64,000 bases of DNA. Origin: Coleofasciculus chthonoplastes F2-STO-03 (GTDB taxonomy: Bacteria; Cyanobacteriota; Cyanobacteriia; Cyanobacteriales; Coleofasciculaceae). Of this stretch, positions 1 through 64,000 are shown in pieces. The stretch covers positions 14,823 through 78,822 of the forward strand of contig JAVJWO010000041.1 in NCBI GenBank assembly GCA_040222015.1. Direction: 5' to 3'. The first letter of the stretch is position 1. Every line of letters starts with the position of its first letter. A model generated the notes under the pieces. That model saw nothing but the letters and a program-made list of their open reading frames with translations. It did no database searches and had not been told where the DNA came from. A program made the position numbers and the translations under genes.

Positions 1-525
1 ATTGGGACTAATTTGCAGGGCTTTGTCGAAACTCTTGAGGGCGGCTTTGGGGCGTCCGAGATTTGTTAAGACGTTACCGCGATTACTCCAGGCTTTATCG
101 TAATTGGGATTACAGGCGATCGCTTGATCGAAACTGGCGAGGGCTTCTTTGTTGCGTCCCAGAATCATTAGGGAAGTCCCGCGAGAGTTCCACGCTTCGG
201 GATGGGCGGATTCCCGTTCGATCACTTGATCGAAACTCGCGATCGCGGCTTCATGCTTTCCCCAATCTGACAAAACTATGCCTCGATTTAGCCATATACT
301 CGCATCCTGGGGATTTAACACCCCCGCTTGGTCAAAACTCGCGATCGCCTCTTCATATCGCTGTAGATGTCCCAGGGTGAGTCCCAGCCCTGTCCAAGCC
401 TCCTCATTTTCAGGGGTAAGCTTTACCGCATCCTGGAACAGGGCGACGGCGGCGTCAAAGTCTCCCCCCTGCAAACAGCGCATTCCTTGTTGAATGATGA
501 ATTTAACCGCTTTGGGATCAGTCAT
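1..525 (-). CDS. Tetratricopeptide repeat (TPR) protein, 5' part (continues beyond the window start)
   Basis: Not in the ORF track. Manual minus-strand translation from ATG at 525 gives MTDPKAVKFIIQQG...EEAWTGLGLTLGHLQRYEEAIASFDQA...EAWNSRGTSLMILGRNKEALASFDQAIACNPNYDKAWSNRGNVLTNLGR, i.e. successive 34-aa TPR units, open to position 1. Confidence 0.9.
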   Translation of the reverse strand, partial: MTDPKAVKFIIQQGMRCLQGGDFDAAVALFQDAVKLTPENEEAWTGLGLTLGHLQRYEEAIASFDQAGVLNPQDASIWLNRGIVLSDWGKHEAAIASFDQVIERESAHPEAWNSRGTSLMILGRNKEALASFDQAIACNPNYDKAWSNRGNVLTNLGRPKAALKSFDKALQISPN

Positions 526-542
526 AGAAGTAACCTGGGTGA

Positions 543-573
543 TAAGCTGTTTGGCATTTAAACCTTAATGTCA
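543..573. repeat. Isolated end of the MITE-like element seen complete at 34773-34900
   Basis: TAAGCTGTTTGGCATTTAAACCTTAATGTCA matches the reverse complement of 34870-34900 with one mismatch. Confidence 0.7.
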
Positions 574-918
574 GTTCTTAGGGAAACGACCTAAGCTAAG
601 CATTTCGCGGTATCGCGTAGGTTCTTAGTCGCCCCGACGCAAGCCTCAATGGTCACAGTCGATCTCCCTCTATCTTTGCAAATCTTTACAATTTTGTATT
701 ATTTTATACCTATTCGTTAAGATAGATATACGTTTATAATAATTCTAAAAATCTGAGTCAGAGTAGTGGCAACGCCCCCAAAGGGGTTGATTCTTCTACG
801 CCCTAGCCAATGCCGTTAGAAATTCAAAGGAATTGTTTATGGCAAATAGCGCCACTAGCCAAAGAAAAGCTAATAGTAAAACTAATAGCCGTACCCCTAA
901 AAAAGCGAGGAAACAAGC

Positions 919-1308
919 ATGGCAAAAGATAAGGAAACGCAATCAACAGAGCTAGCTGTTCAAAAGCAACAAGCCGGGGGAGTTTCTCTGGTTGAACCTT
1001 CAATCCCGCTACCGGGAAATCGTCCCATAGCCACCAGTTCGCTAAAAGTGAGTGATCAAGGTTCAATCAGGGGGATGCGTCCAGTGGATACCAGCGATTT
1101 ACAAGTTGTTGGTACGCTTTCATCCATGGGTATTCGCCCGATTACAGCAAGTAAGATGCAAATCAGAGATGTCATGGTTGTGTCTGGAAATCGCCCGATT
1201 TCTGTGAGTACCCTGCATCTTGAGAGCACAGAAATGATTATGGGAAACCGTCCCATCGCTTCCAATGTCATGGAAGAAGTTGATGAAATGATGGGTTATC
1301 TGGATTAA
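919..1308 (+). CDS. Hypothetical protein with five ~19-20 aa GxRP[IV] repeats
   Basis: 129-aa ORF with AGGA upstream; motifs GNRPIA, GMRPVD, GIRPIT, GNRPIS, GNRPIA. Confidence 0.8.
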   Translation: MAKDKETQSTELAVQKQQAGGVSLVEPSIPLPGNRPIATSSLKVSDQGSIRGMRPVDTSDLQVVGTLSSMGIRPITASKMQIRDVMVVSGNRPISVSTLHLESTEMIMGNRPIASNVMEEVDEMMGYLD

Positions 1309-1334
1309 CTGTTAGTGAAAAGCTATCGTCTAGG

Positions 1335-1366
1335 TTGTAGATATGTTGCATGCAACGTATCTACAA
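1335..1366. repeat. GTAG-type REP-like palindrome
   Basis: TTGTAGATATGTTGCATGCAACGTATCTACAA is a near-perfect palindrome. Confidence 0.6.
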
Positions 1367-1593
1367 TTTTGTATAGAAGTCTCTAAAAAAGGAGTCGTCA
1401 GCCCAGAGAAGGTATAACCAATTCCTACTTTAGACATAAAGCAGGGAGCAGGCTAATCTACCTGTAGATTGACGATTATAAGAAAAAATACAGATACATT
1501 GGACATTAACGGAAAAGAAATTGTCCCAAAAATTACTCATTCTTTTTTTTAGGGGCGAATTCATAATCACCATAATTCGGAGAATTTCAAAAT

Positions 1594-1776
1594 ATGAGTA
1601 CTGAAGATAGAGCTAAAGCCACTGCCAAAAACCTAGAAGGTAAGGCACAGGAAGTCATGAGTAATGTCACGGGTGATCCTGAAGATAAGGCAGAAGGTAA
1701 GGCAAAGCAAAATGAAGCTGAAGCTCGCCACGCTGTTGAAGACGTGAAAGACAAAGCAAAACAAGCCATTGACTAA
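1594..1776 (+). CDS. csbD: CsbD family general stress protein
   Basis: 60 aa; KNLEGKAQE...VTGD...AEGKAKQ pattern typical of CsbD/YjbJ; GGAG RBS. Confidence 0.9.
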   Translation: MSTEDRAKATAKNLEGKAQEVMSNVTGDPEDKAEGKAKQNEAEARHAVEDVKDKAKQAID

Positions 1777-1966
1777 TTGCATTGTCAGAAATAGTAAGCA
1801 GGTTGATAGTTTTGCGCGATTGGGAACGCCAAAAAAGCCGTATCTGATTTGAGTCGGCTGATTAATTTCTACCTGCCTTACTAGAATCAGAAGGTCTAGG
1901 CAGTCTTGATCTAGACCTTCTGGTTATTTATTGAAAATCCACTAATAGTTTCATCAGGAGGTTGCT

Positions 1967-2395
1967 GTGAGTTTAGGTAAAAAAACTCGCCAGTTTTTCA
2001 CGGCTTTGGCTTTAATTTTAGTCCTAGCGACCACATCGGCTTGCCAAGCCAACCAAACCAAGGCAAAAGCGCCAACGGCATTGAATCCCAGTGTCACCTA
2101 TCAACAATTAGAACGAGGCGATACAGCAGCAGGTCAAGAGTTTGGTAATTGGGTGGTGCAAACGGCAAAGGGATTAATTAGTGACGCCTACGTGCGCGAT
2201 AACGATAAGTTAGGGATTGTAATTACCCCTCAAGTTCGCCCGCCAGAGGTTAAGGATTTAGCCCGCTCTTTAGTTCAAGGGTTCCACCAAAATTTTCCGA
2301 ATCGAGATCTGAAGGTATTGGTATACGCCCCGGATAAAGAACTCATTGTGACAGCGAATTACAATAATCAGTCCAATCAAGTTACGTATCAATAA
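1967..2395 (+). CDS. Conserved hypothetical lipoprotein
   Basis: AGGAGG RBS, GTG start, hydrophobic signal peptide ending TTSAC (lipobox-like). Confidence 0.8.
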   Translation: MSLGKKTRQFFTALALILVLATTSACQANQTKAKAPTALNPSVTYQQLERGDTAAGQEFGNWVVQTAKGLISDAYVRDNDKLGIVITPQVRPPEVKDLARSLVQGFHQNFPNRDLKVLVYAPDKELIVTANYNNQSNQVTYQ

Positions 2396-2413
2396 AAAAG
2401 GAGATAATCAACC

Positions 2414-2935
2414 ATGGCAACAAGTGACCAGTATAAACGTCAAATCATGAAAGATTTGGCGGGTGGTAATACCGAATCTCTGGAACCTGTTCCCGAAACA
2501 CCAGAACAAGAGTATCAAAACTTTGATGACTTTGCTCAACGTTCTTCGCGAGATGAACGACGCCAATTATTTGGCAGATCCCTGCATCCCGATCGCATAC
2601 CTCCCAGTCAGATGGAACCTGAACTGCGACAGGCGATCGCTCACATTAAGCCCAAGGAACGGGATGATGTGGCGCGTGAGTTTTTCAAGCAACTCAAAAA
2701 ACGCGGATTGAGCGATCGCGACTTGGAAAAGCAACTGGGACTTTCAACTCATCACGCCAGTCGGATGACAGAGGATGATGTGGCTAAACTTGCCACCTTT
2801 ACCTATCATTCTCATCCGGATATCTTTCAGGACGTTTTAGCCGATCAACCTGCCATTGTCAAATTCCTCAGCAATCCCTTAGTGGGGGCGGTTATGGGGG
2901 CAATTGCCTCAAAATGGTTTGGACATCGTCGCTAA
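2414..2935 (+). CDS. Conserved hypothetical protein
   Basis: 173 aa, AGGAG RBS, directly after the previous gene; amphipathic C-terminus. Confidence 0.8.
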   Translation: MATSDQYKRQIMKDLAGGNTESLEPVPETPEQEYQNFDDFAQRSSRDERRQLFGRSLHPDRIPPSQMEPELRQAIAHIKPKERDDVAREFFKQLKKRGLSDRDLEKQLGLSTHHASRMTEDDVAKLATFTYHSHPDIFQDVLADQPAIVKFLSNPLVGAVMGAIASKWFGHRR

Positions 2936-2968
2936 TCACTTCAATATTGGTAGTTATTCATTACTATG

Positions 2969-2991
2969 AACCTGCGTCAGCAGGTTTTTTT
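2969..2991 (+). terminator. Rho-independent terminator
   Basis: AACCTGC-GTCA-GCAGGTT followed by a T run, after the 2414-2935 stop. Confidence 0.7.
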
Positions 2992-3133
2992 ATTACCCAC
3001 CCAGGGGCTGACGAAGTTAGTTTTGCTGGTAGCGTTCCCAAACCAAGTGCATATTTTTTGTCACCCTCTCGCCAAACCTCCGAGACAGTTCTTTCCATAA
3101 CTGACTGCCATATCTTTCAGATAAGCGCTACAA

Positions 3134-3292
3134 GATATTGCGGAGTTTATGGAACCTGTTGACGAAGTGGGAGGAGACTATTATGATATTCTTCATTACG
3201 ATGATGTTGTGACTATTGGCATTGGTGATTTGGCGGGACATGGGTTAGAAAGTGGTGTGGTCATGCTGATGGCACAAAGGGCAATTAAGTAG
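3134..3292 (+). pseudogene. Fragment of a SpoIIE/RsbU-type PP2C phosphatase
   Basis: Manual translation DIAEFMEPVDEVGGDYYDILHYDDVVTIGIGDLAGHGLESGVVMLMAQRAIK* contains the EVGGDYYD and GDxxGHG motifs; the rest of the domain is absent. Confidence 0.85.
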
Positions 3293-3420
3293 TTAGGGAC
3301 AATTGAAGTTAACGGTAAGGCTGGTCATACTCGCTTCCCTTGAGAAGCAAACTACGTTTTATGTAAGGGTTTGAGGCGTATTTAAAAAACTTAATTTAGT
3401 TAAGTTTATTTCCACCAACC
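3286..3420. mobile_element. Putative MITE-like insertion truncating the SpoIIE fragment
   Basis: 3286-3308 TAAGTAGTTAGGGACAATTGAAG matches the reverse complement of 15898-15920 (20/23). The internal GTCATACTCGCTTCCCTT...AGCAA.CTACGT recurs at ~10938-10971. Right boundary approximate. Confidence 0.45.
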
Positions 3421-3480
3421 CAACCCTTATAACATTATTAGACAAATTATGAAAAAAATAATAACTTTTGATTGGACATA

Positions 3481-4080
3481 ATGGCTATGCATAAGATATT
3501 TGGAGAATTCCAAGAAAATCTACCTAATGAACAAGAGTTTTTAATTCTTGGCTTCTCACCGAGTTCCATACCCATTCAGCAACGCTGGCGCAACAATGGT
3601 TTGTCGGCTGATTTTGTCGCTGATTACTTAACTACCTTTTTCCCCGCTATTGACGAAGATCCAGACCCTGAGGGAAAGCGAGTCGAAATAAAAGGAGCGG
3701 TGAGTTATATCGCTAATGAATTACTGGAAAATGCGATGAAATTTAATGACGATAGTTCATCCTATCCAATTAAATTTGGGTTGCATATTTTAGATTTTGC
3801 GACAGAAATAACTTTAGTTTTATTGACGACTAATAGTATTCCTGAACAATCTATTGACAAGTTACAATCCTTCATTAAAGAATTACTAGAATCCGATATA
3901 GATGAACTCTATATTCGTCAGTTAGAAAAAAGTGCTGAAGATGAAACCGGGGGAGCTTCTGGACTGGGGTTATTAACCATGAAAAATGATTATTTTGCCA
4001 AGTTAGGTTGGAAATTTGAAACCGTTCAACGAGAACCCGAGGTGGTTACGGTGACAACGATGGTGCAACTTAAGGTATAG
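3481..4080 (+). CDS. slr1658-like (SiaB-like) GHKL/HATPase-fold regulator
   Basis: QRWRNNGLSADFVADY, SYIANELLENAMKF (N-box) and SGLGLLTM (G2 box). Confidence 0.85.
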   Translation: MAMHKIFGEFQENLPNEQEFLILGFSPSSIPIQQRWRNNGLSADFVADYLTTFFPAIDEDPDPEGKRVEIKGAVSYIANELLENAMKFNDDSSSYPIKFGLHILDFATEITLVLLTTNSIPEQSIDKLQSFIKELLESDIDELYIRQLEKSAEDETGGASGLGLLTMKNDYFAKLGWKFETVQREPEVVTVTTMVQLKV

Positions 4081-4138
4081 ACTCAAAACCTTCACTAAGT
4101 ATTATCGATGATTTGTAGTTTTAGGAGCTAAATTATTC

Positions 4139-4492
4139 ATGGAAAAGAAAAACGTTCAGGGTGATAATTACCAAGTAATCGGTGATACAGAAACAGCAAC
4201 TGTATATTTTGAAGGGTCACTGCGACTGGGTGGAATGAAGGAGTACGAACCGATCATCAAAATCCTCGATGAGATGATTCAGCAAGACTCTTCCCTGATT
4301 ACGTTAAACCTGCGAGAGCTAGAATTTCTCAATAGTTCGGGAATTAGCATGTTGTCTAAATTTGTCCTGAATGTACGCAAAAAGAAGACGATCGGGATCG
4401 AAATTCAAGGCTCTGCAAAAATTCCTTGGCAAGGAAAATCGTTAAAGAATTTACAGCGATTAATGCCAGGATTAAAGTTGGAATTGGACTAA
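4139..4492 (+). CDS. slr1659-like STAS/anti-anti-sigma-type (SiaC-like) protein
   Basis: LNLRELEFLNSSGI phosphoacceptor motif; IPWQGKSLKNLQRL; follows the slr1658-like gene. Confidence 0.85.
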   Translation: MEKKNVQGDNYQVIGDTETATVYFEGSLRLGGMKEYEPIIKILDEMIQQDSSLITLNLRELEFLNSSGISMLSKFVLNVRKKKTIGIEIQGSAKIPWQGKSLKNLQRLMPGLKLELD

Positions 4493-4528
4493 TTATAGTC
4501 CCGATTTATAAGATGCGTTGGTGTTCTC

Positions 4529-4792
4529 GTAGGGGCGACCCGCCGCATCCAATTAACACCACCCGACCTTTAATAAGCTCGGGTCGCCCTGCACGGGGTA
4601 TCGGGAATTATCTAACACCTTGTACAAATGTAGGGGCGACTCGCCGCATCCAATTAACACCACCCAACCTTTAATTGGCTCGGGTCGCCCTGCACCGAGT
4701 ATCGGGATTTATCTAACACCGCATTTAGAAAAGGGCGAGTCGATACAAGTTAATTCTCACACTGCCTACTATGTGCAGCGACTCGCCCCTAC
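4529..4792. repeat. Two tandem ~101-bp REPIN-like units plus an inverted arm; third copy at 11983-12074
   Basis: GTAGGGGCGAC.CGCCGCATCCAATTAACACCACC...CTCGGGTCGCCC...GTATCGGGA.TTATCTAACACC starts at 4529, 4630 and 11983. Confidence 0.85.
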
Positions 4793-4799
4793 AACCGCG

Positions 4800-4979
4800 A
4801 TAATCCCGATAATCCCGATAATCCCGATAATCCCAATAATCCCAATAATCCCAATAATCCCAATAATCCCGATAATCCCGATAATCCCGATAATCCCGAT
4901 AATCCCGATAATCCCGATAATCCCGATAATCCCAATAATCCCAATAATCCCGATAATCCCGATAATCCCAATAATCCCG
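4800..4979. repeat. 9-bp tandem repeat (ATAATCCCR) x20
   Basis: Read directly; lies between convergent genes. Confidence 0.95.
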
Positions 4980-5023
4980 ACAAAGGTAACTAAACCCGCC
5001 CTTGTTGGACACCATTTTAAGGC

Positions 5024-6982
5024 TTAAAATCGTTGACCCAAACCAAACTGGACTCGGCTATCTCCTTGGTCATTAAATCCTAAATCGGCGCGAATGATAC
5101 CCACAGGGGAATTGACGCGCAATCCCGCACCGTAACCGAACCCACTTCCCGGTTTACCCCGCACCACACCCGGTTCTCCTGGTACGGTTTCACTCGAACC
5201 CAAATCCGATGCAAAGTCAGCAAAAACAACCGCGCCTACTGGATTGAAGATGGGAATCCGATACTCCGCCGACGCTAACACATAACTGCGCCCTGTTCCG
5301 ACATCCCCTGTACCGTAGCCTCGCACCGAATTTTGACCGCCGAGGTTAAAGGCGTTGTAGGGGGGTAAATCACCAATCGTGGTTCCTCCCTGAACGTTAA
5401 ATGCCAAGACTTCTTGACTATTGCCATTAAAGACATCAACGGGAACGTACTGAGAGTAGTTTGCCTCCAGCCGATTCATCAAAATACTACCATTACCAAT
5501 GGGTACAGACTGTTCCGTACTCAGACGCATCACAGAACCTTGGGTGGGATTGACAGGATTGTCTCGTTTATCCCGCGTCACTCCGGCGGAGACGGTAACT
5601 AAATCATCAATTCCGTTATCACTGAAGGAGAGACGATTCCCGAATTCATCAACCGCATTCACTTCGCCGTCACTATCGCGGATACTGGTGCGGGTATAGT
5701 TGACGCCTACCGACGCATCCCATTCCTGATTCACGGGTTTGGATAAGCTGACACCACCGCCAAACTGTCCTTCACGGGGATCATCCCCATTCGCGAGATC
5801 AACATCACCATCGAATGTTTGGGATACACTACGACGCCGAAACGTATTCACGTTATATCCCGGTTGTTCTGGATTACTGGCACGATACGGTCTACCATAG
5901 TTGCCATCAAACTGGAAGTCGCGACGGCTAAACTGTATATTCAATCCCAGTTTCTGGTTCACACCACCAAGATTAAAGTCGTTATAGCTAAGAGTGCCAA
6001 AAACACCGCTATCATTGCTATATCCTGCGCCAGCATTTACCCCACGAGCTGATTTTTCAATCAGGTTATAAATAACATCGACATTTCTCGCATCACCATT
6101 GAGGGAAATGTCCACCGTCTCAAATAATCCCAATTGGTAAAGCTGTTGCAAGTCTTGGCGGACAACCTCTACATTAAAGACTTGACCGGGTTGTAGGTTC
6201 AATTCGCGATCAATGAAATCCTCGCGAGTTCGTCCGTCTGTGGGTTCGCCTTCTTCATCGAGGAAGCGGAAATTAACATCACTGACGACGCCTTCGGCTA
6301 CTTCAACTGTAATTACCCCATCGGGTGTCGATCGCACGTCTAAAACCTGTGCCAAGATATACCCATTGTCTTCATACCATTGTTCTAACTGTTGTAAGCC
6401 TTGACGTAGGGTAGCTGGACTAACGGGTTGACCCAATTGAGAATTGAAAATAGAATCAGCTATGTCTGGGGTAAGAATCTGGTTACCGGAAAGTTCTAGC
6501 GATCGCGCGATAACGGGTTCAACCTGATAAACTACCTCCCAGCCAGTGGAGTTAGCGGTTGGCGTGACACTGGCGTTGGCAAATAACCCTGTATCTAAAA
6601 TCCCTTGAATATCCTGATCCAATTGACTTTGACTCGTTTGACCCCCTGGACGAGTTCTAATCGTTTTTAAGACAAGCTGCTGCAATTCTTCCGACACACC
6701 AACGACTTGCACGTCTGTAGCGAGAACAACTAAATCGTTATACCGTTGAGATTGATTTAGGGTGGGAACAGATTGGGCAAATTCTGGGGTTGGCGTCGCT
6801 TCTGGAGAGGCGACAGTTCTAGGGGATGGCGTGGCTGAGGTGGCTTCTGTGGGGACAACATAGTTTCTGGTTTCCGATGGTGGGTTAGTTGTCGGGGAAT
6901 CTGGAGTCGCGATCGCTGGCTGAGTTAACTCGCTACCCACCAGCACAGCCAAAGTGGAAAAAGCAACATATCTATATAGCAT
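5024..6982 (-). CDS. Omp85/BamA-TamA family outer-membrane protein (POTRA domains + beta-barrel)
   Basis: Signal peptide from ATG 6982, Pro/Thr-rich linker, POTRA motifs (YEDNGY, LYQLGLF), GGQNSVRGY loop, C-terminal FGLGQRF. Confidence 0.92.
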   Translation of the reverse strand: MLYRYVAFSTLAVLVGSELTQPAIATPDSPTTNPPSETRNYVVPTEATSATPSPRTVASPEATPTPEFAQSVPTLNQSQRYNDLVVLATDVQVVGVSEELQQLVLKTIRTRPGGQTSQSQLDQDIQGILDTGLFANASVTPTANSTGWEVVYQVEPVIARSLELSGNQILTPDIADSIFNSQLGQPVSPATLRQGLQQLEQWYEDNGYILAQVLDVRSTPDGVITVEVAEGVVSDVNFRFLDEEGEPTDGRTREDFIDRELNLQPGQVFNVEVVRQDLQQLYQLGLFETVDISLNGDARNVDVIYNLIEKSARGVNAGAGYSNDSGVFGTLSYNDFNLGGVNQKLGLNIQFSRRDFQFDGNYGRPYRASNPEQPGYNVNTFRRRSVSQTFDGDVDLANGDDPREGQFGGGVSLSKPVNQEWDASVGVNYTRTSIRDSDGEVNAVDEFGNRLSFSDNGIDDLVTVSAGVTRDKRDNPVNPTQGSVMRLSTEQSVPIGNGSILMNRLEANYSQYVPVDVFNGNSQEVLAFNVQGGTTIGDLPPYNAFNLGGQNSVRGYGTGDVGTGRSYVLASAEYRIPIFNPVGAVVFADFASDLGSSETVPGEPGVVRGKPGSGFGYGAGLRVNSPVGIIRADLGFNDQGDSRVQFGLGQRF

Positions 6983-7101
6983 AAAATTAGCCTCAATCGT
7001 CCGTTCGTTAGTGAAAATTGTCTTACGTTTGGTTAACCTGACCGAGGCTAAACCTGTGGAGTTCCAACCGATGTGCCACCTTTCTATCTGACACAATCTG
7101 T

Positions 7102-7165
7102 GTAGGGGCGGGTTTCACTATTATCGTTTTTTACCTCACCCAGATATGAATAAACCCGCCCCGAC
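7102..7165. repeat. REPIN/MITE-like element, subfamily A
   Basis: GTAGGGGCGGGTTT-cactattatcg...-AAACCCGCCCC; related copies at 15677, 22420 and 58376 (inverted). Confidence 0.8.
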
Positions 7166-7269
7166 TAAGTTGAGAGAGGTTGATCAAACATGAAAATCTA
7201 ACCTCTAAAATTATCTGACCTAAAAGCGATGTATCATATCAAATTCAGGTCAAACGTTATCGCAAAAGT

Positions 7270-9063
7270 ATGCAACAGGTTGATTGGTTGATAGTTCTGC
7301 TCTACCTGATTGGCTCAATGGGCTTAGGGCTGTATCTATCTCGCAAAGCCTCAGGGAGTTTGGTGGATTTTTTCGTCTCCGGGCGATCGCTTCCTTGGTG
7401 GTTAGCGGGTACAAGTATGGCAGCGACGACGTTTTCTATTGATACACCCCTTTATATTGCTGGGGTTGTGGGTAATCGAGGCATTGCCGGAAACTGGGAA
7501 TGGTGGAGTTTTGGCATCGCCCATTTGGTGATGATTTATATCTTTGCCCGATTGTGGCGACGTTCGGAAATTGTCACCGACGCGGAATTGACTGAACTGC
7601 GTTATGGCGGAAGAACAGCCGCAATTTTACGGGGAACCAAAGCATTTTTATTTGCCGTACCGATTAATTGTATTGCTATTGGCTACGCTATGCTTGCCAT
7701 GATTAAAGTGGTGGATGCCTTGGAACTTTGGCAGAGTTTGGGGATTGAACCGGGGGAAAATCTGAAAATTTTGAGTGTGGTTGGTGTTAGCATTTTGGTT
7801 TTAATTTACTCAGGTTTTGCGGGGCTTTGGGGTGTGGTAACAACCGATTTTTTCCAGTTCTTTTTAGCACTATTTGGGGCAATTGTTGTCGCGATCGCAG
7901 CGGTGAGTCATGTCGGTGGAATTCATGTCCTTGTGCCAGAAGTACAGCGGATCACTGAACAAGATATTTTATCCTTTTTCCCCATAACTGATAATTTCCG
8001 CTGGAGTGAAACGGCGGGAATTACCGCGAGTACCTTTTTTGCCTATATCTTTCTCCAGTGGTGGACATTTCGTCGGAGTGATGGCGGCGGGGAATTCGTG
8101 CAGCGTCTAGCGGCGTCTAAGGATGAAGCGGAGGCAGAAAAAGCGGCGTGGTTATTTAATATTCTCCATTATATAATCAGAACTTGGCCCTGGATACTCG
8201 TGGCGCTGGTGGCGATTGTCGTCTATCCCGATTTATCCGACCGAGAATTGGGTTATCCGAAACTGATGCTAGATTTCCTTCCCCCGGTGATGTTGGGGTT
8301 AGTGGTTACGTCTCTACTGGCTGCGTTTATGAGTACGGTATCTACATCGATTAACTGGGGCGCATCTTATTTAACCAATGATCTGTATCAGCGCTTTATC
8401 AGACCGAATGCTCAACAGTCAGAGTTGGTATTAGCGGGGCGGATTGCTTCAGTGGTGGTGACGGCATTAGGGGCGATAGCGGCGTTCTTTTCTCAGGATG
8501 TGGCAACCGTATTTCGGTTAGTGATTGCCATTGGCACTGGTCCTGGCTTAGTCTTAATCCTACGCTGGTTTTGGTGGCGAATTAACGCCATAGCTGAACT
8601 GACGGCAATGGTGGGTGGGTTTATTGTTGGGTTAACCACCAGTATCGTCCCGATTATTCAGATTGAGGAGTTTGGTTTGCGTCTATTGGTGACGACAGTT
8701 ATTACCAGTGTGTTATGGATTACAGCCATGTTAGTGACGCCGCCAGAATCGGAGGCAACTCTAGATGAATTTTATCGTCGGGTGCTTCCAGCCGGTCCCG
8801 GTTGGCAACGTCAACAGGAAAGTACGGGTTTATTACCGATTCAAAGCCTGGGACAGGATATTAAACAGGTATTTGCCGCCATTTTATTGTTGTTTGGTAC
8901 GATGTTTGCGATCGGAGGATTTCTGCTGCTACAACCCCTGACGGGTTGGGTATCCCTGATCATCGCTGTGGGTGGGGCAATGTTGCTGCGTCAGCTTAAT
9001 CGGAAAAAAGCTGACCGGATACCTAGACCGGGATTAGAGGATCAAGACGATAATTCCAAGTAG
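7270..9063 (+). CDS. Sodium:solute symporter family protein
   Basis: DFFVSGRSLPWW, AAFMSTVSTSINWGASYLTND, about 13-14 TM segments. Confidence 0.92.
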   Translation: MQQVDWLIVLLYLIGSMGLGLYLSRKASGSLVDFFVSGRSLPWWLAGTSMAATTFSIDTPLYIAGVVGNRGIAGNWEWWSFGIAHLVMIYIFARLWRRSEIVTDAELTELRYGGRTAAILRGTKAFLFAVPINCIAIGYAMLAMIKVVDALELWQSLGIEPGENLKILSVVGVSILVLIYSGFAGLWGVVTTDFFQFFLALFGAIVVAIAAVSHVGGIHVLVPEVQRITEQDILSFFPITDNFRWSETAGITASTFFAYIFLQWWTFRRSDGGGEFVQRLAASKDEAEAEKAAWLFNILHYIIRTWPWILVALVAIVVYPDLSDRELGYPKLMLDFLPPVMLGLVVTSLLAAFMSTVSTSINWGASYLTNDLYQRFIRPNAQQSELVLAGRIASVVVTALGAIAAFFSQDVATVFRLVIAIGTGPGLVLILRWFWWRINAIAELTAMVGGFIVGLTTSIVPIIQIEEFGLRLLVTTVITSVLWITAMLVTPPESEATLDEFYRRVLPAGPGWQRQQESTGLLPIQSLGQDIKQVFAAILLLFGTMFAIGGFLLLQPLTGWVSLIIAVGGAMLLRQLNRKKADRIPRPGLEDQDDNSK

Positions 9064-9114
9064 TTATAAGATAGATAACAATGGCGTTACAAATCTTTAT
9101 CCAATTGGATACCT

Positions 9115-9279
9115 ATGTCTATTTTCCGTCAGTATATTGCCCCTTTTCTGATCGTCTTAGTTTTTGTCGTCGCGTTACTCGCCGTTAGCGCTCGTATCTT
9201 TTTGCCCAATGATATGGCAGCACCTGCACCTATTGAAGATGCCAATTCAGTAAGTATGAGGGAATTGGGGATGTTTTGA
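9115..9279 (+). CDS. Small single-TM protein (54 aa)
   Basis: Below the ORF-track cut-off: MSIFRQYIAPFLIVLVFVVALLAVSARIFLPNDMAAPAPIEDANSVSMRELGMF*; resembles a small conserved cyanobacterial protein (from memory). Confidence 0.7.
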   Translation: MSIFRQYIAPFLIVLVFVVALLAVSARIFLPNDMAAPAPIEDANSVSMRELGMF

Positions 9280-9290
9280 GTATTGAGTGT

Positions 9291-9353
9291 GTAGGGGCGG
9301 GTTTAGGGACTTCGCGCAAGCTGTTCATGATAACTGTTGTTCAAAACCCGCCC
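9291..9353. repeat. REPIN/MITE-like element, subfamily B
   Basis: GTAGGGGCGGGTTTAGGGACTTCGCGCAAGC...CAAAACCCGCCC; near-identical copies at 57617 and 58471 (inverted). Confidence 0.8.
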
Positions 9354-9493
9354 ATGGCTTACGCATGGACGAGGTTTCTTACGCTTCTTATGACCCAGTT
9401 GCGCCATAGTACCCGTGCGAAACGTTATTGGTAAAACCCGCTCCTACAACCACGCACCCCCGCTCCCTTATTGCCTCAACTCCTCTTGATCAG

Positions 9494-9985
9494 ATGCGTA
9501 AATTTTTAATACCGGGCTATCAGCTACGAGTTGGCTCTCGACTGGAAAAGGCAACCTTGTTGAAGTTTCTCCAACTGAGTTACCAAGAGCTTTTCCCGCA
9601 ACAACAAGATTTTTCTCATTTAGAAGAGACAATACGGCGGTATTTTTGTCAAGACACACCGTTATGGTGGGTAGACTTAGCCAATCATGAAGGTGACGCC
9701 GCCCCATCAAATCAACCTGTCGCTGGTTTATGGCTGGGAAATGCCATTGATCAGGTGAGTGGCGATCGCCATGCCCATGTTTTTTTACTCTACGTGATAC
9801 CAGAGCATCGGCGTCAGGGTATTGGTTCGGCACTGATGTATCATGCTGAAAACTGGGCTAGAGTTCGGGGCGATCGCCAAATTGGGTTGCAAGTGTTTGA
9901 GTCAAATCCATCGGCTGTGCGCCTTTACGATAAGTTAGGGTTCCAAACCCAGTCCCTTTGGATGGTGAAACCGCTGTCTGGATAA
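9494..9985 (+). CDS. GNAT family N-acetyltransferase
   Basis: LYVIPEHRRQGIGSAL (acetyl-CoA motif A), NPSAVRLYDKLGF; ATG 9494 preferred because the upstream extension runs through a REP arm. Confidence 0.88.
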   Translation: MRKFLIPGYQLRVGSRLEKATLLKFLQLSYQELFPQQQDFSHLEETIRRYFCQDTPLWWVDLANHEGDAAPSNQPVAGLWLGNAIDQVSGDRHAHVFLLYVIPEHRRQGIGSALMYHAENWARVRGDRQIGLQVFESNPSAVRLYDKLGFQTQSLWMVKPLSG

Positions 9986-10129
9986 GAGTTCTGAGTGTTG
10001 ACGCTTCACTTTTTCCCAGGGCATACTTTTGAGTGCGAGAATGTTCAGATGGATAAGTTGACCAAGGAAAAATAACAAATAACAAAGGACATAGGACAAA
10101 TAACCGCTGAATAAGATATTTTTTTAAGT

Positions 10130-10888
10130 ATGTATGATAATAACGAGCTAAGATTAATCGAGGCGGCAGGTGAGCTAGACAGCCCTCTGGATGAAATCGA
10201 GCCAATTGATGATCACTCAGAAGAGAATCAACCCGATCCAGAAGAGATGCTGGCTCTGCTAACCGCCCCAGAAACGCCCCAACGGATGCTGGCGGCGCGG
10301 GCTTTTTGTGAACTTCAAGATGAACGGGCTATTCCTCATCTGATTCATCTGTTAAACGATGTCTGTCCGTTGGTACGGGTGAGTGCGGCTTATGCCTTGG
10401 GGCGCAATCCTGCTCCAACAGCCGTAGATCCTTTAATAGAGCAACTAAACCGGGATTGGAATGGGTACGTGCGTAAAGGGGTTGTTTGGGCATTAGGCAA
10501 TTGTCGCGATCGCAAAGCATTGCCCAGTTTGATTGATTCCTTATGTACAGATATCTCTGCTGTGCGTTTGTGGGCAGCAAGTTCCCTGGCACAAATGGCA
10601 AAGCTAGACTATGAGGATATCGTCGCCTGTGTTCCCCCATTAATCACCGCCTTAAAGCAAGATCCCATGGCAGCAGTACGCAGTAACTGTGCCTGGTCAT
10701 TAGGACAGCTTTGTCGAGAACTCCCCTCGAATGCTATCTATGCAGGTGCAGTTGACGGTTTAATTGAGGCTTTTGCCGAAGATGAAGATATGGGCGTGCA
10801 GGAAGATGCAAAAGCTGCCCTGTTGAGAGTGGGCGATCCCCGTGCCTTACAGATGATTGAGGAAATTGAGATAGACGGATTGTTTTAG
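10130..10888 (+). CDS. HEAT-repeat (PBS lyase-like) protein
   Basis: Repeated VRxxAAxALG motifs. Confidence 0.9.
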   Translation: MYDNNELRLIEAAGELDSPLDEIEPIDDHSEENQPDPEEMLALLTAPETPQRMLAARAFCELQDERAIPHLIHLLNDVCPLVRVSAAYALGRNPAPTAVDPLIEQLNRDWNGYVRKGVVWALGNCRDRKALPSLIDSLCTDISAVRLWAASSLAQMAKLDYEDIVACVPPLITALKQDPMAAVRSNCAWSLGQLCRELPSNAIYAGAVDGLIEAFAEDEDMGVQEDAKAALLRVGDPRALQMIEEIEIDGLF

Positions 10889-10892
10889 GGGA

Positions 10893-11151
10893 TTTGTCAT
10901 TGGTCATTTGTCATTCGTCATTTGTCATTTGTCATTTGTCATACTCGCTTCCCTTCAAAAGCAAGCTACGTCTTATGTCCTTTGTTTAAGGTGACTTGCA
11001 CTCTAATCGGGGCGGGCGCGAGTGATATCAGGGTGACAACCTTCCCGTTAATGGTAAAACCCGCCTACAGCTCCCAGACGCGCCATGGCACGTCTCTACA
11101 TTGCTCCCCCAGCTCCCAGACGCGCCATGGCACGTCTCTACATTGCTCCCC
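10893..11151. repeat. STRR heptamers (TCATTTG-type), a REPIN-like element and a 42-bp tandem duplication containing a REP hairpin
   Basis: (GTCATTT)n at ~10893-10942; CAGCTCCCAGACGCGCCATGGCACGTCTCTACATTGCTCCCC twice (11068, 11110). Confidence 0.8.
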
Positions 11152-11329
11152 CATCTTCCCCATCTCCCTCAGATCTCTATTCCCTATTGCCTATCAACAG
11201 CTTCTCTCTACAGACTGATGAACCTCTTGTGTTCTCTTCCCAAAATAGAAAGGTGAATAACAACGCAACAATAATCCGAGTCCTGTATTCTGACAGGTTG
11301 ATCGGTTTTGAAGTATAGGGAGAAAAAAT

Positions 11330-11908
11330 ATGGCTGTAGCACAATCACAATTAAGACATGCAATTGGCGTCTTTCCTAGTCGTCAACAGGCAGAAAATGC
11401 GCTCATGGAACTCAGAGATAGAGGATTTGATCTGGATCGAGTTTCCGTGATTGCTAAAGACGCCAGCCTCAATGAGAAAATTGGCGGTACGGATCTCCAT
11501 AAAAGCGGTGGCAACCAAGCAGGAGAAGGCGCAAAAGCGGGTGCTGCTGCTGGCGGTACTGTAGGCGGTTTCCTAGGTTTAATTGGTGGTCTAGGCGTAT
11601 TAGCAATTCCTGGAGTCGGTGTAGCTACAGAATTAGGAGTTGTTTTAGCGAATACCCTCTTAGGAGGCGTTATTGGTGGCGCTGGTGGTGGTTTAGTTGG
11701 TGCCTTGATTGGTTGGGGAATCCCCGAAGATGCTGCTAAATATTATGACGAACGAGTTTCCGTCGGCGATTATGTGGTGATTGTAGAGGGTACAGAAACC
11801 GAGATCCTAAATATGCAACCCATTTTCCAAAATCGAGGAATTCAGGATTGGGCTATCTATAATACACCTGGCGTCAATACCAATCCTCAAATGGGCAGCA
11901 GGGTGTAG
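11330..11908 (+). CDS. General stress protein (YflT-like N-terminus with glycine-zipper membrane segments)
   Basis: AIGVFPS...A...L...GF...VSVIAKD; Gly-zipper helices; GWGIPEDAAKYY. Confidence 0.8.
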   Translation: MAVAQSQLRHAIGVFPSRQQAENALMELRDRGFDLDRVSVIAKDASLNEKIGGTDLHKSGGNQAGEGAKAGAAAGGTVGGFLGLIGGLGVLAIPGVGVATELGVVLANTLLGGVIGGAGGGLVGALIGWGIPEDAAKYYDERVSVGDYVVIVEGTETEILNMQPIFQNRGIQDWAIYNTPGVNTNPQMGSRV

Positions 11909-11944
11909 GTAGAAGGATGGGCAATGTTCATCCGATAAGATTTA

Positions 11945-11979
11945 AGAAACGGTGGGGATAAGTCCTCACCGTTTGTTTT
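11945..11979 (+). terminator. Rho-independent terminator
   Basis: AAACGGTGGGGA-TAAG-TCCTCACCGTTT followed by GTTTT. Confidence 0.65.
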
Positions 11980-12194
11980 AATGTAGGGGCGACCAGCCGC
12001 ATCCAATTAACACCACCTAACCCTTAATTTGCTCGGGTCGCCCCCCGCCCAGTATCGGGAATTATCTAACACCGTGTACATTGGCATAATTATAGGCAAC
12101 CCATTCACCAAACCCTTATTATGGAAGCATTTCAGTTAAGTGTGTTTCTTCTATCTATAACGGATGTGTAAAGCGGAACTTGTCTAACGATTTT

Positions 12195-13700
12195 ATGTCT
12201 CCACAGACGAATGAAGACTATCTTGCCTTACTCAGGCAAGGGGTGGAGGTATGGAATGCGTGGAAAGCGCACCACCCGGATATCCGACCCAATCTCTGCT
12301 TTGCTACAGGTAAGGGCATTGCCATCCAAGGGGCAAAACTCAGTGGCGTTGATTTGAGTCGGGCAAATCTAAGTCAGGCAGATTTGAGTAAAGCGGATCT
12401 GATTGGTGCAAACCTGAGTGAAGCATATTTGAGTGAGGCATATTTGAGTGAGGCGGATTTGATTGGTGCAAACCTCACGGCAGCCGATCTGAGAAATGCT
12501 GACTTAATTAGTGCCAATCTCATTGGTGCGAACCTGAATAACATCTATCTTAGTGGTGCTGATTTGACGAAAGCCAACCTCAGTGGTGCTGATTTAGTGG
12601 GGGCAAAACTGATTGGCGCTAAACTGAGTGGCACCAATCTGAGTGGGGCGAATCTCAGTGGGGCGAATCTCAGTGGTGCCCACCTTGTCGGTGCAAACCT
12701 GAGGGGGACGAATCTCAAGGGTGCTAATTGTAGTCAAGCCAATCTGCGGGGCGTCAACTTACAACGCTGCAAAGCCTTCAACACCGATTTTCACCAAGCC
12801 ATATTTACCGCCACCTGTCTGGAAGACTGGCACATCAATAGCGGGACAAATTTAGCCAAGGTGATTTGTGAGTATGTTTACTTACAAACCGATCAACACG
12901 AACGCCGTCCCCATCAGGGAACATTTGCCCCGGGAGAATTCACCAGGGTTTTTCAAGTTCCCTTAGAGACGGTTAATTTAATTTTCCGCAATGGTATTGA
13001 TTGGCAAGCCTTCTTTGCCGCTTTCCAAGCCTGTCAAGCCCAGGATGGGAGTAACATCCTTACGATTCAATCCTTAGAAAATCGCCCTGATGGGGTATTA
13101 ACTATCCGGATTGCTATTCCTATCGATGCCAATCGGTTGGAGGTTGAGCATTTCCTTAATCGCGAGTACGATGCCCAACTTGAGGTGATTGATCAAGACT
13201 ATCGTTATCAGTTACAGGTGAAATATGAGCAAGTGGCTACCTATCGTCAGCAGAGTGCCAATTTAACTGAGATTCTGCAACGGTTGGCTGAGAAAACTGT
13301 GAATCCCGGTCAAACGATTAATGTAGAGGCAAGACGGTTAGTTGAACCCCTCACGCCTTACCCGTCTAATCAGGGTGAGTCTGTGGAAAATTGCCCCTCT
13401 GGAAATTCTGCGATCGCACCCGCTTATACTTTAGAACAAAAGCAACGACTGACCGATACCGCGACCAAAATTCAAAAGTTACTCCAACAGCTCGATCAAA
13501 CCTATCCCACGAATACGCCTCTGGAAAAACAACGAGTGGTTATCGAGGTGCTAGAGAGGATTGAGCAGAATCCGATATTGAAAGCTTCAGTCGTTGAAGG
13601 CTTAAAAGGTGTGCAGACTGAGGTATTAAAAGAATTGATTGATCATCCTTTAGTCAATGTACTGCTGGCAGCGTTAGAAGAGTATCAGAAAATACAGTAA
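12195..13700 (+). CDS. Pentapeptide repeat protein with C-terminal extension
   Basis: QGVEVWNAW N-terminus; many A[ND]LSx repeats; ERRP...FAPGEF and FRNGIDW motifs. Confidence 0.9.
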   Translation: MSPQTNEDYLALLRQGVEVWNAWKAHHPDIRPNLCFATGKGIAIQGAKLSGVDLSRANLSQADLSKADLIGANLSEAYLSEAYLSEADLIGANLTAADLRNADLISANLIGANLNNIYLSGADLTKANLSGADLVGAKLIGAKLSGTNLSGANLSGANLSGAHLVGANLRGTNLKGANCSQANLRGVNLQRCKAFNTDFHQAIFTATCLEDWHINSGTNLAKVICEYVYLQTDQHERRPHQGTFAPGEFTRVFQVPLETVNLIFRNGIDWQAFFAAFQACQAQDGSNILTIQSLENRPDGVLTIRIAIPIDANRLEVEHFLNREYDAQLEVIDQDYRYQLQVKYEQVATYRQQSANLTEILQRLAEKTVNPGQTINVEARRLVEPLTPYPSNQGESVENCPSGNSAIAPAYTLEQKQRLTDTATKIQKLLQQLDQTYPTNTPLEKQRVVIEVLERIEQNPILKASVVEGLKGVQTEVLKELIDHPLVNVLLAALEEYQKIQ

Positions 13701-13789
13701 GTAGTCATGCTCCGCAAACAGTGGCTCATATCGACTTTTACAGGGACTGGCATTTATGATCAATGCAGGATCACAAGCTGGTTTAAACA

Positions 13790-15580
13790 ATGCCGCGATC
13801 GCTCCAAGTTCACTCTCACTCCGTTTCCCGCGTTAAATCGTCCCTCTTGCGGAATGGCTTTCCCAGTCAGAAGCTTTTGGCTGAAGCCTTGAGTATCTCC
13901 CAATCCACCGTGAGCAACTTCCTCAACGGCAAACCCGTGGATTATATCAATTTCGTGGAACTTTGCGCTGCATTAGGACAGGAATGGCGGGATATCGCTG
14001 ATTTAGAGACTCTATCCCACGCTGCGGAGGTACGGGAAATTAGAGCTAAAGTGCTGATGAGTGGATACCCGCCTCATTTTAATCTGACAAAAACAATACA
14101 ACAGGCAATTTGTCAAGCGGGTCATGACGTTTTTTTGGCACAGCAAAATACTGCCCTCGATAACTACTTAAAGCTATCCGATTACTTGCTGCTGCTATTA
14201 TCCCAAACCACTGCCGTTAGCGAAATGGTACTAGAGCAAGTTCGGCTGGCTAAGGCATTACACCACATCACGCCCCAAAAACCCGCCATTTTGCCAATTT
14301 TAGTGGACGTTTGTCAGAATGGAAACGGCATCAGTACGCCCTTACCCTTCGATTTACTCGGCTATCTCCAAGGCACTCAACCCTGGCACTGGCGTTGCCA
14401 TGATGATCCAACAATTCTCGCCTCAGAAATTCTCCAGGTTCTAAGCCTTGGGCGCACCACGTTACCGACGGATCATCAATTGGCGATTTCTTGGAGTAAA
14501 CTCACTCCCCAACAGCAAAATAGTACCTCTCTCTATCTGCCCCTCCCTGTCGCTGCACCGGAATTACCCGAAGGGCAAGTTGATCTTGACTCTACCTTTT
14601 ACATTAATCGCCCGCCCATTGAATCGGTTTGTTATGAAACCATAACTCGACCGGGTTCTTTAATCCGAATTAAAGCCCCTCGACAAATGGGAAAAACCTC
14701 TTTGATGGCGCGAATTCTGCATCATGCTGAACAACAAGGATCTCAAACCGTAGCCTTAAGTTTACAACTGGCAAATCAGCGGATATTGGCGAATTCCCAT
14801 ACGTTCTTAGAATGGTTTTGTGCCAGTGTCAGTTTAGCCTTGGGGCGACTTGATCCCGATCAACTGGCAAAATATGCCCAGTTAGCGGCTATGATTGGCA
14901 GCAATCAAAGCTGTAAAGCCTATTTTGAGCAGTATTTACTTCCCCATATTTCCACCTCATTGACATTAGGATTAGATGAAGTTGATCGAGTCTTTGCCTC
15001 TCCAGAAATTGCCGATGACTTTTTCGGGTTATTACGAGCATTGCATGAGGAAGCGAAACGGCGCGAGATTTGGCAGAAATTCCGGTTAGTGGTGGTACAT
15101 TCTACGGAAGTATATGTTCCCTTGGATATGAATAAATCGCCCTTTAATGTAGGATTACCGATTGAATTGCCAGAGTTTAATCAGGAACAGGTGATGGAGT
15201 TAGCCAGACGCCATGGATTAGAATGGTCGATAGAAACGGTAGATTCTCTGGTTACCTTAGTCGGTGGACATCCTTATTTGGTGAGACTGGCACTTTATCA
15301 TATTGCTCGTCAGAATATGACATTAGAGGACATCCAGAAAACCGCGCCCACGGAAGCCGGAATTTATAGCGATCACTTGCGCCGCCATTTGTGGAATTTG
15401 CAAACCTATCCGGAATTATTGGACGCGATTAAAGCTGTGGTAATGGCATCTCAGCCAGTACGTTTACCCTCGCAACAGGCGTTTAAATTAAACAGTATGG
15501 GACTGGTAAAACTATTTGGTAATGATTGCACGCCGAGGTGTAAATTGTATCAGCACTATTTTCGTGATCGCTTAGCTTAA
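13790..15580 (+). CDS. XRE-HTH + TIR-like + AAA-like (AAA_35-type) NTPase protein
   Basis: SQKLLAEALSISQSTVSNFLNG (HTH); DYLLLLLS...SEMV...ILPI (TIR-like); KAPRQMGKTSL (Walker A); LGLDEVD; GGHPYL. Confidence 0.85.
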   Translation: MPRSLQVHSHSVSRVKSSLLRNGFPSQKLLAEALSISQSTVSNFLNGKPVDYINFVELCAALGQEWRDIADLETLSHAAEVREIRAKVLMSGYPPHFNLTKTIQQAICQAGHDVFLAQQNTALDNYLKLSDYLLLLLSQTTAVSEMVLEQVRLAKALHHITPQKPAILPILVDVCQNGNGISTPLPFDLLGYLQGTQPWHWRCHDDPTILASEILQVLSLGRTTLPTDHQLAISWSKLTPQQQNSTSLYLPLPVAAPELPEGQVDLDSTFYINRPPIESVCYETITRPGSLIRIKAPRQMGKTSLMARILHHAEQQGSQTVALSLQLANQRILANSHTFLEWFCASVSLALGRLDPDQLAKYAQLAAMIGSNQSCKAYFEQYLLPHISTSLTLGLDEVDRVFASPEIADDFFGLLRALHEEAKRREIWQKFRLVVVHSTEVYVPLDMNKSPFNVGLPIELPEFNQEQVMELARRHGLEWSIETVDSLVTLVGGHPYLVRLALYHIARQNMTLEDIQKTAPTEAGIYSDHLRRHLWNLQTYPELLDAIKAVVMASQPVRLPSQQAFKLNSMGLVKLFGNDCTPRCKLYQHYFRDRLA

Positions 15581-15676
15581 ATGTGGGGAACAGGTGATTA
15601 TAATCGCCAACCTGACTTTTTATGGCATATAAATGTTGACTCTTGGCAACGCTTTTCGGGTATGGCGCGTGAGTGT

Positions 15677-15736
15677 GTAGGGGCGGGTTTCACTACTATC
15701 TTTTCGATTGCACCCAAATGCGACTAAACCCGCCCC
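15677..15736. repeat. REPIN/MITE-like element, subfamily A
   Basis: GTAGGGGCGGGTTTCACTA...AAACCCGCCCC. Confidence 0.75.
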
Positions 15737-15993
15737 TTTCCCAGGGTTTGTCGGAGGGTTCATATCGAAGATTGGAGGGCGCACGTCGGAGGGCGCACTG
15801 ACACGCCCCGTGCGCCCTTGCTTCAGTATTAAGTTATGTAAACAAGTCTTACACTCTTACAAAGGACGAATGACGAATGACGATCACCACCGCCCGCCTT
15901 TAACTGTCCCTACCTACTTACCCAATAGGATAGTCTATACATTGGGTTAATCTGCGAGACTACCCTTTAAACCGTTGACTTCTAATCATACTT

Positions 15994-17178
15994 ATGATGC
16001 AGTACAGACGATTTGGACGCACCGAACTACAAATGCCAGTATTTTCCTGTGGCGGGATGCGCTATCAATTTAAGTGGAAAGATATGCCCGCCTGGTTAAT
16101 TCCTAAAGATAATCAACGCAACTTAGAAGCAACCATTCGTCGCTCGATTGAACTAGGCATTAATCATATTGAAACGGCGCGGGGTTATGGTACGTCAGAA
16201 ATGCAATTAGGCAAAATTTTGCCAAAATTACCCCGTGAGCAATTAATTGTCCAGACAAAAATTAGTCCTAAATCAGATGCCAAAGAATTTCGGCGTCAGT
16301 TTGAGCAATCGTTGAAATTCCTCAATCTTGACTATGTTGATTTGCTGGGAGTTCATGGCATAAACACACCTCAATTACTCCAGGATAGCATTCGTCCTGG
16401 AGGCTGTATGGATGTAGCGCGTCAGTTACAAGCCCAAGGCAAAGTGCGGTTTATTGGCTTTTCTACCCACGGTGCTACCGACGTAATTATCAAAACCATT
16501 GAGACGGATCAGTTTGATTATGTAAATCTGCACTGGTACTATATCAATCAATTTAATTGGTCAGCAATTCAAGCCGCTACTCGTCATGATATGGGCGTTT
16601 TTATTATTAGTCCGTCGGATAAAGGGGGAATGCTATATAAACCGCCACAGCGATTAGTTGAACTTTGTAAACCCTTGAGTCCAATGGTATTTAATGACTT
16701 GTTTTGCCTGTCTCATCCCCAGGTGCATACCTTAAGTTTAGGTGCATCTCGCCCCAGGGATTTTGAGGAACACCTGAAGGCGGTTGAATTATTGGATCAG
16801 GTTGATCAAATATTACCCCCGATTGTGGCACGATTAGAAGCCGCCGCGATCGCACGACTCGGTGAAGATTGGTTCAAAACCTGGCACGTCGGTTTACCCA
16901 GCCACGAGGAAACCCCTGGTGGTGTGAATATCCCCGTAATTTTGTGGCTGAGAAATTTAGCGATCGCCTATGATATGGTTGAATATGCTAAAATGCGTTA
17001 CAACCTCTTAACCAATGCGGGACACTGGTTTCCGGGTGCCAAAGCCGATCAGATCAGAAAATTTAATCTCCAGGTATGTTTACACAACAGTCCCCACGCT
17101 GATACAATTCCTACTTTACTCGAAGATGCGGATCAGCGCTTAGGAGGTGCAACCGTTAAACGCTTATCCCAACAATAA
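15994..17178 (+). CDS. Aldo/keto reductase family oxidoreductase
   Basis: MQYRRFGRT, GINHIETARGYGTSE, LDYVDLLGVH, GKVRFIGFSTH. Confidence 0.92.
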   Translation: MMQYRRFGRTELQMPVFSCGGMRYQFKWKDMPAWLIPKDNQRNLEATIRRSIELGINHIETARGYGTSEMQLGKILPKLPREQLIVQTKISPKSDAKEFRRQFEQSLKFLNLDYVDLLGVHGINTPQLLQDSIRPGGCMDVARQLQAQGKVRFIGFSTHGATDVIIKTIETDQFDYVNLHWYYINQFNWSAIQAATRHDMGVFIISPSDKGGMLYKPPQRLVELCKPLSPMVFNDLFCLSHPQVHTLSLGASRPRDFEEHLKAVELLDQVDQILPPIVARLEAAAIARLGEDWFKTWHVGLPSHEETPGGVNIPVILWLRNLAIAYDMVEYAKMRYNLLTNAGHWFPGAKADQIRKFNLQVCLHNSPHADTIPTLLEDADQRLGGATVKRLSQQ

Positions 17179-17392
17179 ACCGATAGCGATTCGACTTGAG
17201 TCGTAACGATTTTGGTGAGTTAAAAAACCCTTAACTGGAAACAGAAGATTCCCTAACTCATTGAGAATTGCTACATCAGTTTGTTTCGCTCCTCATTCAC
17301 GCTTAACTGTTATCCCTATAACCTGTTCTCAAACTGTCTTTCTGGTAGTATTGGGGTAAAGAGGAGCAGGTGGAAATTTGGAGGTGAAAAAT

Positions 17393-18196
17393 GTGCGAGA
17401 ACATATCTATCAAGAACCAGCCAGTCGTCAAGCCTTACAAACTGCCCTTATAGAAGATCGGTTTTGCTTATATTTTCAACCAATTTTCCCTCTCCTTCAT
17501 AGAGACGAGGGTCATACTCACAAGGAAATTTTAATCCGAATGGTGGGAAAAGATGGTAGGATTATCCCACCTAATTATTTTCTTCCCTGTGCTGAAGAAT
17601 CTGGGTTAATGCCATCCATTGATCGTTGGGTTCTGGAATCCTTTTTCAATGGCATTTACCACCCGAGTAAATGTATGGGCTGTTGGGCAAGGGATTATTA
17701 TTGTGGGTGTATTATTGCGTTTAACCTGTCTGGTTCCAGTGTCAATGATGACAGTTTTCTCGACTTCCTAGAAAATGCCGTGATGAATCATCCGGTTCCC
17801 CCCAGCAGTTTAGTCTTTGAGATTACTGAAACGGTAGCCTTAGCCAACATAGATAAAACCCGGCAATTTATCCAGCGTTTACAAAACCTGGGTTGTCAGT
17901 TTGCTTTGGATGATTTTGGTACAGGTATGTCCAGTTTAGCCTATCTTAAGGAATTACCGTTAGATTTTGTCAAAATTGATGGTATGTTTGTGCGGGATGT
18001 GGTGCAGAATCCTATCTCTGAAGCGATTGTTTCTGCTATTGTACAAATGGCTAAGGCGAAGCAAATTAAGACGATTGCCGAATACGTGGAAAATGTGGCA
18101 ATTCTGGAACGATTGCAGGCGTTAGGTGTGGATTATGCCCAAGGGTTTTACTTAGGTAAGCCTACCCCGATTCTCAAGCGAACGCCTATTTTCTAG
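17393..18196 (+). CDS. Stand-alone EAL-domain c-di-GMP phosphodiesterase
   Basis: EILIRM, NLSG, FEITE, LDDFGTG, KIDG, AEYVE, QGFY all present; GGAGG 8 nt before GTG 17393 (ORF track starts at TTG 17378). Confidence 0.88.
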   Translation: MREHIYQEPASRQALQTALIEDRFCLYFQPIFPLLHRDEGHTHKEILIRMVGKDGRIIPPNYFLPCAEESGLMPSIDRWVLESFFNGIYHPSKCMGCWARDYYCGCIIAFNLSGSSVNDDSFLDFLENAVMNHPVPPSSLVFEITETVALANIDKTRQFIQRLQNLGCQFALDDFGTGMSSLAYLKELPLDFVKIDGMFVRDVVQNPISEAIVSAIVQMAKAKQIKTIAEYVENVAILERLQALGVDYAQGFYLGKPTPILKRTPIF

Positions 18197-18317
18197 ATGA
18201 AGGTAGAAGGGCAGCTTCAGTTTTTTTATTAGGGGTCATTTGCCGGATATAATAGTATTAACGTTTCAGGAGCAGATTGGTGCTTAAGTCAGTGCTATTC
18301 AGCTTAGGGTAATATTC

Positions 18318-20099
18318 ATGCAAAAACAAGCTCTAGCGATCGCATCTGTTTTATTATCTACCCTGTTGCCGATCGAGGCTTCGGCACAGAACTTTGAGGA
18401 GTTTTACATCTTTGGCGATAGTCTGTCAGATGTTGGCAACCGATTTGAACGATCTGAAGGTCTCTTCCCTCCTAGCCCTCCCTATTTTGAGGGACGTTTT
18501 ACTAACGGTTTAGTCTGGGTGGAAGTTCTGGGATTGGAATTAGGACTTGATCACAATCCAGCTAATAACTTTGCCCTTGGTGGGGCAACCTCAGAGGACG
18601 TGCTAGAACAGGTTATTGAGTTTACCACCACAACCCAACCACTCGATGCTAATGGGCTTTATACCGTTTGGGGCGGTGCCAACGACTACATCGACGTAGT
18701 TCCAGGCACAAACCCAGCAGATATAGACACGACAACCACGGTCAACAACATATCCAATGCGGTGAAAACGCTGATTGCCAACGGCGCTGAAACGATTATC
18801 GTAGTCAACCTGCCAGATTTGGGAAGGACGCCTCTAGGATTAACCTCTCCCCTTGCTGCCGACGCCTTCACCGCCGCCGTTAATCAATATAACCGCAACT
18901 TAAATGCCGCTTTGCAAACATTAGCTCAAAACCGTGAAGTTCAGATCGTACCGCTCGATGTCAATCCTCTGGTTAATGAAATTCTCGCCGAGCCAGCCAG
19001 ATACGGCATAACTAACGTGACCGAACCTTGCTTAAATGAGGCAACCAATACGGTTTGTCCCAACCCCGACGAGTATTTTTTTTGGGATGACATTCATCCT
19101 ACTGCTGCCGTTCATGAGTTGTTTGGAGAAGCGGTTTTGGCAGTACTGATTAGTCCTCAAACCGTTATCCCCCAAGCCGACATTGCCTTAAGCGTTGCTC
19201 GCAGGCAGACTCAAACGATTGACGCTCGGCTCCAGTCCCTGCGAGGTGTCCGCGAAACTCCCCCCGAACAACGATTTGGTGCATTTGTCAACGGTGACAT
19301 CAACTTCGGCGATAAAGATATCAGCAATAGCGAACCGGGCTATGATTTCACGACGACAGGGGTTACTGCTGGCGTTGATTACCGCGTCACGGGCGACCTC
19401 GCGCTGGGAGTTGCTGTCAGTCGCCTCAGCAATGACACCGAACTTGATCATGACCTTGGCGAGGTTGAAGTTGATGGTTATGCCGTTTCTATCTATGGCA
19501 ACTATAATCGGGGTAACTTTTATACGGATACCCTTGTCAGTTATGGTTGGAATGACTATGAGATAACCCGCCAAATCGAATTCGACAACCGCAGGGCTAC
19601 TGCTGACCCGGACGGAAATCAACTATCGGTCGATGTGAACGGTGGTTACAATGTCAGAGCGGGCAACTTGTCTTATGGACCAACGGTAGGAGTTCGCTAT
19701 GATCGTGTGGAAATTAATGACTACACAGAGGAAGGTGCGGGTAGCCTCAACATGAAAGTCCAAGACCAAGAAGCAGAATCGGTGGTTCTCAGTGCAGGTG
19801 TTCAGGCGGCTTATGGGTTCAACGTTGGCAACACTACAGTGACACCCAATTTCCGGGCAAGTTACGAACACCAGTTCGCCAACGACAGCCGCGAAATCGA
19901 GACGGAACTCCTCACCCAACCGGGCATTCCGATCCGGGCGACTACAGACGACCCCGATCGCGATTACGTGAGATTAGGGGCTGGAGTGGACGTGCAGTTT
20001 TCCCCGAATTTTTCCGGCGCGATCGATTACGAAACGGTCATCGGGCGCGAAGACTACACCGACCATGGGGTTAGAGCTCAACTCCGCTACCAATTTTAA
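18318..20099 (+). CDS. GDSL/SGNH esterase-autotransporter (EstA-like)
   Basis: Signal peptide; FGDSLSD, GGAND and WDDIHP catalytic blocks; C-terminal beta-barrel ending LRYQF. Confidence 0.9.
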   Translation: MQKQALAIASVLLSTLLPIEASAQNFEEFYIFGDSLSDVGNRFERSEGLFPPSPPYFEGRFTNGLVWVEVLGLELGLDHNPANNFALGGATSEDVLEQVIEFTTTTQPLDANGLYTVWGGANDYIDVVPGTNPADIDTTTTVNNISNAVKTLIANGAETIIVVNLPDLGRTPLGLTSPLAADAFTAAVNQYNRNLNAALQTLAQNREVQIVPLDVNPLVNEILAEPARYGITNVTEPCLNEATNTVCPNPDEYFFWDDIHPTAAVHELFGEAVLAVLISPQTVIPQADIALSVARRQTQTIDARLQSLRGVRETPPEQRFGAFVNGDINFGDKDISNSEPGYDFTTTGVTAGVDYRVTGDLALGVAVSRLSNDTELDHDLGEVEVDGYAVSIYGNYNRGNFYTDTLVSYGWNDYEITRQIEFDNRRATADPDGNQLSVDVNGGYNVRAGNLSYGPTVGVRYDRVEINDYTEEGAGSLNMKVQDQEAESVVLSAGVQAAYGFNVGNTTVTPNFRASYEHQFANDSREIETELLTQPGIPIRATTDDPDRDYVRLGAGVDVQFSPNFSGAIDYETVIGREDYTDHGVRAQLRYQF

Positions 20100-20106
20100 C
20101 GGTGTT

Positions 20107-22386
20107 CTAGGGTTTTATTGCCTGTTCTTGACTTTCGCCCTGACGTTGACGCAGTAACTTATAACGATTGGATAACACCGTTTCTACAGAGGGCGGTAAA
20201 AACGTAAAGTGAATATAAAACGAATGATCATCACTGAGTTTATCTAACACTTTGGCATAGATATCCTCACTCACTGAGATTAATTTATCCCCGATAAATA
20301 AATTAATCTTTATATTCGTCAAAGGCTTGATAAATTGTTCTGATTTAATCTCGCCACCTTTGGCAGAAAGTTTTACTAAAGTTCCTCGAAAAAATATATC
20401 GCTGACATGCTTGCCTTCCAAAAACGTGTAGTGTAAAGGAATCGGATCGACCAACGGCAGAAATTTTTCTTCCGGTTTAGCTAAAAACAAATAGTAAGGC
20501 TTACCAATTCCGCTCACATCATAAATTGGAATAGGTTGGGGCAATCCTTTGGGTTGAACCCGCATCTTTCCATTAATTCTCACCCCAGATCCAGCCGCAT
20601 TGAGAGTAGACTGAGAAATCAGAATTTGACTGTCTGTCGTATAAGATTCGATGCGATAGGCTAAATTAACCTGAGAGCCCACTACTCCATATTTTGTCCG
20701 TTTCGAGGAGCCAATATTTCCAACTACAACGTCCCCCGTATTAATCCCAATGCCCATAGTCAACGGAGGTAAACCCAGAAGCTTCATGCGTTCGTTAACC
20801 GATGTCATTGCCAACTGCATCGCCACCGCACAAGCGATCGCGCGGCGGGCGTCATCGTCACGAAGCGTCGGCGCACCAAACAGAACTAAAATTCCATCCC
20901 CAAGAAATTCATCAATTGTTCCCTGATATTCAGTAATCACATCCGTCATCGTGGCAAAATAAAAGTTGAGAATATTCACCACCTCTTCTGGCGTTAAACG
21001 TTCAGTTAGGGCAGTAAACCCCCTTAAATCTGACGTTAAGATGGTAATCATGCGCCGTTCGCCACCCAGTTTAGCCCCTTCCGGATTTTCTAAGACATTA
21101 GCAACAACTTCATTGGTGAGATAACGACCAAAAGTTTCGCGGATTTTAGCCACTTGATGGGCAAGATAACTCGTAATCGCAATCACTGAACCCGATAAAG
21201 CCAAAACAGGTGGAATCACGGGAATCCACCATCCGATTAAAAACGCCCCATAAGTACTACCAAATACAATACCCCCTGCGAGGATCAGTCTCAAAAATCG
21301 TTGGACAAATACCCGCCGCCTTTTCCCCTGATACCGTCCCTGCCAGGTGACAATAGCGCCTACAGTAGACCAGAAAAAAATCCATAAATTTTCTTGCAGT
21401 GGAAACCACGTTTGAATTAGGGGGCGTTCTTCTAAAGCCGCACTTAGGATTTGACTGGTAATATTGGCATGTAATTCTACCCCAGACATCCGTTCTGGCA
21501 AAGCGAACCAACTGCTACTGTAGGGTGTGAAAATCCAGTCTTGGAAACTCTCCCCCACAAAGCCGATCAGAATAATGCGATCGCGTCCCCAATCTGGAGG
21601 GATACGATCCTCCAGAATATCATGCAATGAAATCGTTTCAAAGTGTTCCTTGCTCCCTCGATAATTTAATAAAATTTGGTAGCCACCGTCATCCGTGCGA
21701 ACATAACCCCCATCGTTCTTTTTGAAGCGAGAAAACGTGCTTTTTCCTAACTGCCAAGTATTGGGTTCGCCCGGTATAGGTTGGGGGCTAATTCCTTGAG
21801 CATCCAGATAGAGAAGTGCTAGATAAAATCCGAAACTGGGAATAACGTCTCCATTGGTATCTTCAACTTGTAAGAGTGCCCGTCGGATTTTCGTATCGGC
21901 ATCAAAGATGACATCATTAGCGCCCACTTGCCCTTTCGCTTTCAACGCAGGCGGGGCGGCGACAGCATCTTGGCGCTTATCCCCAACCACTTTCTCAATC
22001 CCCACCAGATTAGGGGTTGTTTCAAAGAGGCGAACTAATTCCTGATAACCCGGTTGTACGGGTAAATCCCGATAAACATCCAAACCAATCGCGTTAGGGT
22101 TATGGGTTTTGAGTTTAGCAATAGCTTGGGCATAAATCTGATCCGGAAGAATCGAGCGAGACAGTTGCCCAATTTTTTTCACATCCGCCTCATCAATCCC
22201 CACGATTCCAATTCGCTGATCCAAGGGTTCGGCAGGACGCCAACGCATATACTGGTCATAAGCTGCCCATTCCCAAGTTTGCAGCATCCCCATCCACCGC
22301 AGGAAAATGATCAAACCCGTAACTGTTGGGGTAATGATCCAAACGCCACGCCATTGCCAAAGCCACCGCTTAGAGAATTTATACAT
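20107..22386 (-). CDS. CHASE2-domain class III adenylate/guanylate cyclase
   Basis: CHASE2 (IVGIDE, IGLDVYRD, MSGVELHA), 3 TM, SDLRGFT, IDEFLGDG, VNLAYRIES; start at ATG 22386 or 22410. Confidence 0.92.
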   Translation of the reverse strand: MYKFSKRWLWQWRGVWIITPTVTGLIIFLRWMGMLQTWEWAAYDQYMRWRPAEPLDQRIGIVGIDEADVKKIGQLSRSILPDQIYAQAIAKLKTHNPNAIGLDVYRDLPVQPGYQELVRLFETTPNLVGIEKVVGDKRQDAVAAPPALKAKGQVGANDVIFDADTKIRRALLQVEDTNGDVIPSFGFYLALLYLDAQGISPQPIPGEPNTWQLGKSTFSRFKKNDGGYVRTDDGGYQILLNYRGSKEHFETISLHDILEDRIPPDWGRDRIILIGFVGESFQDWIFTPYSSSWFALPERMSGVELHANITSQILSAALEERPLIQTWFPLQENLWIFFWSTVGAIVTWQGRYQGKRRRVFVQRFLRLILAGGIVFGSTYGAFLIGWWIPVIPPVLALSGSVIAITSYLAHQVAKIRETFGRYLTNEVVANVLENPEGAKLGGERRMITILTSDLRGFTALTERLTPEEVVNILNFYFATMTDVITEYQGTIDEFLGDGILVLFGAPTLRDDDARRAIACAVAMQLAMTSVNERMKLLGLPPLTMGIGINTGDVVVGNIGSSKRTKYGVVGSQVNLAYRIESYTTDSQILISQSTLNAAGSGVRINGKMRVQPKGLPQPIPIYDVSGIGKPYYLFLAKPEEKFLPLVDPIPLHYTFLEGKHVSDIFFRGTLVKLSAKGGEIKSEQFIKPLTNIKINLFIGDKLISVSEDIYAKVLDKLSDDHSFYIHFTFLPPSVETVLSNRYKLLRQRQGESQEQAIKP

Positions 22387-22419
22387 TTGACCCTTCACTT
22401 TGTTGGGCATGGTGCATGA

Positions 22420-22481
22420 GTAGGGGCGGGTTTCACTATTATCGTTTCTTGCCACCCGGATTTTACTCAACCCGCCCCGAC
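22420..22481. repeat. REPIN/MITE-like element, subfamily A, overlapping the DUF928 stop codon
   Basis: GTAGGGGCGGGTTTCACTATTATCGTTT...AACCCGCCCCGAC. Confidence 0.8.
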
Positions 22482-23284
22482 TTAGGGACTTGCTCCTCAG
22501 CATCTTGAGTCTCAACCGAACAGGAGTAAACTAAACAGTCTCTTGAAATATTATCCAACTCCACCGATGTTAATAATTCTTGCATCTCATCGGCGATCGC
22601 GGAGTCATTAGGAAATTGCTGATAGAGTCGAGCTAAAATCATCAGCGTTTCTGCCCAAATCCTTTCTTGAGCATAGTTAGAGGCTTCGTCTTGGAGACGT
22701 TTTTTGATCCCTTCGGGTTCATTAACGAGTTGATCAAGAAGAGTTTTCAGTTCTTCGGCTGGGGTGATTCCCCTCTGAAGAGGTTGACGCTGAATCCACC
22801 CTCGAACAAAATGATCCTTACTGCGATCATCGGGGTTACACACTAAGGCAAATGTCCAAAGATACCGTTTTTCCGTTGCCAGAGATATGTGATCGGGAAG
22901 CTTAAGTTCTACAATACCGGATCTATGGGTTAGGGGTATCCTCGTATAATAAATTTCCTGGTTTTGCTCGTCTAAAAGTAGAAAATCGGCTGACTGGGCT
23001 TTCGTGGGGGGAACATACCAAAATAAGCTAGGGTTGGGGGATATGGTGGTAATTAGATTATTCATTGGCGTTAGCGCCGTTAATCGTATAGTTCCGGTAA
23101 CACAAGATATCCCCCGTTGTCCGCCCCCGCCGGTTCTCTCAGGGGCACCAATATCTTCTCCTTCAGGAAACTTTAAACTAATATCGAACGACTGTGCTTT
23201 GAGTCGAGGTGCGGCGAAAGCCAAGGCTAACCCGAATGTGAGAGTAACCGCACCGAGATAGGTAAAATGCTTGAAACCACCCAT
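22463..23284 (-). CDS. DUF928 domain-containing exported protein
   Basis: GAPERTGGGGQRG, TISPNPSLFWYVP, YLWTFALVC..DRS, GWIQR; typical partner of CHASE2 genes. Confidence 0.88.
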   Translation of the reverse strand: MGGFKHFTYLGAVTLTFGLALAFAAPRLKAQSFDISLKFPEGEDIGAPERTGGGGQRGISCVTGTIRLTALTPMNNLITTISPNPSLFWYVPPTKAQSADFLLLDEQNQEIYYTRIPLTHRSGIVELKLPDHISLATEKRYLWTFALVCNPDDRSKDHFVRGWIQRQPLQRGITPAEELKTLLDQLVNEPEGIKKRLQDEASNYAQERIWAETLMILARLYQQFPNDSAIADEMQELLTSVELDNISRDCLVYSCSVETQDAEEQVPKSGRVE

Positions 23285-23595
23285 GGTATAACCTTCTCCT
23301 AATCTAATTCTGAGATCTATTGCCACAGTCGCTTTAAATTCGTATATATGACGGTTACGCCAACCCTCCGTTCCGAACGGGGTTGTTGGTCACTCAGAAA
23401 AAGCCTGTGATTCAATTTAAGTTCTCCCACCCCGGGCGAGACTGTTTTAATATACTGCTTGTCTATATTTTATGTTGGTTGGGGCGGAAGTTTGAGGGAA
23501 TTGACCTCCTGGGTGTGCCTGGCATCAGACCAAAGACTAATGACTAACGAACAATGACGTGTTAGCGTTAGCCTAGCAAGCTTATTGTGTCTCCC

Positions 23596-25368
23596 ATGAA
23601 ACTTGCGATCGCACAACTCAATCCCACGATTGGCGACTTAACCAGCAATGCCCAAAAAATCCTTGATGCGGCGAATCAAGCAGCGCGTCAGGGTGTCCGC
23701 CTCTTATTGACGCCGGAACTCTCCCTCTGTGGATATCCGCCGCGAGATTTACTATTAAATCCCAGTTTTATGGAGTCCATGGCAGACTGTCTGGACAATT
23801 TAGCCCAGCAGTTACCCTCAACTCTAGCGGTTTTGGTGGGAACGGTGACAGCGAATCCTAAAGCGGAGAGTTCGGGAGGTAAACCTTTATTTAATAGTAT
23901 TGCCCTGTTGGAGGGCGGTAAGGTACAGCAGGTGTTTCATAAGCGCTTGTTGCCCACCTATGATGTCTTTGATGAGAACCGTTATTTTGAAGCTGGAGTC
24001 CAGAGTAATTCCTTTACCTTAGAGGCAGAGTCAGCTACCCCGATTAAAATTGGCGTGACGATTTGCGAGGATCTCTGGAACGATGAGGAATTTTGGGGAA
24101 AGCGCACGTATCAGTTCAATCCCATTACCGACTTAATCCAGCAGCAGGTTGACTTAATTGTGAATCTTTCCGCCTCGCCCTATAGTGTGGGCAAGCAACA
24201 ACTGCGGGAAGCTATGTTGCAACATAGTGCCAAGCGTTATCAGCAACCGATTCTCTACACCAATCAGGTTGGGGGAAATGACGACTTAATCTTTGATGGA
24301 AACAGTGTGGGATTTAACCGCGCCGGGGAAATGGTTTGTCGCGCCTCGGCTTTTGCTACCGATATTTTGGTGGTAGAGTTTGATCCACTCCAACGAGATT
24401 TACGCCAGAGTGCGATCGCACCCGCCCCAGACAGTACCAACGCTCAAATCTGGTTCGCCCTAGTTCTAGGCATCCGAGACTATGCCCGTAAATGTGGCTT
24501 TAAACGAGTGGTGATTGGTTTGAGTGGGGGAATTGATTCATCCCTCGTCGCTGCTCTTGCCACGGAAGCCTTGGGCAGGGAGAATGTACTCGGTGTGCTT
24601 ATGCCATCTCCCCATTCGTCTGAACACTCGATCGATGATGCCCTGGCGTTAGCCAAAAATTTAGGGATTAAAACCCATACCTTGCCCATTGGTGATTTAA
24701 TGCAGGGGTATGACCAAACCTTAGAACCCCTATTTGCCGGAACTGAATTTGGCACAGCGGAGGAAAATATTCAAGCCCGGATTCGGGGAAACTTGTTAAT
24801 GGCGATCGCGAATAAGTTTGACTATCTGCTAATCTCAACGGGGAATAAGTCAGAGATGGCAGTAGGATACTGTACGCTCTATGGGGATATGAACGGTGGA
24901 TTAGCCGCGATCGCAGATGTTCCCAAAACCCGTGTCTATTCCCTCTGTCAATGGCTGAATTCCACGAAAGTGAAAAAACAGGAAAGCCAAGCCACCCCAG
25001 ATCAATTACCAGAGCAATTACCAGAGCAATTACCAGATACTCAACCAGAAATTATTCCGGCGAATGTCTTAGCCAAACCTCCCAGCGCTGAACTCAAACC
25101 GGATCAAACTGACCAAGACTCGTTACCGTCTTATGACATCTTGGATGATATCTTACAACGCCTGATTCATGACCATCAATCTGCCCCCCAAATCATCGAC
25201 GCCGGACATGATCCAGAAATCGTCCATAAAGTGATGCGAATGGTAGCGCGGGCAGAATTCAAGCGCCGCCAAGCACCACCAGGATTAAAGATTACGGATC
25301 GGGCATTTGGTACAGGTTGGCGGATGCCCATCGCCAGTCGTTGGGTGGCGGTGAAAAAATCTATCTAA
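23596..25368 (+). CDS. nadE: Glutamine-dependent NAD+ synthetase
   Basis: Nitrilase domain (PELSLCGYPP, K in HKRLLPTY, ICEDLW) plus SGGIDS, ENIQARIRG, TGNKSE, PPSAEL. Confidence 0.95.
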   Translation: MKLAIAQLNPTIGDLTSNAQKILDAANQAARQGVRLLLTPELSLCGYPPRDLLLNPSFMESMADCLDNLAQQLPSTLAVLVGTVTANPKAESSGGKPLFNSIALLEGGKVQQVFHKRLLPTYDVFDENRYFEAGVQSNSFTLEAESATPIKIGVTICEDLWNDEEFWGKRTYQFNPITDLIQQQVDLIVNLSASPYSVGKQQLREAMLQHSAKRYQQPILYTNQVGGNDDLIFDGNSVGFNRAGEMVCRASAFATDILVVEFDPLQRDLRQSAIAPAPDSTNAQIWFALVLGIRDYARKCGFKRVVIGLSGGIDSSLVAALATEALGRENVLGVLMPSPHSSEHSIDDALALAKNLGIKTHTLPIGDLMQGYDQTLEPLFAGTEFGTAEENIQARIRGNLLMAIANKFDYLLISTGNKSEMAVGYCTLYGDMNGGLAAIADVPKTRVYSLCQWLNSTKVKKQESQATPDQLPEQLPEQLPDTQPEIIPANVLAKPPSAELKPDQTDQDSLPSYDILDDILQRLIHDHQSAPQIIDAGHDPEIVHKVMRMVARAEFKRRQAPPGLKITDRAFGTGWRMPIASRWVAVKKSI

Positions 25369-25471
25369 TGATAGAACTCAAACTTTACATGGCGATAGAT
25401 GTATATCATGAAATGTATATTATACTGAGTGACGTAGCAATCTTTTTGATAACGACCAAAAACACTGAACT

Positions 25472-26170
25472 ATGCATCTCAAAACAACCTCAACATTTCT
25501 CGGATTAGCCGTTGGCAGTGCTTTAGCTCTGTCTGCCATGCCCGCTGGAGCAGCAACATTTGGCAATAATGGTATCCAATTTGATCAAGATACCGAAGTA
25601 ACATTCGACTTCACCGGCTCTAATGGTAAATTTGGGTCAATGTTTGGAGTGGTACTCGAAAGTAACCCGAATAACATCCTCCCGCCTGTACTCTTTGCCG
25701 AAAATCCTGCCTTTGATCCAGGACCCATTGGCGATTTTCAAGGCACATGCGGTGTTGTTATTCCTAACCCTTGCACAGCTACCTTTACCTTTTTGGCAGG
25801 TGAAAGCTATAGCTTGGCTCTCAAATCTCCTAACGGAACCGTCTACTCAACCGATAGCCTGAATCCTCTCGATCCGGCAAATCCTGCTACTCCCCAAACG
25901 CGCCAGTTTGTCTTTTTCCAGGATGAAACAACCCTACCACCTCTGGCAAACGAATCAGGTGAAGGATCAGTTGATCCGTTTGACAAATTCGCTATTCTTA
26001 TCGAGGATAAGGGAGGTAGTCGCGACTTCAATGACTTCCGCCTCACAGCTATGGCAACTGAATCCGATTCTCCTGCATCTATCCCTGAACCAGCCACATT
26101 AGCCGGATTAGGATTAGTAGCTGGTTCATTAACGCTGATCCGTCGTCGCCAAACGAACAAGAAGTCTTAG
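25472..26170 (+). CDS. PEP-CTERM sorting domain protein
   Basis: Signal peptide; C-terminal IPEP + TM helix + RRR. Confidence 0.9.
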   Translation: MHLKTTSTFLGLAVGSALALSAMPAGAATFGNNGIQFDQDTEVTFDFTGSNGKFGSMFGVVLESNPNNILPPVLFAENPAFDPGPIGDFQGTCGVVIPNPCTATFTFLAGESYSLALKSPNGTVYSTDSLNPLDPANPATPQTRQFVFFQDETTLPPLANESGEGSVDPFDKFAILIEDKGGSRDFNDFRLTAMATESDSPASIPEPATLAGLGLVAGSLTLIRRRQTNKKS

Positions 26171-26197
26171 TCAGATAGTCGTTGCGTTTATCGTCAG

Positions 26198-26224
26198 TAG
26201 GGGTTTGGTTACCAAACCCCTTTT
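26198..26224 (+). terminator. Rho-independent terminator
   Basis: AGGGGTTTGG-TTA-CCAAACCCCT-TTT. Confidence 0.7.
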
Positions 26225-26349
26225 GGTTCCCAAGACCCTACTATTAAATTTTATTGAGGATTATGTAATTGTTCGTCAAGAATCCATGAGAAAAAGGTGA
26301 AGATCAAAGGGAATACAGCGTAATCGCATTTCCCAAATCCCCTTTTCCC

Positions 26350-28206
26350 ATGAAGATTCTAATAGTAGATGATGATCCAGCGACAGCTTCACCCCTAATT
26401 GAAGCACTCACCGCCCATCACTACACCATTGAAGCCGCAACTAATGCCGAACATGGACTGGAACTCGTTCAAACCTCTCACTATGACTTAGCTGTCTTGG
26501 ATGTTACCCCCCAAAACCTAGAGGGTATTCATCTGTGTCAAAAACTGCGCCATCAAGGTTCTCAAATGCCAATTCTCCTCGTCAGCCCCAAAGGAAGTAG
26601 CGCCGATCGCATTCGCGGATTAGAAGCAGGTGCGGATGATTATGTGATTAAACCCTATGATCTGTGCGAATTGATGGCGCGAATTCGGGCATTATTGCGG
26701 CGGCGTCACTCCACGGTATCAAAGGTGTTGACTTGGGAGAAGCTGCGGCTAGAACCGGATACGGCTGAAGTCACCTATAAAGGCGAATTATTACACCTAA
26801 CGCCTAAAGAATACGGATTGTTAGAACTATTCCTGCGTCATCCTCGACGTATTTTTAGCCGTGGTGCTATCCTCGATCACATCTGGTCGAGTGATGAATT
26901 TCCCGGTGAGGAAGCCGTAACCACCCAAATTAAAGGGTTGCGGCAAAAACTGAAAGCTGCCGGGATAAAATTTAATGTAATTGAGACAGTATACGGCATA
27001 GGGTATCGCCTCAAAGATGCACCCACTAAGGAACAAGAGGACAAACAAGTCAGGGAAAAAGTAGCAGATGGCACGTCTGAAGCGAAAGTCATGGCGGCGG
27101 TTGCCAAAATTTGGCAAAAGTTCAAAGAAAGCCTCCCGGAAAAAATAGACGTATTTAGGCAAGTGAGTGTAACTCTGGCGACAGGAACCCTGAATCAACA
27201 ACTCTGTGAGAATGCCAAAATGGAAGCCCACCGATTAGTGGGTTCATTAGGATCGTTTGGTTGTGCAGAGGGTTCTAAAATCGCCCGCGAAATTGAACAG
27301 CTTTTACAGACTCCAATCCAAACAACGCCCCAAGATGCCCATAAGCTAAAGCATTTAATTGACTCCCTGCAACAGGCGATCGCCACCAAATCCACCCTTG
27401 ATCAGGTTACACCCCCTACCAGTGATCTGCCCTCGGCTTCTACTTCCCCAGCCCGACTATTAGTCATTGATGATGATCAGATCCTCAGCCAACATATCGA
27501 AATCGAAGCAAAAGCCTGGGGATTACAGGTAGATAGCGCCCCCCATCTCCAAGCCGCCAAACGAGCGATCGCACTCCATCCTCCCGATGTAATCTTACTG
27601 GATCTCACCTTTGCTGACACCCAAGAAAACGGCTTTGAACTCTTAGCAGAACTCGCTAACCAACACTCAGACATTCCCGTATTAATCTTTTCCAGTCAAA
27701 ACCACTTAAGCAGTCGAGTCAAAGCCGCCCGTTTAGGCGCTGCTACCTTTTTACAGAAACCCATGACTCCCCCAGAAATTTTGCAAGCGGTGACTCAAGC
27801 AATTAATCAGCAGAAATCGGGGGAAGCTAACGTCTTAGTCGTGGATGATGACCCACAAATCCTAGCCCTGCTGCGTCATTTACTACAACCTTGGGGACTA
27901 AACGTCACCACTTTGGCACATCCCCAACGCTTCTGGGATGTCCTAGAAACTGTATCTCCCGACTTACTAATTTTAGACGTAGAAATGCCGGAATATAGTG
28001 GCATTGAGTTATGTCAGGTTGTTCGTCATGACTTACGCTGGAGTCATTTGCCTGTATTATTTCTCTCCGCCCATACCGAAGTGCAAACGGTACAGCAAGT
28101 TTTTACAGTTGGTGCAGATGACTATATCAAAAAACCCATTGTGGAAGCTGAACTGATTACCCGTGTGCTAAATCGTCTAGAACGTCGATCCAGTAATAGC
28201 AGTTAG
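26350..28206 (+). CDS. Multi-domain response regulator REC-wHTH-HPt-REC-REC (RcaC-like architecture)
   Basis: OmpR-type N-terminus (LTPKEYGLLE, IETVYGIGY), HPt EAHRLVGSLGSFG, two further receiver domains. Confidence 0.9.
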   Translation: MKILIVDDDPATASPLIEALTAHHYTIEAATNAEHGLELVQTSHYDLAVLDVTPQNLEGIHLCQKLRHQGSQMPILLVSPKGSSADRIRGLEAGADDYVIKPYDLCELMARIRALLRRRHSTVSKVLTWEKLRLEPDTAEVTYKGELLHLTPKEYGLLELFLRHPRRIFSRGAILDHIWSSDEFPGEEAVTTQIKGLRQKLKAAGIKFNVIETVYGIGYRLKDAPTKEQEDKQVREKVADGTSEAKVMAAVAKIWQKFKESLPEKIDVFRQVSVTLATGTLNQQLCENAKMEAHRLVGSLGSFGCAEGSKIAREIEQLLQTPIQTTPQDAHKLKHLIDSLQQAIATKSTLDQVTPPTSDLPSASTSPARLLVIDDDQILSQHIEIEAKAWGLQVDSAPHLQAAKRAIALHPPDVILLDLTFADTQENGFELLAELANQHSDIPVLIFSSQNHLSSRVKAARLGAATFLQKPMTPPEILQAVTQAINQQKSGEANVLVVDDDPQILALLRHLLQPWGLNVTTLAHPQRFWDVLETVSPDLLILDVEMPEYSGIELCQVVRHDLRWSHLPVLFLSAHTEVQTVQQVFTVGADDYIKKPIVEAELITRVLNRLERRSSNSS

Positions 28207-28219
28207 TGCAATACTGCAA

Positions 28220-28358
28220 GGGATAGGAAGATGGGGAAGATGAGGGAGATGGGGAAGATGGGGAGATAGGAGACAAAATTTCTATAGCCTATTATCCTGT
28301 TCCCTATTCCCTGTTCCCTGTTCCCTAACAAATGACGAATGACAAATGACAAATGACT
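28220..28358. repeat. Mixed short tandem repeats (GGGAAGATG, TTCCCTG, AAATGAC)
   Basis: Read directly between convergent genes. Confidence 0.85.
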
Positions 28359-29091
28359 AAGCCAAACGTTGTCCAATCGCTTTGAGGGCAAACTGTGGTA
28401 ACACCATCATCCGCCGCCAGCGCCAAGGTTCTTGATAGAGTCGATACAGCCATTCCAAATGATTATTCCGCAACCAGACAGGCGCACGGGTTTTAATCCC
28501 AGCCCAGATATCAAAGCTACCGCCAACGCCAATCCAAATCGCTTGAGGACATAAATGTCGATTTTGGGCAATCCACAACTCTTGACGGGGAACCCCTAAA
28601 CCGACCAAAATTAATGGCGGTTGTTCTTTTGCCAACCTGACTTTGAGTTGATCTTCGGCTTCTGGGGACAGATAGCCATCTTCAATTCCGGCGATCGCGA
28701 GTTTCGGGTATTGTTCTTGCCATATCTTCGCTGCTGTTTGAGCAATACCCGGTTTACCCCCATAGAAAAAAACCGGATAAGACTCACCCAATTCTCCCGC
28801 CTGTCGCAATAACGATTCTGCCAACTCAATTCCCGGACAACGTTGCTGTCGGATACCGTGGAGGAGTAAGTAAAGGATGACACCCGCACCATCCGGGACA
28901 ACTAATTCTGCTTGTTGGATTGAATGTGCCAAACCTGGATTACACTCCGCCTGCATCACCATTTCTGCATTCAATGTCACCACATGACACCCTAGGTTTA
29001 GAGTAAGGCGATTACCCAGCCAGCGATCGTACTCTTGGAGTCGGTGAACAGGTAGTCCCATGACAGGGAAAGGCTTCGGTGTCTCACACAT
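28357..29091 (-). CDS. WecB/TagA/CpsF family glycosyltransferase
   Basis: VVTLNAE, VVPDGAGV, LGVPRQE, GVGGSFD, EWLYRLYQEPWRWRR. Confidence 0.93.
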   Translation of the reverse strand: MCETPKPFPVMGLPVHRLQEYDRWLGNRLTLNLGCHVVTLNAEMVMQAECNPGLAHSIQQAELVVPDGAGVILYLLLHGIRQQRCPGIELAESLLRQAGELGESYPVFFYGGKPGIAQTAAKIWQEQYPKLAIAGIEDGYLSPEAEDQLKVRLAKEQPPLILVGLGVPRQELWIAQNRHLCPQAIWIGVGGSFDIWAGIKTRAPVWLRNNHLEWLYRLYQEPWRWRRMMVLPQFALKAIGQRLA

Positions 29092-29562
29092 AATCAGTTT
29101 GTTGCTTATCCTCCCATCAAATTAACACTTAGGAGACTATCTGATCCGGACAATGGACGCTAGCCTCGGATTGAGCTTGAGCAAGCGGCGGCGAAAAATG
29201 AGAAGAGACGCGATACTTCGCGCCTCTGAAATCTATCTCTACTGGAATTGTCTAACTAGATGGCTCTTTTGACCCAGCGATCTGGGTAGAAGCCAAGTGG
29301 TGTGAAGGGGCATTCCCATTACCCTTGAGTCCACTTGTCTGTTACTTCTGTTATAAGAGAAAATCTGTAAAGATAGTAACAACTTGAGTCGATCCATTGT
29401 AAAGATTTCAACAAGATTATCATTGGTCTTATGGTCTTTGTCCTTGGTCATCGGTATGTCCTGCCTCATTCTCATACTCAATCGGGGTTAACTAATTATC
29501 TGGATGCGATCGCGCTACGAATGTTAAATTAGGGCTGTTCTCGCTTATCCTTAAACCCAGAC

Positions 29563-30792
29563 ATGCTCAAACCTGAACTTCTCGCCCCAGCGAAGAATCT
29601 GGAACGGTTAAAAGTCGCCATTGCTTATGGTGCAGATGCGGTATATCTAGGGGGACAAAACTATGGATTGCGGGCGCGTGCGGATAATTTTACGGATTCT
29701 GAGTTAGCCCACGGTGTAGCATTTGCCCATCACCATGATGCCAAAATTTACGTCACGCTGAACGCCTTTCTCCACGATGCAGACTTTCAGGGACTCCCCG
29801 ACTATTGCCAGTTTCTGGAATCTATTGGCGTTGATGGGGTAATTGTTTCCGATTTAGGCGTTATCCGAGTGGTTAAAACGAGTTCAAATCTCCATATTCA
29901 CCTTTCCACTCAAGCCTCTTGTCTCAATTCCTACAGCGCCCGTTTGTGGAAAGACATGGGAGTCAAGCGCTTAATTGTTGGTCGAGAACTCAGTATTACT
30001 GAAGCGGGTTTAATTGGAGCAAAATCCGGTATTGACGTGGAGATGTTTACCCACGGTGCAATGTGTATGGCGTATTCGGGTCATTGCACAATCTCTAATT
30101 TTACCGCAGGTCGCGACTCTAATCGGGGCGGATGTATCCAATCCTGTCGATTACCCTATCACTTACAACGTCAGGAGCAGCAAGCTGATGATTTAGTCAG
30201 CTTCATGTCGTCCAGAGATTTGTGGGGAATTTATCAGATTAGCGAGTTTTTTAGCCATAATATTTGCTCGCTAAAAATAGAAGGACGGATGAAATCATCG
30301 TTCTATGTCGCCCTAACCTGTAAGGTTTATCGCCAATTAATTGATGCTTATGCTGCTGGGAGATTAGATGAACAGTTACTCAGCCAAGCCGCAGCCGAAC
30401 TGCAATCAATTCCTAACCGAGACTATTTTTCCGGTTCCTTAGAAACACCAGCCGATAAAGATTCAGTCTTTGGACAGTTATCGGGAATTAATACAGGAAC
30501 CCACTCTTATTTAGGCATGGTTATGGATACAACGCCGCAAGAGATTATTTTACGGTTACTTGAACCGTTAGCCGTCGGGGATGAAATTGAAATTATCCCG
30601 TTTCAAGACAAACCGATACGCTGGCAAGTTAATCAGCTTTTTTCGATGACAGGTGAACGCTTAGAGTCGATGCGAAAGGACAGTCTTGTGCGCTTACCCA
30701 AACCGGATGACTCCGTGCGATCGCACAATATCACCAAATTAAATGTCGTTCGATTCACCCATTCCCCTGTAACCGTTGCTAGTAAAGTCTGA
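29563..30792 (+). CDS. trhP: Peptidase U32 family protein, TrhP/YrrO-like prephenate-dependent tRNA U34 hydroxylase
   Basis: KPELLAPA, YGADAVYLGG, HLSTQA, RELS, HGAMCMAYSGHC...NRGGCIQSCR (4-Cys Fe-S motif), SLKIEGRMKS; context with cmoA/cmoB. Confidence 0.8.
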   Translation: MLKPELLAPAKNLERLKVAIAYGADAVYLGGQNYGLRARADNFTDSELAHGVAFAHHHDAKIYVTLNAFLHDADFQGLPDYCQFLESIGVDGVIVSDLGVIRVVKTSSNLHIHLSTQASCLNSYSARLWKDMGVKRLIVGRELSITEAGLIGAKSGIDVEMFTHGAMCMAYSGHCTISNFTAGRDSNRGGCIQSCRLPYHLQRQEQQADDLVSFMSSRDLWGIYQISEFFSHNICSLKIEGRMKSSFYVALTCKVYRQLIDAYAAGRLDEQLLSQAAAELQSIPNRDYFSGSLETPADKDSVFGQLSGINTGTHSYLGMVMDTTPQEIILRLLEPLAVGDEIEIIPFQDKPIRWQVNQLFSMTGERLESMRKDSLVRLPKPDDSVRSHNITKLNVVRFTHSPVTVASKV

Positions 30793-30824
30793 ACTAGGAA
30801 TTCCCTGTTCCCTGAGAAATAACA

Positions 30825-32033
30825 ATGCAATTTAATACCTTCATTTCATCAATTAAAAATTTAGAACGCTGTGTTAATGCGCCCCATCTACATGAAGTAT
30901 TATTAGAACCGATAGTATTAGCGCGACAGGGACAATTATCAAAAGCGAAGGTACATGATTTAGCCAAAAAAGCGTGGAAAAAACAACTACGCCCGGTACT
31001 CGTCTGGGATGTGTTAATGCCAGAACGGGTAATGAGAACCCTTTGTGATCAGCTAAAGGATTGGCAACTCAGTCTTTTTGGTGCAATTCGTGTGTGTGAT
31101 CCGGGCGCGGCTTATTGGCTGAAAACCCATTTTCCTCAGATACCTATCCAGTTAATTGTTGAGACAGGAAATCACAATCTGGAGGCGTTGCAAGGATGGT
31201 GCGAGATTTTTTCGGATTCCTTGGAACGGTTAGTCTTATCGATTGAACTACCGGAAGAAAAGCTAATTGAATATTGCCAAACCTTACCCGTTCCCTGTGA
31301 ATTGCTAGGTGTGGGACCCATTCTGTTATTTTACTCGCCGCGATCGCTCTTGATAAACCCGTTGCTGGAACGCCAGAATATAGAAGCAACAGAAGACATC
31401 GATTCGCTATACCGATTCAACCCCGACTCCCCTCTCTACCTAGAAGCGACGGCGGCTTTTGCGGATAACCCTAATCGCCATTTTCCGACATTAGAAACTG
31501 CTCATGGAACGTTTATGTTTTTAGACAAATATCAGTTTATCCTGGATCAGTTAGATGGCTTACGTGAGGCGGGTTTACATACCGTGCGATTGGACTTACG
31601 ACATCTGATTCAGGAGGACAATGTTGCTATTGATATTGATGAAATTTGTCGCCAGGTGTTAGAAAATCCGGCAAAAATACGGGAAACTTGGTTCCGAGAA
31701 ACACGCGCTCCTTTTTTCAAAGCGAATCGTACTACCGCCTTGTTTACCCGGATGAAATCAAAACTATCTGAATACCGGAATGATGCCTGTCTAGCGGAAG
31801 TTATGGCTGGAGAAAGTGGCAAATATGTGGTTTTTTACACCTGGCGTTCCTTCGAGATTTCCCAGATTCAAGGTATGGTTTTACCCACGGGTGAAGAAAT
31901 TGTTCCCCAAGACGTTATTTTTCGTACCATAAACGGCAAACCTGTTGATACCTTTGAACCGGAACAAATTTTAGTGACTAATTGGATCAAAAAAGCTGTT
32001 CCGGGTTCTCTGCTGCTGGGTAAAATGTCTTGA
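30825..32033 (+). CDS. Divergent peptidase U32 family partner subunit (YrrN-like, lacking the Cys cluster)
   Basis: DPGA, RLVLSIEL, GPILLFYSPRSLL and ETAHGTFMF resemble U32 motifs; co-oriented 32 bp after the first U32 gene. Confidence 0.7.
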   Translation: MQFNTFISSIKNLERCVNAPHLHEVLLEPIVLARQGQLSKAKVHDLAKKAWKKQLRPVLVWDVLMPERVMRTLCDQLKDWQLSLFGAIRVCDPGAAYWLKTHFPQIPIQLIVETGNHNLEALQGWCEIFSDSLERLVLSIELPEEKLIEYCQTLPVPCELLGVGPILLFYSPRSLLINPLLERQNIEATEDIDSLYRFNPDSPLYLEATAAFADNPNRHFPTLETAHGTFMFLDKYQFILDQLDGLREAGLHTVRLDLRHLIQEDNVAIDIDEICRQVLENPAKIRETWFRETRAPFFKANRTTALFTRMKSKLSEYRNDACLAEVMAGESGKYVVFYTWRSFEISQIQGMVLPTGEEIVPQDVIFRTINGKPVDTFEPEQILVTNWIKKAVPGSLLLGKMS

Positions 32034-32046
32034 TTAATTCAGACAT

Positions 32047-32154
32047 GTAGGGGCGGGTTTGACAGATAACAGTTTGCCACCAACCGATAACTTAACTAAA
32101 CCCGCCCTTATAGAGTGCGATACCTTGATAAGGGCGCAAGCCTTGCGCCCCTAC
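32047..32154. repeat. REPIN-like element plus REP hairpin
   Basis: GTAGGGGCGGGTTT...AAACCCGCCC (32047-32107) and GGGCGCAAGCCTTGCGCCCCTAC. Confidence 0.75.
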
Positions 32155-32224
32155 GTTAGGGTGTACTTCATCTGGGTCATATTTACTAAAAAGATACTAA
32201 TTTCTACTAAATTAGTAGGTTAAG

Positions 32225-32965
32225 ATGTCAGCTATTCATAATCAACGACTGAGAATGTCTAATCCATACTTTCGCTTCAAGCAATTCACCGTCTTTCACG
32301 ATCGCTGTGCGATGAAGGTGGGAACGGATGGTACACTGTTAGGAGTATGGACGGATATCACAGGCGTGCAAAGCATTCTGGATATTGGCACAGGAACGGG
32401 TTTGGTTGCACTCATGTTGGCACAGCGATCGCAGGCGCACATTGATGCGGTGGAAATTGACGCAGAGGCTGGCATTCAGGCGCGGGAGAATGTGGAGAAA
32501 TCACCGTGGCGCGATCGCATTCAGGTGTATCAGGGTTCTGTGCAAGATTATGCCACGACTTGCTCAAAGCGGTACGATCTGATTGTGTCTAATCCTCCCT
32601 TTTTTGACAATGCCAGTAAAGCGTCACAAAAGGCGAGAACCGTAGCACGACATAGTGATTCTTTGAAGCAATTGGATCTATTACAAGTGGCGGAACAGCT
32701 TTTGGGTGAGAATGGCAGGCTAGCTGTAATTTACCCCACTGAGTCAGCCCAAATATTCCAAGAAAAAGCCGAATTATTTAGTTTATTTTTCCACAGGAAA
32801 CTCTCTGTTAAACCGACCTTAGCCAGTCAAACTAAACGAATTATACTGGAACTGGGGAAACATCAGTTATCCTCTCAGGAAAACATCCTTACGATAGAAG
32901 CCACCAGACGGGTTTATACCCCTGAATTTATTAGCTTGATTAAAGAATTTTACCTGAAATATTAA
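32225..32965 (+). CDS. trmN6: tRNA1(Val) (adenine(37)-N6)-methyltransferase (YfiC/TrmN6-like)
   Basis: FRFKQFTVFHDRCAMKVGTDGTLLGVW, LDIGTGTG, SNPPFF, ARH, YTPEF..L.KEFYLK are YfiC-family signatures; start 32225 or 32255. Confidence 0.9.
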   Translation: MSAIHNQRLRMSNPYFRFKQFTVFHDRCAMKVGTDGTLLGVWTDITGVQSILDIGTGTGLVALMLAQRSQAHIDAVEIDAEAGIQARENVEKSPWRDRIQVYQGSVQDYATTCSKRYDLIVSNPPFFDNASKASQKARTVARHSDSLKQLDLLQVAEQLLGENGRLAVIYPTESAQIFQEKAELFSLFFHRKLSVKPTLASQTKRIILELGKHQLSSQENILTIEATRRVYTPEFISLIKEFYLKY

Positions 32966-33171
32966 TTTAAATATCTATATTTGGGATTATAAGTTAATTT
33001 GTATAACCATAGACATAAGCCTGAATGCTCTGGAAGTTAACTTCGTAGGTTGGGTTGAGGAACGAAACCCAACTAGAACATACGAGCTGAAACCATAGTG
33101 AAGCTCGTTGCCAAGATTGAGTCTAACTTTAGGCTGATGAGAATCCTGCAAATACTAATCAAACTAGAGAT

Positions 33172-33471
33172 ATGTGGAATAATCAAAATCCCCCAGAATT
33201 CGAGCATGACGGTGTTCCCCATCCCCACCATCCCCAACGAGATGGGGCAGATGAAAAATCTCCAGACACTGAACAGGAAAGCCTTGACCCTAATCTATCG
33301 CCAGAGCATATAAAAGCGACAACAAAATCGTTGAAGCGTATCTATATTACTCTCCTGATTATGGGTTTACTTTTAGGAGGAGTGGTATCTGTAGGGGTTG
33401 TCATCGCCCTCGATCGCATGGGATTGACAGATGCCCCAGCAGATGTGGAAGAGACTGAAATGCCGTATTAA
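33172..33471 (+). CDS. Hypothetical single-TM membrane protein
   Basis: 99 aa; acidic/Pro-rich N-terminus and one hydrophobic helix. Confidence 0.65.
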   Translation: MWNNQNPPEFEHDGVPHPHHPQRDGADEKSPDTEQESLDPNLSPEHIKATTKSLKRIYITLLIMGLLLGGVVSVGVVIALDRMGLTDAPADVEETEMPY

Positions 33472-33617
33472 GCCGAATGGCGCTGAAAAGCGTGCATTTT
33501 TGGGTCGCCGAAACCCTTGATATACCGTAGGGTGGGCATTGCCCACCAGCCCAAATTTCAGTACTATTCCTATTAAGCCTGCCGCGCCTCGAATTGGATA
33601 GTTGTGCGATCGGTTAG

Positions 33618-33966
33618 TGGTGAGGAGGGCGGGTTTTGTTGTTCCGTTTTCGGTGAGGAGGGCGGGTTTTGTTGTTCCGTTTTCGGTGAGGAGCTGAATT
33701 TAGTCCCTAAACCCGCCCCTACGATTGTCCCTAAACCCGCCCCTACGATTGTCCCTAAACCCGCCCCTACGATTGTCCCTAAACCCGCCCCTACAATTGT
33801 TACTAAACCCGCCCCTACAATTGTTACTAAACCCGCCCCTACAATTGTTACTAAACCCGCCCCTACAATTGTTACTAAACCCGCCCCTACAATTGTTGCT
33901 AAATCTGCCCCTACAATTGTTGCTAAATCTGCCCCTACAATTGTTGCTAAATCTGCCCCTACAATT
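33618..33966. repeat. Tandemly amplified REPIN arms: ~2.4 x 33-bp units followed by 11 x 24-bp units
   Basis: GGTGAGGAGGGCGGGTTTTGTTGTTCCGTTTTC x2, then GTCCCTAAACCCGCCCCTAC.ATT x4, GTTACTAAACCCGCCCCTACAATT x4, GTTGCTAAATCTGCCCCTACAATT x3. Confidence 0.92.
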
Positions 33967-33971
33967 GACTG

Positions 33972-34745
33972 ATGAATTACGACAAACTCGATCCAGAACT
34001 TGAGCATACAAAACTTTATCTGAGTCCTGAAAAAGATGAACTCTTTGAAAAAGGAGTGTGGCCCAAGCCGTTTGTCTTTAACCAGGATGTTGTCAATGTT
34101 TTCGATAATATGATATCCCGTTCCGTTCCGCTGTACCAAGAGGTGCTAACCTGTGCCGCTCATTGGGCGAGAGAGTATTATCAACCGGGAACACGGATTA
34201 TTGATGTGGGCTGTTCTACGGGAACATTTCTGGAATTAGTGGGGCGTTTCTTAAAGCAAAAGGCTACACTCGTGGGGATTGATAATTCTCAACCCATGCT
34301 AGAGAAAGCCAAGCAAAAATTACTTACAATCAAACAGATTCATCAAATTGAATTCATTTGTGACAAGGCAGAAAACTCTTCCTTTGAGAATAGTAGCGTT
34401 GTTGTGATTAACTACACCCTACAATTTTTGCCGCTACAGGTGCGTCAACTCTTGCTCCGAACTATCTACGAGGGATTGGTTCCAGGTGGCTTACTCTTCG
34501 TAAGCGAAAAAGTAAAGTCACCCTATCCTCAATTTCAAGAGACAATCACCCGACACTACGAAGCCTTTAAAGCTCATAATGGTTATGCCCGTACTGAAAT
34601 CGAACGGAAAAAGGAGGCGCTAGAGAATGTTTTAGTGCCGTTAACGGAAGCCCAGCAAGTGCAAATGTTGTATGATAGTGGTTTTAATAGAGTGGATTCA
34701 CTAATTAAATTACATAACTTTATTTCCTGGGTGGCTCTTAAGTAA
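33972..34745 (+). CDS. cmoA: Carboxy-S-adenosyl-L-methionine synthase
   Basis: VFDNMISRSVPLY, DVGCSTG, GIDNSQPM, NYTLQFL, SEK, FKAHNGY...LENVL, NFISWVALK align with E. coli CmoA. Confidence 0.9.
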   Translation: MNYDKLDPELEHTKLYLSPEKDELFEKGVWPKPFVFNQDVVNVFDNMISRSVPLYQEVLTCAAHWAREYYQPGTRIIDVGCSTGTFLELVGRFLKQKATLVGIDNSQPMLEKAKQKLLTIKQIHQIEFICDKAENSSFENSSVVVINYTLQFLPLQVRQLLLRTIYEGLVPGGLLFVSEKVKSPYPQFQETITRHYEAFKAHNGYARTEIERKKEALENVLVPLTEAQQVQMLYDSGFNRVDSLIKLHNFISWVALK

Positions 34746-34772
34746 GAGGTGATTTATACGCCCATAAACTAA

Positions 34773-34900
34773 TAAGCTGTCATGCATTTAAATTTGGTAT
34801 TAGTAGCGAGCAAGATGCAAAGCCTGCGGCATGGCTTCGCTTAACGCACTACCATCCTTGCGCCATTATTGACATTAAGGTTTAAATGCCGAACAGCTTA
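34773..34900. mobile_element. 128-bp MITE-like element with terminal inverted repeats
   Basis: TAAGCTGTCATGCATTTAAA ... TTTAAATGCCGAACAGCTTA; one end also found at 543-573. Confidence 0.7.
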
Positions 34901-35054
34901 GTAGGCTTGACATCAAATAAACTAGACGTTAATTTAGACTTTAGCTATAACTGAACAGTTGATTCCGATTTAGCCAGACGCTCCCCTGGGAGCAACCATG
35001 ATGCCATTGGGAACCTGATTTGTCTCATCGGTTCTATTCCGGAAAACTCTGAAC

Positions 35055-38000
35055 ATGGCTCAACTTGAAGACCTCACTCGTGGTGCAACTGTTAAAGGTA
35101 TCTTACCCAATCACCATGTCACTGTCATTGACGCCAAGTGGCACGGCAGTGATGTGATTGAATTAACCTATAAAGATGCTAGTGGACAACCTCATACCGA
35201 ACTCCTCTTTCGAGACCGAGAGCCGACATTAGATATCGTCACGGAAGGGCAACCTTGGAGTTTTGACGGTGATGGCGCATTACTTCGACTCGTCTCAGAA
35301 GCCCATCGCATTCGGCTAGCTCATCTATTTGACCCACTGCTGGCTGTCCATACCTCCCTCGTCGAACCCCTCCCTCACCAGATCACAGCCGTCTATGGGG
35401 AGATGCTCACCCGTCAGCCGCTGCGGTTCCTCTTAGCGGATGATCCGGGGGCGGGGAAAACGATTATGGCAGGGTTATTTATCCGGGAGTTGCTGATTCG
35501 GGGGGATTTGCAACGCTGTCTGATTGTCTGTCCGGGGAGTCTGGCGGTACAGTGGCAAGATGAACTGTTTCACAAGTTTCATCTGCCCTTTGAGATTTTA
35601 ACGAATGACCGCATCGAAGCGGCTCGCACGGGGAATGCTTTTGCCGAAATGTCGTTGGTTATCGTCCGGCTGGATAAGCTGAGCCGGAATGAGGATTTGC
35701 AAGCTAAGCTTGGTCAAACGGATTGGGATTTGGTGGTGGTGGATGAGGCGCATAAGATGTCAGCCTCGTTTTTTGGGGGAGAAATTAAGGAAACCAAGCG
35801 CTACAAGTTGGGTAAGCTGCTTTCAACGCTGACTCGTCACTTCCTGCTGATGACAGCGACTCCCCATAATGGTAAGGAAGAGGACTTTCAGCTTTTCTTG
35901 ATGCTACTGGATGGCGATCGCTTTGAAGGGCGTTTCCGGGATGGGGTGCATGCTTGTGATACCTCGGACATGATTCGTCGCTTGGTTAAGGAAGATTTAC
36001 TCAAGTTTGATGGCAAGCCTCTGTTTCCAGAACGTCTGGCACATACCGCCCAGTATTTGCTGTCTGATTTGGAAGCGGTTCTCTATAAGCAGGTGACGGA
36101 TTATGTGCGAGAGGAATTCAATCGGGCTGAAGCCCTTGCCAATAATGGACGCAAAGGCACCGTTGGCTTTGCCTTGACTATATTGCAACGTCGCCTTGCA
36201 TCCTCCCCCGAAGCAATTTATCAGTCCCTGCAACGGCGGCGGGAGCGGTTACAGAAACGTCTGCGAGACGAGAAAATGCGATCGCGCGGATTGAGTTTGG
36301 AATTGGAATTTGGACTGACTATCGATTTGGAAGACTGGGACGATGATTTTGAGGAGTCTTCTACTGAGGAGCGGGAAACGACGGAGGAAGAGGTCATTGA
36401 TCTGGCGACAGCCGCTCGCACTATTACTGAACTGCAAGCCGAAATCGATCACTTGGGCGAACTGGAAAATCTAGCGCTGCGGGTGAGGCGCAGTGGCAAG
36501 GATCGTAAATGGGAGGAGCTATCGAAACTCCTGCAAGATCAGGCAGAAATGTTTGATGCTGGAGGTTATCGGCGTAAGCTGGTGATTTTTACTGAGCATC
36601 GAGATACGTTAAACTATTTGACGGAGCGCATCGGCACCCTGTTAGGTCGTCCTGAAGCCATTGTTACAATTCATGGCGGTATGAGTCGAGACTCTCGTAA
36701 ACAGGCAGAAGAAGCCTTTAAGCAAGATCCAACCGTCGAAGTCTTGATTGCTACAGATGCAGCAGGTGAAGGGATTAACCTGCAACGGGCGCATTTGATG
36801 GTGAACTATGACCTGCCTTGGAATCCCAATCGTCTGGAGCAGCGCTTTGGGCGGATTCACCGGATTGGGCAAACGGAAGTCTGTCACCTCTGGAATCTGG
36901 TGGCTGGGGAAACCCGCGAGGGGGATGTGTATCTGGCGCTGTTGCAGAAACTGGAAAAGGAGCAAAACGCGCTCGGCGGTAAGGTTTTCGATGTCTTGGG
37001 GAAAGCGATCGCGGGGAAGGAATTGCGGGAACTGCTGATCGAAGCAATTCGTTATGGCGATCGCGAGGATATCAAAGCGAAGCTTAACCAGGTGGTTGCC
37101 GATCGCCTCGATCAAGGGCGGCTACGGGAATTGCTAGAAGAACGTGCCTTGGCGCGAGACTCTATGGATGCGACGAAGGTGCAGCAAATCCGAGAGGACA
37201 TGGAACGGGCAGAGGCGCGGAAACTTCAGCCCCATTTTATTGCTTCCTTTTTCTTGGCAGCTTTTCAGCGTTTGGGGGGTACGATTCGCCAACGGGAACC
37301 CAAGCGCTATGAGATTACCCATGTTCCGGCGGTGATTCGTAATCGCGATCGACAGATTAGCATAGGTGATCCGATTCTGCGGCGCTATGAGCGGGTTTGC
37401 TTTGAGAAGGAACTGATTAGCGTTCCTGGAAAACCCCTGGCGGATTTCATCTGTCCGGGTCATCCCCTCCTGGATGCTACCCTCGATCTGACCTTAGAAC
37501 GCCACCGTGATTTGCTGCGACAAGGAGCCATTTTAGTGGATCAAAATGATCCGGGTGAAGCGGTACGTGCTTTGGTTTACTTGGAGCATTCCATCCAAGA
37601 TGCTCGCACAGAACGGGAAGGTCGGCGTCGGGTTGTTTCTCGCCGGATGCAGTATGTAGAAATTGACACCACCGGACAGGCTAAGGGGGCAGGTTATGCT
37701 CCCTATCTCGACTATCGACCCCTAGAGGAAGCCGAAAAACCCCTCGTGGAATCGGTTCTGGGTTCTGTAGGGCTTCGAGATGAGATTGAAAGTCAAGCCA
37801 CCAGCTATGCCATTGCCAACTTGGTTACTCCCCATCTCCAGGAGGTGGGGGAACGTAAACAGGAGTTAATTGAAAAGACGGTTCGGGCGGTTAAGGATCG
37901 GCTAACTAAGGAAATTAACTATTGGGATCAACGGGCGGCAGATTTGCGGTTACAGGAACAAGCAGGTAAGCCCAATGCCAAGCTCAACTCGACAAAAGCC

Positions 38001-38624
38001 CAGCAACGGGCAGATGAGTTAGCCGCACGGCTGCAGAAGCGTCTGTCTGAATTGGAACAGGAACGCAAGCTGTCCCCGATGCCGCCTGTGGTAGTTGGTG
38101 GGGCGCTGGTTGTACCTATTGGACTGTTGCAACGGCTGCAAGGCAAACGGGATTCGACTGCCACAATGTTTGCCAGAGAAACGAAGCGGGTAGAACAGTT
38201 GGCAATGGAAGCAGTGATGGCAGAGGAACGAGCATTCGGTTATCAGCCTCAGGATGTTAGTGCCAAAAAGTGTGGCTATGACATCGAATCAGTTGTACCT
38301 GGAACCGGGCGGCTGCGGTTTATAGAAGTCAAGGGCAGAATAGAAGGAGCGGATACTGTCACGGTCACCAAAAATGAGATCCTCACGGCTCTGAATCAGC
38401 CAGATCATTATATTTTGGCGTTGGTGCAGGTTCCCCCTAATCGAAAATTCCCGGAAGGGGATGCGTTTGTGGTTCGGGAAGCGAGGGGAGAGTATAAGCT
38501 ACCAGGAAACGGCTGTGTGGTGCGTTATGTGAAGGAACCGTTTCAACGGGAGCCCGATTTTGGTGCGAGTAGCGTGAACTACCACTGGCAGGAGTTATGG
38601 GAACGGGGGGAGGAACCGAGATGA
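35055..38624 (+). CDS. SNF2/SF2 helicase with C-terminal DUF3883 (PD-(D/E)XK) nuclease
   Basis: LADDPGAGKT, DEAH, TATP, NPNRLEQRFGRIHRIGQ; C-terminal GYDIES...FIEVKG...VTKNE. Confidence 0.92.
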   Translation: MAQLEDLTRGATVKGILPNHHVTVIDAKWHGSDVIELTYKDASGQPHTELLFRDREPTLDIVTEGQPWSFDGDGALLRLVSEAHRIRLAHLFDPLLAVHTSLVEPLPHQITAVYGEMLTRQPLRFLLADDPGAGKTIMAGLFIRELLIRGDLQRCLIVCPGSLAVQWQDELFHKFHLPFEILTNDRIEAARTGNAFAEMSLVIVRLDKLSRNEDLQAKLGQTDWDLVVVDEAHKMSASFFGGEIKETKRYKLGKLLSTLTRHFLLMTATPHNGKEEDFQLFLMLLDGDRFEGRFRDGVHACDTSDMIRRLVKEDLLKFDGKPLFPERLAHTAQYLLSDLEAVLYKQVTDYVREEFNRAEALANNGRKGTVGFALTILQRRLASSPEAIYQSLQRRRERLQKRLRDEKMRSRGLSLELEFGLTIDLEDWDDDFEESSTEERETTEEEVIDLATAARTITELQAEIDHLGELENLALRVRRSGKDRKWEELSKLLQDQAEMFDAGGYRRKLVIFTEHRDTLNYLTERIGTLLGRPEAIVTIHGGMSRDSRKQAEEAFKQDPTVEVLIATDAAGEGINLQRAHLMVNYDLPWNPNRLEQRFGRIHRIGQTEVCHLWNLVAGETREGDVYLALLQKLEKEQNALGGKVFDVLGKAIAGKELRELLIEAIRYGDREDIKAKLNQVVADRLDQGRLRELLEERALARDSMDATKVQQIREDMERAEARKLQPHFIASFFLAAFQRLGGTIRQREPKRYEITHVPAVIRNRDRQISIGDPILRRYERVCFEKELISVPGKPLADFICPGHPLLDATLDLTLERHRDLLRQGAILVDQNDPGEAVRALVYLEHSIQDARTEREGRRRVVSRRMQYVEIDTTGQAKGAGYAPYLDYRPLEEAEKPLVESVLGSVGLRDEIESQATSYAIANLVTPHLQEVGERKQELIEKTVRAVKDRLTKEINYWDQRAADLRLQEQAGKPNAKLNSTKAQQRADELAARLQKRLSELEQERKLSPMPPVVVGGALVVPIGLLQRLQGKRDSTATMFARETKRVEQLAMEAVMAEERAFGYQPQDVSAKKCGYDIESVVPGTGRLRFIEVKGRIEGADTVTVTKNEILTALNQPDHYILALVQVPPNRKFPEGDAFVVREARGEYKLPGNGCVVRYVKEPFQREPDFGASSVNYHWQELWERGEEPR

Positions 38625-39226
38625 GTTATCGAGAATTCACCTGGTCCAAGGCGAAGCAAGATTTTGGCTTAAAGACGATTGAGGGCGATCGCTTTTTTCC
38701 GGTTCTCCCGGAAGTGCAACCCAGTTCCCTCTTGCAGGAAATGCTTCAGCGTAATATTCCTTGGGCGATCGCGGTTGGTAATGAAAAAGCTCGTTCTGAA
38801 GCGATTATTAATCCGATTCTGTTGGAGGTTCAGCAAGTCTTAGAGCGGAAAATCAGCGTTTTTTCAGGAGAAGAGTTCAATGTAGACCCCAAAGCTGGAC
38901 TCAATGGCATCTGTGATTTTTTAATCAGTCAATCACCCGAGCAAATTGTGGTGGAAGCCCCGGTTTTGGTCGTGGTGGAAGCGAAAAAAGACGACTTGAA
39001 GCGAGGGATGGGACAGTGTTTGGCTGAGATGGTGGCAGCGCAGCGCTTTAACCGGGCGAATCAACAAGCAATTCCCACGATTTATGGCAGTGTCACGACA
39101 GGAACGGCTTGGCGGTTTCTTAAGTTGGAGGACAGTATAGTAACAGTGGATTTGACGGATTATCCGGTTCCCCCGGTTGAACAGGTACTCAGTATTTTAG
39201 TCTGGATAGCCAATAACACCCGATGA
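38621..39226 (+). CDS. Small restriction-endonuclease-fold (PD-(D/E)XK, HsdR-N-like) protein
   Basis: EKARSE, GICDFL, VEAKK, QCLAEM, YGSVTTGTAWRF; ATGA overlaps with both neighbours (38621-38624, 39223-39226). Confidence 0.75.
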   Translation: MSYREFTWSKAKQDFGLKTIEGDRFFPVLPEVQPSSLLQEMLQRNIPWAIAVGNEKARSEAIINPILLEVQQVLERKISVFSGEEFNVDPKAGLNGICDFLISQSPEQIVVEAPVLVVVEAKKDDLKRGMGQCLAEMVAAQRFNRANQQAIPTIYGSVTTGTAWRFLKLEDSIVTVDLTDYPVPPVEQVLSILVWIANNTR

Positions 39227-42117
39227 GAAAGAAGCTGATTGAAGTTGCCCTGCCTCTAGAAGCCATTAATGCAGAATCGGCTCGTGAAAAGTCGATTCGC
39301 CATGGGCATCCCTCAACGCTGCATCTGTGGTGGGCGAGACGACCATTGGCAGCTTGTCGAGCCGTGTTATGGGCGTCTTTGGTCGATGATCCGTCCAGTT
39401 GGGCGGATAGGTTTCCCACAGAAGAAGACCAGAAGCGGGAACGGCAGCGACTCTTTGATATTTTAGGGCGAATTACTATCGAAACCGATAAAAAGGGGAA
39501 TCAAAAGCAAGTGGTGCGCGGTTTGGTGTCCTGGGATGATATCAAAGAACCGGCAATCATTGACGAGGCACAAAAGGAAATTGCCCGATGTTTGGCGTGG
39601 GAACGGGGGGAAGAACCGCCAACGAAGCCAGAGGCGGTACGGGATTATATTGCTAAATATGCGCCGCCTGTCTATGACCCTTTTGCTGGGGGTGGCTCGA
39701 TTCCTTTGGAGGCGCAGCGCTTGGGATTAGAAGCTCATGCGAGTGATTTGAATCCGGTGGCGGTGTTGATTAATAAGGCATTAATTGAGATTCCGCCTAA
39801 GTTTAAAGATTTATCGCCTATTAATCCAGAAAATCGCCAGAAAAAGGGGATGAATGTTTGGAAAGGGGCGCAAGGATTGGCGGCGGATGTGCGCTTTTAT
39901 GGGCAATGGATGCGGGATGAGGCGTTTAAGCGGATTGGGAATTTGTACCCGAAGGTGGAGTTACCAAAGGAGTATGGGGGAGGAAAAGCAACAGTAATCG
40001 CATGGTTGTGGGCAAGAACGGTGAAGTGTCCGAACCCGGCTTGTGGCTGTCAAATGCCTTTGGTGCGGAGTTTTCAGCTTTCGACGAAGAAGGGGAAAGA
40101 GGCTTGGGTTGAACCGCAAATTGACCGAGAGCAGACGCCGCCAGCGATTCGGTTTGAGGTGAAAACTGGGAAGGGAGAAGTTCCAGAAGGAACGGTGAGC
40201 CGCAAAGGTGCAGGGTGTATTGCTTGTGAAACGCCTGTGCCGTTTGACCATATTCGCAGTGAGGGCAAGGCGGGGCGGATGAGTCAGCAGTTGATGGCGA
40301 TTGTAGCTGAAGGGCAAAGTGGGCGGGTTTATCTTGCTCCTACTGAGGAACATGAAAAAATTGCCAATTCTGCTCAACCCGAATGGAAACCAGATACCGA
40401 TTTACCAGAACAAGCATTAGGTTTTCGAGTCCAGCTTTACGGTATGGTTAAACACGCCAATCTCTTCACCGATCGCCAACTTGTTGCTCTAACCACCTTC
40501 AGCGATTTAGTCAGTGAGGCAAGGGAAAAGGCGACGCAAGATGCTATCTCTGCGGGTCTGTCTGATGATGATGTGCCGCTGAATGATGGCGGGACTGGGG
40601 CAAGAGCGTATGGAGATGCGATCGCAACTTATTTAGGATTGGGATTAAGTCGATTAAGTGATATTTGTAATGCTCTATGCAGATGGGAAATTTCAAAAAC
40701 TCAAGTTCGTAATTTATTTGGTCGTCAAGCCATTCCAATGGTTTGGGATTTTGCTGAAAATAACTTATTTGCTAATGCAGCAGGTGATTTTGCAGTTAGT
40801 TTGGGAAGCTTATTAAAAGTTGTTGAACGAATCCAACCGGGAATTCTAGGGTCAGCAAAACAAAAGGATGCAATGACATCACTATCAACTACTCAGCGTT
40901 TCATTATTTCATCTGATCCTCCTTACTACGACAATATTGGTTACGCTGACCTCTCCGATTTCTTCTACGTCTGGCTCCGTCGCTCGCTTCAATCCATTTA
41001 CTCCGATCTTTTCAGTACGCTTCTTGTTCCAAAATCTCAAGAACTCGTCGCTACGCCCTACCGCTTTGACGGTGATAAACAAAAAGCTCAAACATTTTTT
41101 GAAGAGGGATTAGGCAAAGCCTTTAACCTAATGCATGAAGTTTCTGACACAGCTTATCCAATAACGATTTATTATGCTTTTAAACAAGCAGAGGCAGAAC
41201 AAAAAGGAAAAGCTGATGCATCAGTTGCTTCTACAGGTTGGGAAACTATGCTGGAAGGCTTGATGAAAGCTGATTTCAGTATTGGCGGAACCTGGCCCAT
41301 GCGAAGTGAACTAAGTAACCGCATGGTTGCTGATGATACCAACGCCCTCGCCTCCTCTATCGTCCTCGTCTGCCGCCCCCGCCCCACCGACGCACCCAAA
41401 ACCACCCGCCGCCAATTCCTCACCGAACTCAAACGCCAACTCCCCAAAGCCCTGAAAACCCTGCAACAAGGCAACATCGCCCCCGTAGACCTCGCCCAAG
41501 CCAGCATCGGACCCGGTATGGCAGTCTTCTCTCAATACGCCGCCGTTCTCGAAAACGACGGTTCCCCCATGCGGGTTCGCACCGCCCTACAACTGATCAA
41601 CCAAATCCTCGACGAATATCTCACCGAACAAGAAGGCGCATTTGACAGCGATACCCGCTGGGCGCTCACCTGGTTCGAGCAGTATCAATTTAACCCAGGA
41701 CAGTATGGTGATGCTGAAACCCTTTCCAAAGCCAAAAATACCAGTGTTAGTGGCATGGTTGATGCGGGAATCCTAGAAGCAAAGGGCGGCAAAGTTCGCC
41801 TGCTCAAACGTGAGGAGTTGAAGTCAGACTGGAATCCCAATAGCGATAGCCGGATGCCTGATTGGGAAGTCACCCAATACCTCATCCACGAACTCGACCA
41901 AAAAGGCGAGATGGGGGCGGCTGAAATGTTGGCGAAATTAGGCGAAAGAGGCGAAATTGCCAGGGATTTAGCCTATCGACTCTATAGCTTGTGCGATAGA
42001 AAAGGTTGGGCAGCCGAGGGCATTGCCTACAACAGCCTGGTTATCTCTTGGCCCGAAATTACTCGCTTGGCAAGTGAGTTTCAATCTCGACCAATTCAAG
42101 GCGACTTAGGATTTTAG
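39223..42117 (+). CDS. DUF1156-domain amino-DNA methyltransferase with Zn ribbon
   Basis: KLIEVALPL...LHLWWARRPLAACRA (DUF1156), DPFAGGGSIP (motif I), CPNPAC/CIAC, DPPYY (motif IV). Confidence 0.92.
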   Translation: MRKKLIEVALPLEAINAESAREKSIRHGHPSTLHLWWARRPLAACRAVLWASLVDDPSSWADRFPTEEDQKRERQRLFDILGRITIETDKKGNQKQVVRGLVSWDDIKEPAIIDEAQKEIARCLAWERGEEPPTKPEAVRDYIAKYAPPVYDPFAGGGSIPLEAQRLGLEAHASDLNPVAVLINKALIEIPPKFKDLSPINPENRQKKGMNVWKGAQGLAADVRFYGQWMRDEAFKRIGNLYPKVELPKEYGGGKATVIAWLWARTVKCPNPACGCQMPLVRSFQLSTKKGKEAWVEPQIDREQTPPAIRFEVKTGKGEVPEGTVSRKGAGCIACETPVPFDHIRSEGKAGRMSQQLMAIVAEGQSGRVYLAPTEEHEKIANSAQPEWKPDTDLPEQALGFRVQLYGMVKHANLFTDRQLVALTTFSDLVSEAREKATQDAISAGLSDDDVPLNDGGTGARAYGDAIATYLGLGLSRLSDICNALCRWEISKTQVRNLFGRQAIPMVWDFAENNLFANAAGDFAVSLGSLLKVVERIQPGILGSAKQKDAMTSLSTTQRFIISSDPPYYDNIGYADLSDFFYVWLRRSLQSIYSDLFSTLLVPKSQELVATPYRFDGDKQKAQTFFEEGLGKAFNLMHEVSDTAYPITIYYAFKQAEAEQKGKADASVASTGWETMLEGLMKADFSIGGTWPMRSELSNRMVADDTNALASSIVLVCRPRPTDAPKTTRRQFLTELKRQLPKALKTLQQGNIAPVDLAQASIGPGMAVFSQYAAVLENDGSPMRVRTALQLINQILDEYLTEQEGAFDSDTRWALTWFEQYQFNPGQYGDAETLSKAKNTSVSGMVDAGILEAKGGKVRLLKREELKSDWNPNSDSRMPDWEVTQYLIHELDQKGEMGAAEMLAKLGERGEIARDLAYRLYSLCDRKGWAAEGIAYNSLVISWPEITRLASEFQSRPIQGDLGF

Positions 42118-42241
42118 GTTTGAATTTGGGAATTCTAGAGGTGAAAATTAATGAAAGTACAAATCTTTTTCCCACTCTTCGAGAAGGACAAAGCCCTACA
42201 TCCCCCAGAGGGGAGCCGGAGTGAGAGTTCAGGACTTGAAT

Positions 42242-42340
42242 CCCCCTCACCCCCAGCCCCTCTCCCACCAGAGGAGAGGGGAGCCGGAGTTTCTAGTTCC
42301 CCTTCTCCCTCGATGGGAGAAGGGGTTAGGGGAAGAGGGT
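42242..42340. repeat. C-rich/G-rich inverted-repeat element
   Basis: CCCCCTCACCCCCAGCCCCTCTCCC...GAGAGGGG...CCCCTTCTCCC...GGGAGAAGGGGTTAGGGGAAGAGGG. Confidence 0.75.
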
Positions 42341-42552
42341 GAACAGCCTAAAGGCTTACCAGTATTGGTTTTTGCGTAATGAACTTAAAATTTATACCCT
42401 GCAATCCGGTCAATATCAGCAAGTTTCTACAAGTCCCACATTGCCAATCCTCAATTAGTCGCCGAGGTACTTGAACAAAGTATCACCATTGGCAGAAGTC
42501 CCGCCTTACGAGCCTTTCGTCAGACCATTCAAACCCAAAAATCCCAACTCTA
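42340..42552 (+). pseudogene. Frameshifted C-terminal remnant of a Uma2-family endonuclease
   Basis: AYQYWFLRNELKIYTLQSGQYQQVSTSPT, then in a shifted frame PQLVAEVLEQSITIGRSPALRAFRQTIQ*; resembles cyanobacterial Uma2 C-termini. Confidence 0.6.
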
Positions 42553-42576
42553 GCTGAAACCCCAAAACATAATAAC

Positions 42577-45500
42577 ATGGCAATTAGTAACCACGAACGA
42601 GTCGGTAGAGCCTTAAACTTACTGCGAGATGGACTCTATCCCTTCATTGAGCGAGAGATGAAAGCCAACTTTGGCGAGCGGTGGTTGAGTGCTGCCTCTG
42701 CTTGTCTTCCCGACCATTACGTGGCGCGTCGTGAGGTGAAAGATGTCCTCAAGGAAGATGTTTCTGCCTTACTGATGGTGATGTGGGAACAGTGGAATAA
42801 CGTCTTCCGCAATACCCTGGGACGCTCCGAACGCAGCATCGTCAGCGAACTACGGGATACCCGTAACGACTGGGCGCATACTAGCACCTTCTCCACCGAT
42901 GACGCTTACCGCGCCCTCGACAGCATGGCTCGCCTCCTCTGTGCCATCTCAGCCACTGAAGCCGATCAAGTCGAAAAGCAGAAACAAGAACTCTTGCGGG
43001 TTCGCTTTGAAGGTCAAGCCCGTCGGGAAACTCGCCGTGCGGCTGTGGCTCCCACTGTCGGACAGCCGATGTCAGGATTAAAACCCTGGCGCGAAATTAC
43101 CACCCCTCACCCCGATGTCGCCTCAGGGCGCTACCAACAAGCTGAATTTGCCGCTGACCTGTGGCAAGTTTACCTGGATGAAGGCTCCGATGAATACCGT
43201 GACCCCACAGAATTCTTCCGGCGTACCTACCTGACCGAGGGACTCAAGCAACTCCTGAGCGGGGCATTACTGCGCCTGAGTGGAAAAGGCGGCGATCCGG
43301 TGATTGAACTGCAAACCAACTTTGGTGGCGGTAAAACCCACGCCATGCTAGCACTGTATCATTTGTGCAATGCCTTAGCGATCGCGGATCTCCCTGGCAT
43401 GGAACCCATCTTCCAAGAGACTAGCTTGACCAAACCCCCCCAAAACGTCAACGTCGCCGTCCTTGTGGGGAATAAACTCCAGCCCAGCGGTATCGCCCCC
43501 TACAAACCCGAACACAAGAGCCAAAACCGTCCTTTGATCAAAACCCTCTGGGGTGAATTAGCGTGGCAACTCGGCGGGTTAAAGGGCTATGAAATCGTTC
43601 GTAATGCCGATGAAACCTCCACCAATCCGGGTGATGCCCTCAAGGTACTCTTCAACCGCTTTTCCCCCTGTTTGATTCTGATCGATGAATGGGTTGCCTA
43701 TGCTCGACAATTACACGACCGCAGCGATATTGCTGGTGGCAGTTTCGACACCCAATTCACCTTTGCTCAAACCCTGAGCGAGTCGGCTAAAAACGCCAAG
43801 CAGACTTTACTCGTTGTCAGTATTCCATCCTCTGATATTGAAATCGGAGGAGAGAGAGGCAAAGAAGCCCTTGATCGCCTCAAGAATGCGATCGGTCGCG
43901 TCGAGTCCCCTTGGCGACCCGCCAGCGCTGAAGAAAGCTTTGAGATCGTGCGACGGCGGCTGTTTCAGATCGCGGCTGACCCCAACCTCTTTGTCCAACG
44001 GGATGCTGTGATCCGGGCTTTCTCAGAAATGTACCGCACTCAGAGACAGGAGTTTCCCGCTGAATGCAAAGAAGGCGACTATGAGCGACGGATGCGAGAC
44101 GCCTATCCGATTCATCCCGAACTCTTTGATCGCCTCTACTCCGACTGGTCTAGTCTGGATAAATTCCAGCGTACCCGTGGCGTGCTGCGCCTGATGGCAA
44201 AAGTGATTCACTCCCTCTGGGAACGCAACGACCAAAGCCTAATGATTATGCCAGCCCACGTCCCCATGGACGACTCCCAGGTGCAGTCCGAACTAACCCG
44301 CTACCTGGACGATAACTGGATTCCCGTTATTGATAAAGACGTAGACGGCCCGAACTCCCTACCCCTGGCGCTAGACCGACAGAACCCCAATCTAGGGCGT
44401 TACTCTGCCTGTCGCCGAGTGACTCGCTCGATTTACATGGGTTCTGCCCCCACTCTACGAGCAGCCAATCGCGGACTGGAAGACCGCAGAATCAAACTCG
44501 CTTGCGTCCAGCCTGGAGAAACCGCCGCCACCTTTGGCGATGCCCTGCGCCGTCTCACCGACCAAGCCACCTACCTCTACATCGACGGTAACCGCTACTG
44601 GGTTTCAACCCAACCCAATGTCAACCGCACCGCCCAAGAACGAGCTAATCAATACCAGAGCGATCGTTACAAGGTTTGGGAAGAAATCATCAAACGACTA
44701 AAAAATGATAAGTCGCGCAATGAGTTCAGTGCCGTCCATATTGCCCCGGAATCAACCGCAGATATTCCCGATGACCCCAGTTTGGGAGTGCGTCTTGTCG
44801 TGCTTGCTCCCCAGCATCCCTACAGCCGTCTCAGCGACGATACCTCCGCTCGCCAATGGATTGAAGATGCCCTAAACCACAAAGGAAGCAGTCCTCGCTA
44901 CTACAAAAATACCCTGCTTTTCCTGGCTCCAGACAAAGCCAAAATTGAGAACCTAGAGCGGAATGTCGCTCAATACCTCGCCTGGGAGTCGATTCTCGCT
45001 GACGACAAGAAGAAAACCCTGAATCTCGATAACTTTCAGCGGAGTCAGGCAGAAACGAAAAGGGATGGAACGAACAAAGATGTTGATAATATTCTCAACG
45101 ATACCTATCAATGGCTCTTAGTGCCGATGCAACCGGATGCCCAAGGCGGTATCGAATGGAAGGAAACGCGGCTGCAAGGTCAAGACTCACCGATCGCGCG
45201 AGCAAGCAAAAAAGCTGTCCATGAAGGCGATCTCCTTGACAATTACGCCGCGACAAACCTACGCCTAGAAGCCCTAGATAAGTTCCTCTGGCGAGAAACC
45301 AACCATATCGACTTGAAGCGCCTCTGGGAGTACCTCACCCAATACCTTTACCTGCCGCGATTGAAAGACCAAAATGTCCTCCTCGAAGCCATCCGCAATG
45401 GCGTTACATCAACGATTTGGGCGGATAACTTCGCCTATGCTGAGGGATTTGACGAAGAAACGGGAAAATATCTCGGTTTGCTAGCGGGAACGGGAATAAC

Positions 45501-45939
45501 GCCTAGAATTAGTCCGCAAAGCTTGCTCGTCAAACCAGACATTGCCCAACGACAGTTCGACGCCGAACAAGCTCCGACATCTACAACCCCTAGTGGAAAA
45601 GGAGTGACAACAACGGGGACAGAATCGGGTGATAGCTCGCCCTCTGGTGATGAAGGAACGATTGGTAGCTCCGGCGATGGATCGGGAGGGAGCCAAACTC
45701 CTGTACTCCGGCGGTTCTATGGTAACGTTGAAATTGACGCCATGCGGGTGAATCGAGACGCTCCCGCGATCGCGAACGAGGTAATCCAGCACCTAACCGC
45801 TTTGCACGGTGCAAAAGTCAAACTCACCCTCGAAATTGAAGCAGAAATTCCTGAAGGGGTGCCTGATGATGTCGCCCGTACCGTCATGGAGAACTGTCGG
45901 ACACTTAAGTTCAACAGCCAATCTTTTGAGCAAGAGTAA
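42577..45939 (+). CDS. Swt1-like HEPN domain fused to a DUF499 AAA+ ATPase
   Basis: ELRDTRNDWAH (RxxxxH), PHPDV..G....AEFAADL, TNFGGGKTH (Walker A), LILIDEWV (Walker B), YPIHPELF, FQRTRGVLRL. Confidence 0.9.
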   Translation: MAISNHERVGRALNLLRDGLYPFIEREMKANFGERWLSAASACLPDHYVARREVKDVLKEDVSALLMVMWEQWNNVFRNTLGRSERSIVSELRDTRNDWAHTSTFSTDDAYRALDSMARLLCAISATEADQVEKQKQELLRVRFEGQARRETRRAAVAPTVGQPMSGLKPWREITTPHPDVASGRYQQAEFAADLWQVYLDEGSDEYRDPTEFFRRTYLTEGLKQLLSGALLRLSGKGGDPVIELQTNFGGGKTHAMLALYHLCNALAIADLPGMEPIFQETSLTKPPQNVNVAVLVGNKLQPSGIAPYKPEHKSQNRPLIKTLWGELAWQLGGLKGYEIVRNADETSTNPGDALKVLFNRFSPCLILIDEWVAYARQLHDRSDIAGGSFDTQFTFAQTLSESAKNAKQTLLVVSIPSSDIEIGGERGKEALDRLKNAIGRVESPWRPASAEESFEIVRRRLFQIAADPNLFVQRDAVIRAFSEMYRTQRQEFPAECKEGDYERRMRDAYPIHPELFDRLYSDWSSLDKFQRTRGVLRLMAKVIHSLWERNDQSLMIMPAHVPMDDSQVQSELTRYLDDNWIPVIDKDVDGPNSLPLALDRQNPNLGRYSACRRVTRSIYMGSAPTLRAANRGLEDRRIKLACVQPGETAATFGDALRRLTDQATYLYIDGNRYWVSTQPNVNRTAQERANQYQSDRYKVWEEIIKRLKNDKSRNEFSAVHIAPESTADIPDDPSLGVRLVVLAPQHPYSRLSDDTSARQWIEDALNHKGSSPRYYKNTLLFLAPDKAKIENLERNVAQYLAWESILADDKKKTLNLDNFQRSQAETKRDGTNKDVDNILNDTYQWLLVPMQPDAQGGIEWKETRLQGQDSPIARASKKAVHEGDLLDNYAATNLRLEALDKFLWRETNHIDLKRLWEYLTQYLYLPRLKDQNVLLEAIRNGVTSTIWADNFAYAEGFDEETGKYLGLLAGTGITPRISPQSLLVKPDIAQRQFDAEQAPTSTTPSGKGVTTTGTESGDSSPSGDEGTIGSSGDGSGGSQTPVLRRFYGNVEIDAMRVNRDAPAIANEVIQHLTALHGAKVKLTLEIEAEIPEGVPDDVARTVMENCRTLKFNSQSFEQE

Positions 45940-45952
45940 CGGATGACCACTC

Positions 45953-46942
45953 ATGACAAATCCTGATCAAACGATTGGTTATATACCCCCTGATTATCTA
46001 GAGTTCTACCCCGAAACGTTAGCACGAGAGGAAATTTTATCAGTACGTCAAGAGCGACAATCTAAATTATTTACCCCTCAAATGAGTCAGTACCGAGAAG
46101 CGGTGCAGGCGGTTCAGGACATCCAAAGTGATTGGTATGACTTCTCTGATGCTGTCGTCAAAGTGGGTCGTGCTGAGGAACTCACCGCCGCACAAAAACA
46201 GCGATTTTATCACTCGTTGCAAGCCTTTTGCCCTTGGAAAAAAGGACCCTTTGAACTGTTTGGGATTACCATTGATGCAGAGTGGCGTTCTGACTGGAAA
46301 TGGGCGCGAATTTTGCCCCATATCCATTCGCTGAAAAATCGCCGGGTGGCTGATATTGGCTGTCACAATGGTTATTTTATGTTTCGCATGGCGGATCAGG
46401 AACCGGACTGTGTAATTGGGTTTGAGCCAGTTCCTAAGCACTTTTGGAACTTTCAGCTTATCCAAAATATTGTTCAGCAACCGATGCTGACGTTTGAGTT
46501 ATTGGGGGTTGAGCATATCGATTTTTATCCGAATTTCTTTGATACAATTTTTTGTCTAGGAATTCTTTACCATCATCGAGATCCGATTAATTTATTGAGC
46601 AAACTGCGACAAGCGCTAGCACCAAAAGGTGAAATTATTATTGATTGTCAAGGAATTCCTGGGGAACTTCCTGTGGCGTTAACTCCCCGTAAGCGCTATG
46701 CTCAAGCACGCGGAATTTGGTTTTTACCCACCCAATCTTGTTTAGAGAATTGGCTAGTACGGGCTGGCTTTAGTCAGATTCACTGTTTCTTTGCTGAACC
46801 TTTGTCCGTGCAGGAACAACGCCGCACGCCTTGGGCAAATATCGATAGTTTACGCGAGTTTCTGAATCCTGATGATTTATCGGTAACGATAGAAGGGTAT
46901 CCCGCACCCTGGCGCTATTATGTAATTGCTCATAAAAGTTAA
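45953..46942 (+). CDS. cmoB: tRNA U34 carboxymethyltransferase
   Basis: PWKKGPF, IDAEWRSDWKW, DIGCHNGY, GILYH, RYAQ.R..WFLP, TIEGYPAPWR align with CmoB. Confidence 0.92.
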   Translation: MTNPDQTIGYIPPDYLEFYPETLAREEILSVRQERQSKLFTPQMSQYREAVQAVQDIQSDWYDFSDAVVKVGRAEELTAAQKQRFYHSLQAFCPWKKGPFELFGITIDAEWRSDWKWARILPHIHSLKNRRVADIGCHNGYFMFRMADQEPDCVIGFEPVPKHFWNFQLIQNIVQQPMLTFELLGVEHIDFYPNFFDTIFCLGILYHHRDPINLLSKLRQALAPKGEIIIDCQGIPGELPVALTPRKRYAQARGIWFLPTQSCLENWLVRAGFSQIHCFFAEPLSVQEQRRTPWANIDSLREFLNPDDLSVTIEGYPAPWRYYVIAHKS

Positions 46943-47027
46943 ATGGAATTTTATGGGTTTTTATGAACATTAAACCAAAACTACAACTAAAAATTTAGCA
47001 CACCAACTACGGAATAATCCATTTCTC

Positions 47028-47540
47028 TCAGGTTGGCAACAGCAAATCAACGTCCAACAAAAAGATAGTTTTTGATCCAGAATCTTGAGGAATTACTGCC
47101 ACATGACGGGCAATATTCACCGTATCAGAACGACGATAAGATTCCGGTAAAAGCCGAATCGCTGAAAGTGGTACATCTATTAAAATAGGCGCGTCAGCGA
47201 CAGGAATACCATAGAGTTCACCCGTTTTATTTTGCATCGTTACCAGATATCCTCCCCCATTGGCAGCTTCCGGTAAACTCTCTTTGAAAAAGCGCTGATA
47301 TAAATCAATAACCGTAATTTCTTCTTCGCCAGAGTGGGTGACTCCCACCTGATTCATCCCACTCCCATGAACAGGGGCGCGATTCAAGATTTTGTATACG
47401 GATTCAATTGGTAATGCTAGATGCAAGTTTCCCAAGGTAAAAAGAATTAACTTTAATACTTGTTTCCTGTCTCGTGTCGTTTTTTCTGAAAGTACGGATT
47501 GATTTTCTTTGGATTGAGTATTCATGACATTACTGTTCAT
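47028..47540 (-). CDS. cheW: CheW-like adaptor
   Basis: LALPIESVYKI, ITVIDL, YGIPV, FLLDVD; last gene of the chemotaxis cluster. Confidence 0.8.
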   Translation of the reverse strand: MNSNVMNTQSKENQSVLSEKTTRDRKQVLKLILFTLGNLHLALPIESVYKILNRAPVHGSGMNQVGVTHSGEEEITVIDLYQRFFKESLPEAANGGGYLVTMQNKTGELYGIPVADAPILIDVPLSAIRLLPESYRRSDTVNIARHVAVIPQDSGSKTIFLLDVDLLLPT

Positions 47541-47608
47541 AAGAGTTTAAAGGGGTAAACTAAAGCCATTCGAGTTCCTTTTTGCCTCTCTTTGAGCAGG
47601 GGAGGGTT

Positions 47609-47672
47609 AATGACAAAGGACAAATGACAAATGACTAATGACTAATGACTAATGACTAATGACTAATGACTA
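47609..47672. repeat. STRR heptamers (AATGACT/AATGACA)
   Basis: Read directly; overlaps the cheA stop codon. Confidence 0.85.
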
Positions 47673-50600
47673 ACAAGACTATTTTCGCGGATGATATCAT
47701 TCAGCGATCCAACAAACTCTTGTTCCAAATAAGGCTTAGTAAAATACCCACTCGCCCCCAACTGCATCGCTAACCAGCGATGTTTTTGACTACTGCGAGA
47801 GGTTAACATAGCAACAGGAACGCTGGACAATTGCGGATCTTGACGCCGTTGACTGAGAAACTCAAACCCATTCATATTCGGCATCTCAATATCACAAACC
47901 ACTAACTGCACCGATGCACTTTGCTGCAACTGCTCGATCGCCTCTCGCCCATCCCGTGCTTGTAATACCCGAAAACCTGCTCGTTCTAGGGTTAACGCCA
48001 GGGTTTGTCGCAACGCCACCGCATCATCGACAATCAAGATTGTCGGTACTTGCACCGTTCGGCTGAGAGTAGTTGTATCCCCTGAACCCATCGCCGTTTC
48101 GTCGGAAGGCGCTTTCGGTACAGGCGTCGCCGTTGGCGTCGTTGATCCGTGGGCAAATTCCAACAGCGCGATGCCATCAATTACTGGAATTACACTCCCA
48201 TCCCCCAAAATCGTACAGCCGTAGGTATAACTAGGGGGAGAAATTGCCGCCCCAAAGGGTTTAATCACCAATTCTTGTTCTGTAACCAGACGCTCCACTT
48301 CCACAGCAAATACCTGCTGATCCTGACGCAATACCAGCATCGGTAATTGCCATGTCTCTGGTGCAGCCACTGAACTTAACGCCTGACCGGACAAGCTTTC
48401 CGGTAAGGGGCGCTGATAGTCCAACAGTTCCCCTAATCGATACGTTGGTATTAATTGTTCCCGCCAATGGAGAAACCGTTGCGCCCCAGATTTTTTCACT
48501 TGGTTGGCTTTGGGAATGACAATTTCTTCAATACTGTCCGAGGGTAACGCTAACACCGTCGTACCAATGAAACAGACCAATAATTTAGCGATGGTTAGGG
48601 TTAACGGTAGACGCAACGTAAACGTCGTACCGCCTCCTGGCGTCGAAGTTACAGAAATTTTACCTTTTAGCGATCGCAACTGAGTCCGCACCACATCTAA
48701 CCCCATCCCTCGTCCCGATAATTGACTCACTTGCTGGGCGGTGGAAAATCCTGGCTCAAAGATAAATCCCCACAAATGCGCCTCTGAGATTGTCGCCAAT
48801 TGGTCACGGGATACTAATCCCAACTCAACCGCCCGACGTCCAATTCGCTCGGCATTTAATCCTTGACCATCATCCCGAACTTCGATAATCGTTTGACTTC
48901 CCTTGTGATACGCCCGAATCTCCATTTGTCCCGATTCCGGTTTCCCCCGTTGATGCCGGATCTCAGCAGACTCAATTCCATGGTCAAAAGCATTTCGGAG
49001 TAAATGCAGCAACGGATCATAGAGCTTTTCTAACACCGCTTTATCAACCAAAACCCCTGTTCCAGTTAACTTCAAATTCACCAGTTTGTGATACGTGTTA
49101 GACAGTTCTCGTAATACCCTGGGAAACCGATTCAACACCTCCCCAATCGGTAACATTCGCGCCCACATCAACTCATCCCGCAAGTGGTTGAGCATTTGAC
49201 GCTGCTGTTCTGTAGTTTGATCGGATTTCTTGGCAAACAAAGCGATATCATCAACCGCTTCTTCTAACTGCACCATCTCTTCCAGAATCCCTTGGATTTG
49301 GGAATAGAGAGCGCCGTAGCTATCCATTTCCAAGGAGTCAAAATCCGCTAATGTTTTAAGGGTTCCATCCGGGGAGCGATCCGAGGTTTGCAGTCCTAGC
49401 GATCGCCCATTACCGCCTGGGGAAATCGGACGAGCCATTGCCTCCACACCCGCCATCATCCCATAGCTGTACCGTTCCGGCGCAACCAGCATCTTATCCG
49501 ATAAACTTTGCAATTGATTCACAATCTGCCCAAATCGCCCAAATCGATCCAGCAAGGCTCGCACAGAACCCTGTAATTGCTGATTCTGGAGTGATAACCC
49601 ATTGCGGTTAATCGCTAATTCCCCAACCAAGTTATTCATCCGTTCCAGTCGATCTAAATCTACCCGCACGGATAGAGTTGGCGTGGGGGCTGGTGAACGG
49701 GGAGGAGTCGATGCAACGGGATTGTTGCTCGTCAACTTATTAGATGAAGACGCGGTGATATTACGCTGATCCAATGGGTTGGACACCAACGAATTCCCCT
49801 GAAACAGGGTTAATTGCGACGCCTCTTCCAGGGAGGGAAGTTGATCAAAAACTTGCTCAATCGATTGAATCGCAATATCAAGGTTGATCGGTTCAGTCGG
49901 AACTAATGCAGAGGTTTCGGGTACAACATCCGCTTCGACTTCGGTGACAGTTTCGGGAGTTGCTTGGAGGTGATCCTCTATCTGGGCGAGGATAGAGATT
50001 TCCTCGTTAACTTCTTCTGTCTCTAAAATATCCTCACCTTCAGACGTACCAAAAATATCGTCTAAAGAAGGAATTGATGATGGTGATTCTGCTGTGGCTG
50101 GCAGGGTATACGGTTCAGTCTCTTGAGAAAACAAATCGGCGAGTAAAGGAAGCATTTCTGGTGATGGGGCGATCGCATCCTCCTCGGCAAAGGCTTCAAT
50201 CGGTTGCCCAACCGACTCTTCCATGTCCACCGAAACCTCGGTTGACGGTAGTTCCAATCCCCAATCACTCGCTTCCCACTCACCCGAAACTGTCGAAGTT
50301 GCTGGAGATTCGGCGAGGGCAATTAAAGCCTCAGAAGGACTTCCTCCCGTCGTCTGTTCACCAGAGAGAACCGCTTGACGGCTGAGTTCAAAATCAGCCA
50401 GTGCCAATTGGGTAATCTCTACAACCCTTTCGGGGTGAACCTCCAGCGCCTGTTGAGCCGTTTGTGCGATCGCGCCAAATCCGGGCAAGTTTAAGAACTC
50501 CGCAAATCCGGCAAACACTTCAAGTTGGGCGCGTAATTCTCCAGCTACTTCATAGTCTTGAGGATTCGCTACCACGGTAGCAAAACGTTCCAAGCCTTCA

Positions 50601-51091
50601 GCGACATCGACTTCAAAAATAGACACCGCCATATTGATCCCCAATTCAGCGGAACTGGGCATATAACTATCCGCCTGAGTCAGAGCATCTCCCAATCGTG
50701 CCTCAATTTGGTCAAAAATGGGAGTCCCCGTGGATATAGCCGCATCCGCGTCAAAGGAACCGGTGGTAATTTGCGATTTCAGCGGCAAACTCAGACAGTC
50801 ATAAGCTTGCAGCAGTTTATTTTCTAGCTCAACGTCAATATCTACAGTATCACTATAAAGTGCCTTAAAGATATTTTCCAAGCGGTGAGCTAGAGTCGCG
50901 ATCGCCTCTAATTCAACACTGGCTGCGCCCCCTTTTAACGAGTGAGCCGCTCGCATTAATTCGTGAACTTTAGCAGTGCTGCGCTCATCTCTGATATTTA
51001 ACAAACCTGTTTCTAGGATTTGTAAAAGTTCCGGCGCTTCGGCAATAAAAAACTGATAGGCTTGGTCACGAATATCGGGATTAATTGCCAT
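47663..51091 (-). CDS. cheA: CheA-like hybrid histidine kinase (HPt-dimerisation-HATPase-CheW-REC; PixL-like)
   Basis: RAAHSLKG, HLLRNAFDHG, DDGQG, GRGMGLDVV, C-terminal receiver CDIEMP. Confidence 0.95.
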   Translation of the reverse strand: MAINPDIRDQAYQFFIAEAPELLQILETGLLNIRDERSTAKVHELMRAAHSLKGGAASVELEAIATLAHRLENIFKALYSDTVDIDVELENKLLQAYDCLSLPLKSQITTGSFDADAAISTGTPIFDQIEARLGDALTQADSYMPSSAELGINMAVSIFEVDVAEGLERFATVVANPQDYEVAGELRAQLEVFAGFAEFLNLPGFGAIAQTAQQALEVHPERVVEITQLALADFELSRQAVLSGEQTTGGSPSEALIALAESPATSTVSGEWEASDWGLELPSTEVSVDMEESVGQPIEAFAEEDAIAPSPEMLPLLADLFSQETEPYTLPATAESPSSIPSLDDIFGTSEGEDILETEEVNEEISILAQIEDHLQATPETVTEVEADVVPETSALVPTEPINLDIAIQSIEQVFDQLPSLEEASQLTLFQGNSLVSNPLDQRNITASSSNKLTSNNPVASTPPRSPAPTPTLSVRVDLDRLERMNNLVGELAINRNGLSLQNQQLQGSVRALLDRFGRFGQIVNQLQSLSDKMLVAPERYSYGMMAGVEAMARPISPGGNGRSLGLQTSDRSPDGTLKTLADFDSLEMDSYGALYSQIQGILEEMVQLEEAVDDIALFAKKSDQTTEQQRQMLNHLRDELMWARMLPIGEVLNRFPRVLRELSNTYHKLVNLKLTGTGVLVDKAVLEKLYDPLLHLLRNAFDHGIESAEIRHQRGKPESGQMEIRAYHKGSQTIIEVRDDGQGLNAERIGRRAVELGLVSRDQLATISEAHLWGFIFEPGFSTAQQVSQLSGRGMGLDVVRTQLRSLKGKISVTSTPGGGTTFTLRLPLTLTIAKLLVCFIGTTVLALPSDSIEEIVIPKANQVKKSGAQRFLHWREQLIPTYRLGELLDYQRPLPESLSGQALSSVAAPETWQLPMLVLRQDQQVFAVEVERLVTEQELVIKPFGAAISPPSYTYGCTILGDGSVIPVIDGIALLEFAHGSTTPTATPVPKAPSDETAMGSGDTTTLSRTVQVPTILIVDDAVALRQTLALTLERAGFRVLQARDGREAIEQLQQSASVQLVVCDIEMPNMNGFEFLSQRRQDPQLSSVPVAMLTSRSSQKHRWLAMQLGASGYFTKPYLEQEFVGSLNDIIRENSLVSH

Positions 51092-51128
51092 ATTTTCGTC
51101 CTTAATTATTGAAGTTGCTTCTAGTTTG

Positions 51129-51177
51129 TAGTAAGCGCTTTAGCGCTTATAGCACGCTTCGTGCCTACTACGAACCG
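51129..51177. repeat. GTAGT...ACTAC double-hairpin REP; two more copies at 54916-55037
   Basis: GTAGTAAGCGCTTTAGCGCTTA-TAGCACGCTTCGTGCCTACTACGAACC. Confidence 0.7.
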
Positions 51178-51182
51178 AATAA

Positions 51183-54050
51183 CTAATTCAACTTAAACTG
51201 ACCCACCTCTGCTTGTAACGCTTGCGCCACTTGTCGGAGTTGTTCAAATGAGTACGATACATCACTAGCTCCTGTGGATGTTTGAGCCGCAATATTTGCC
51301 ACTTTTGTCATTGTTTCCGTCACCGATTCAGAGGCTCGTGTCTGAATTAATGTGGCTTCGGTAATCGCTTCAACCAGGTCACTAATCTTGTTGGATACAG
51401 AGGTAATCTTGTTCAGAGAGGCGCGGGTTTCATCCACGAGTTTTGTCCCCATAACCACCTGTTCTGTCCCGGCTTCCATTGCGGTTACCACCTCGTTGGT
51501 TTCCGCTTGAATTGCCGCCACCAGCTTTTCAATTTCGCTAGTCGCATTGGCAGACTGTTGAGCCAGCGATCGCACTTCGTCGGCAACCACCGCGAACCCT
51601 CGTCCTTCTTCCCCAGCGCGGGCTGCCTCAATGGAGGCGTTGAGCGCCAGCAAGTTGGTTTGGGCGGCAAAGGTGCTAATCAGGTTAACAACCGTGGAAA
51701 TCTTTTGGGAGGATTCACCCAAGTGTTTGACTTTTTTCGCCGTTTCTGCTACAGTTTCACGGATGGCGAGAATCCCGTCTACAGTACGGTTCATCGCTTG
51801 GTCTCCTTCTTGTACCATTTCACCCGCTTCTTGCACCGCCGTTAACGCTTGTTCGGCGTTCGCCGCAACCATTCGCACCGACTGAGCCATTTCCTGGGCG
51901 CGGTCAAGGGCGACAGAAATTTCTTCGGCTTGATTCAACGCTTCTTCGGCGAGGGATTGAACCGCCACTTCATTACTGCTCGTGGTATCCGCCACTTGAC
52001 TGGCTGCTGCTTGCACCTGGTTAACAATTTTCCGTAGGTTAGCAACGGTGGCATTATAGGAGTCTGCGATCGTACCGATTTCATCTTCGGTGACTCGGGC
52101 GCGAATGGTTAGATCCCCTTTACTAATCGGGTCTACCTCCTTGAGCAGTTCTAAGGCTCGCTGCTGCAACCCTTCTTTCAGTTGCCGCTGTTCTTCCGCC
52201 AGGTTTCGGGTTTGGTCAAGTAGGGTGAGTCGGTCAAGGGAGAGTCGCATCTGGTCAGCTAAACGCTGGAGGAAATCGATTTCCCCAGGGTGCCATTCGT
52301 GGGGCTTCTGGCAGTGGTGAACACTAAGTAAGGCAAAGGGTTGACCTTGCGATATCAGTAAAACATCCAGGGTAGACTTAACTTCCAGATGTTCCATAAA
52401 CTTCACCTGTTCAGGCGCTAAACCGGCGGTGGCAACATTCGTAATTGCCACAATCCCGTCATCACTGTGAGTCGCTAGCTGTTTTGGTGACAAGGGGGGA
52501 TATTTGATATTGCTATTGAATGCATGAAACTGACCCGCAGTAACCGATTCAGCCACAACCTCACCACCGCCATCAGGGTTGAGCCGATAAACAATCACCC
52601 GATCTGCCTTATAGATTTTGCGAGCATTGATCACAGCAACATCAAAAATCTCTTGAATTGCTTGGGCGTCAAAGGAACGGACGCTGATAATTTCTGCCAA
52701 CAAGTTTGCCTTTTCTGCCGCCAAAGTTTGTTCCTGTACCAGGCTGCCAATCTGTTGAGCCATTTCGTTAATGTTTGCACCCAAGACAGCCATTTCGTCT
52801 TCCCCAGCCACGTCTAGACGAGTATCCAAGTCTCCCTGACCAATTTTGGTCACCGCATCGGCAGCATTCACAATCGGGTTTGTGGCACGGTTGGCAATGG
52901 CAGCGGCGATTGCGGATACGAGTAAAGCTGTTAGTGCAGTACCACTGGCTAGGGCAAGAAGTAACTGACGCTGCGGTTCAAACGCAATCTTGGTTGGCGT
53001 GGCAACCGCTGCACCCCAGGGGAGTTTTTGCACCCCTTCCAGTTCGTGTAGGGGAGCATAAGCTAACAAGTCTTTACTGTTATCAATCGTGTCAATTGTC
53101 AGTGTACTTCCTGGTTTGCCTGCGGTTTTCAGTTGCTCAAAATCAGTAAACACTTCTGCAGCATTCTTTTGCTGCTTCTCTGGCTGGTTGGATACGAAAA
53201 TTTCCGGTGTTTCGCCAGACAAATCAATCAAATGGTATTGGTCACCACCAGCGGCAAAATTGGAAATCAAGTCATCAAGAGCTTCTACAGGCATACGAGA
53301 TCGGATGACGCCAATTAGCTTACCCGTGGCATCTTTAACAGGTGCAGCCGTATGGACAACAACTTTGCCACTAGTTTTAGAGATCGTAGGGTTACCAATA
53401 TAGGGTTGATCCAGTTTAATGGCAGCTTGAATGTAATCGCGATCGCTGTGATTCGGTAGAGGATCTCCCTCCGATTGCACAATTACATTGCCCTTGAGAT
53501 CAAAGACAGCAATGCTGTCATAAATTTTGTAGAAATCGACGTAGTTGTCGAGATTGGCTTGTTTTTGAGCTAGAGTGGTTGATTCAGCCAGTTTGGGATC
53601 GGTGAGAATTTGCAGACTCGCCAGAATCTGAATATCCCCGTACCGTTCCCGCATGAAGCGAATCACCTTATCTTCAATACCTTCAGCCCGGGCGATTTTA
53701 GCGGCGGCAATTTCTTTAGCAATCGCTTGGTCAGCAAAATAGTAGGCGGTGATTCCTGTTACCAGTACGGGAAGCGTACCAATAATGATTGCCAATGCTG
53801 TGGCTTTATTTCGCAGATTCAGTCGTTGCCACCAAGAGGTTGATGAGTGTTGTGTGGGAACGGTTTGAATCTTTGGCTTGTATCCTCCTCCATCAGGTTC
53901 TAGGCGTTTGAGAGGGTTTGGAGTTTGAGTCGCGAGGCTGTGATCAGAAAGGGGATAATCCTTGAGTGCTGAACTATTATCATTCGGTGTCAGCTTGGAG
54001 ATAGCACCTTTATTAGTTGTGGAGTTTGTATTGGGTGATGTTTGAGTCAT
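51183..54050 (-). CDS. Methyl-accepting chemotaxis protein (TM-dCache-TM-HAMP-GAF-MCP; PixJ-like)
   Basis: Two TM helices, Cache (SDRDYIQ, ISKTSG), HAMP, GAF (ADRVIVYR...AESV), [38 protein letters not shown] before ATG 54050. Confidence 0.93.
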
Positions 54051-54329
54051 GATATAAACCTCGTCGTTGAACATCAATAGGGTGCCAGAGATACTACTCA
54101 ACTCATCCGCAAGCCAAAAGAAAGCCTTGCGTTGGGTTAAGCAATACCGAATAGAGTTATGAAATTAAGCTAAATTTTGGGCGCGATAGTTGTCAGCCGT
54201 CTTCAATTGGCAGCGATGGAATTTTGAGGAACTAATCTTTCAGTGTCATCAGTGTCACTAACCTCTCACTACCCTACCCCCATCTTTCCAATAAATCTGT
54301 GAAATCAGTGTTTTGACAAATGACAAAAT

Positions 54330-54902
54330 TTACTGAGTTTTGGGCATGGCTTCGGTAATAGCTGTGCCATCGAGAACGGCTAACATCTCACCACTGGATT
54401 TCACCCAATATCCCCGCAAAAATGGTGCAAGTTCGGGAGTAACTGGAGCAGAAGGTGGGGATTGAATCCCATCGGGATTGCACCACTCCATATCTTCGAC
54501 ACGGTTAACCACAAGTCCCAGCATCTGGCTTTTGACTTGGGTAGAGGTTTGTGACGGGGAACGAGTATGTAACACAATTGCTGTGTAATTTGAAGCACCG
54601 GTTATCTGCTGATACCAAGGTGTGAGTCCCACGAGATGTCCGATATCCACCATCCAGAGAATCTCACCCCGCCAGTTATACACACCCATCACCCAAGCAG
54701 GTGTATGAGGGATGGGTACAATTTGACCAATCGGAATATGTAACACCTCCGTCAACTGTCTAACTGACAACAAAGCCGTTGTATCGGGTAGCAGATGAAA
54801 CCGCAAAAACTGTTCTGTGTTGCTAGCTACAGACGCAGGCGATCGCGGCTGGATCGGCATGGACGATGATAAGCGGTTTTGAGTTGATAAACTGTCAGAC
54901 AT
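54330..54902 (-). CDS. cheW: CheW adaptor (PixI-like)
   Basis: VMGVYNWRGEILWMVD, LGLVV; ATG 54902 preferred because the upstream extension crosses REP copies. Confidence 0.9.
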   Translation of the reverse strand: MSDSLSTQNRLSSSMPIQPRSPASVASNTEQFLRFHLLPDTTALLSVRQLTEVLHIPIGQIVPIPHTPAWVMGVYNWRGEILWMVDIGHLVGLTPWYQQITGASNYTAIVLHTRSPSQTSTQVKSQMLGLVVNRVEDMEWCNPDGIQSPPSAPVTPELAPFLRGYWVKSSGEMLAVLDGTAITEAMPKTQ

Positions 54903-54915
54903 GGTAAGGAAGTAT

Positions 54916-55037
54916 GTAGTAGGCACTTTAGTGCCTTGATTTTCCAGCACTAAAGTGCTGACTACGAACCGTTTTGTAGTAGGCACGAAGCGTGCCTTAT
55001 CCTTGACTTATTAGCACCAAAGTGCTGACTACGAACC
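54916..55037. repeat. Two tandem GTAGT...ACTAC REP double hairpins
   Basis: GTAGTAGGCAC....GTGCCTT...AGCAC.AAAGTGCTGACTACGAACC twice. Confidence 0.75.
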
Positions 55038-55044
55038 CTTTTAA

Positions 55045-55410
55045 TTAGGTGCGAATGAGCTGTTTAACCGTTCGGACAAGCTCATTTTGATCCACGGGTT
55101 TAGCCAGGTAAGCATCTGCTCCCTGTTTCATCCCCCAGAATTTATCCATTTCACCTCCTTTTGTCGAACAAATAACGACAGGAATATTGCTAGTTTCAGC
55201 CGCCGTTTTTAATTCACGGCAGACTTCAAAACCACTGCGACCCGGTAGCACGATGTCTAAAATAATCACATCCGGTTTTTGCGTGCTAATTTTAGCCAAA
55301 GCCTCTTCGCCACTATGGGCGACCAAGACATTGATACCACCTTGCTGTAAGCAACTGGTGATAATTTGCATATCCGTTGAGGAATCTTCAACAACTAAAG
55401 CTGTTCCCAT
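55045..55410 (-). CDS. cheY: CheY-like single-domain response regulator (PixH-like)
   Basis: VVEDS, LDIVLP, WGMKQGADAYLAKP. Confidence 0.92.
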   Translation of the reverse strand: MGTALVVEDSSTDMQIITSCLQQGGINVLVAHSGEEALAKISTQKPDVIILDIVLPGRSGFEVCRELKTAAETSNIPVVICSTKGGEMDKFWGMKQGADAYLAKPVDQNELVRTVKQLIRT

Positions 55411-55466
55411 GGTAATTACCTATCTAATGAATACAAAGGAAATTGGTCAATGATAGTTATTGTTTA

Positions 55467-55505
55467 CTTCATCGTTCATCCTAGAAGTAAGGATGAACGA
55501 TGAAG
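55467..55505. other. Perfect 16-bp inverted repeat between patA-like and cheY genes
   Basis: CTTCATCGTTCATCCT-AGAAGTA-AGGATGAACGATGAAG. Confidence 0.8.
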
Positions 55506-55507
55506 AA

Positions 55508-56863
55508 TCAATAAACACCCTGTTTTATATGTTTATGGAGTACCGTGAGCAAATTCCTGGAATTTAAAGGTTTGCTCAAGAAATCCGAGGCTCCAACAAA
55601 TTTGGCGTGAAGTCGATCGGCTGCCCCATCTTTTCCGGTTAAAAAGACAATCGGCGTGTTTTGAAAACAGGACAGTTTGCGTAATTGAGTACAAAGCTCA
55701 TATCCGTTGACATTTGGCATCACCAAGTCTAAAAAGATTAGATCAGGTTTGCGTACCAAAAGGGTGGGAATGGCTCGCAAGGCATTTTCTACACCAATAA
55801 ATCGGTAACCTGCCGCCCCGATTACTTTTTCCATGGTGTGAATCACCCAACGACTGTCATCTACACAAGCAACCAGAGATTGGGTTGAGATTGCGCTTTT
55901 GAGCGGTGTTTTTGGTACATTTGCTTTTCCAGAGGTGGGCGTAATACCCGTGGGATAAGCTTTAACCCTCTCTTTCCCTGGCTCTACGCGCCTTGATAAA
56001 ACTTGCCGTGGCGAGACGTGCCGTGGCTCGTCTCTACATTTTTCTCTGCTTTCCTGCTTGTCAGCACCAACATTTTCTCTATTCCTTGCCGTATTGGGAG
56101 TGGGTGCTGGTAAATCGGGAATATTAGTCAGTTCTACCCAGCCTGCTTTCAGGTAAGGCATTAACGCTTGAGCAATGTCCACAACATGCCGACGCTGTTT
56201 TACGGCTAAGTCACGTAATGTATGGTGTCCATCGAGTACGTTTGTTAACGTTTGGTAAACTTCGGCGGAACGGTTGTTTCGTAACTGTTCCGGTTGTTTA
56301 ATAACCGGAGCTTGATTGGGAGAATAATCCGTAAGCTGGGCATTGTGCCAAGTTTGCCACAAAGATTGGACTTGTGCGATCGCTTGATTAATTTCAATCA
56401 AAACCAGTTTCGTCGGTAACGAATAATTATGCTGGATTTGATGGGTTACTTGCTTCGCTTGCGCGATATCGAACACAACCTCAGTCAGCACAGCACGAAT
56501 CATATTGGCGGCTTGTTCGGGAGTGATTCGTCGCTGCTTGACCCAGAGACACAATAGCTGATAGTCCCAGCACGTTTTGGAATTGATACTGGCTATATCG
56601 CGCTCAATTGTGTCAGGATGAGTCAAAATTTGAGGGCAGTGAATGGCTAAATTGCGTTGCCACCGTCTCACAGGATGAACTCCTCCTGTGGCATAAAGGA
56701 TACCGCCTAGGTGCAAAAAAAAGATCCATTGGTGTCCCTTGGGAACGTTCAACACCAGTTCACCGCTAAACTGAAATCGCTGCAAGGTTCTAAGAGACCG
56801 AACTTGCTCTAGGGAAGAGAGCGTTGGAGTTGAGATTGCAGAGGGAATTTGTCTAGCCGTCAT
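55508..56863 (-). CDS. PatA-family response regulator (PATAN + REC; PixG-like)
   Basis: FSGELVL...W.FFLHLG...ATGGVHPVRRWQR (PATAN); VACVDDS, FLDLVMP, KP. Confidence 0.9.
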   Translation of the reverse strand: MTARQIPSAISTPTLSSLEQVRSLRTLQRFQFSGELVLNVPKGHQWIFFLHLGGILYATGGVHPVRRWQRNLAIHCPQILTHPDTIERDIASINSKTCWDYQLLCLWVKQRRITPEQAANMIRAVLTEVVFDIAQAKQVTHQIQHNYSLPTKLVLIEINQAIAQVQSLWQTWHNAQLTDYSPNQAPVIKQPEQLRNNRSAEVYQTLTNVLDGHHTLRDLAVKQRRHVVDIAQALMPYLKAGWVELTNIPDLPAPTPNTARNRENVGADKQESREKCRDEPRHVSPRQVLSRRVEPGKERVKAYPTGITPTSGKANVPKTPLKSAISTQSLVACVDDSRWVIHTMEKVIGAAGYRFIGVENALRAIPTLLVRKPDLIFLDLVMPNVNGYELCTQLRKLSCFQNTPIVFLTGKDGAADRLHAKFVGASDFLSKPLNSRNLLTVLHKHIKQGVY

Positions 56864-57474
56864 CGGTTTTTTGCTATGACTAAGGGATTAACAAAAGCCA
56901 GAAATGTCTAATAATGTCGGTGTTTTATACCCGTATTAGACTTCAGTCGCTTTTGAAGGGAACATCACCCTGAAACCTTCGTTAGACAAAGTGTTTTCGT
57001 CTAAAAAAACTACCTTTGCTAACTCTCATAAGATTTTGAAATTTCTCTATCAGGGAACTAAACAGGAGTGCAATCACTACAGCACTCTGAGCGATATCAG
57101 ACCTGGGATTGTAGATGCTGGTCTGATGAATGAACACCCTGTATCCCTACAATTAAGCTTGGAGTTCTTCAGCGTTATGCAATGAAGCCGTTGGCGCATT
57201 CAGTCATCCAAAACCTTAGAGATTCAAAATTAGTCAATCGCGAGTGGTAGAAGCCCTTACTTGGCTCAACTCTTTTTGGGGAGAATTAAAATGTGCAGTT
57301 GGTTGGTTTGGCACGTTTGACTCCTGATCGGTCAGAGTTGAGTTTTTCGGCGTCGTCTTACACGTTAGACAACCTGTAATACAGACTAACTTACTTCCGT
57401 ATGTTTGTCTAGAGGACTCGGAGATGAAGTGACTATTTCAGGTAATTTTTCGACAAAGCTTTACAAAAGACTCA

Positions 57475-57600
57475 GACCAATGACCAATGACCAATGACCA
57501 ATGACCAATGACCAATGACCAATGACCAATGACCAATGACCAATGACCAATGACCAATGACCAATGACCAATGACCAATGACCAATGACCAATGACCAAT
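57475..57600. repeat. STRR heptamer (GACCAAT) x18
   Basis: Read directly. Confidence 0.95.
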
Positions 57601-57616
57601 AACGAAATTTGATTGT

Positions 57617-57687
57617 GTAGGGGCGGGTTTAGGGACTTCGCGCAAGCGGTTAATGATAACCGTTTGTTCAAAACCCGCCCTGACTAC
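57617..57687. repeat. REPIN/MITE-like element, subfamily B
   Basis: Near-identical to 9291-9353 and to the reverse complement of 58471-58541. Confidence 0.85.
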
Positions 57688-57699
57688 GTTTTACGACAT

Positions 57700-58299
57700 C
57701 TAACCTTCGCTTAAATTCATTTGACCTCGAAATCCTGTAATAATGCGACTACCGTCTTTAAGGATATGAATCTCCATTTGATCAGAAGCCCAGGTGATTT
57801 GGTCTTTTAATGCGGGATTAAATACACGAACGCGCTGATTTCGAGAGGAGACGGGTGAATCGGGAGAATTAATAGCCAAGGATTCAACAAAGGGACCATC
57901 AACTAAAATATCCAGTTGTTCTAATAACTCGGGTGCGCCTGGAGGAGCATCGGGTGATTGCAGTTCCCCTAAAGTAAATCCACTAAATGACATGATATTT
58001 AACCCCGCCACTTTGAGTTTCTTAGCTAACTGCGCTAGGGCTGGCGCTTGCCAAAAGGGTTCTCCACCAGAAAAGGTGACTCCTTGATTGCGGGGATTGG
58101 ACAAAATTTTATCCGCTAATTCATCAACAGCAATTAACTGGTTAATTTCAAAAGACCAGGATGCTGGATTGAAACAGCTTGCACATTCTCGGTTACACCC
58201 TTGCACCCAAACCACAGCGCGACAGCCAGGACCATTTACTTCTGACTCGTCAACGTATCCCATAATATTCAGATATCCAGGAGGAATGTCATTTGTCAT
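57700..58299 (-). CDS. NrdG/activase-like radical SAM protein
   Basis: SEVNGPGCRAVVWVQGCNRECASCFN (CxxxCxxC), GVTFSGGEPF, DILVDGPF, SSRNQR. Confidence 0.88.
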   Translation of the reverse strand: MTNDIPPGYLNIMGYVDESEVNGPGCRAVVWVQGCNRECASCFNPASWSFEINQLIAVDELADKILSNPRNQGVTFSGGEPFWQAPALAQLAKKLKVAGLNIMSFSGFTLGELQSPDAPPGAPELLEQLDILVDGPFVESLAINSPDSPVSSRNQRVRVFNPALKDQITWASDQMEIHILKDGSRIITGFRGQMNLSEG

Positions 58300-58375
58300 T
58301 GGTTATTAGTCCTTTGTCATTGGTCATTGGTCATTTGTCCTTTGTCAAAGATTTCCACAACGCTTTAACTCAATT

Positions 58376-58541
58376 GGGGCGGGTTTAGTTGTATCTGGGT
58401 GAGGTCAGAAACGATAATAGTGAAACCCGCCCCTACACCCTTCAAAACCATGCCCGACTAGCAAAGCGAAGTAGTCAGGGCGGGTTTTGAGCAAAAGGTT
58501 ATCATTAACAGCTTGCGCGAAGTCCCTAAACCCGCCCCTAC
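58376..58541. repeat. Two inverted REPIN-like elements (subfamilies A and B)
   Basis: 58376-58436 and 58471-58541 both end AAACCCGCCCCTAC. Confidence 0.8.
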
Positions 58542-58545
58542 ACAT

Positions 58546-59346
58546 TTACCGTGGAGCGCATCGAACGGGGATAGTGGTCACATCTTGTATTTTAGCGGCA
58601 AAGGCTTGTAAGACATCCCCACTCACTTGTTTTAATTGTTGTACAGGATAGGGACGTGATTCGGTAGGGGTATGATTACCCCGTCCATCCAGTTGATGGG
58701 TTAAGGGTTTAGGGCGGGTGGGGGTGTTGAGTTGAATTTCATCGGGATGTAGCGATCGCACTAATTGCATGTAAGCGTCTTGACTAGGCTGACTCGGTGG
58801 GGTTAACAGCATCGTTTGTATCCCTATATGTCCTGGATATCTCTGACGAAATTCCTGGATACCTGTCCAGATTTTGAGCCAATCGACTTCCATGACAGGA
58901 CGATTGACACGCTGTAGTTGATCAGGATTCACCGCATCGAGTTTAACCGAGACTTTATCCGCCAAGGCTAACGCCGCCTGCACGTCTGAGTCACCTAAAA
59001 GCGTACCATTTGTCAAGACTAAGACAGGCTTGTGAGTCATTTCCTTAACCTGGGCAATAATCTCAGCCAGGTTGAGGGCTAGAGTGGGTTCGCCATTGCC
59101 ACTGAGGGTTACCACGTCTACATCCCAAGGGGCAAACGCTTGTAAATCTTGGACAATTTTTTCGGTAGGGACAAAAACTTGACGTTGGCTGGTGCGAACT
59201 TGAATTTCCCCTAACTGACAATATACACAGTTAAATGAGCAAGTTGATTGGAGTCCGATGGGATCAATACCCAGCGATCGCCCGTAGCGCCAGGAGTCCA
59301 CTGGACCATAGACGGAGGTAAATGCGGCGGTTGATTGAGTGGTCAT
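58546..59346 (-). CDS. Radical SAM protein (COG0731-like)
   Basis: YGPVDSWRYGRSLGID, CSFNCVYCQLG, SGNGEPTL, VLTNG. Confidence 0.9.
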   Translation of the reverse strand: MTTQSTAAFTSVYGPVDSWRYGRSLGIDPIGLQSTCSFNCVYCQLGEIQVRTSQRQVFVPTEKIVQDLQAFAPWDVDVVTLSGNGEPTLALNLAEIIAQVKEMTHKPVLVLTNGTLLGDSDVQAALALADKVSVKLDAVNPDQLQRVNRPVMEVDWLKIWTGIQEFRQRYPGHIGIQTMLLTPPSQPSQDAYMQLVRSLHPDEIQLNTPTRPKPLTHQLDGRGNHTPTESRPYPVQQLKQVSGDVLQAFAAKIQDVTTIPVRCAPR

Positions 59347-59433
59347 AATTTTTCCTCCCGTATTAGACGAGGATTTCTCACATCGGTTGCGAGGAGAAGT
59401 TTTCTCTATTGTCTCTCGGTTTTTTTCGTGCCG

Positions 59434-59988
59434 CTACTCAATCGCGACCGTTTGCCATTCTAATATAACCACTGAGGGAATTCTCAGGGTGGTCGTGCGA
59501 TCACTCTTCATCGGTAGAGAGAGTTTTACCCCTGTCGCTGTCGGTAATTGGGACAACACTTCTCTGATATTATACTCACCCACATTGGCTGCTGGGGATT
59601 GGTCAGCGAACAGATCCTCAGCCTCTAAGACTTTACCCGTATTCGTCGTAATTTTTAAAGGTTGGGGGTGAGCAAATTCTGCCATCCCAGGAAAACCAAC
59701 CAAACGTAGGCTAATGTCTTTAGGTTTACCTGCTTTAACCCGTTTGAATAGTACGATTTGCCAAGATTGACCCGTTTCATCCTGCAAAGTATGGCGGGAT
59801 TGATACAGCATCTGTCCGGGTGCTTCTTCGATTTGGCGGATAGAAGCGACGGCTGATGGAGGGGTAACGCTTCCCCAACCGATAAGCAGGACAATTGCAC
59901 CCAGTAACAGTAGCCTCGATAGCCATTGTCGCATCCCACACCAGATAAGGATTGTGGAGTTTGAGTTTTTAATTTTTGATTGTGCCAT
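59434..59988 (-). CDS. DUF3122 domain-containing exported protein
   Basis: EEAPGQMLYQSRHTLQD...SWQIVLFKR...LRLVGFPG...HPQPL; start uncertain (59988 or 59934). Confidence 0.8.
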   Translation of the reverse strand: MAQSKIKNSNSTILIWCGMRQWLSRLLLLGAIVLLIGWGSVTPPSAVASIRQIEEAPGQMLYQSRHTLQDETGQSWQIVLFKRVKAGKPKDISLRLVGFPGMAEFAHPQPLKITTNTGKVLEAEDLFADQSPAANVGEYNIREVLSQLPTATGVKLSLPMKSDRTTTLRIPSVVILEWQTVAIE

Positions 59989-60302
59989 TTTTGATTTGTT
60001 CAAACAACTTCACTCTATTTATGAATATATATCCAATTAGTTATTCTTGAAATAGGTATAGGGAAATTCGTACCCAATTTGCTCAAATAAGGGAAGTTCA
60101 GTGTCAAAGATGTTCTGTTCATCGTTTATGGTGCTAGCGAAGCGAGAAGCCAGCTACATCGTCCTTGGAACTCTACTAGGTAATGAACGATATAGCAGGT
60201 TGGGAGTGTCGCGAGTTAGTATTGGTAGTCCACTTGGTCAGCATTGCGCTATCCTAAAGAAGAGTTAGCCGGTAAGATATCAAGTTCTAGGAGGAATGTA
60301 TT

Positions 60303-60794
60303 ATAGCTAACAAAGACAAGCAACGAATCAACCGTCAAATCAAGTCTCCTCAGGTTCTCTTGATTGATCATGAGAATAACAATCGCGGTTTGACTGATAC
60401 TCGTGAGGCTCTACAACTGGCGAAAGATGTAGGTCTGGACTTGGTGGTAGTCTCTGAGCGTAAAGATGCTCCCGTTGCAAAAATTTTGGACTACGGGAAA
60501 CATCAGTACCAACAAAAGAAACGCCAACGCCAAAGCTCTAAACCAACGCTCAAGGAAGTGAAACTGCGTCCCAATGTGGGCGAGTCTGATTACAGCTTAC
60601 GCATCAATCGAGCTGTTGAATGGTTGAGCAAAGGCGATTCCGTAAAGTTTCAGGTGCGTCTGCGGGGTCGGGAACATCAACATCGCGATCGCGCCACAGA
60701 ATTGCTAGAGCGTGTGGTGTCTGATCTGGGTGAAGTTGGCAAAGTTCAGTCTTTTGATCGACGGGCACTGGTTGTTCAGATTGTTCCATCTTAG
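60303..60794 (+). CDS. infC: Translation initiation factor IF-3 paralog 1, non-AUG start (ATA 60303 or ATT 60300)
   Basis: AGGAGG at 60289-60294; in-frame IANKDKQRINRQIKSPQVLLID; GLDLVVV, PVAKILDYGK, KEVKLRP, RLRGRE. Confidence 0.9.
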   Translation: MANKDKQRINRQIKSPQVLLIDHENNNRGLTDTREALQLAKDVGLDLVVVSERKDAPVAKILDYGKHQYQQKKRQRQSSKPTLKEVKLRPNVGESDYSLRINRAVEWLSKGDSVKFQVRLRGREHQHRDRATELLERVVSDLGEVGKVQSFDRRALVVQIVPS

Positions 60795-61142
60795 TACAAG
60801 AGGGCAGACGGCAGACGCTTGTAAGGTAAGGTTTACGGTATCTGCTTTTTCACCTATTGTTAATGGGTGAGTTTTTCTGCGCCTGCTGCACTAGCTCCAG
60901 ATGGCACTGACTCAAGAAGAAATTCTGTTGACGACTAATTTACAAGGGCTTCACGCTCCCAGTGGGGCTTAATTCAGTGACATTCATTCGAGATTAGTGT
61001 TACTGTGTAAGCAACGTTCCTACTGCTTGCTAATGCCTAATTACCCACAACATTTCTCAAACCTTAGCGGGATGTGAGGTGATCAGCATTGGGTTAACCT
61101 GATAGTTAACCAGTGGGATGTTGAACTTAGGAGGAAAGTCTT

Positions 61143-61634
61143 ATCGCTAAAAAACAGAAACAACTGATTAACCATAAAATCAAATCACCTCAGGTTTTGT
61201 TGATTGACCATGAAAACAACAATCGTGGCTTGACAGATACCCGTGAGGCACTGCAAGTCGCTAAAGATGCGGGTCTTGATTTAGTAGTCGTCTCTCAAAG
61301 TAAAGACGCTCCCGTAGCAAAGGTTTTAGACTACGGAAAACATCAGTACCAACAGAAAAAACGTCAACGCCAAAGTTCTAAACCAACACTCAAGGAAGTG
61401 AAATTGCGTCCCAATGTGGGTGACTCCGATTACGGCTTACGTATTAAAAGAGCGCTTAATTGGTTGGATAAAGGTAATTTAGTCAAGTTTCAAGTGCGCC
61501 TGAGAGGGCGAGAACATCAACATCGCGATCGCGCCAGGGAACTACTAGAGCGTGTGATTGATGACCTCGGCGAAGCGGGAAAAGTCCAGTCTTTTGATAA
61601 GCGATCTCTGATTGTTCAGGTGGCTCCCGCCTAG
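61143..61634 (+). CDS. infC: Translation initiation factor IF-3 paralog 2, non-AUG start (ATC 61143)
   Basis: AGGAGG at 61129-61134; in-frame IAKKQKQLINHKIKSPQVLLID; highly similar to paralog 1. Confidence 0.9.
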   Translation: MAKKQKQLINHKIKSPQVLLIDHENNNRGLTDTREALQVAKDAGLDLVVVSQSKDAPVAKVLDYGKHQYQQKKRQRQSSKPTLKEVKLRPNVGDSDYGLRIKRALNWLDKGNLVKFQVRLRGREHQHRDRARELLERVIDDLGEAGKVQSFDKRSLIVQVAPA

Positions 61635-61691
61635 ATTAGCTTTTTACTCAGGGATCAATTGGGATGCTCCCGATACACTGGACTTCCCCAA

Positions 61692-61726
61692 GTTAATTTA
61701 GGTGATTCGATGTCACCTAAATTAAC
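61692..61726. promoter_or_regulatory. Perfect 14-bp inverted repeat (terminator or operator) between infC2 and the porin gene
   Basis: GTTAATTTAGGTGA-TTCGATG-TCACCTAAATTAAC. Confidence 0.5.
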
Positions 61727-61852
61727 ATTTAGTGGTGTTGCGTTAGCCTGTGAAGGCTTTATAATCAGTTCATCATAATCAGTCTACTACTTTACTAAGG
61801 TTGGGTTCAGCCAAACCAAAAAGGATCAGACATTTTGTGTGAGGAACTAATC

Positions 61853-63766
61853 GTGAATCAACATCACCTAAGATTTTGGGGGAAAATAGGTCTATTGTGC
61901 CTAATTGCTGGTGCTATTCCGTGGGATGCCAATCCTGCTATTGCCAAGACAACTGAGTTAGAATTGACGATTGCAGAGGAAGCCACTCATCCCATTAATA
62001 ATCTCCACGTTGGACTTAGCGATCGCACGCCTCTATCCGCGACACCTCTGAAGCAGACGGGGACAACGGATCAACCGACTCATCTACAAATAGCACAAGA
62101 GTTAGAGGATAATAACTCCCCAGTCACCTCTGTCTCAGATATGTTAGAACGCCTCGATTCAGAGTCATCCCCGATGGGACAAGTGACATCAGTTTCCCAA
62201 CTCTCCGATGTCTCTCCTGGAGACTGGGCGTATGAAGCACTCAGAAGCTTAGTTGAACGGTATGGTTGCATTGCCGGTTATCCCAATGGCACCTTTCGGG
62301 GAAACCGCGCCCTGACTCGCTACGAGTTCGCCGCTGGGTTAAATGCGTGTTTGCAACAAATTGAACGGTTAATCGTGGGGACGGGGGTAGATGACACAGA
62401 GTTAGTCACATTACGGCGACTGATTGAGGAATTTGAAGCCGAACTTGCTACCCTGGGCGCGAGAGTTGATAATTTAGAAGGACGAGTAGCCTTTTTAGAA
62501 GACCACCAGTTTTCTACAACCACCAAATTAAATGGTGAAGTCATTTTCTCACTCGTTGGGGCAACTAGCGATGATGAGAATGCTAATATTATTCTGGCTG
62601 ACCGAGTGCGCTTGAACCTGAATACCAGTTTTACCGGTCAAGATTTACTGATTACCGGCTTACAAGCTTATAACTTTGGCGGCGATATAACAGGTGCTGG
62701 TAGCGTTCAAGGGGCGTTATTTCCAGGACGAGACGCTTTTTTAAGTGAAGGTTCAACAAAACTCAGTTTTGAACCCCAGTTTCCCGAATTTAACCCTCAA
62801 GACTTGAGTGATAGTGCGGGTTCTAATGACGTTGAACTCTACAAACTCCTATACATTTTCCCATCCGGAGTCAACAATTTAACCCTATTTGCGGGAACAG
62901 CAGCAGAAGCATCGGATGCGTTTCCAGCGATTATTCCTTTTTCCAGTGAAGGACAGGGGGCGATTTCTCGATTTGCCACATTGAACCCTGTTGTACGTGT
63001 ATCTGGGGGAACCTCCCAAACAGGTTTAGCCTCGGCTGTCGGGTTTATTTGGGGTATTTCCGATACAATCGACCTGCGGGCGTTATACGGTAGCGTCAAT
63101 GCGGCGATTCCGGAACAAGGGGCGACTAATATCTTGGGTTCAGGGTTCTTTGGGGGGAGTACTGTAGCATCGGCGCAGCTTACGGTTAAACCCAGTTCTC
63201 AGTTTGATATTGGTTTGAACTATGCTTATAGTTATCATGACCTGAATATTATGGGTCTAGGATTAACTCGATTTTCCTCCAATCCGCTGAATATTCCTAA
63301 CCGCACAGTTGATGCTGATGGTAATCCCATCGTTGGCGGTATTTTGAATACACCCGTTCACGTTAATTCCTTAGGTGCGACTGCAACCTGGCGTATTTCT
63401 CCGAAAATTTCGCTGACGGGTTACGGTGCTTATTTCTTTGTTGATGCTGTAGCCGGTGCGGATGCATCTTCTGATTTCACGACTTGGATGGCGGGGTTAT
63501 ATTTCCAAGACTTATTTAAAGAAGGGAATACGGCAGGTTTAATTTTTGGACAACCTTTGCATCGGGTAGAAGCAGATGGTGAGGCTAACTTGACAGAACC
63601 CGGTGTTGACCGAGAAACACCCTATCATCTAGAGGCATTTTACAACTTTAAGGTTAGTGATAACGTCAGTATTACGCCAGGAGCATTTGTTCTGTTTAAT
63701 CCAGAAAGTGATAGCAATAACGATACCGCTTTAGTCGGTGTACTGCGAACTACATTTACCTTCTAG
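61853..63766 (+). CDS. Cyanobacterial outer-membrane porin (SLH domain + OprB-like barrel)
   Basis: QVTSVSQLSDVSPGDWAYEALRSLVERYGCIAGYPNGTFRGNRALTRYEFAAGL, QFSTTTKLNGEV, C-terminal LRTTFTF; GAGG before GTG 61853. Confidence 0.95.
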   Translation: MNQHHLRFWGKIGLLCLIAGAIPWDANPAIAKTTELELTIAEEATHPINNLHVGLSDRTPLSATPLKQTGTTDQPTHLQIAQELEDNNSPVTSVSDMLERLDSESSPMGQVTSVSQLSDVSPGDWAYEALRSLVERYGCIAGYPNGTFRGNRALTRYEFAAGLNACLQQIERLIVGTGVDDTELVTLRRLIEEFEAELATLGARVDNLEGRVAFLEDHQFSTTTKLNGEVIFSLVGATSDDENANIILADRVRLNLNTSFTGQDLLITGLQAYNFGGDITGAGSVQGALFPGRDAFLSEGSTKLSFEPQFPEFNPQDLSDSAGSNDVELYKLLYIFPSGVNNLTLFAGTAAEASDAFPAIIPFSSEGQGAISRFATLNPVVRVSGGTSQTGLASAVGFIWGISDTIDLRALYGSVNAAIPEQGATNILGSGFFGGSTVASAQLTVKPSSQFDIGLNYAYSYHDLNIMGLGLTRFSSNPLNIPNRTVDADGNPIVGGILNTPVHVNSLGATATWRISPKISLTGYGAYFFVDAVAGADASSDFTTWMAGLYFQDLFKEGNTAGLIFGQPLHRVEADGEANLTEPGVDRETPYHLEAFYNFKVSDNVSITPGAFVLFNPESDSNNDTALVGVLRTTFTF

Positions 63767-64000
63767 TAGTTGACCGCTTCTAAAAACCTAGACAAATCTA
63801 CCCATAAGTAATTCTGTCTTGGTATAAGTCCACGGTGTAACTTTTGGTCGATAACCGTTAACGCTTACGCTTGGCTGATACCCGGCATTGTCGCTCGATA
63901 TCAGCCAAAACCTTCGGTTCCCAGTTAGAGACGCGCTCCGTAATCGTGTCTACGATTGACTACAGGGCATCGACCAATAAAATTATTAAATTGATATAGA

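Follow-up and report, generated by a model that had tools for sequence, protein, structure and literature searches.

One of the closest known systems to the locus analyzed here is the Escherichia coli pathway that forms cmo5U34 in tRNA through TrhP/TrhO, CmoA and CmoB (PMC6599085, PMC4482062). In the E. coli CmoA enzyme, no residue other than Arg199 binds the carboxylate (PMC3663124; PMC4482062), while in CmoB residue K91 is essential for carboxymethyl transfer and disfavours SAM (PMC4482062). Cyanobacteria usually employ a TrhO and TrmR-like route that leads to mo5U, and mo5U is present in Synechocystis RNA (PMC12860351). Part of the gene complement described below is already on record, as Sakai 2019 (Suppl. 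Data 1 and 2, PMC6599085) lists both TrhP1 and TrhP2 for Trichodesmium erythraeum as well as for Coleofasciculus chthonoplastes, and T. erythraeum, with TrhP1, TrhP2, CmoA and CmoB present and TrhO absent, is the only such row among 584 organisms. Q10W92 belongs to a cluster represented by a protein with 62% identity to U32b, one of the proteins studied here. These entries are table rows without an assay; the main text of that paper names neither Trichodesmium, yfiC nor m6A37, and describes no operon, origin or trhO exclusion (PMC6599085). CmoB was also known from some cyanobacteria (Kim 2015; PMC4482062), so the novelty that the original prediction saw in the gene complement is not supported.

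We analyzed a 64,000-nucleotide stretch (the window) of C. chthonoplastes F2-STO-03, in which five intact open reading frames of one orientation, U32a, U32b, trmN, cmoA and cmoB, lie across positions 29563-46942 (Table 1). With a probability of roughly 0.7, we consider them an old, horizontally acquired operon for anticodon-loop modification that would install cmo5U34 independently of O2, together with m6A37, and replace the TrhO/TrmR route to mo5U. The genes, residues, conserved order, co-occurrence, trees and mutual exclusion with trhO are observed; every chemical step is inferred from homology. Briefly, U32a (Fe-S, catalytic) and U32b (a cysteine-less partner) would draw on prephenate instead of O2 to hydroxylate U34 in the UNN tRNAs of family boxes, CmoA would convert SAM and prephenate to carboxy-SAM, CmoB would convert ho5U34 to cmo5U34, and the TrmN6 homologue would add m6A37 to tRNA-Val(UAC). 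Intact reading frames and profile matches bear out the originally predicted identities and shared orientation of the five genes. Their predicted clustering stands in that the order recurs as a compact operon elsewhere; here, a 99-residue reading frame, tandem repeats and an 11.2-kb Hma system intervene, such that the five genes make up only ~5.2 kb of the 17.4 kb span. The 99-residue frame occurs at this site in Coleofasciculus loci only and lies outside the conserved module, and the 16-nt core of the repeats has 357 occurrences genome-wide. The real start of trmN is probably a few codons downstream of the annotated one. Scans for promoters and terminators gave chance-level results (11 versus 10.3 expected and 6 versus 5.6, respectively). 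Eight RNA runs share 0.15-0.23 of the words compared.

Table 1. Features of the tRNA-modification locus (window coordinates).
Feature	Position	Strand	Description
U32a	29563..30792	+	409 aa; TrhP1-type U32 hydroxylase, U32_C domain
U32b	30825..32033	+	402 aa; U32 barrel, degenerate and lacking the four cysteines; C-terminal beta domain; TrhP2-type by the published class of its orthologue
TrmN6/YfiC-like tRNA m6A37 methyltransferase	32225..32965	+	246 aa; NPPF motif
99-aa ORF	33172..33471	+	no known family; between trmN and cmoA
Tandem repeats	33619..33967		upstream of cmoA; 33-bp x 2.3 copies and 24-bp x 10.9 copies
CmoA-type carboxy-SAM synthase	33972..34745	+	257 aa; Lys214 where E. coli has Arg199
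HmaA SNF2 helicase-nuclease	35055..38624	+	inserted defence system, outside the tRNA module
PD-DExK family gene	38597..39226	+	multi-copy in genome
HmaB DUF1156 adenine methylase	39223..42117	+	Hma system
HmaC HEPN(Swt1)-DUF499 ATPase	42577..45939	+	3' end 13 bases before cmoB
CmoB tRNA U34 carboxymethyltransferase	45953..46942	+	329 aa; K97, Y206, R321

U32a finds its best profile model in TrhP, at 262 bits and under the NF011996 equivalog cut-off of 534. Its residues E160, H164, C168, C175, C191 and C195 align with E162, H166, C170, C177, C193 and C197 of E. coli TrhP (from which, rather than from Fig. 5d of Sakai, the positions were mapped), and it carries the conserved Glu/His pair and the CX6CX15CX3C cysteines of TrhP/TrhP1 proteins. 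Beside the U32 domain, the sole further Pfam match is to U32_C (PF16325, E 7e-5, under cut-off), and no solved structure matched its sequence. Phylogenetically, U32a sits in the TrhP/YrrO group (support 96/96), where it forms its own 100/99 clade inside the TrhP-like group, apart from the YrrO clade; orthologues of U32a and U32b are classed as TrhP1 and TrhP2 in a published NJ tree (Suppl. Data 1, PMC6599085). This placement agrees with the expectation that the U32 proteins would group with TrhP rather than with RlhA or UbiUV, in that a union of U32a with UbiU is rejected (p-AU 0.032), but the AU test does not formally exclude RlhA as its sister group (p-AU 0.21), and unions with YrrO (0.27) and TrhP (0.075) are likewise neither rejected nor picked. 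It is thus conceivable, though in our judgement highly improbable, that the pair hydroxylates a target other than U34 (23S rRNA C2501, the target of RlhA, or a quinone, as with UbiUV) and merely travels with cmoAB. Such a role would fit the source genome, which holds two U32 genes only and is without RlhA, as well as 17 loci in the phylum of genome G343 where the pair has no cmoAB or trmN nearby. However, a Pfam search found no DUF3656, the mark of RlhA (PMC5727448), in U32a, the protein falls short of the UbiU and UbiV family cut-offs (150/440 and 24/275 bits), many carriers have a separate long RlhA-type U32 protein, and CmoB would be left without a substrate if neither trhO nor the U32 pair supplied ho5U.

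U32b is a weak match to PF01136 (48 bits) that is always adjacent to, or co-occurs with, a TrhP1-type partner. One tree places it with YrrN (support 91, unstarred, on a long branch), another does not, and duplication from U32a is not rejected (p 0.42). Its predicted structure (pLDDT 81) gave generic TIM-barrel matches, among which the U32 protein Mk0906 ranked 12th. The modelled U32a:U32b complex scored 0.90, as compared to 0.01 for the best control, where the controls did not include homodimers and paralogues can pass by likeness; partner pLDDT was at least 84, contacts agreed to at least 91%, and, of 157 solved complexes, 116 pass the mark applied, as do 2 of 215 mismatched pairs. In the model, U32b is thus a partner subunit of the predicted Fe-S enzyme U32a.

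TrmN is the best model for the methylase (268 bits over its full length, below the NF047853 cut-off of 350; the next family reaches 62 bits), the product shares 94 identities with E. coli YfiC, and, as expected for TrmN6/YfiC, the protein has an NPPY/F motif and the tRNA-Val(UAC) of the genome has A37. CmoB passes both of its family models (362/209 and 358/275 bits), and its K97, Y206 and R321 correspond to K91, Y200 and R315 in E. coli. CmoA passes TIGR00740 (203 bits, cut-off 193) and does not pass PRK15451 (140/285). Its SAM-binding residues Y39, D62, G64, S66, D89, N90, N132, F137 and E164 are kept and D117 is replaced by lysine, while the arginine that binds the carboxymethyl group is absent, with Lys214 in its place and lysine in all 14 clade members examined. 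This substitution raises the unlikely prospect that hydroxylation proceeds as proposed, but that the Lys-type CmoA yields hardly any carboxy-SAM, none at all, or some other derivative of SAM; the product would then be ho5U, mo5U (from a CmoB side activity or a trmR-like gene) or another modified form of U34. A trmR-like gene is indeed kept in four of five other carriers tested (G002, G287, G334 and G341), and these may make mo5U too. Against this outcome, the gene is absent from the source genome and from G325, the lysine preserves a basic residue and is invariant in the clade along with the whole motif, CmoAs lacking arginine at this column also occur in other cmoB-bearing genomes (families f2 and f42), and the SAM-disfavouring lysine of CmoB is kept. 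A phage CmoA homologue next to a DNA methylase, different from the assayed phage enzyme, also seems by eye to lack arginine at the 199 column.

The linkage of the five genes is not due to chance, because compact operons with an identical gene order exist inside and outside the phylum. Specifically, U32a-U32b-trmN-cmoA-cmoB occur within ~5 kb in the cyanobacteria G325 (L064) and G348 (L216), in five of 12 further loci of family f18, and in a Deltaproteobacteria MAG (L043); the compact operon is thus seen in other filamentous cyanobacteria and, outside Cyanobacteriota, in a small delta-related phylum. The 24 other cyanobacterial genomes with a U32a orthologue contain orthologues of trmN (24/24), cmoA (22/24) and cmoB (21/24); the fragmented assemblies of G004 and G026 yielded neither cmoA nor cmoB, and that of G006 no cmoB. 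The idea of a self-contained cassette is not supported, given the interruption here, the native codon use, and genomes G187 and G287, in which the genes are dispersed yet kept together in the genome. As predicted, the set is rare and not universal, since a 301-genome sample of the phylum has U32b in 4 genomes and cmoB in 16, with module-type cmoB confined to the four that have U32b.

The strongest point for the originally predicted reading is the absence of trhO, which was not found in any of 25 cyanobacterial carriers, namely the source genome (99.99% complete) and 24 others; the module would thus be the only detected route to ho5U34 in carriers, in place of the usual TrhO/TrmR route. Among 91 family f18 genomes, 35 have the U32b marker, 38 have trhO, none have both and 18 have neither, although at the genus level this exclusion is not significant (0/7/3/4, p = 0.19). 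All three f2 and nine f42 cmoB bearers keep trhO. The original prediction had passed over both this absence and the Hma insert.

In trees of all five genes, the cyanobacterial module copies nest among non-cyanobacterial ones, apart from other cyanobacterial cmoAB, which argues, in line with the predicted horizontal origin, that the set was imported, and long ago. A recent foreign island is ruled out for these genes by GC3 values at the 20-56th percentile. A clade uniting the f2 and module cmoB is rejected (p-AU 1.7e-109), and the f2 gene is a separate acquisition. The module copies in cyanobacteria form one clade each for cmoB (99/99), cmoA (98/89) and trmN (100/99), and identities to other carriers resemble those of neighbouring native genes across the five groups compared, which do not include G024 or the non-carriers. 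These data, together with the genus-level result, lend about even odds to a history in which an ancestor of these filamentous lineages acquired the set a single time, and the set and trhO were then sorted by neutral reciprocal loss without a role for dark anoxia, a scenario compatible with the proposed chemistry. Also in its favour, the named carriers include Trichodesmium and Limnospira, which are planktonic. However, carriers are patchy across families (10/25 in f1, 35/91 in f18) and occupy different chromosomal sites, none of the genomes was seen to combine the two routes although an ancestor holding both should occasionally leave some that do, and Sakai 2019 reports trhO in 22 of 32 TrhP1/2 bearers (PMC6599085). 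A further reading, which we consider rather unlikely, is that several filamentous lineages of these oxygen producers dropped the O2-using hydroxylase for an imported operon, in which an Fe-S enzyme and a pseudo-enzyme would form a distinct U32 heterodimer beside a Lys-type CmoA, since the accuracy of translation has to be maintained during dark anoxia or when internal O2 is very low; each route would then functionally exclude the other, and the Lys-type CmoA might alter the yield or nature of the U34 product. Missing GNN tRNAs, which were originally put forward as a check on the predicted expanded decoding, are rejected as the reason for the module, as all six GNN isoacceptors (Val GAC, Ala GGC, Pro GGG, Thr GGT, Ser GGA and Leu GAG) are present. 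Ile GAT is missing from the assembly, and the rRNA-operon tRNAs are therefore probably unassembled.

The five genes are a variant of a known pathway, in which the wobble base of tRNA is probably modified with no use of oxygen, replacing the oxygen-using enzyme of relatives. As the expected chemistry is known, the gain is in evolution and enzymology rather than in a new pathway. The locus would represent a natural swap between wobble-modification routes in ecologically large cyanobacteria (mat formers, Trichodesmium and Limnospira), with cultured members on both sides. It makes testable whether TrhP1/TrhP2-type pairs act as heterodimers, whether carboxy-SAM synthesis requires Arg199, and whether there is a functional coupling between m6A37 and cmo5U34, which the joint retention of the five genes even when scattered suggests.

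Between cmoA and cmoB, an Hma defence system appears to have been inserted in the source genome. HmaA, HmaB and HmaC lie in one operon with full-length PADLOC matches at 1710, 1253 and 1102 bits, and only hmaA (95.5 percentile) and hmaC (99.1) have atypical GC3. No convincing terminal repeats flank the insert, and in four congeners the PD-DExK gene stands alone at this site. Known Hma systems (PADLOC; PMC11232893) share HmaA/B/C and an extra gene between hmaA and hmaB; the one here differs by its position inside a tRNA-modification operon and is otherwise ordinary.

Relative to the E. coli pathway, the module employs the same CmoA and CmoB families and the U32 cysteine motif, and prephenate-linked chemistry is expected. 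In contrast, it has two U32 proteins, trhO was not found, CmoA and CmoB are 35% and 36% identical, lysine replaces Arg199, and the module genes form one operon with trmN where E. coli has them at three loci. The trmR-trhP2-trhP1 genes of Bacillus subtilis (yrrMNO) likewise encode a tandem cysteine-complete and degenerate U32 pair, and the best reference matches of U32a include Bacillales YrrO (279 bits versus 193 for E. coli TrhP). However, the gene order is reversed here, the degenerate partner has ~400 residues with a C-terminal domain as compared to ~310, the U32a clade is separate from that of YrrO, and the pair is linked to cmoAB and trmN rather than to trmR, which supports the predicted hybrid of a TrhP1/TrhP2-type pair with CmoAB. 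While the enzyme types are known, the linked five-gene set and its either-or pattern with trhO look undescribed. The usual cyanobacterial TrhO and TrmR-like (mo5U) route and the f2 combination of TrhO with gamma-like CmoAB serve the same tRNA position and purpose, but their first step is O2-dependent, unlike the chemistry proposed for the module.

The five genes of the module, which encode two U32-family proteins (U32a and U32b), a TrmN6/YfiC-like methylase (trmN), CmoA and CmoB, are all found as intact open reading frames on one strand, as had been noted, and each occurs in one copy in the genome (G000). U32a and U32b are its sole U32 genes.

Coordinates of the module genes in the window
Gene	Position	Orientation	Reading frame
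U32a	29563-30792	co-oriented with the other four module genes	intact
U32b	30825-32033	co-oriented with the other four module genes	intact
methylase (trmN)	32225-32965	co-oriented with the other four module genes	intact
cmoA	33972-34745	co-oriented with the other four module genes	intact
cmoB	45953-46942	co-oriented with the other four module genes	intact

The best NCBIfam model is TrhP for U32a (262 bits, cut-off 534; UbiU 150) and TrmN for the methylase (268 bits, cut-off 350); CmoA passes one of two NCBIfam cut-offs and CmoB both, and U32b matches PF01136 only, weakly. By name, its nearest relatives are MAGs of Coleofasciculus (87-95%). A 99-aa open reading frame and tandem repeats precede cmoA; the repeats (24 bp and 33 bp, window 33619-33967) end 4 bases 5' of the gene, and related repeats in the opposite orientation lie between a PD-DExK gene and cmoB in congeners. 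A gene at 25472-26170, upstream of a multi-receiver response regulator, encodes a protein that we take from its C-terminal motif to be PEP-CTERM-like.

The five genes form one unit. Across the 21 loci detected through U32b, Coleofasciculus, Microseira and a Deltaproteobacteria MAG (L043) share the gene order U32a-U32b-trmN-cmoA-cmoB; the Microseira module occupies a different site with other genes interleaved, near genes that by eye resemble dnaA/dnaN, and in the Floridaenema and Phormidium loci cmoAB lies upstream, inverted. In G325 (L064) and G348 (L216) the five genes fill ~5 kb with no other gene between them, and in 5 of 12 further loci from family f18 all five follow in order within 5-7 kb, the remaining seven having U32b alone or with U32a. 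Co-occurrence was assessed in 71 chosen genomes (39 of the 40 relatives, every genome with cmoB from the phylum sample, four further ones, and, with L032 left out, the 14 genomes of loci L029-L043). In the 24 cyanobacterial genomes with a U32a orthologue at E < 1e-100, termed carriers, orthologues of trmN, cmoA and cmoB occur in 24, 22 and 21, respectively; the misses are confined to three assemblies of 510-1440 contigs (G004, G006 and G026), and in G006 cmoA sits on a 1.6-kb contig. A close trmN orthologue occurs in none of 44 non-carriers, and a distant one in 8 of 9 genomes of family f42. The genes are not universal in cyanobacteria: in an even sample of the phylum, U32b is present in 4 of 301 genomes (G000, G187, G287 and G325) and cmoB in 16 of 301, namely the same four plus three f2 and nine f42 genomes whose cmoB is of a different type. 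Elsewhere, the trmN orthologue of G003 appears to be in two pieces (L078 12491-13197; frameshift or assembly error), fragments of a second trmN-like copy lie between trmN and cmoA in G287 (L224 7921-8267), and in an Anaerolineae MAG without a trmN orthologue a gene for an apparently secreted protein of 2511 aa is inserted between U32b and cmoA (L041 11249-18784).

The E, the H and all four Cys residues that E. coli TrhP has at 162, 166, 170, 177, 193 and 197 are conserved in U32a, which lacks DUF3656; RlhA cannot do without the homologous Cys169 and Cys176 (PMC5727448). Its top scores are to Fusobacterium, Bacillales YrrO and clostridial U32 proteins. The predicted TrhP affinity was upheld in part: with a UbiU root, U32a groups with TrhP and YrrO at 96/96, and in the AU test p is 0.032 for its union with UbiU, which is thereby rejected, but 0.21 with RlhA, 0.27 with YrrO and 0.075 with TrhP, none of them rejected. 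In the alignment U32b has none of the four cysteines; its predicted fold comprises a barrel and a beta domain, and it shares an S-x-R-S-L motif with YrrN. Trees place it variably, next to YrrN in one (support 91) and apart from it in another. A model of the U32a:U32b complex scored 0.90, as compared to 0.01 for the best control (pLDDT of either partner 84 or more, contact agreement 91% or more), a mark that 116 of 157 solved complexes attained, against 2 of 215 mismatches, in a calibration roughly applicable to the alignments used; the model supports a putative heterodimer. CmoB retains K91, Y200 and R315 (E. coli numbering), and the K91A mutation in the E. coli enzyme abolishes carboxymethyl transfer (PMC4482062). 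CmoA carries a lysine, Lys214, where the E. coli enzyme has Arg199. We consider it probable (roughly 70%) that the module acts as originally proposed, whereby the U32 pair would form ho5U34 without O2, CmoA and CmoB would convert it to cmo5U34 via carboxy-SAM, and TrmN6 would form m6A37. The suggestion that GNN isoacceptor tRNAs are missing did not hold, as all are present in G000. No Val(CAC) tRNA was found among its tRNA genes, and reading of GUG, 30% of Val codons, therefore depends on the UAC tRNA. One G000 contig carries an array of 15 tRNAs, several atypical in sequence (48310-57717, ARAGORN), and the sole Ala(UGC) gene found lies within it.

In cyanobacterial carriers the module stands in place of TrhO, the O2-dependent U34 hydroxylase. 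With PF17773 as the marker, searches detected no trhO in G000 (99.99% complete; tblastn was also empty) or in other cyanobacterial carriers (0 of 24). Of the 44 non-carriers, 36 have it, among them every one of the 12 f2/f42 genomes with cmoB. The only U32-pair carrier with trhO is a Bdellovibrionales MAG (G343), in which a cmoA of another clade adjoins trhO (L226). In G215, trhO adjoins both cmoA and cmoB (L070 5421-9212). These trhO-linked genes would constitute a second, O2-dependent cmo5U cluster, separately acquired. In a second sample of 91 f18 genomes, U32b is present in 35 and trhO in 38, the two never together, and 18 genomes lack both; cmoB was found in all five U32b bearers tested and in none of five tested genomes lacking U32b and trhO. 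Because kin genomes are not independent, we also counted by genus (U32b 7, trhO 3, both 0, neither 4; p=0.19). Fifteen genomes of genera g70, g161, g155 and g157 lack both genes; they possibly do not make xo5U34, or use a third hydroxylase. A trmR-like O-methyltransferase gene occurs in 5 of 5 non-carriers tested, adjoining trhO in G030, and is retained in 4 of 5 carriers tested; searches of G325 and G000 gave none. The sole strong PF01596 match of G000 is 40% identical and lies in what is presumably a mycosporine cluster. The presence of mo5U in Synechocystis RNA (PMC12860351) is in keeping with TrhO plus TrmR being the usual cyanobacterial route. Anoxia could, hypothetically, explain the module.

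The predicted clustering holds in that the genes are co-oriented in a recurrent order, but 11.2 kb of DNA splits cmoA from cmoB in the window. This DNA carries a complete set of genes (35055-45939) for Hma, a defence system already described (PMC11232893), and hmaA and hmaB are separated by a PD-DExK gene (PADLOC bits: HmaA 1710, PD-DExK 182, HmaB 1253, HmaC 1102); the hmaC stop precedes the cmoB start by 13 bases. HmaC was not found in five congeners. In G008 cmoA adjoins cmoB directly, and in four congeners the PD-DExK gene sits between them without other hma genes, flanked on either side by 15-25 bases resembling the hmaA end and hmaB start. From these flanks, either Hma was once there and was lost, or the small gene may have left such a cassette; the flanks do not establish that Hma was inserted recently. 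Contig C134 of G000 (~37600-51900) carries another, divergent set of HmaA/HmaB/HmaC-like genes, at 23-34% identity.

The module proteins of the window share 60, 48, 44, 66 and 62% identity with their L043 counterparts (U32a, U32b, trmN, cmoA and cmoB). Identity with CmoA, CmoB and YfiC of E. coli is 35-40%, and that of CmoB with f2 cyanobacterial CmoB 40-41%. Horizontal acquisition, as predicted, is borne out by ML trees that unite the cyanobacterial copies in a single clade (cmoB 99/99, cmoA 98/89, trmN 100/99, U32a 96/94) nested among sequences from the phylum of genome G344 and close to one Anaerolineae MAG, and by rejection of a single clade of all oxygenic-cyanobacterial cmoB (p-AU 1.7e-109). 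A close cmoA occurs in 6 of 6 genomes of G344's phylum; U32 genes of the pair are also present in the other five, two of them cut or partial, and a search for trhO gave nothing. Outside cyanobacteria the U32b family is much more widespread, with 336 clusters (50% identity, E < 1e-30), and in a quick midpoint-rooted tree the cyanobacterial members nest inside it. U32b occurs in 21 of 124 genomes of G343's phylum, where no cmoAB or trmN lay near the U32 genes in 17 loci fetched, and in 1 of 301 genomes of the Anaerolineae class sample. The simplest reading of the trees is that the module was imported into cyanobacteria from a delta-related lineage; they do not fix the donor. This import appears to be old, since the module's identities to other carriers (57-83%) match those of neighbouring genes (medians 59-71%) and its GC3 is native to the genome. 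One gain followed by losses and several transfers among cyanobacteria are equally compatible with the data. The notion of a self-contained cassette fails, as the module is old, interrupted in the window and partly dispersed, G187 and G287 retaining all five genes over several loci.

Sakai et al. 2019 (PMC6599085) reported trhP1/trhP2 in some cyanobacteria and cmoA near trhO in others; their Data 1 classes as TrhP1/TrhP2 the Coleofasciculus chthonoplastes pair B4VZ99/B4VZ98, the Trichodesmium pair Q10W89/Q10W92, and pairs of Arthrospira, Lyngbya, Limnoraphis and Halobacteriovorax, and their Data 2 lists for T. erythraeum TrhO 0 and one each of TrhP1, TrhP2, CmoA, CmoB and TrmR. The cluster representative of Q10W92 is 62% identical to U32b. 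Their main text mentions neither Trichodesmium, yfiC nor m6A37. Kim 2015 (PMC4482062) noted CmoB in some cyanobacteria. A search by title and abstract opening, covering the subscription literature thinly, returned no description of the operon, its origin or its exclusion with trhO. The gene complement is already known from published tables. New are the five-gene operon common to several phyla, its link to trmN, its independent origin and its mutually exclusive occurrence with trhO, as are a CmoA of the Lys type and the heterodimer seen in the model.
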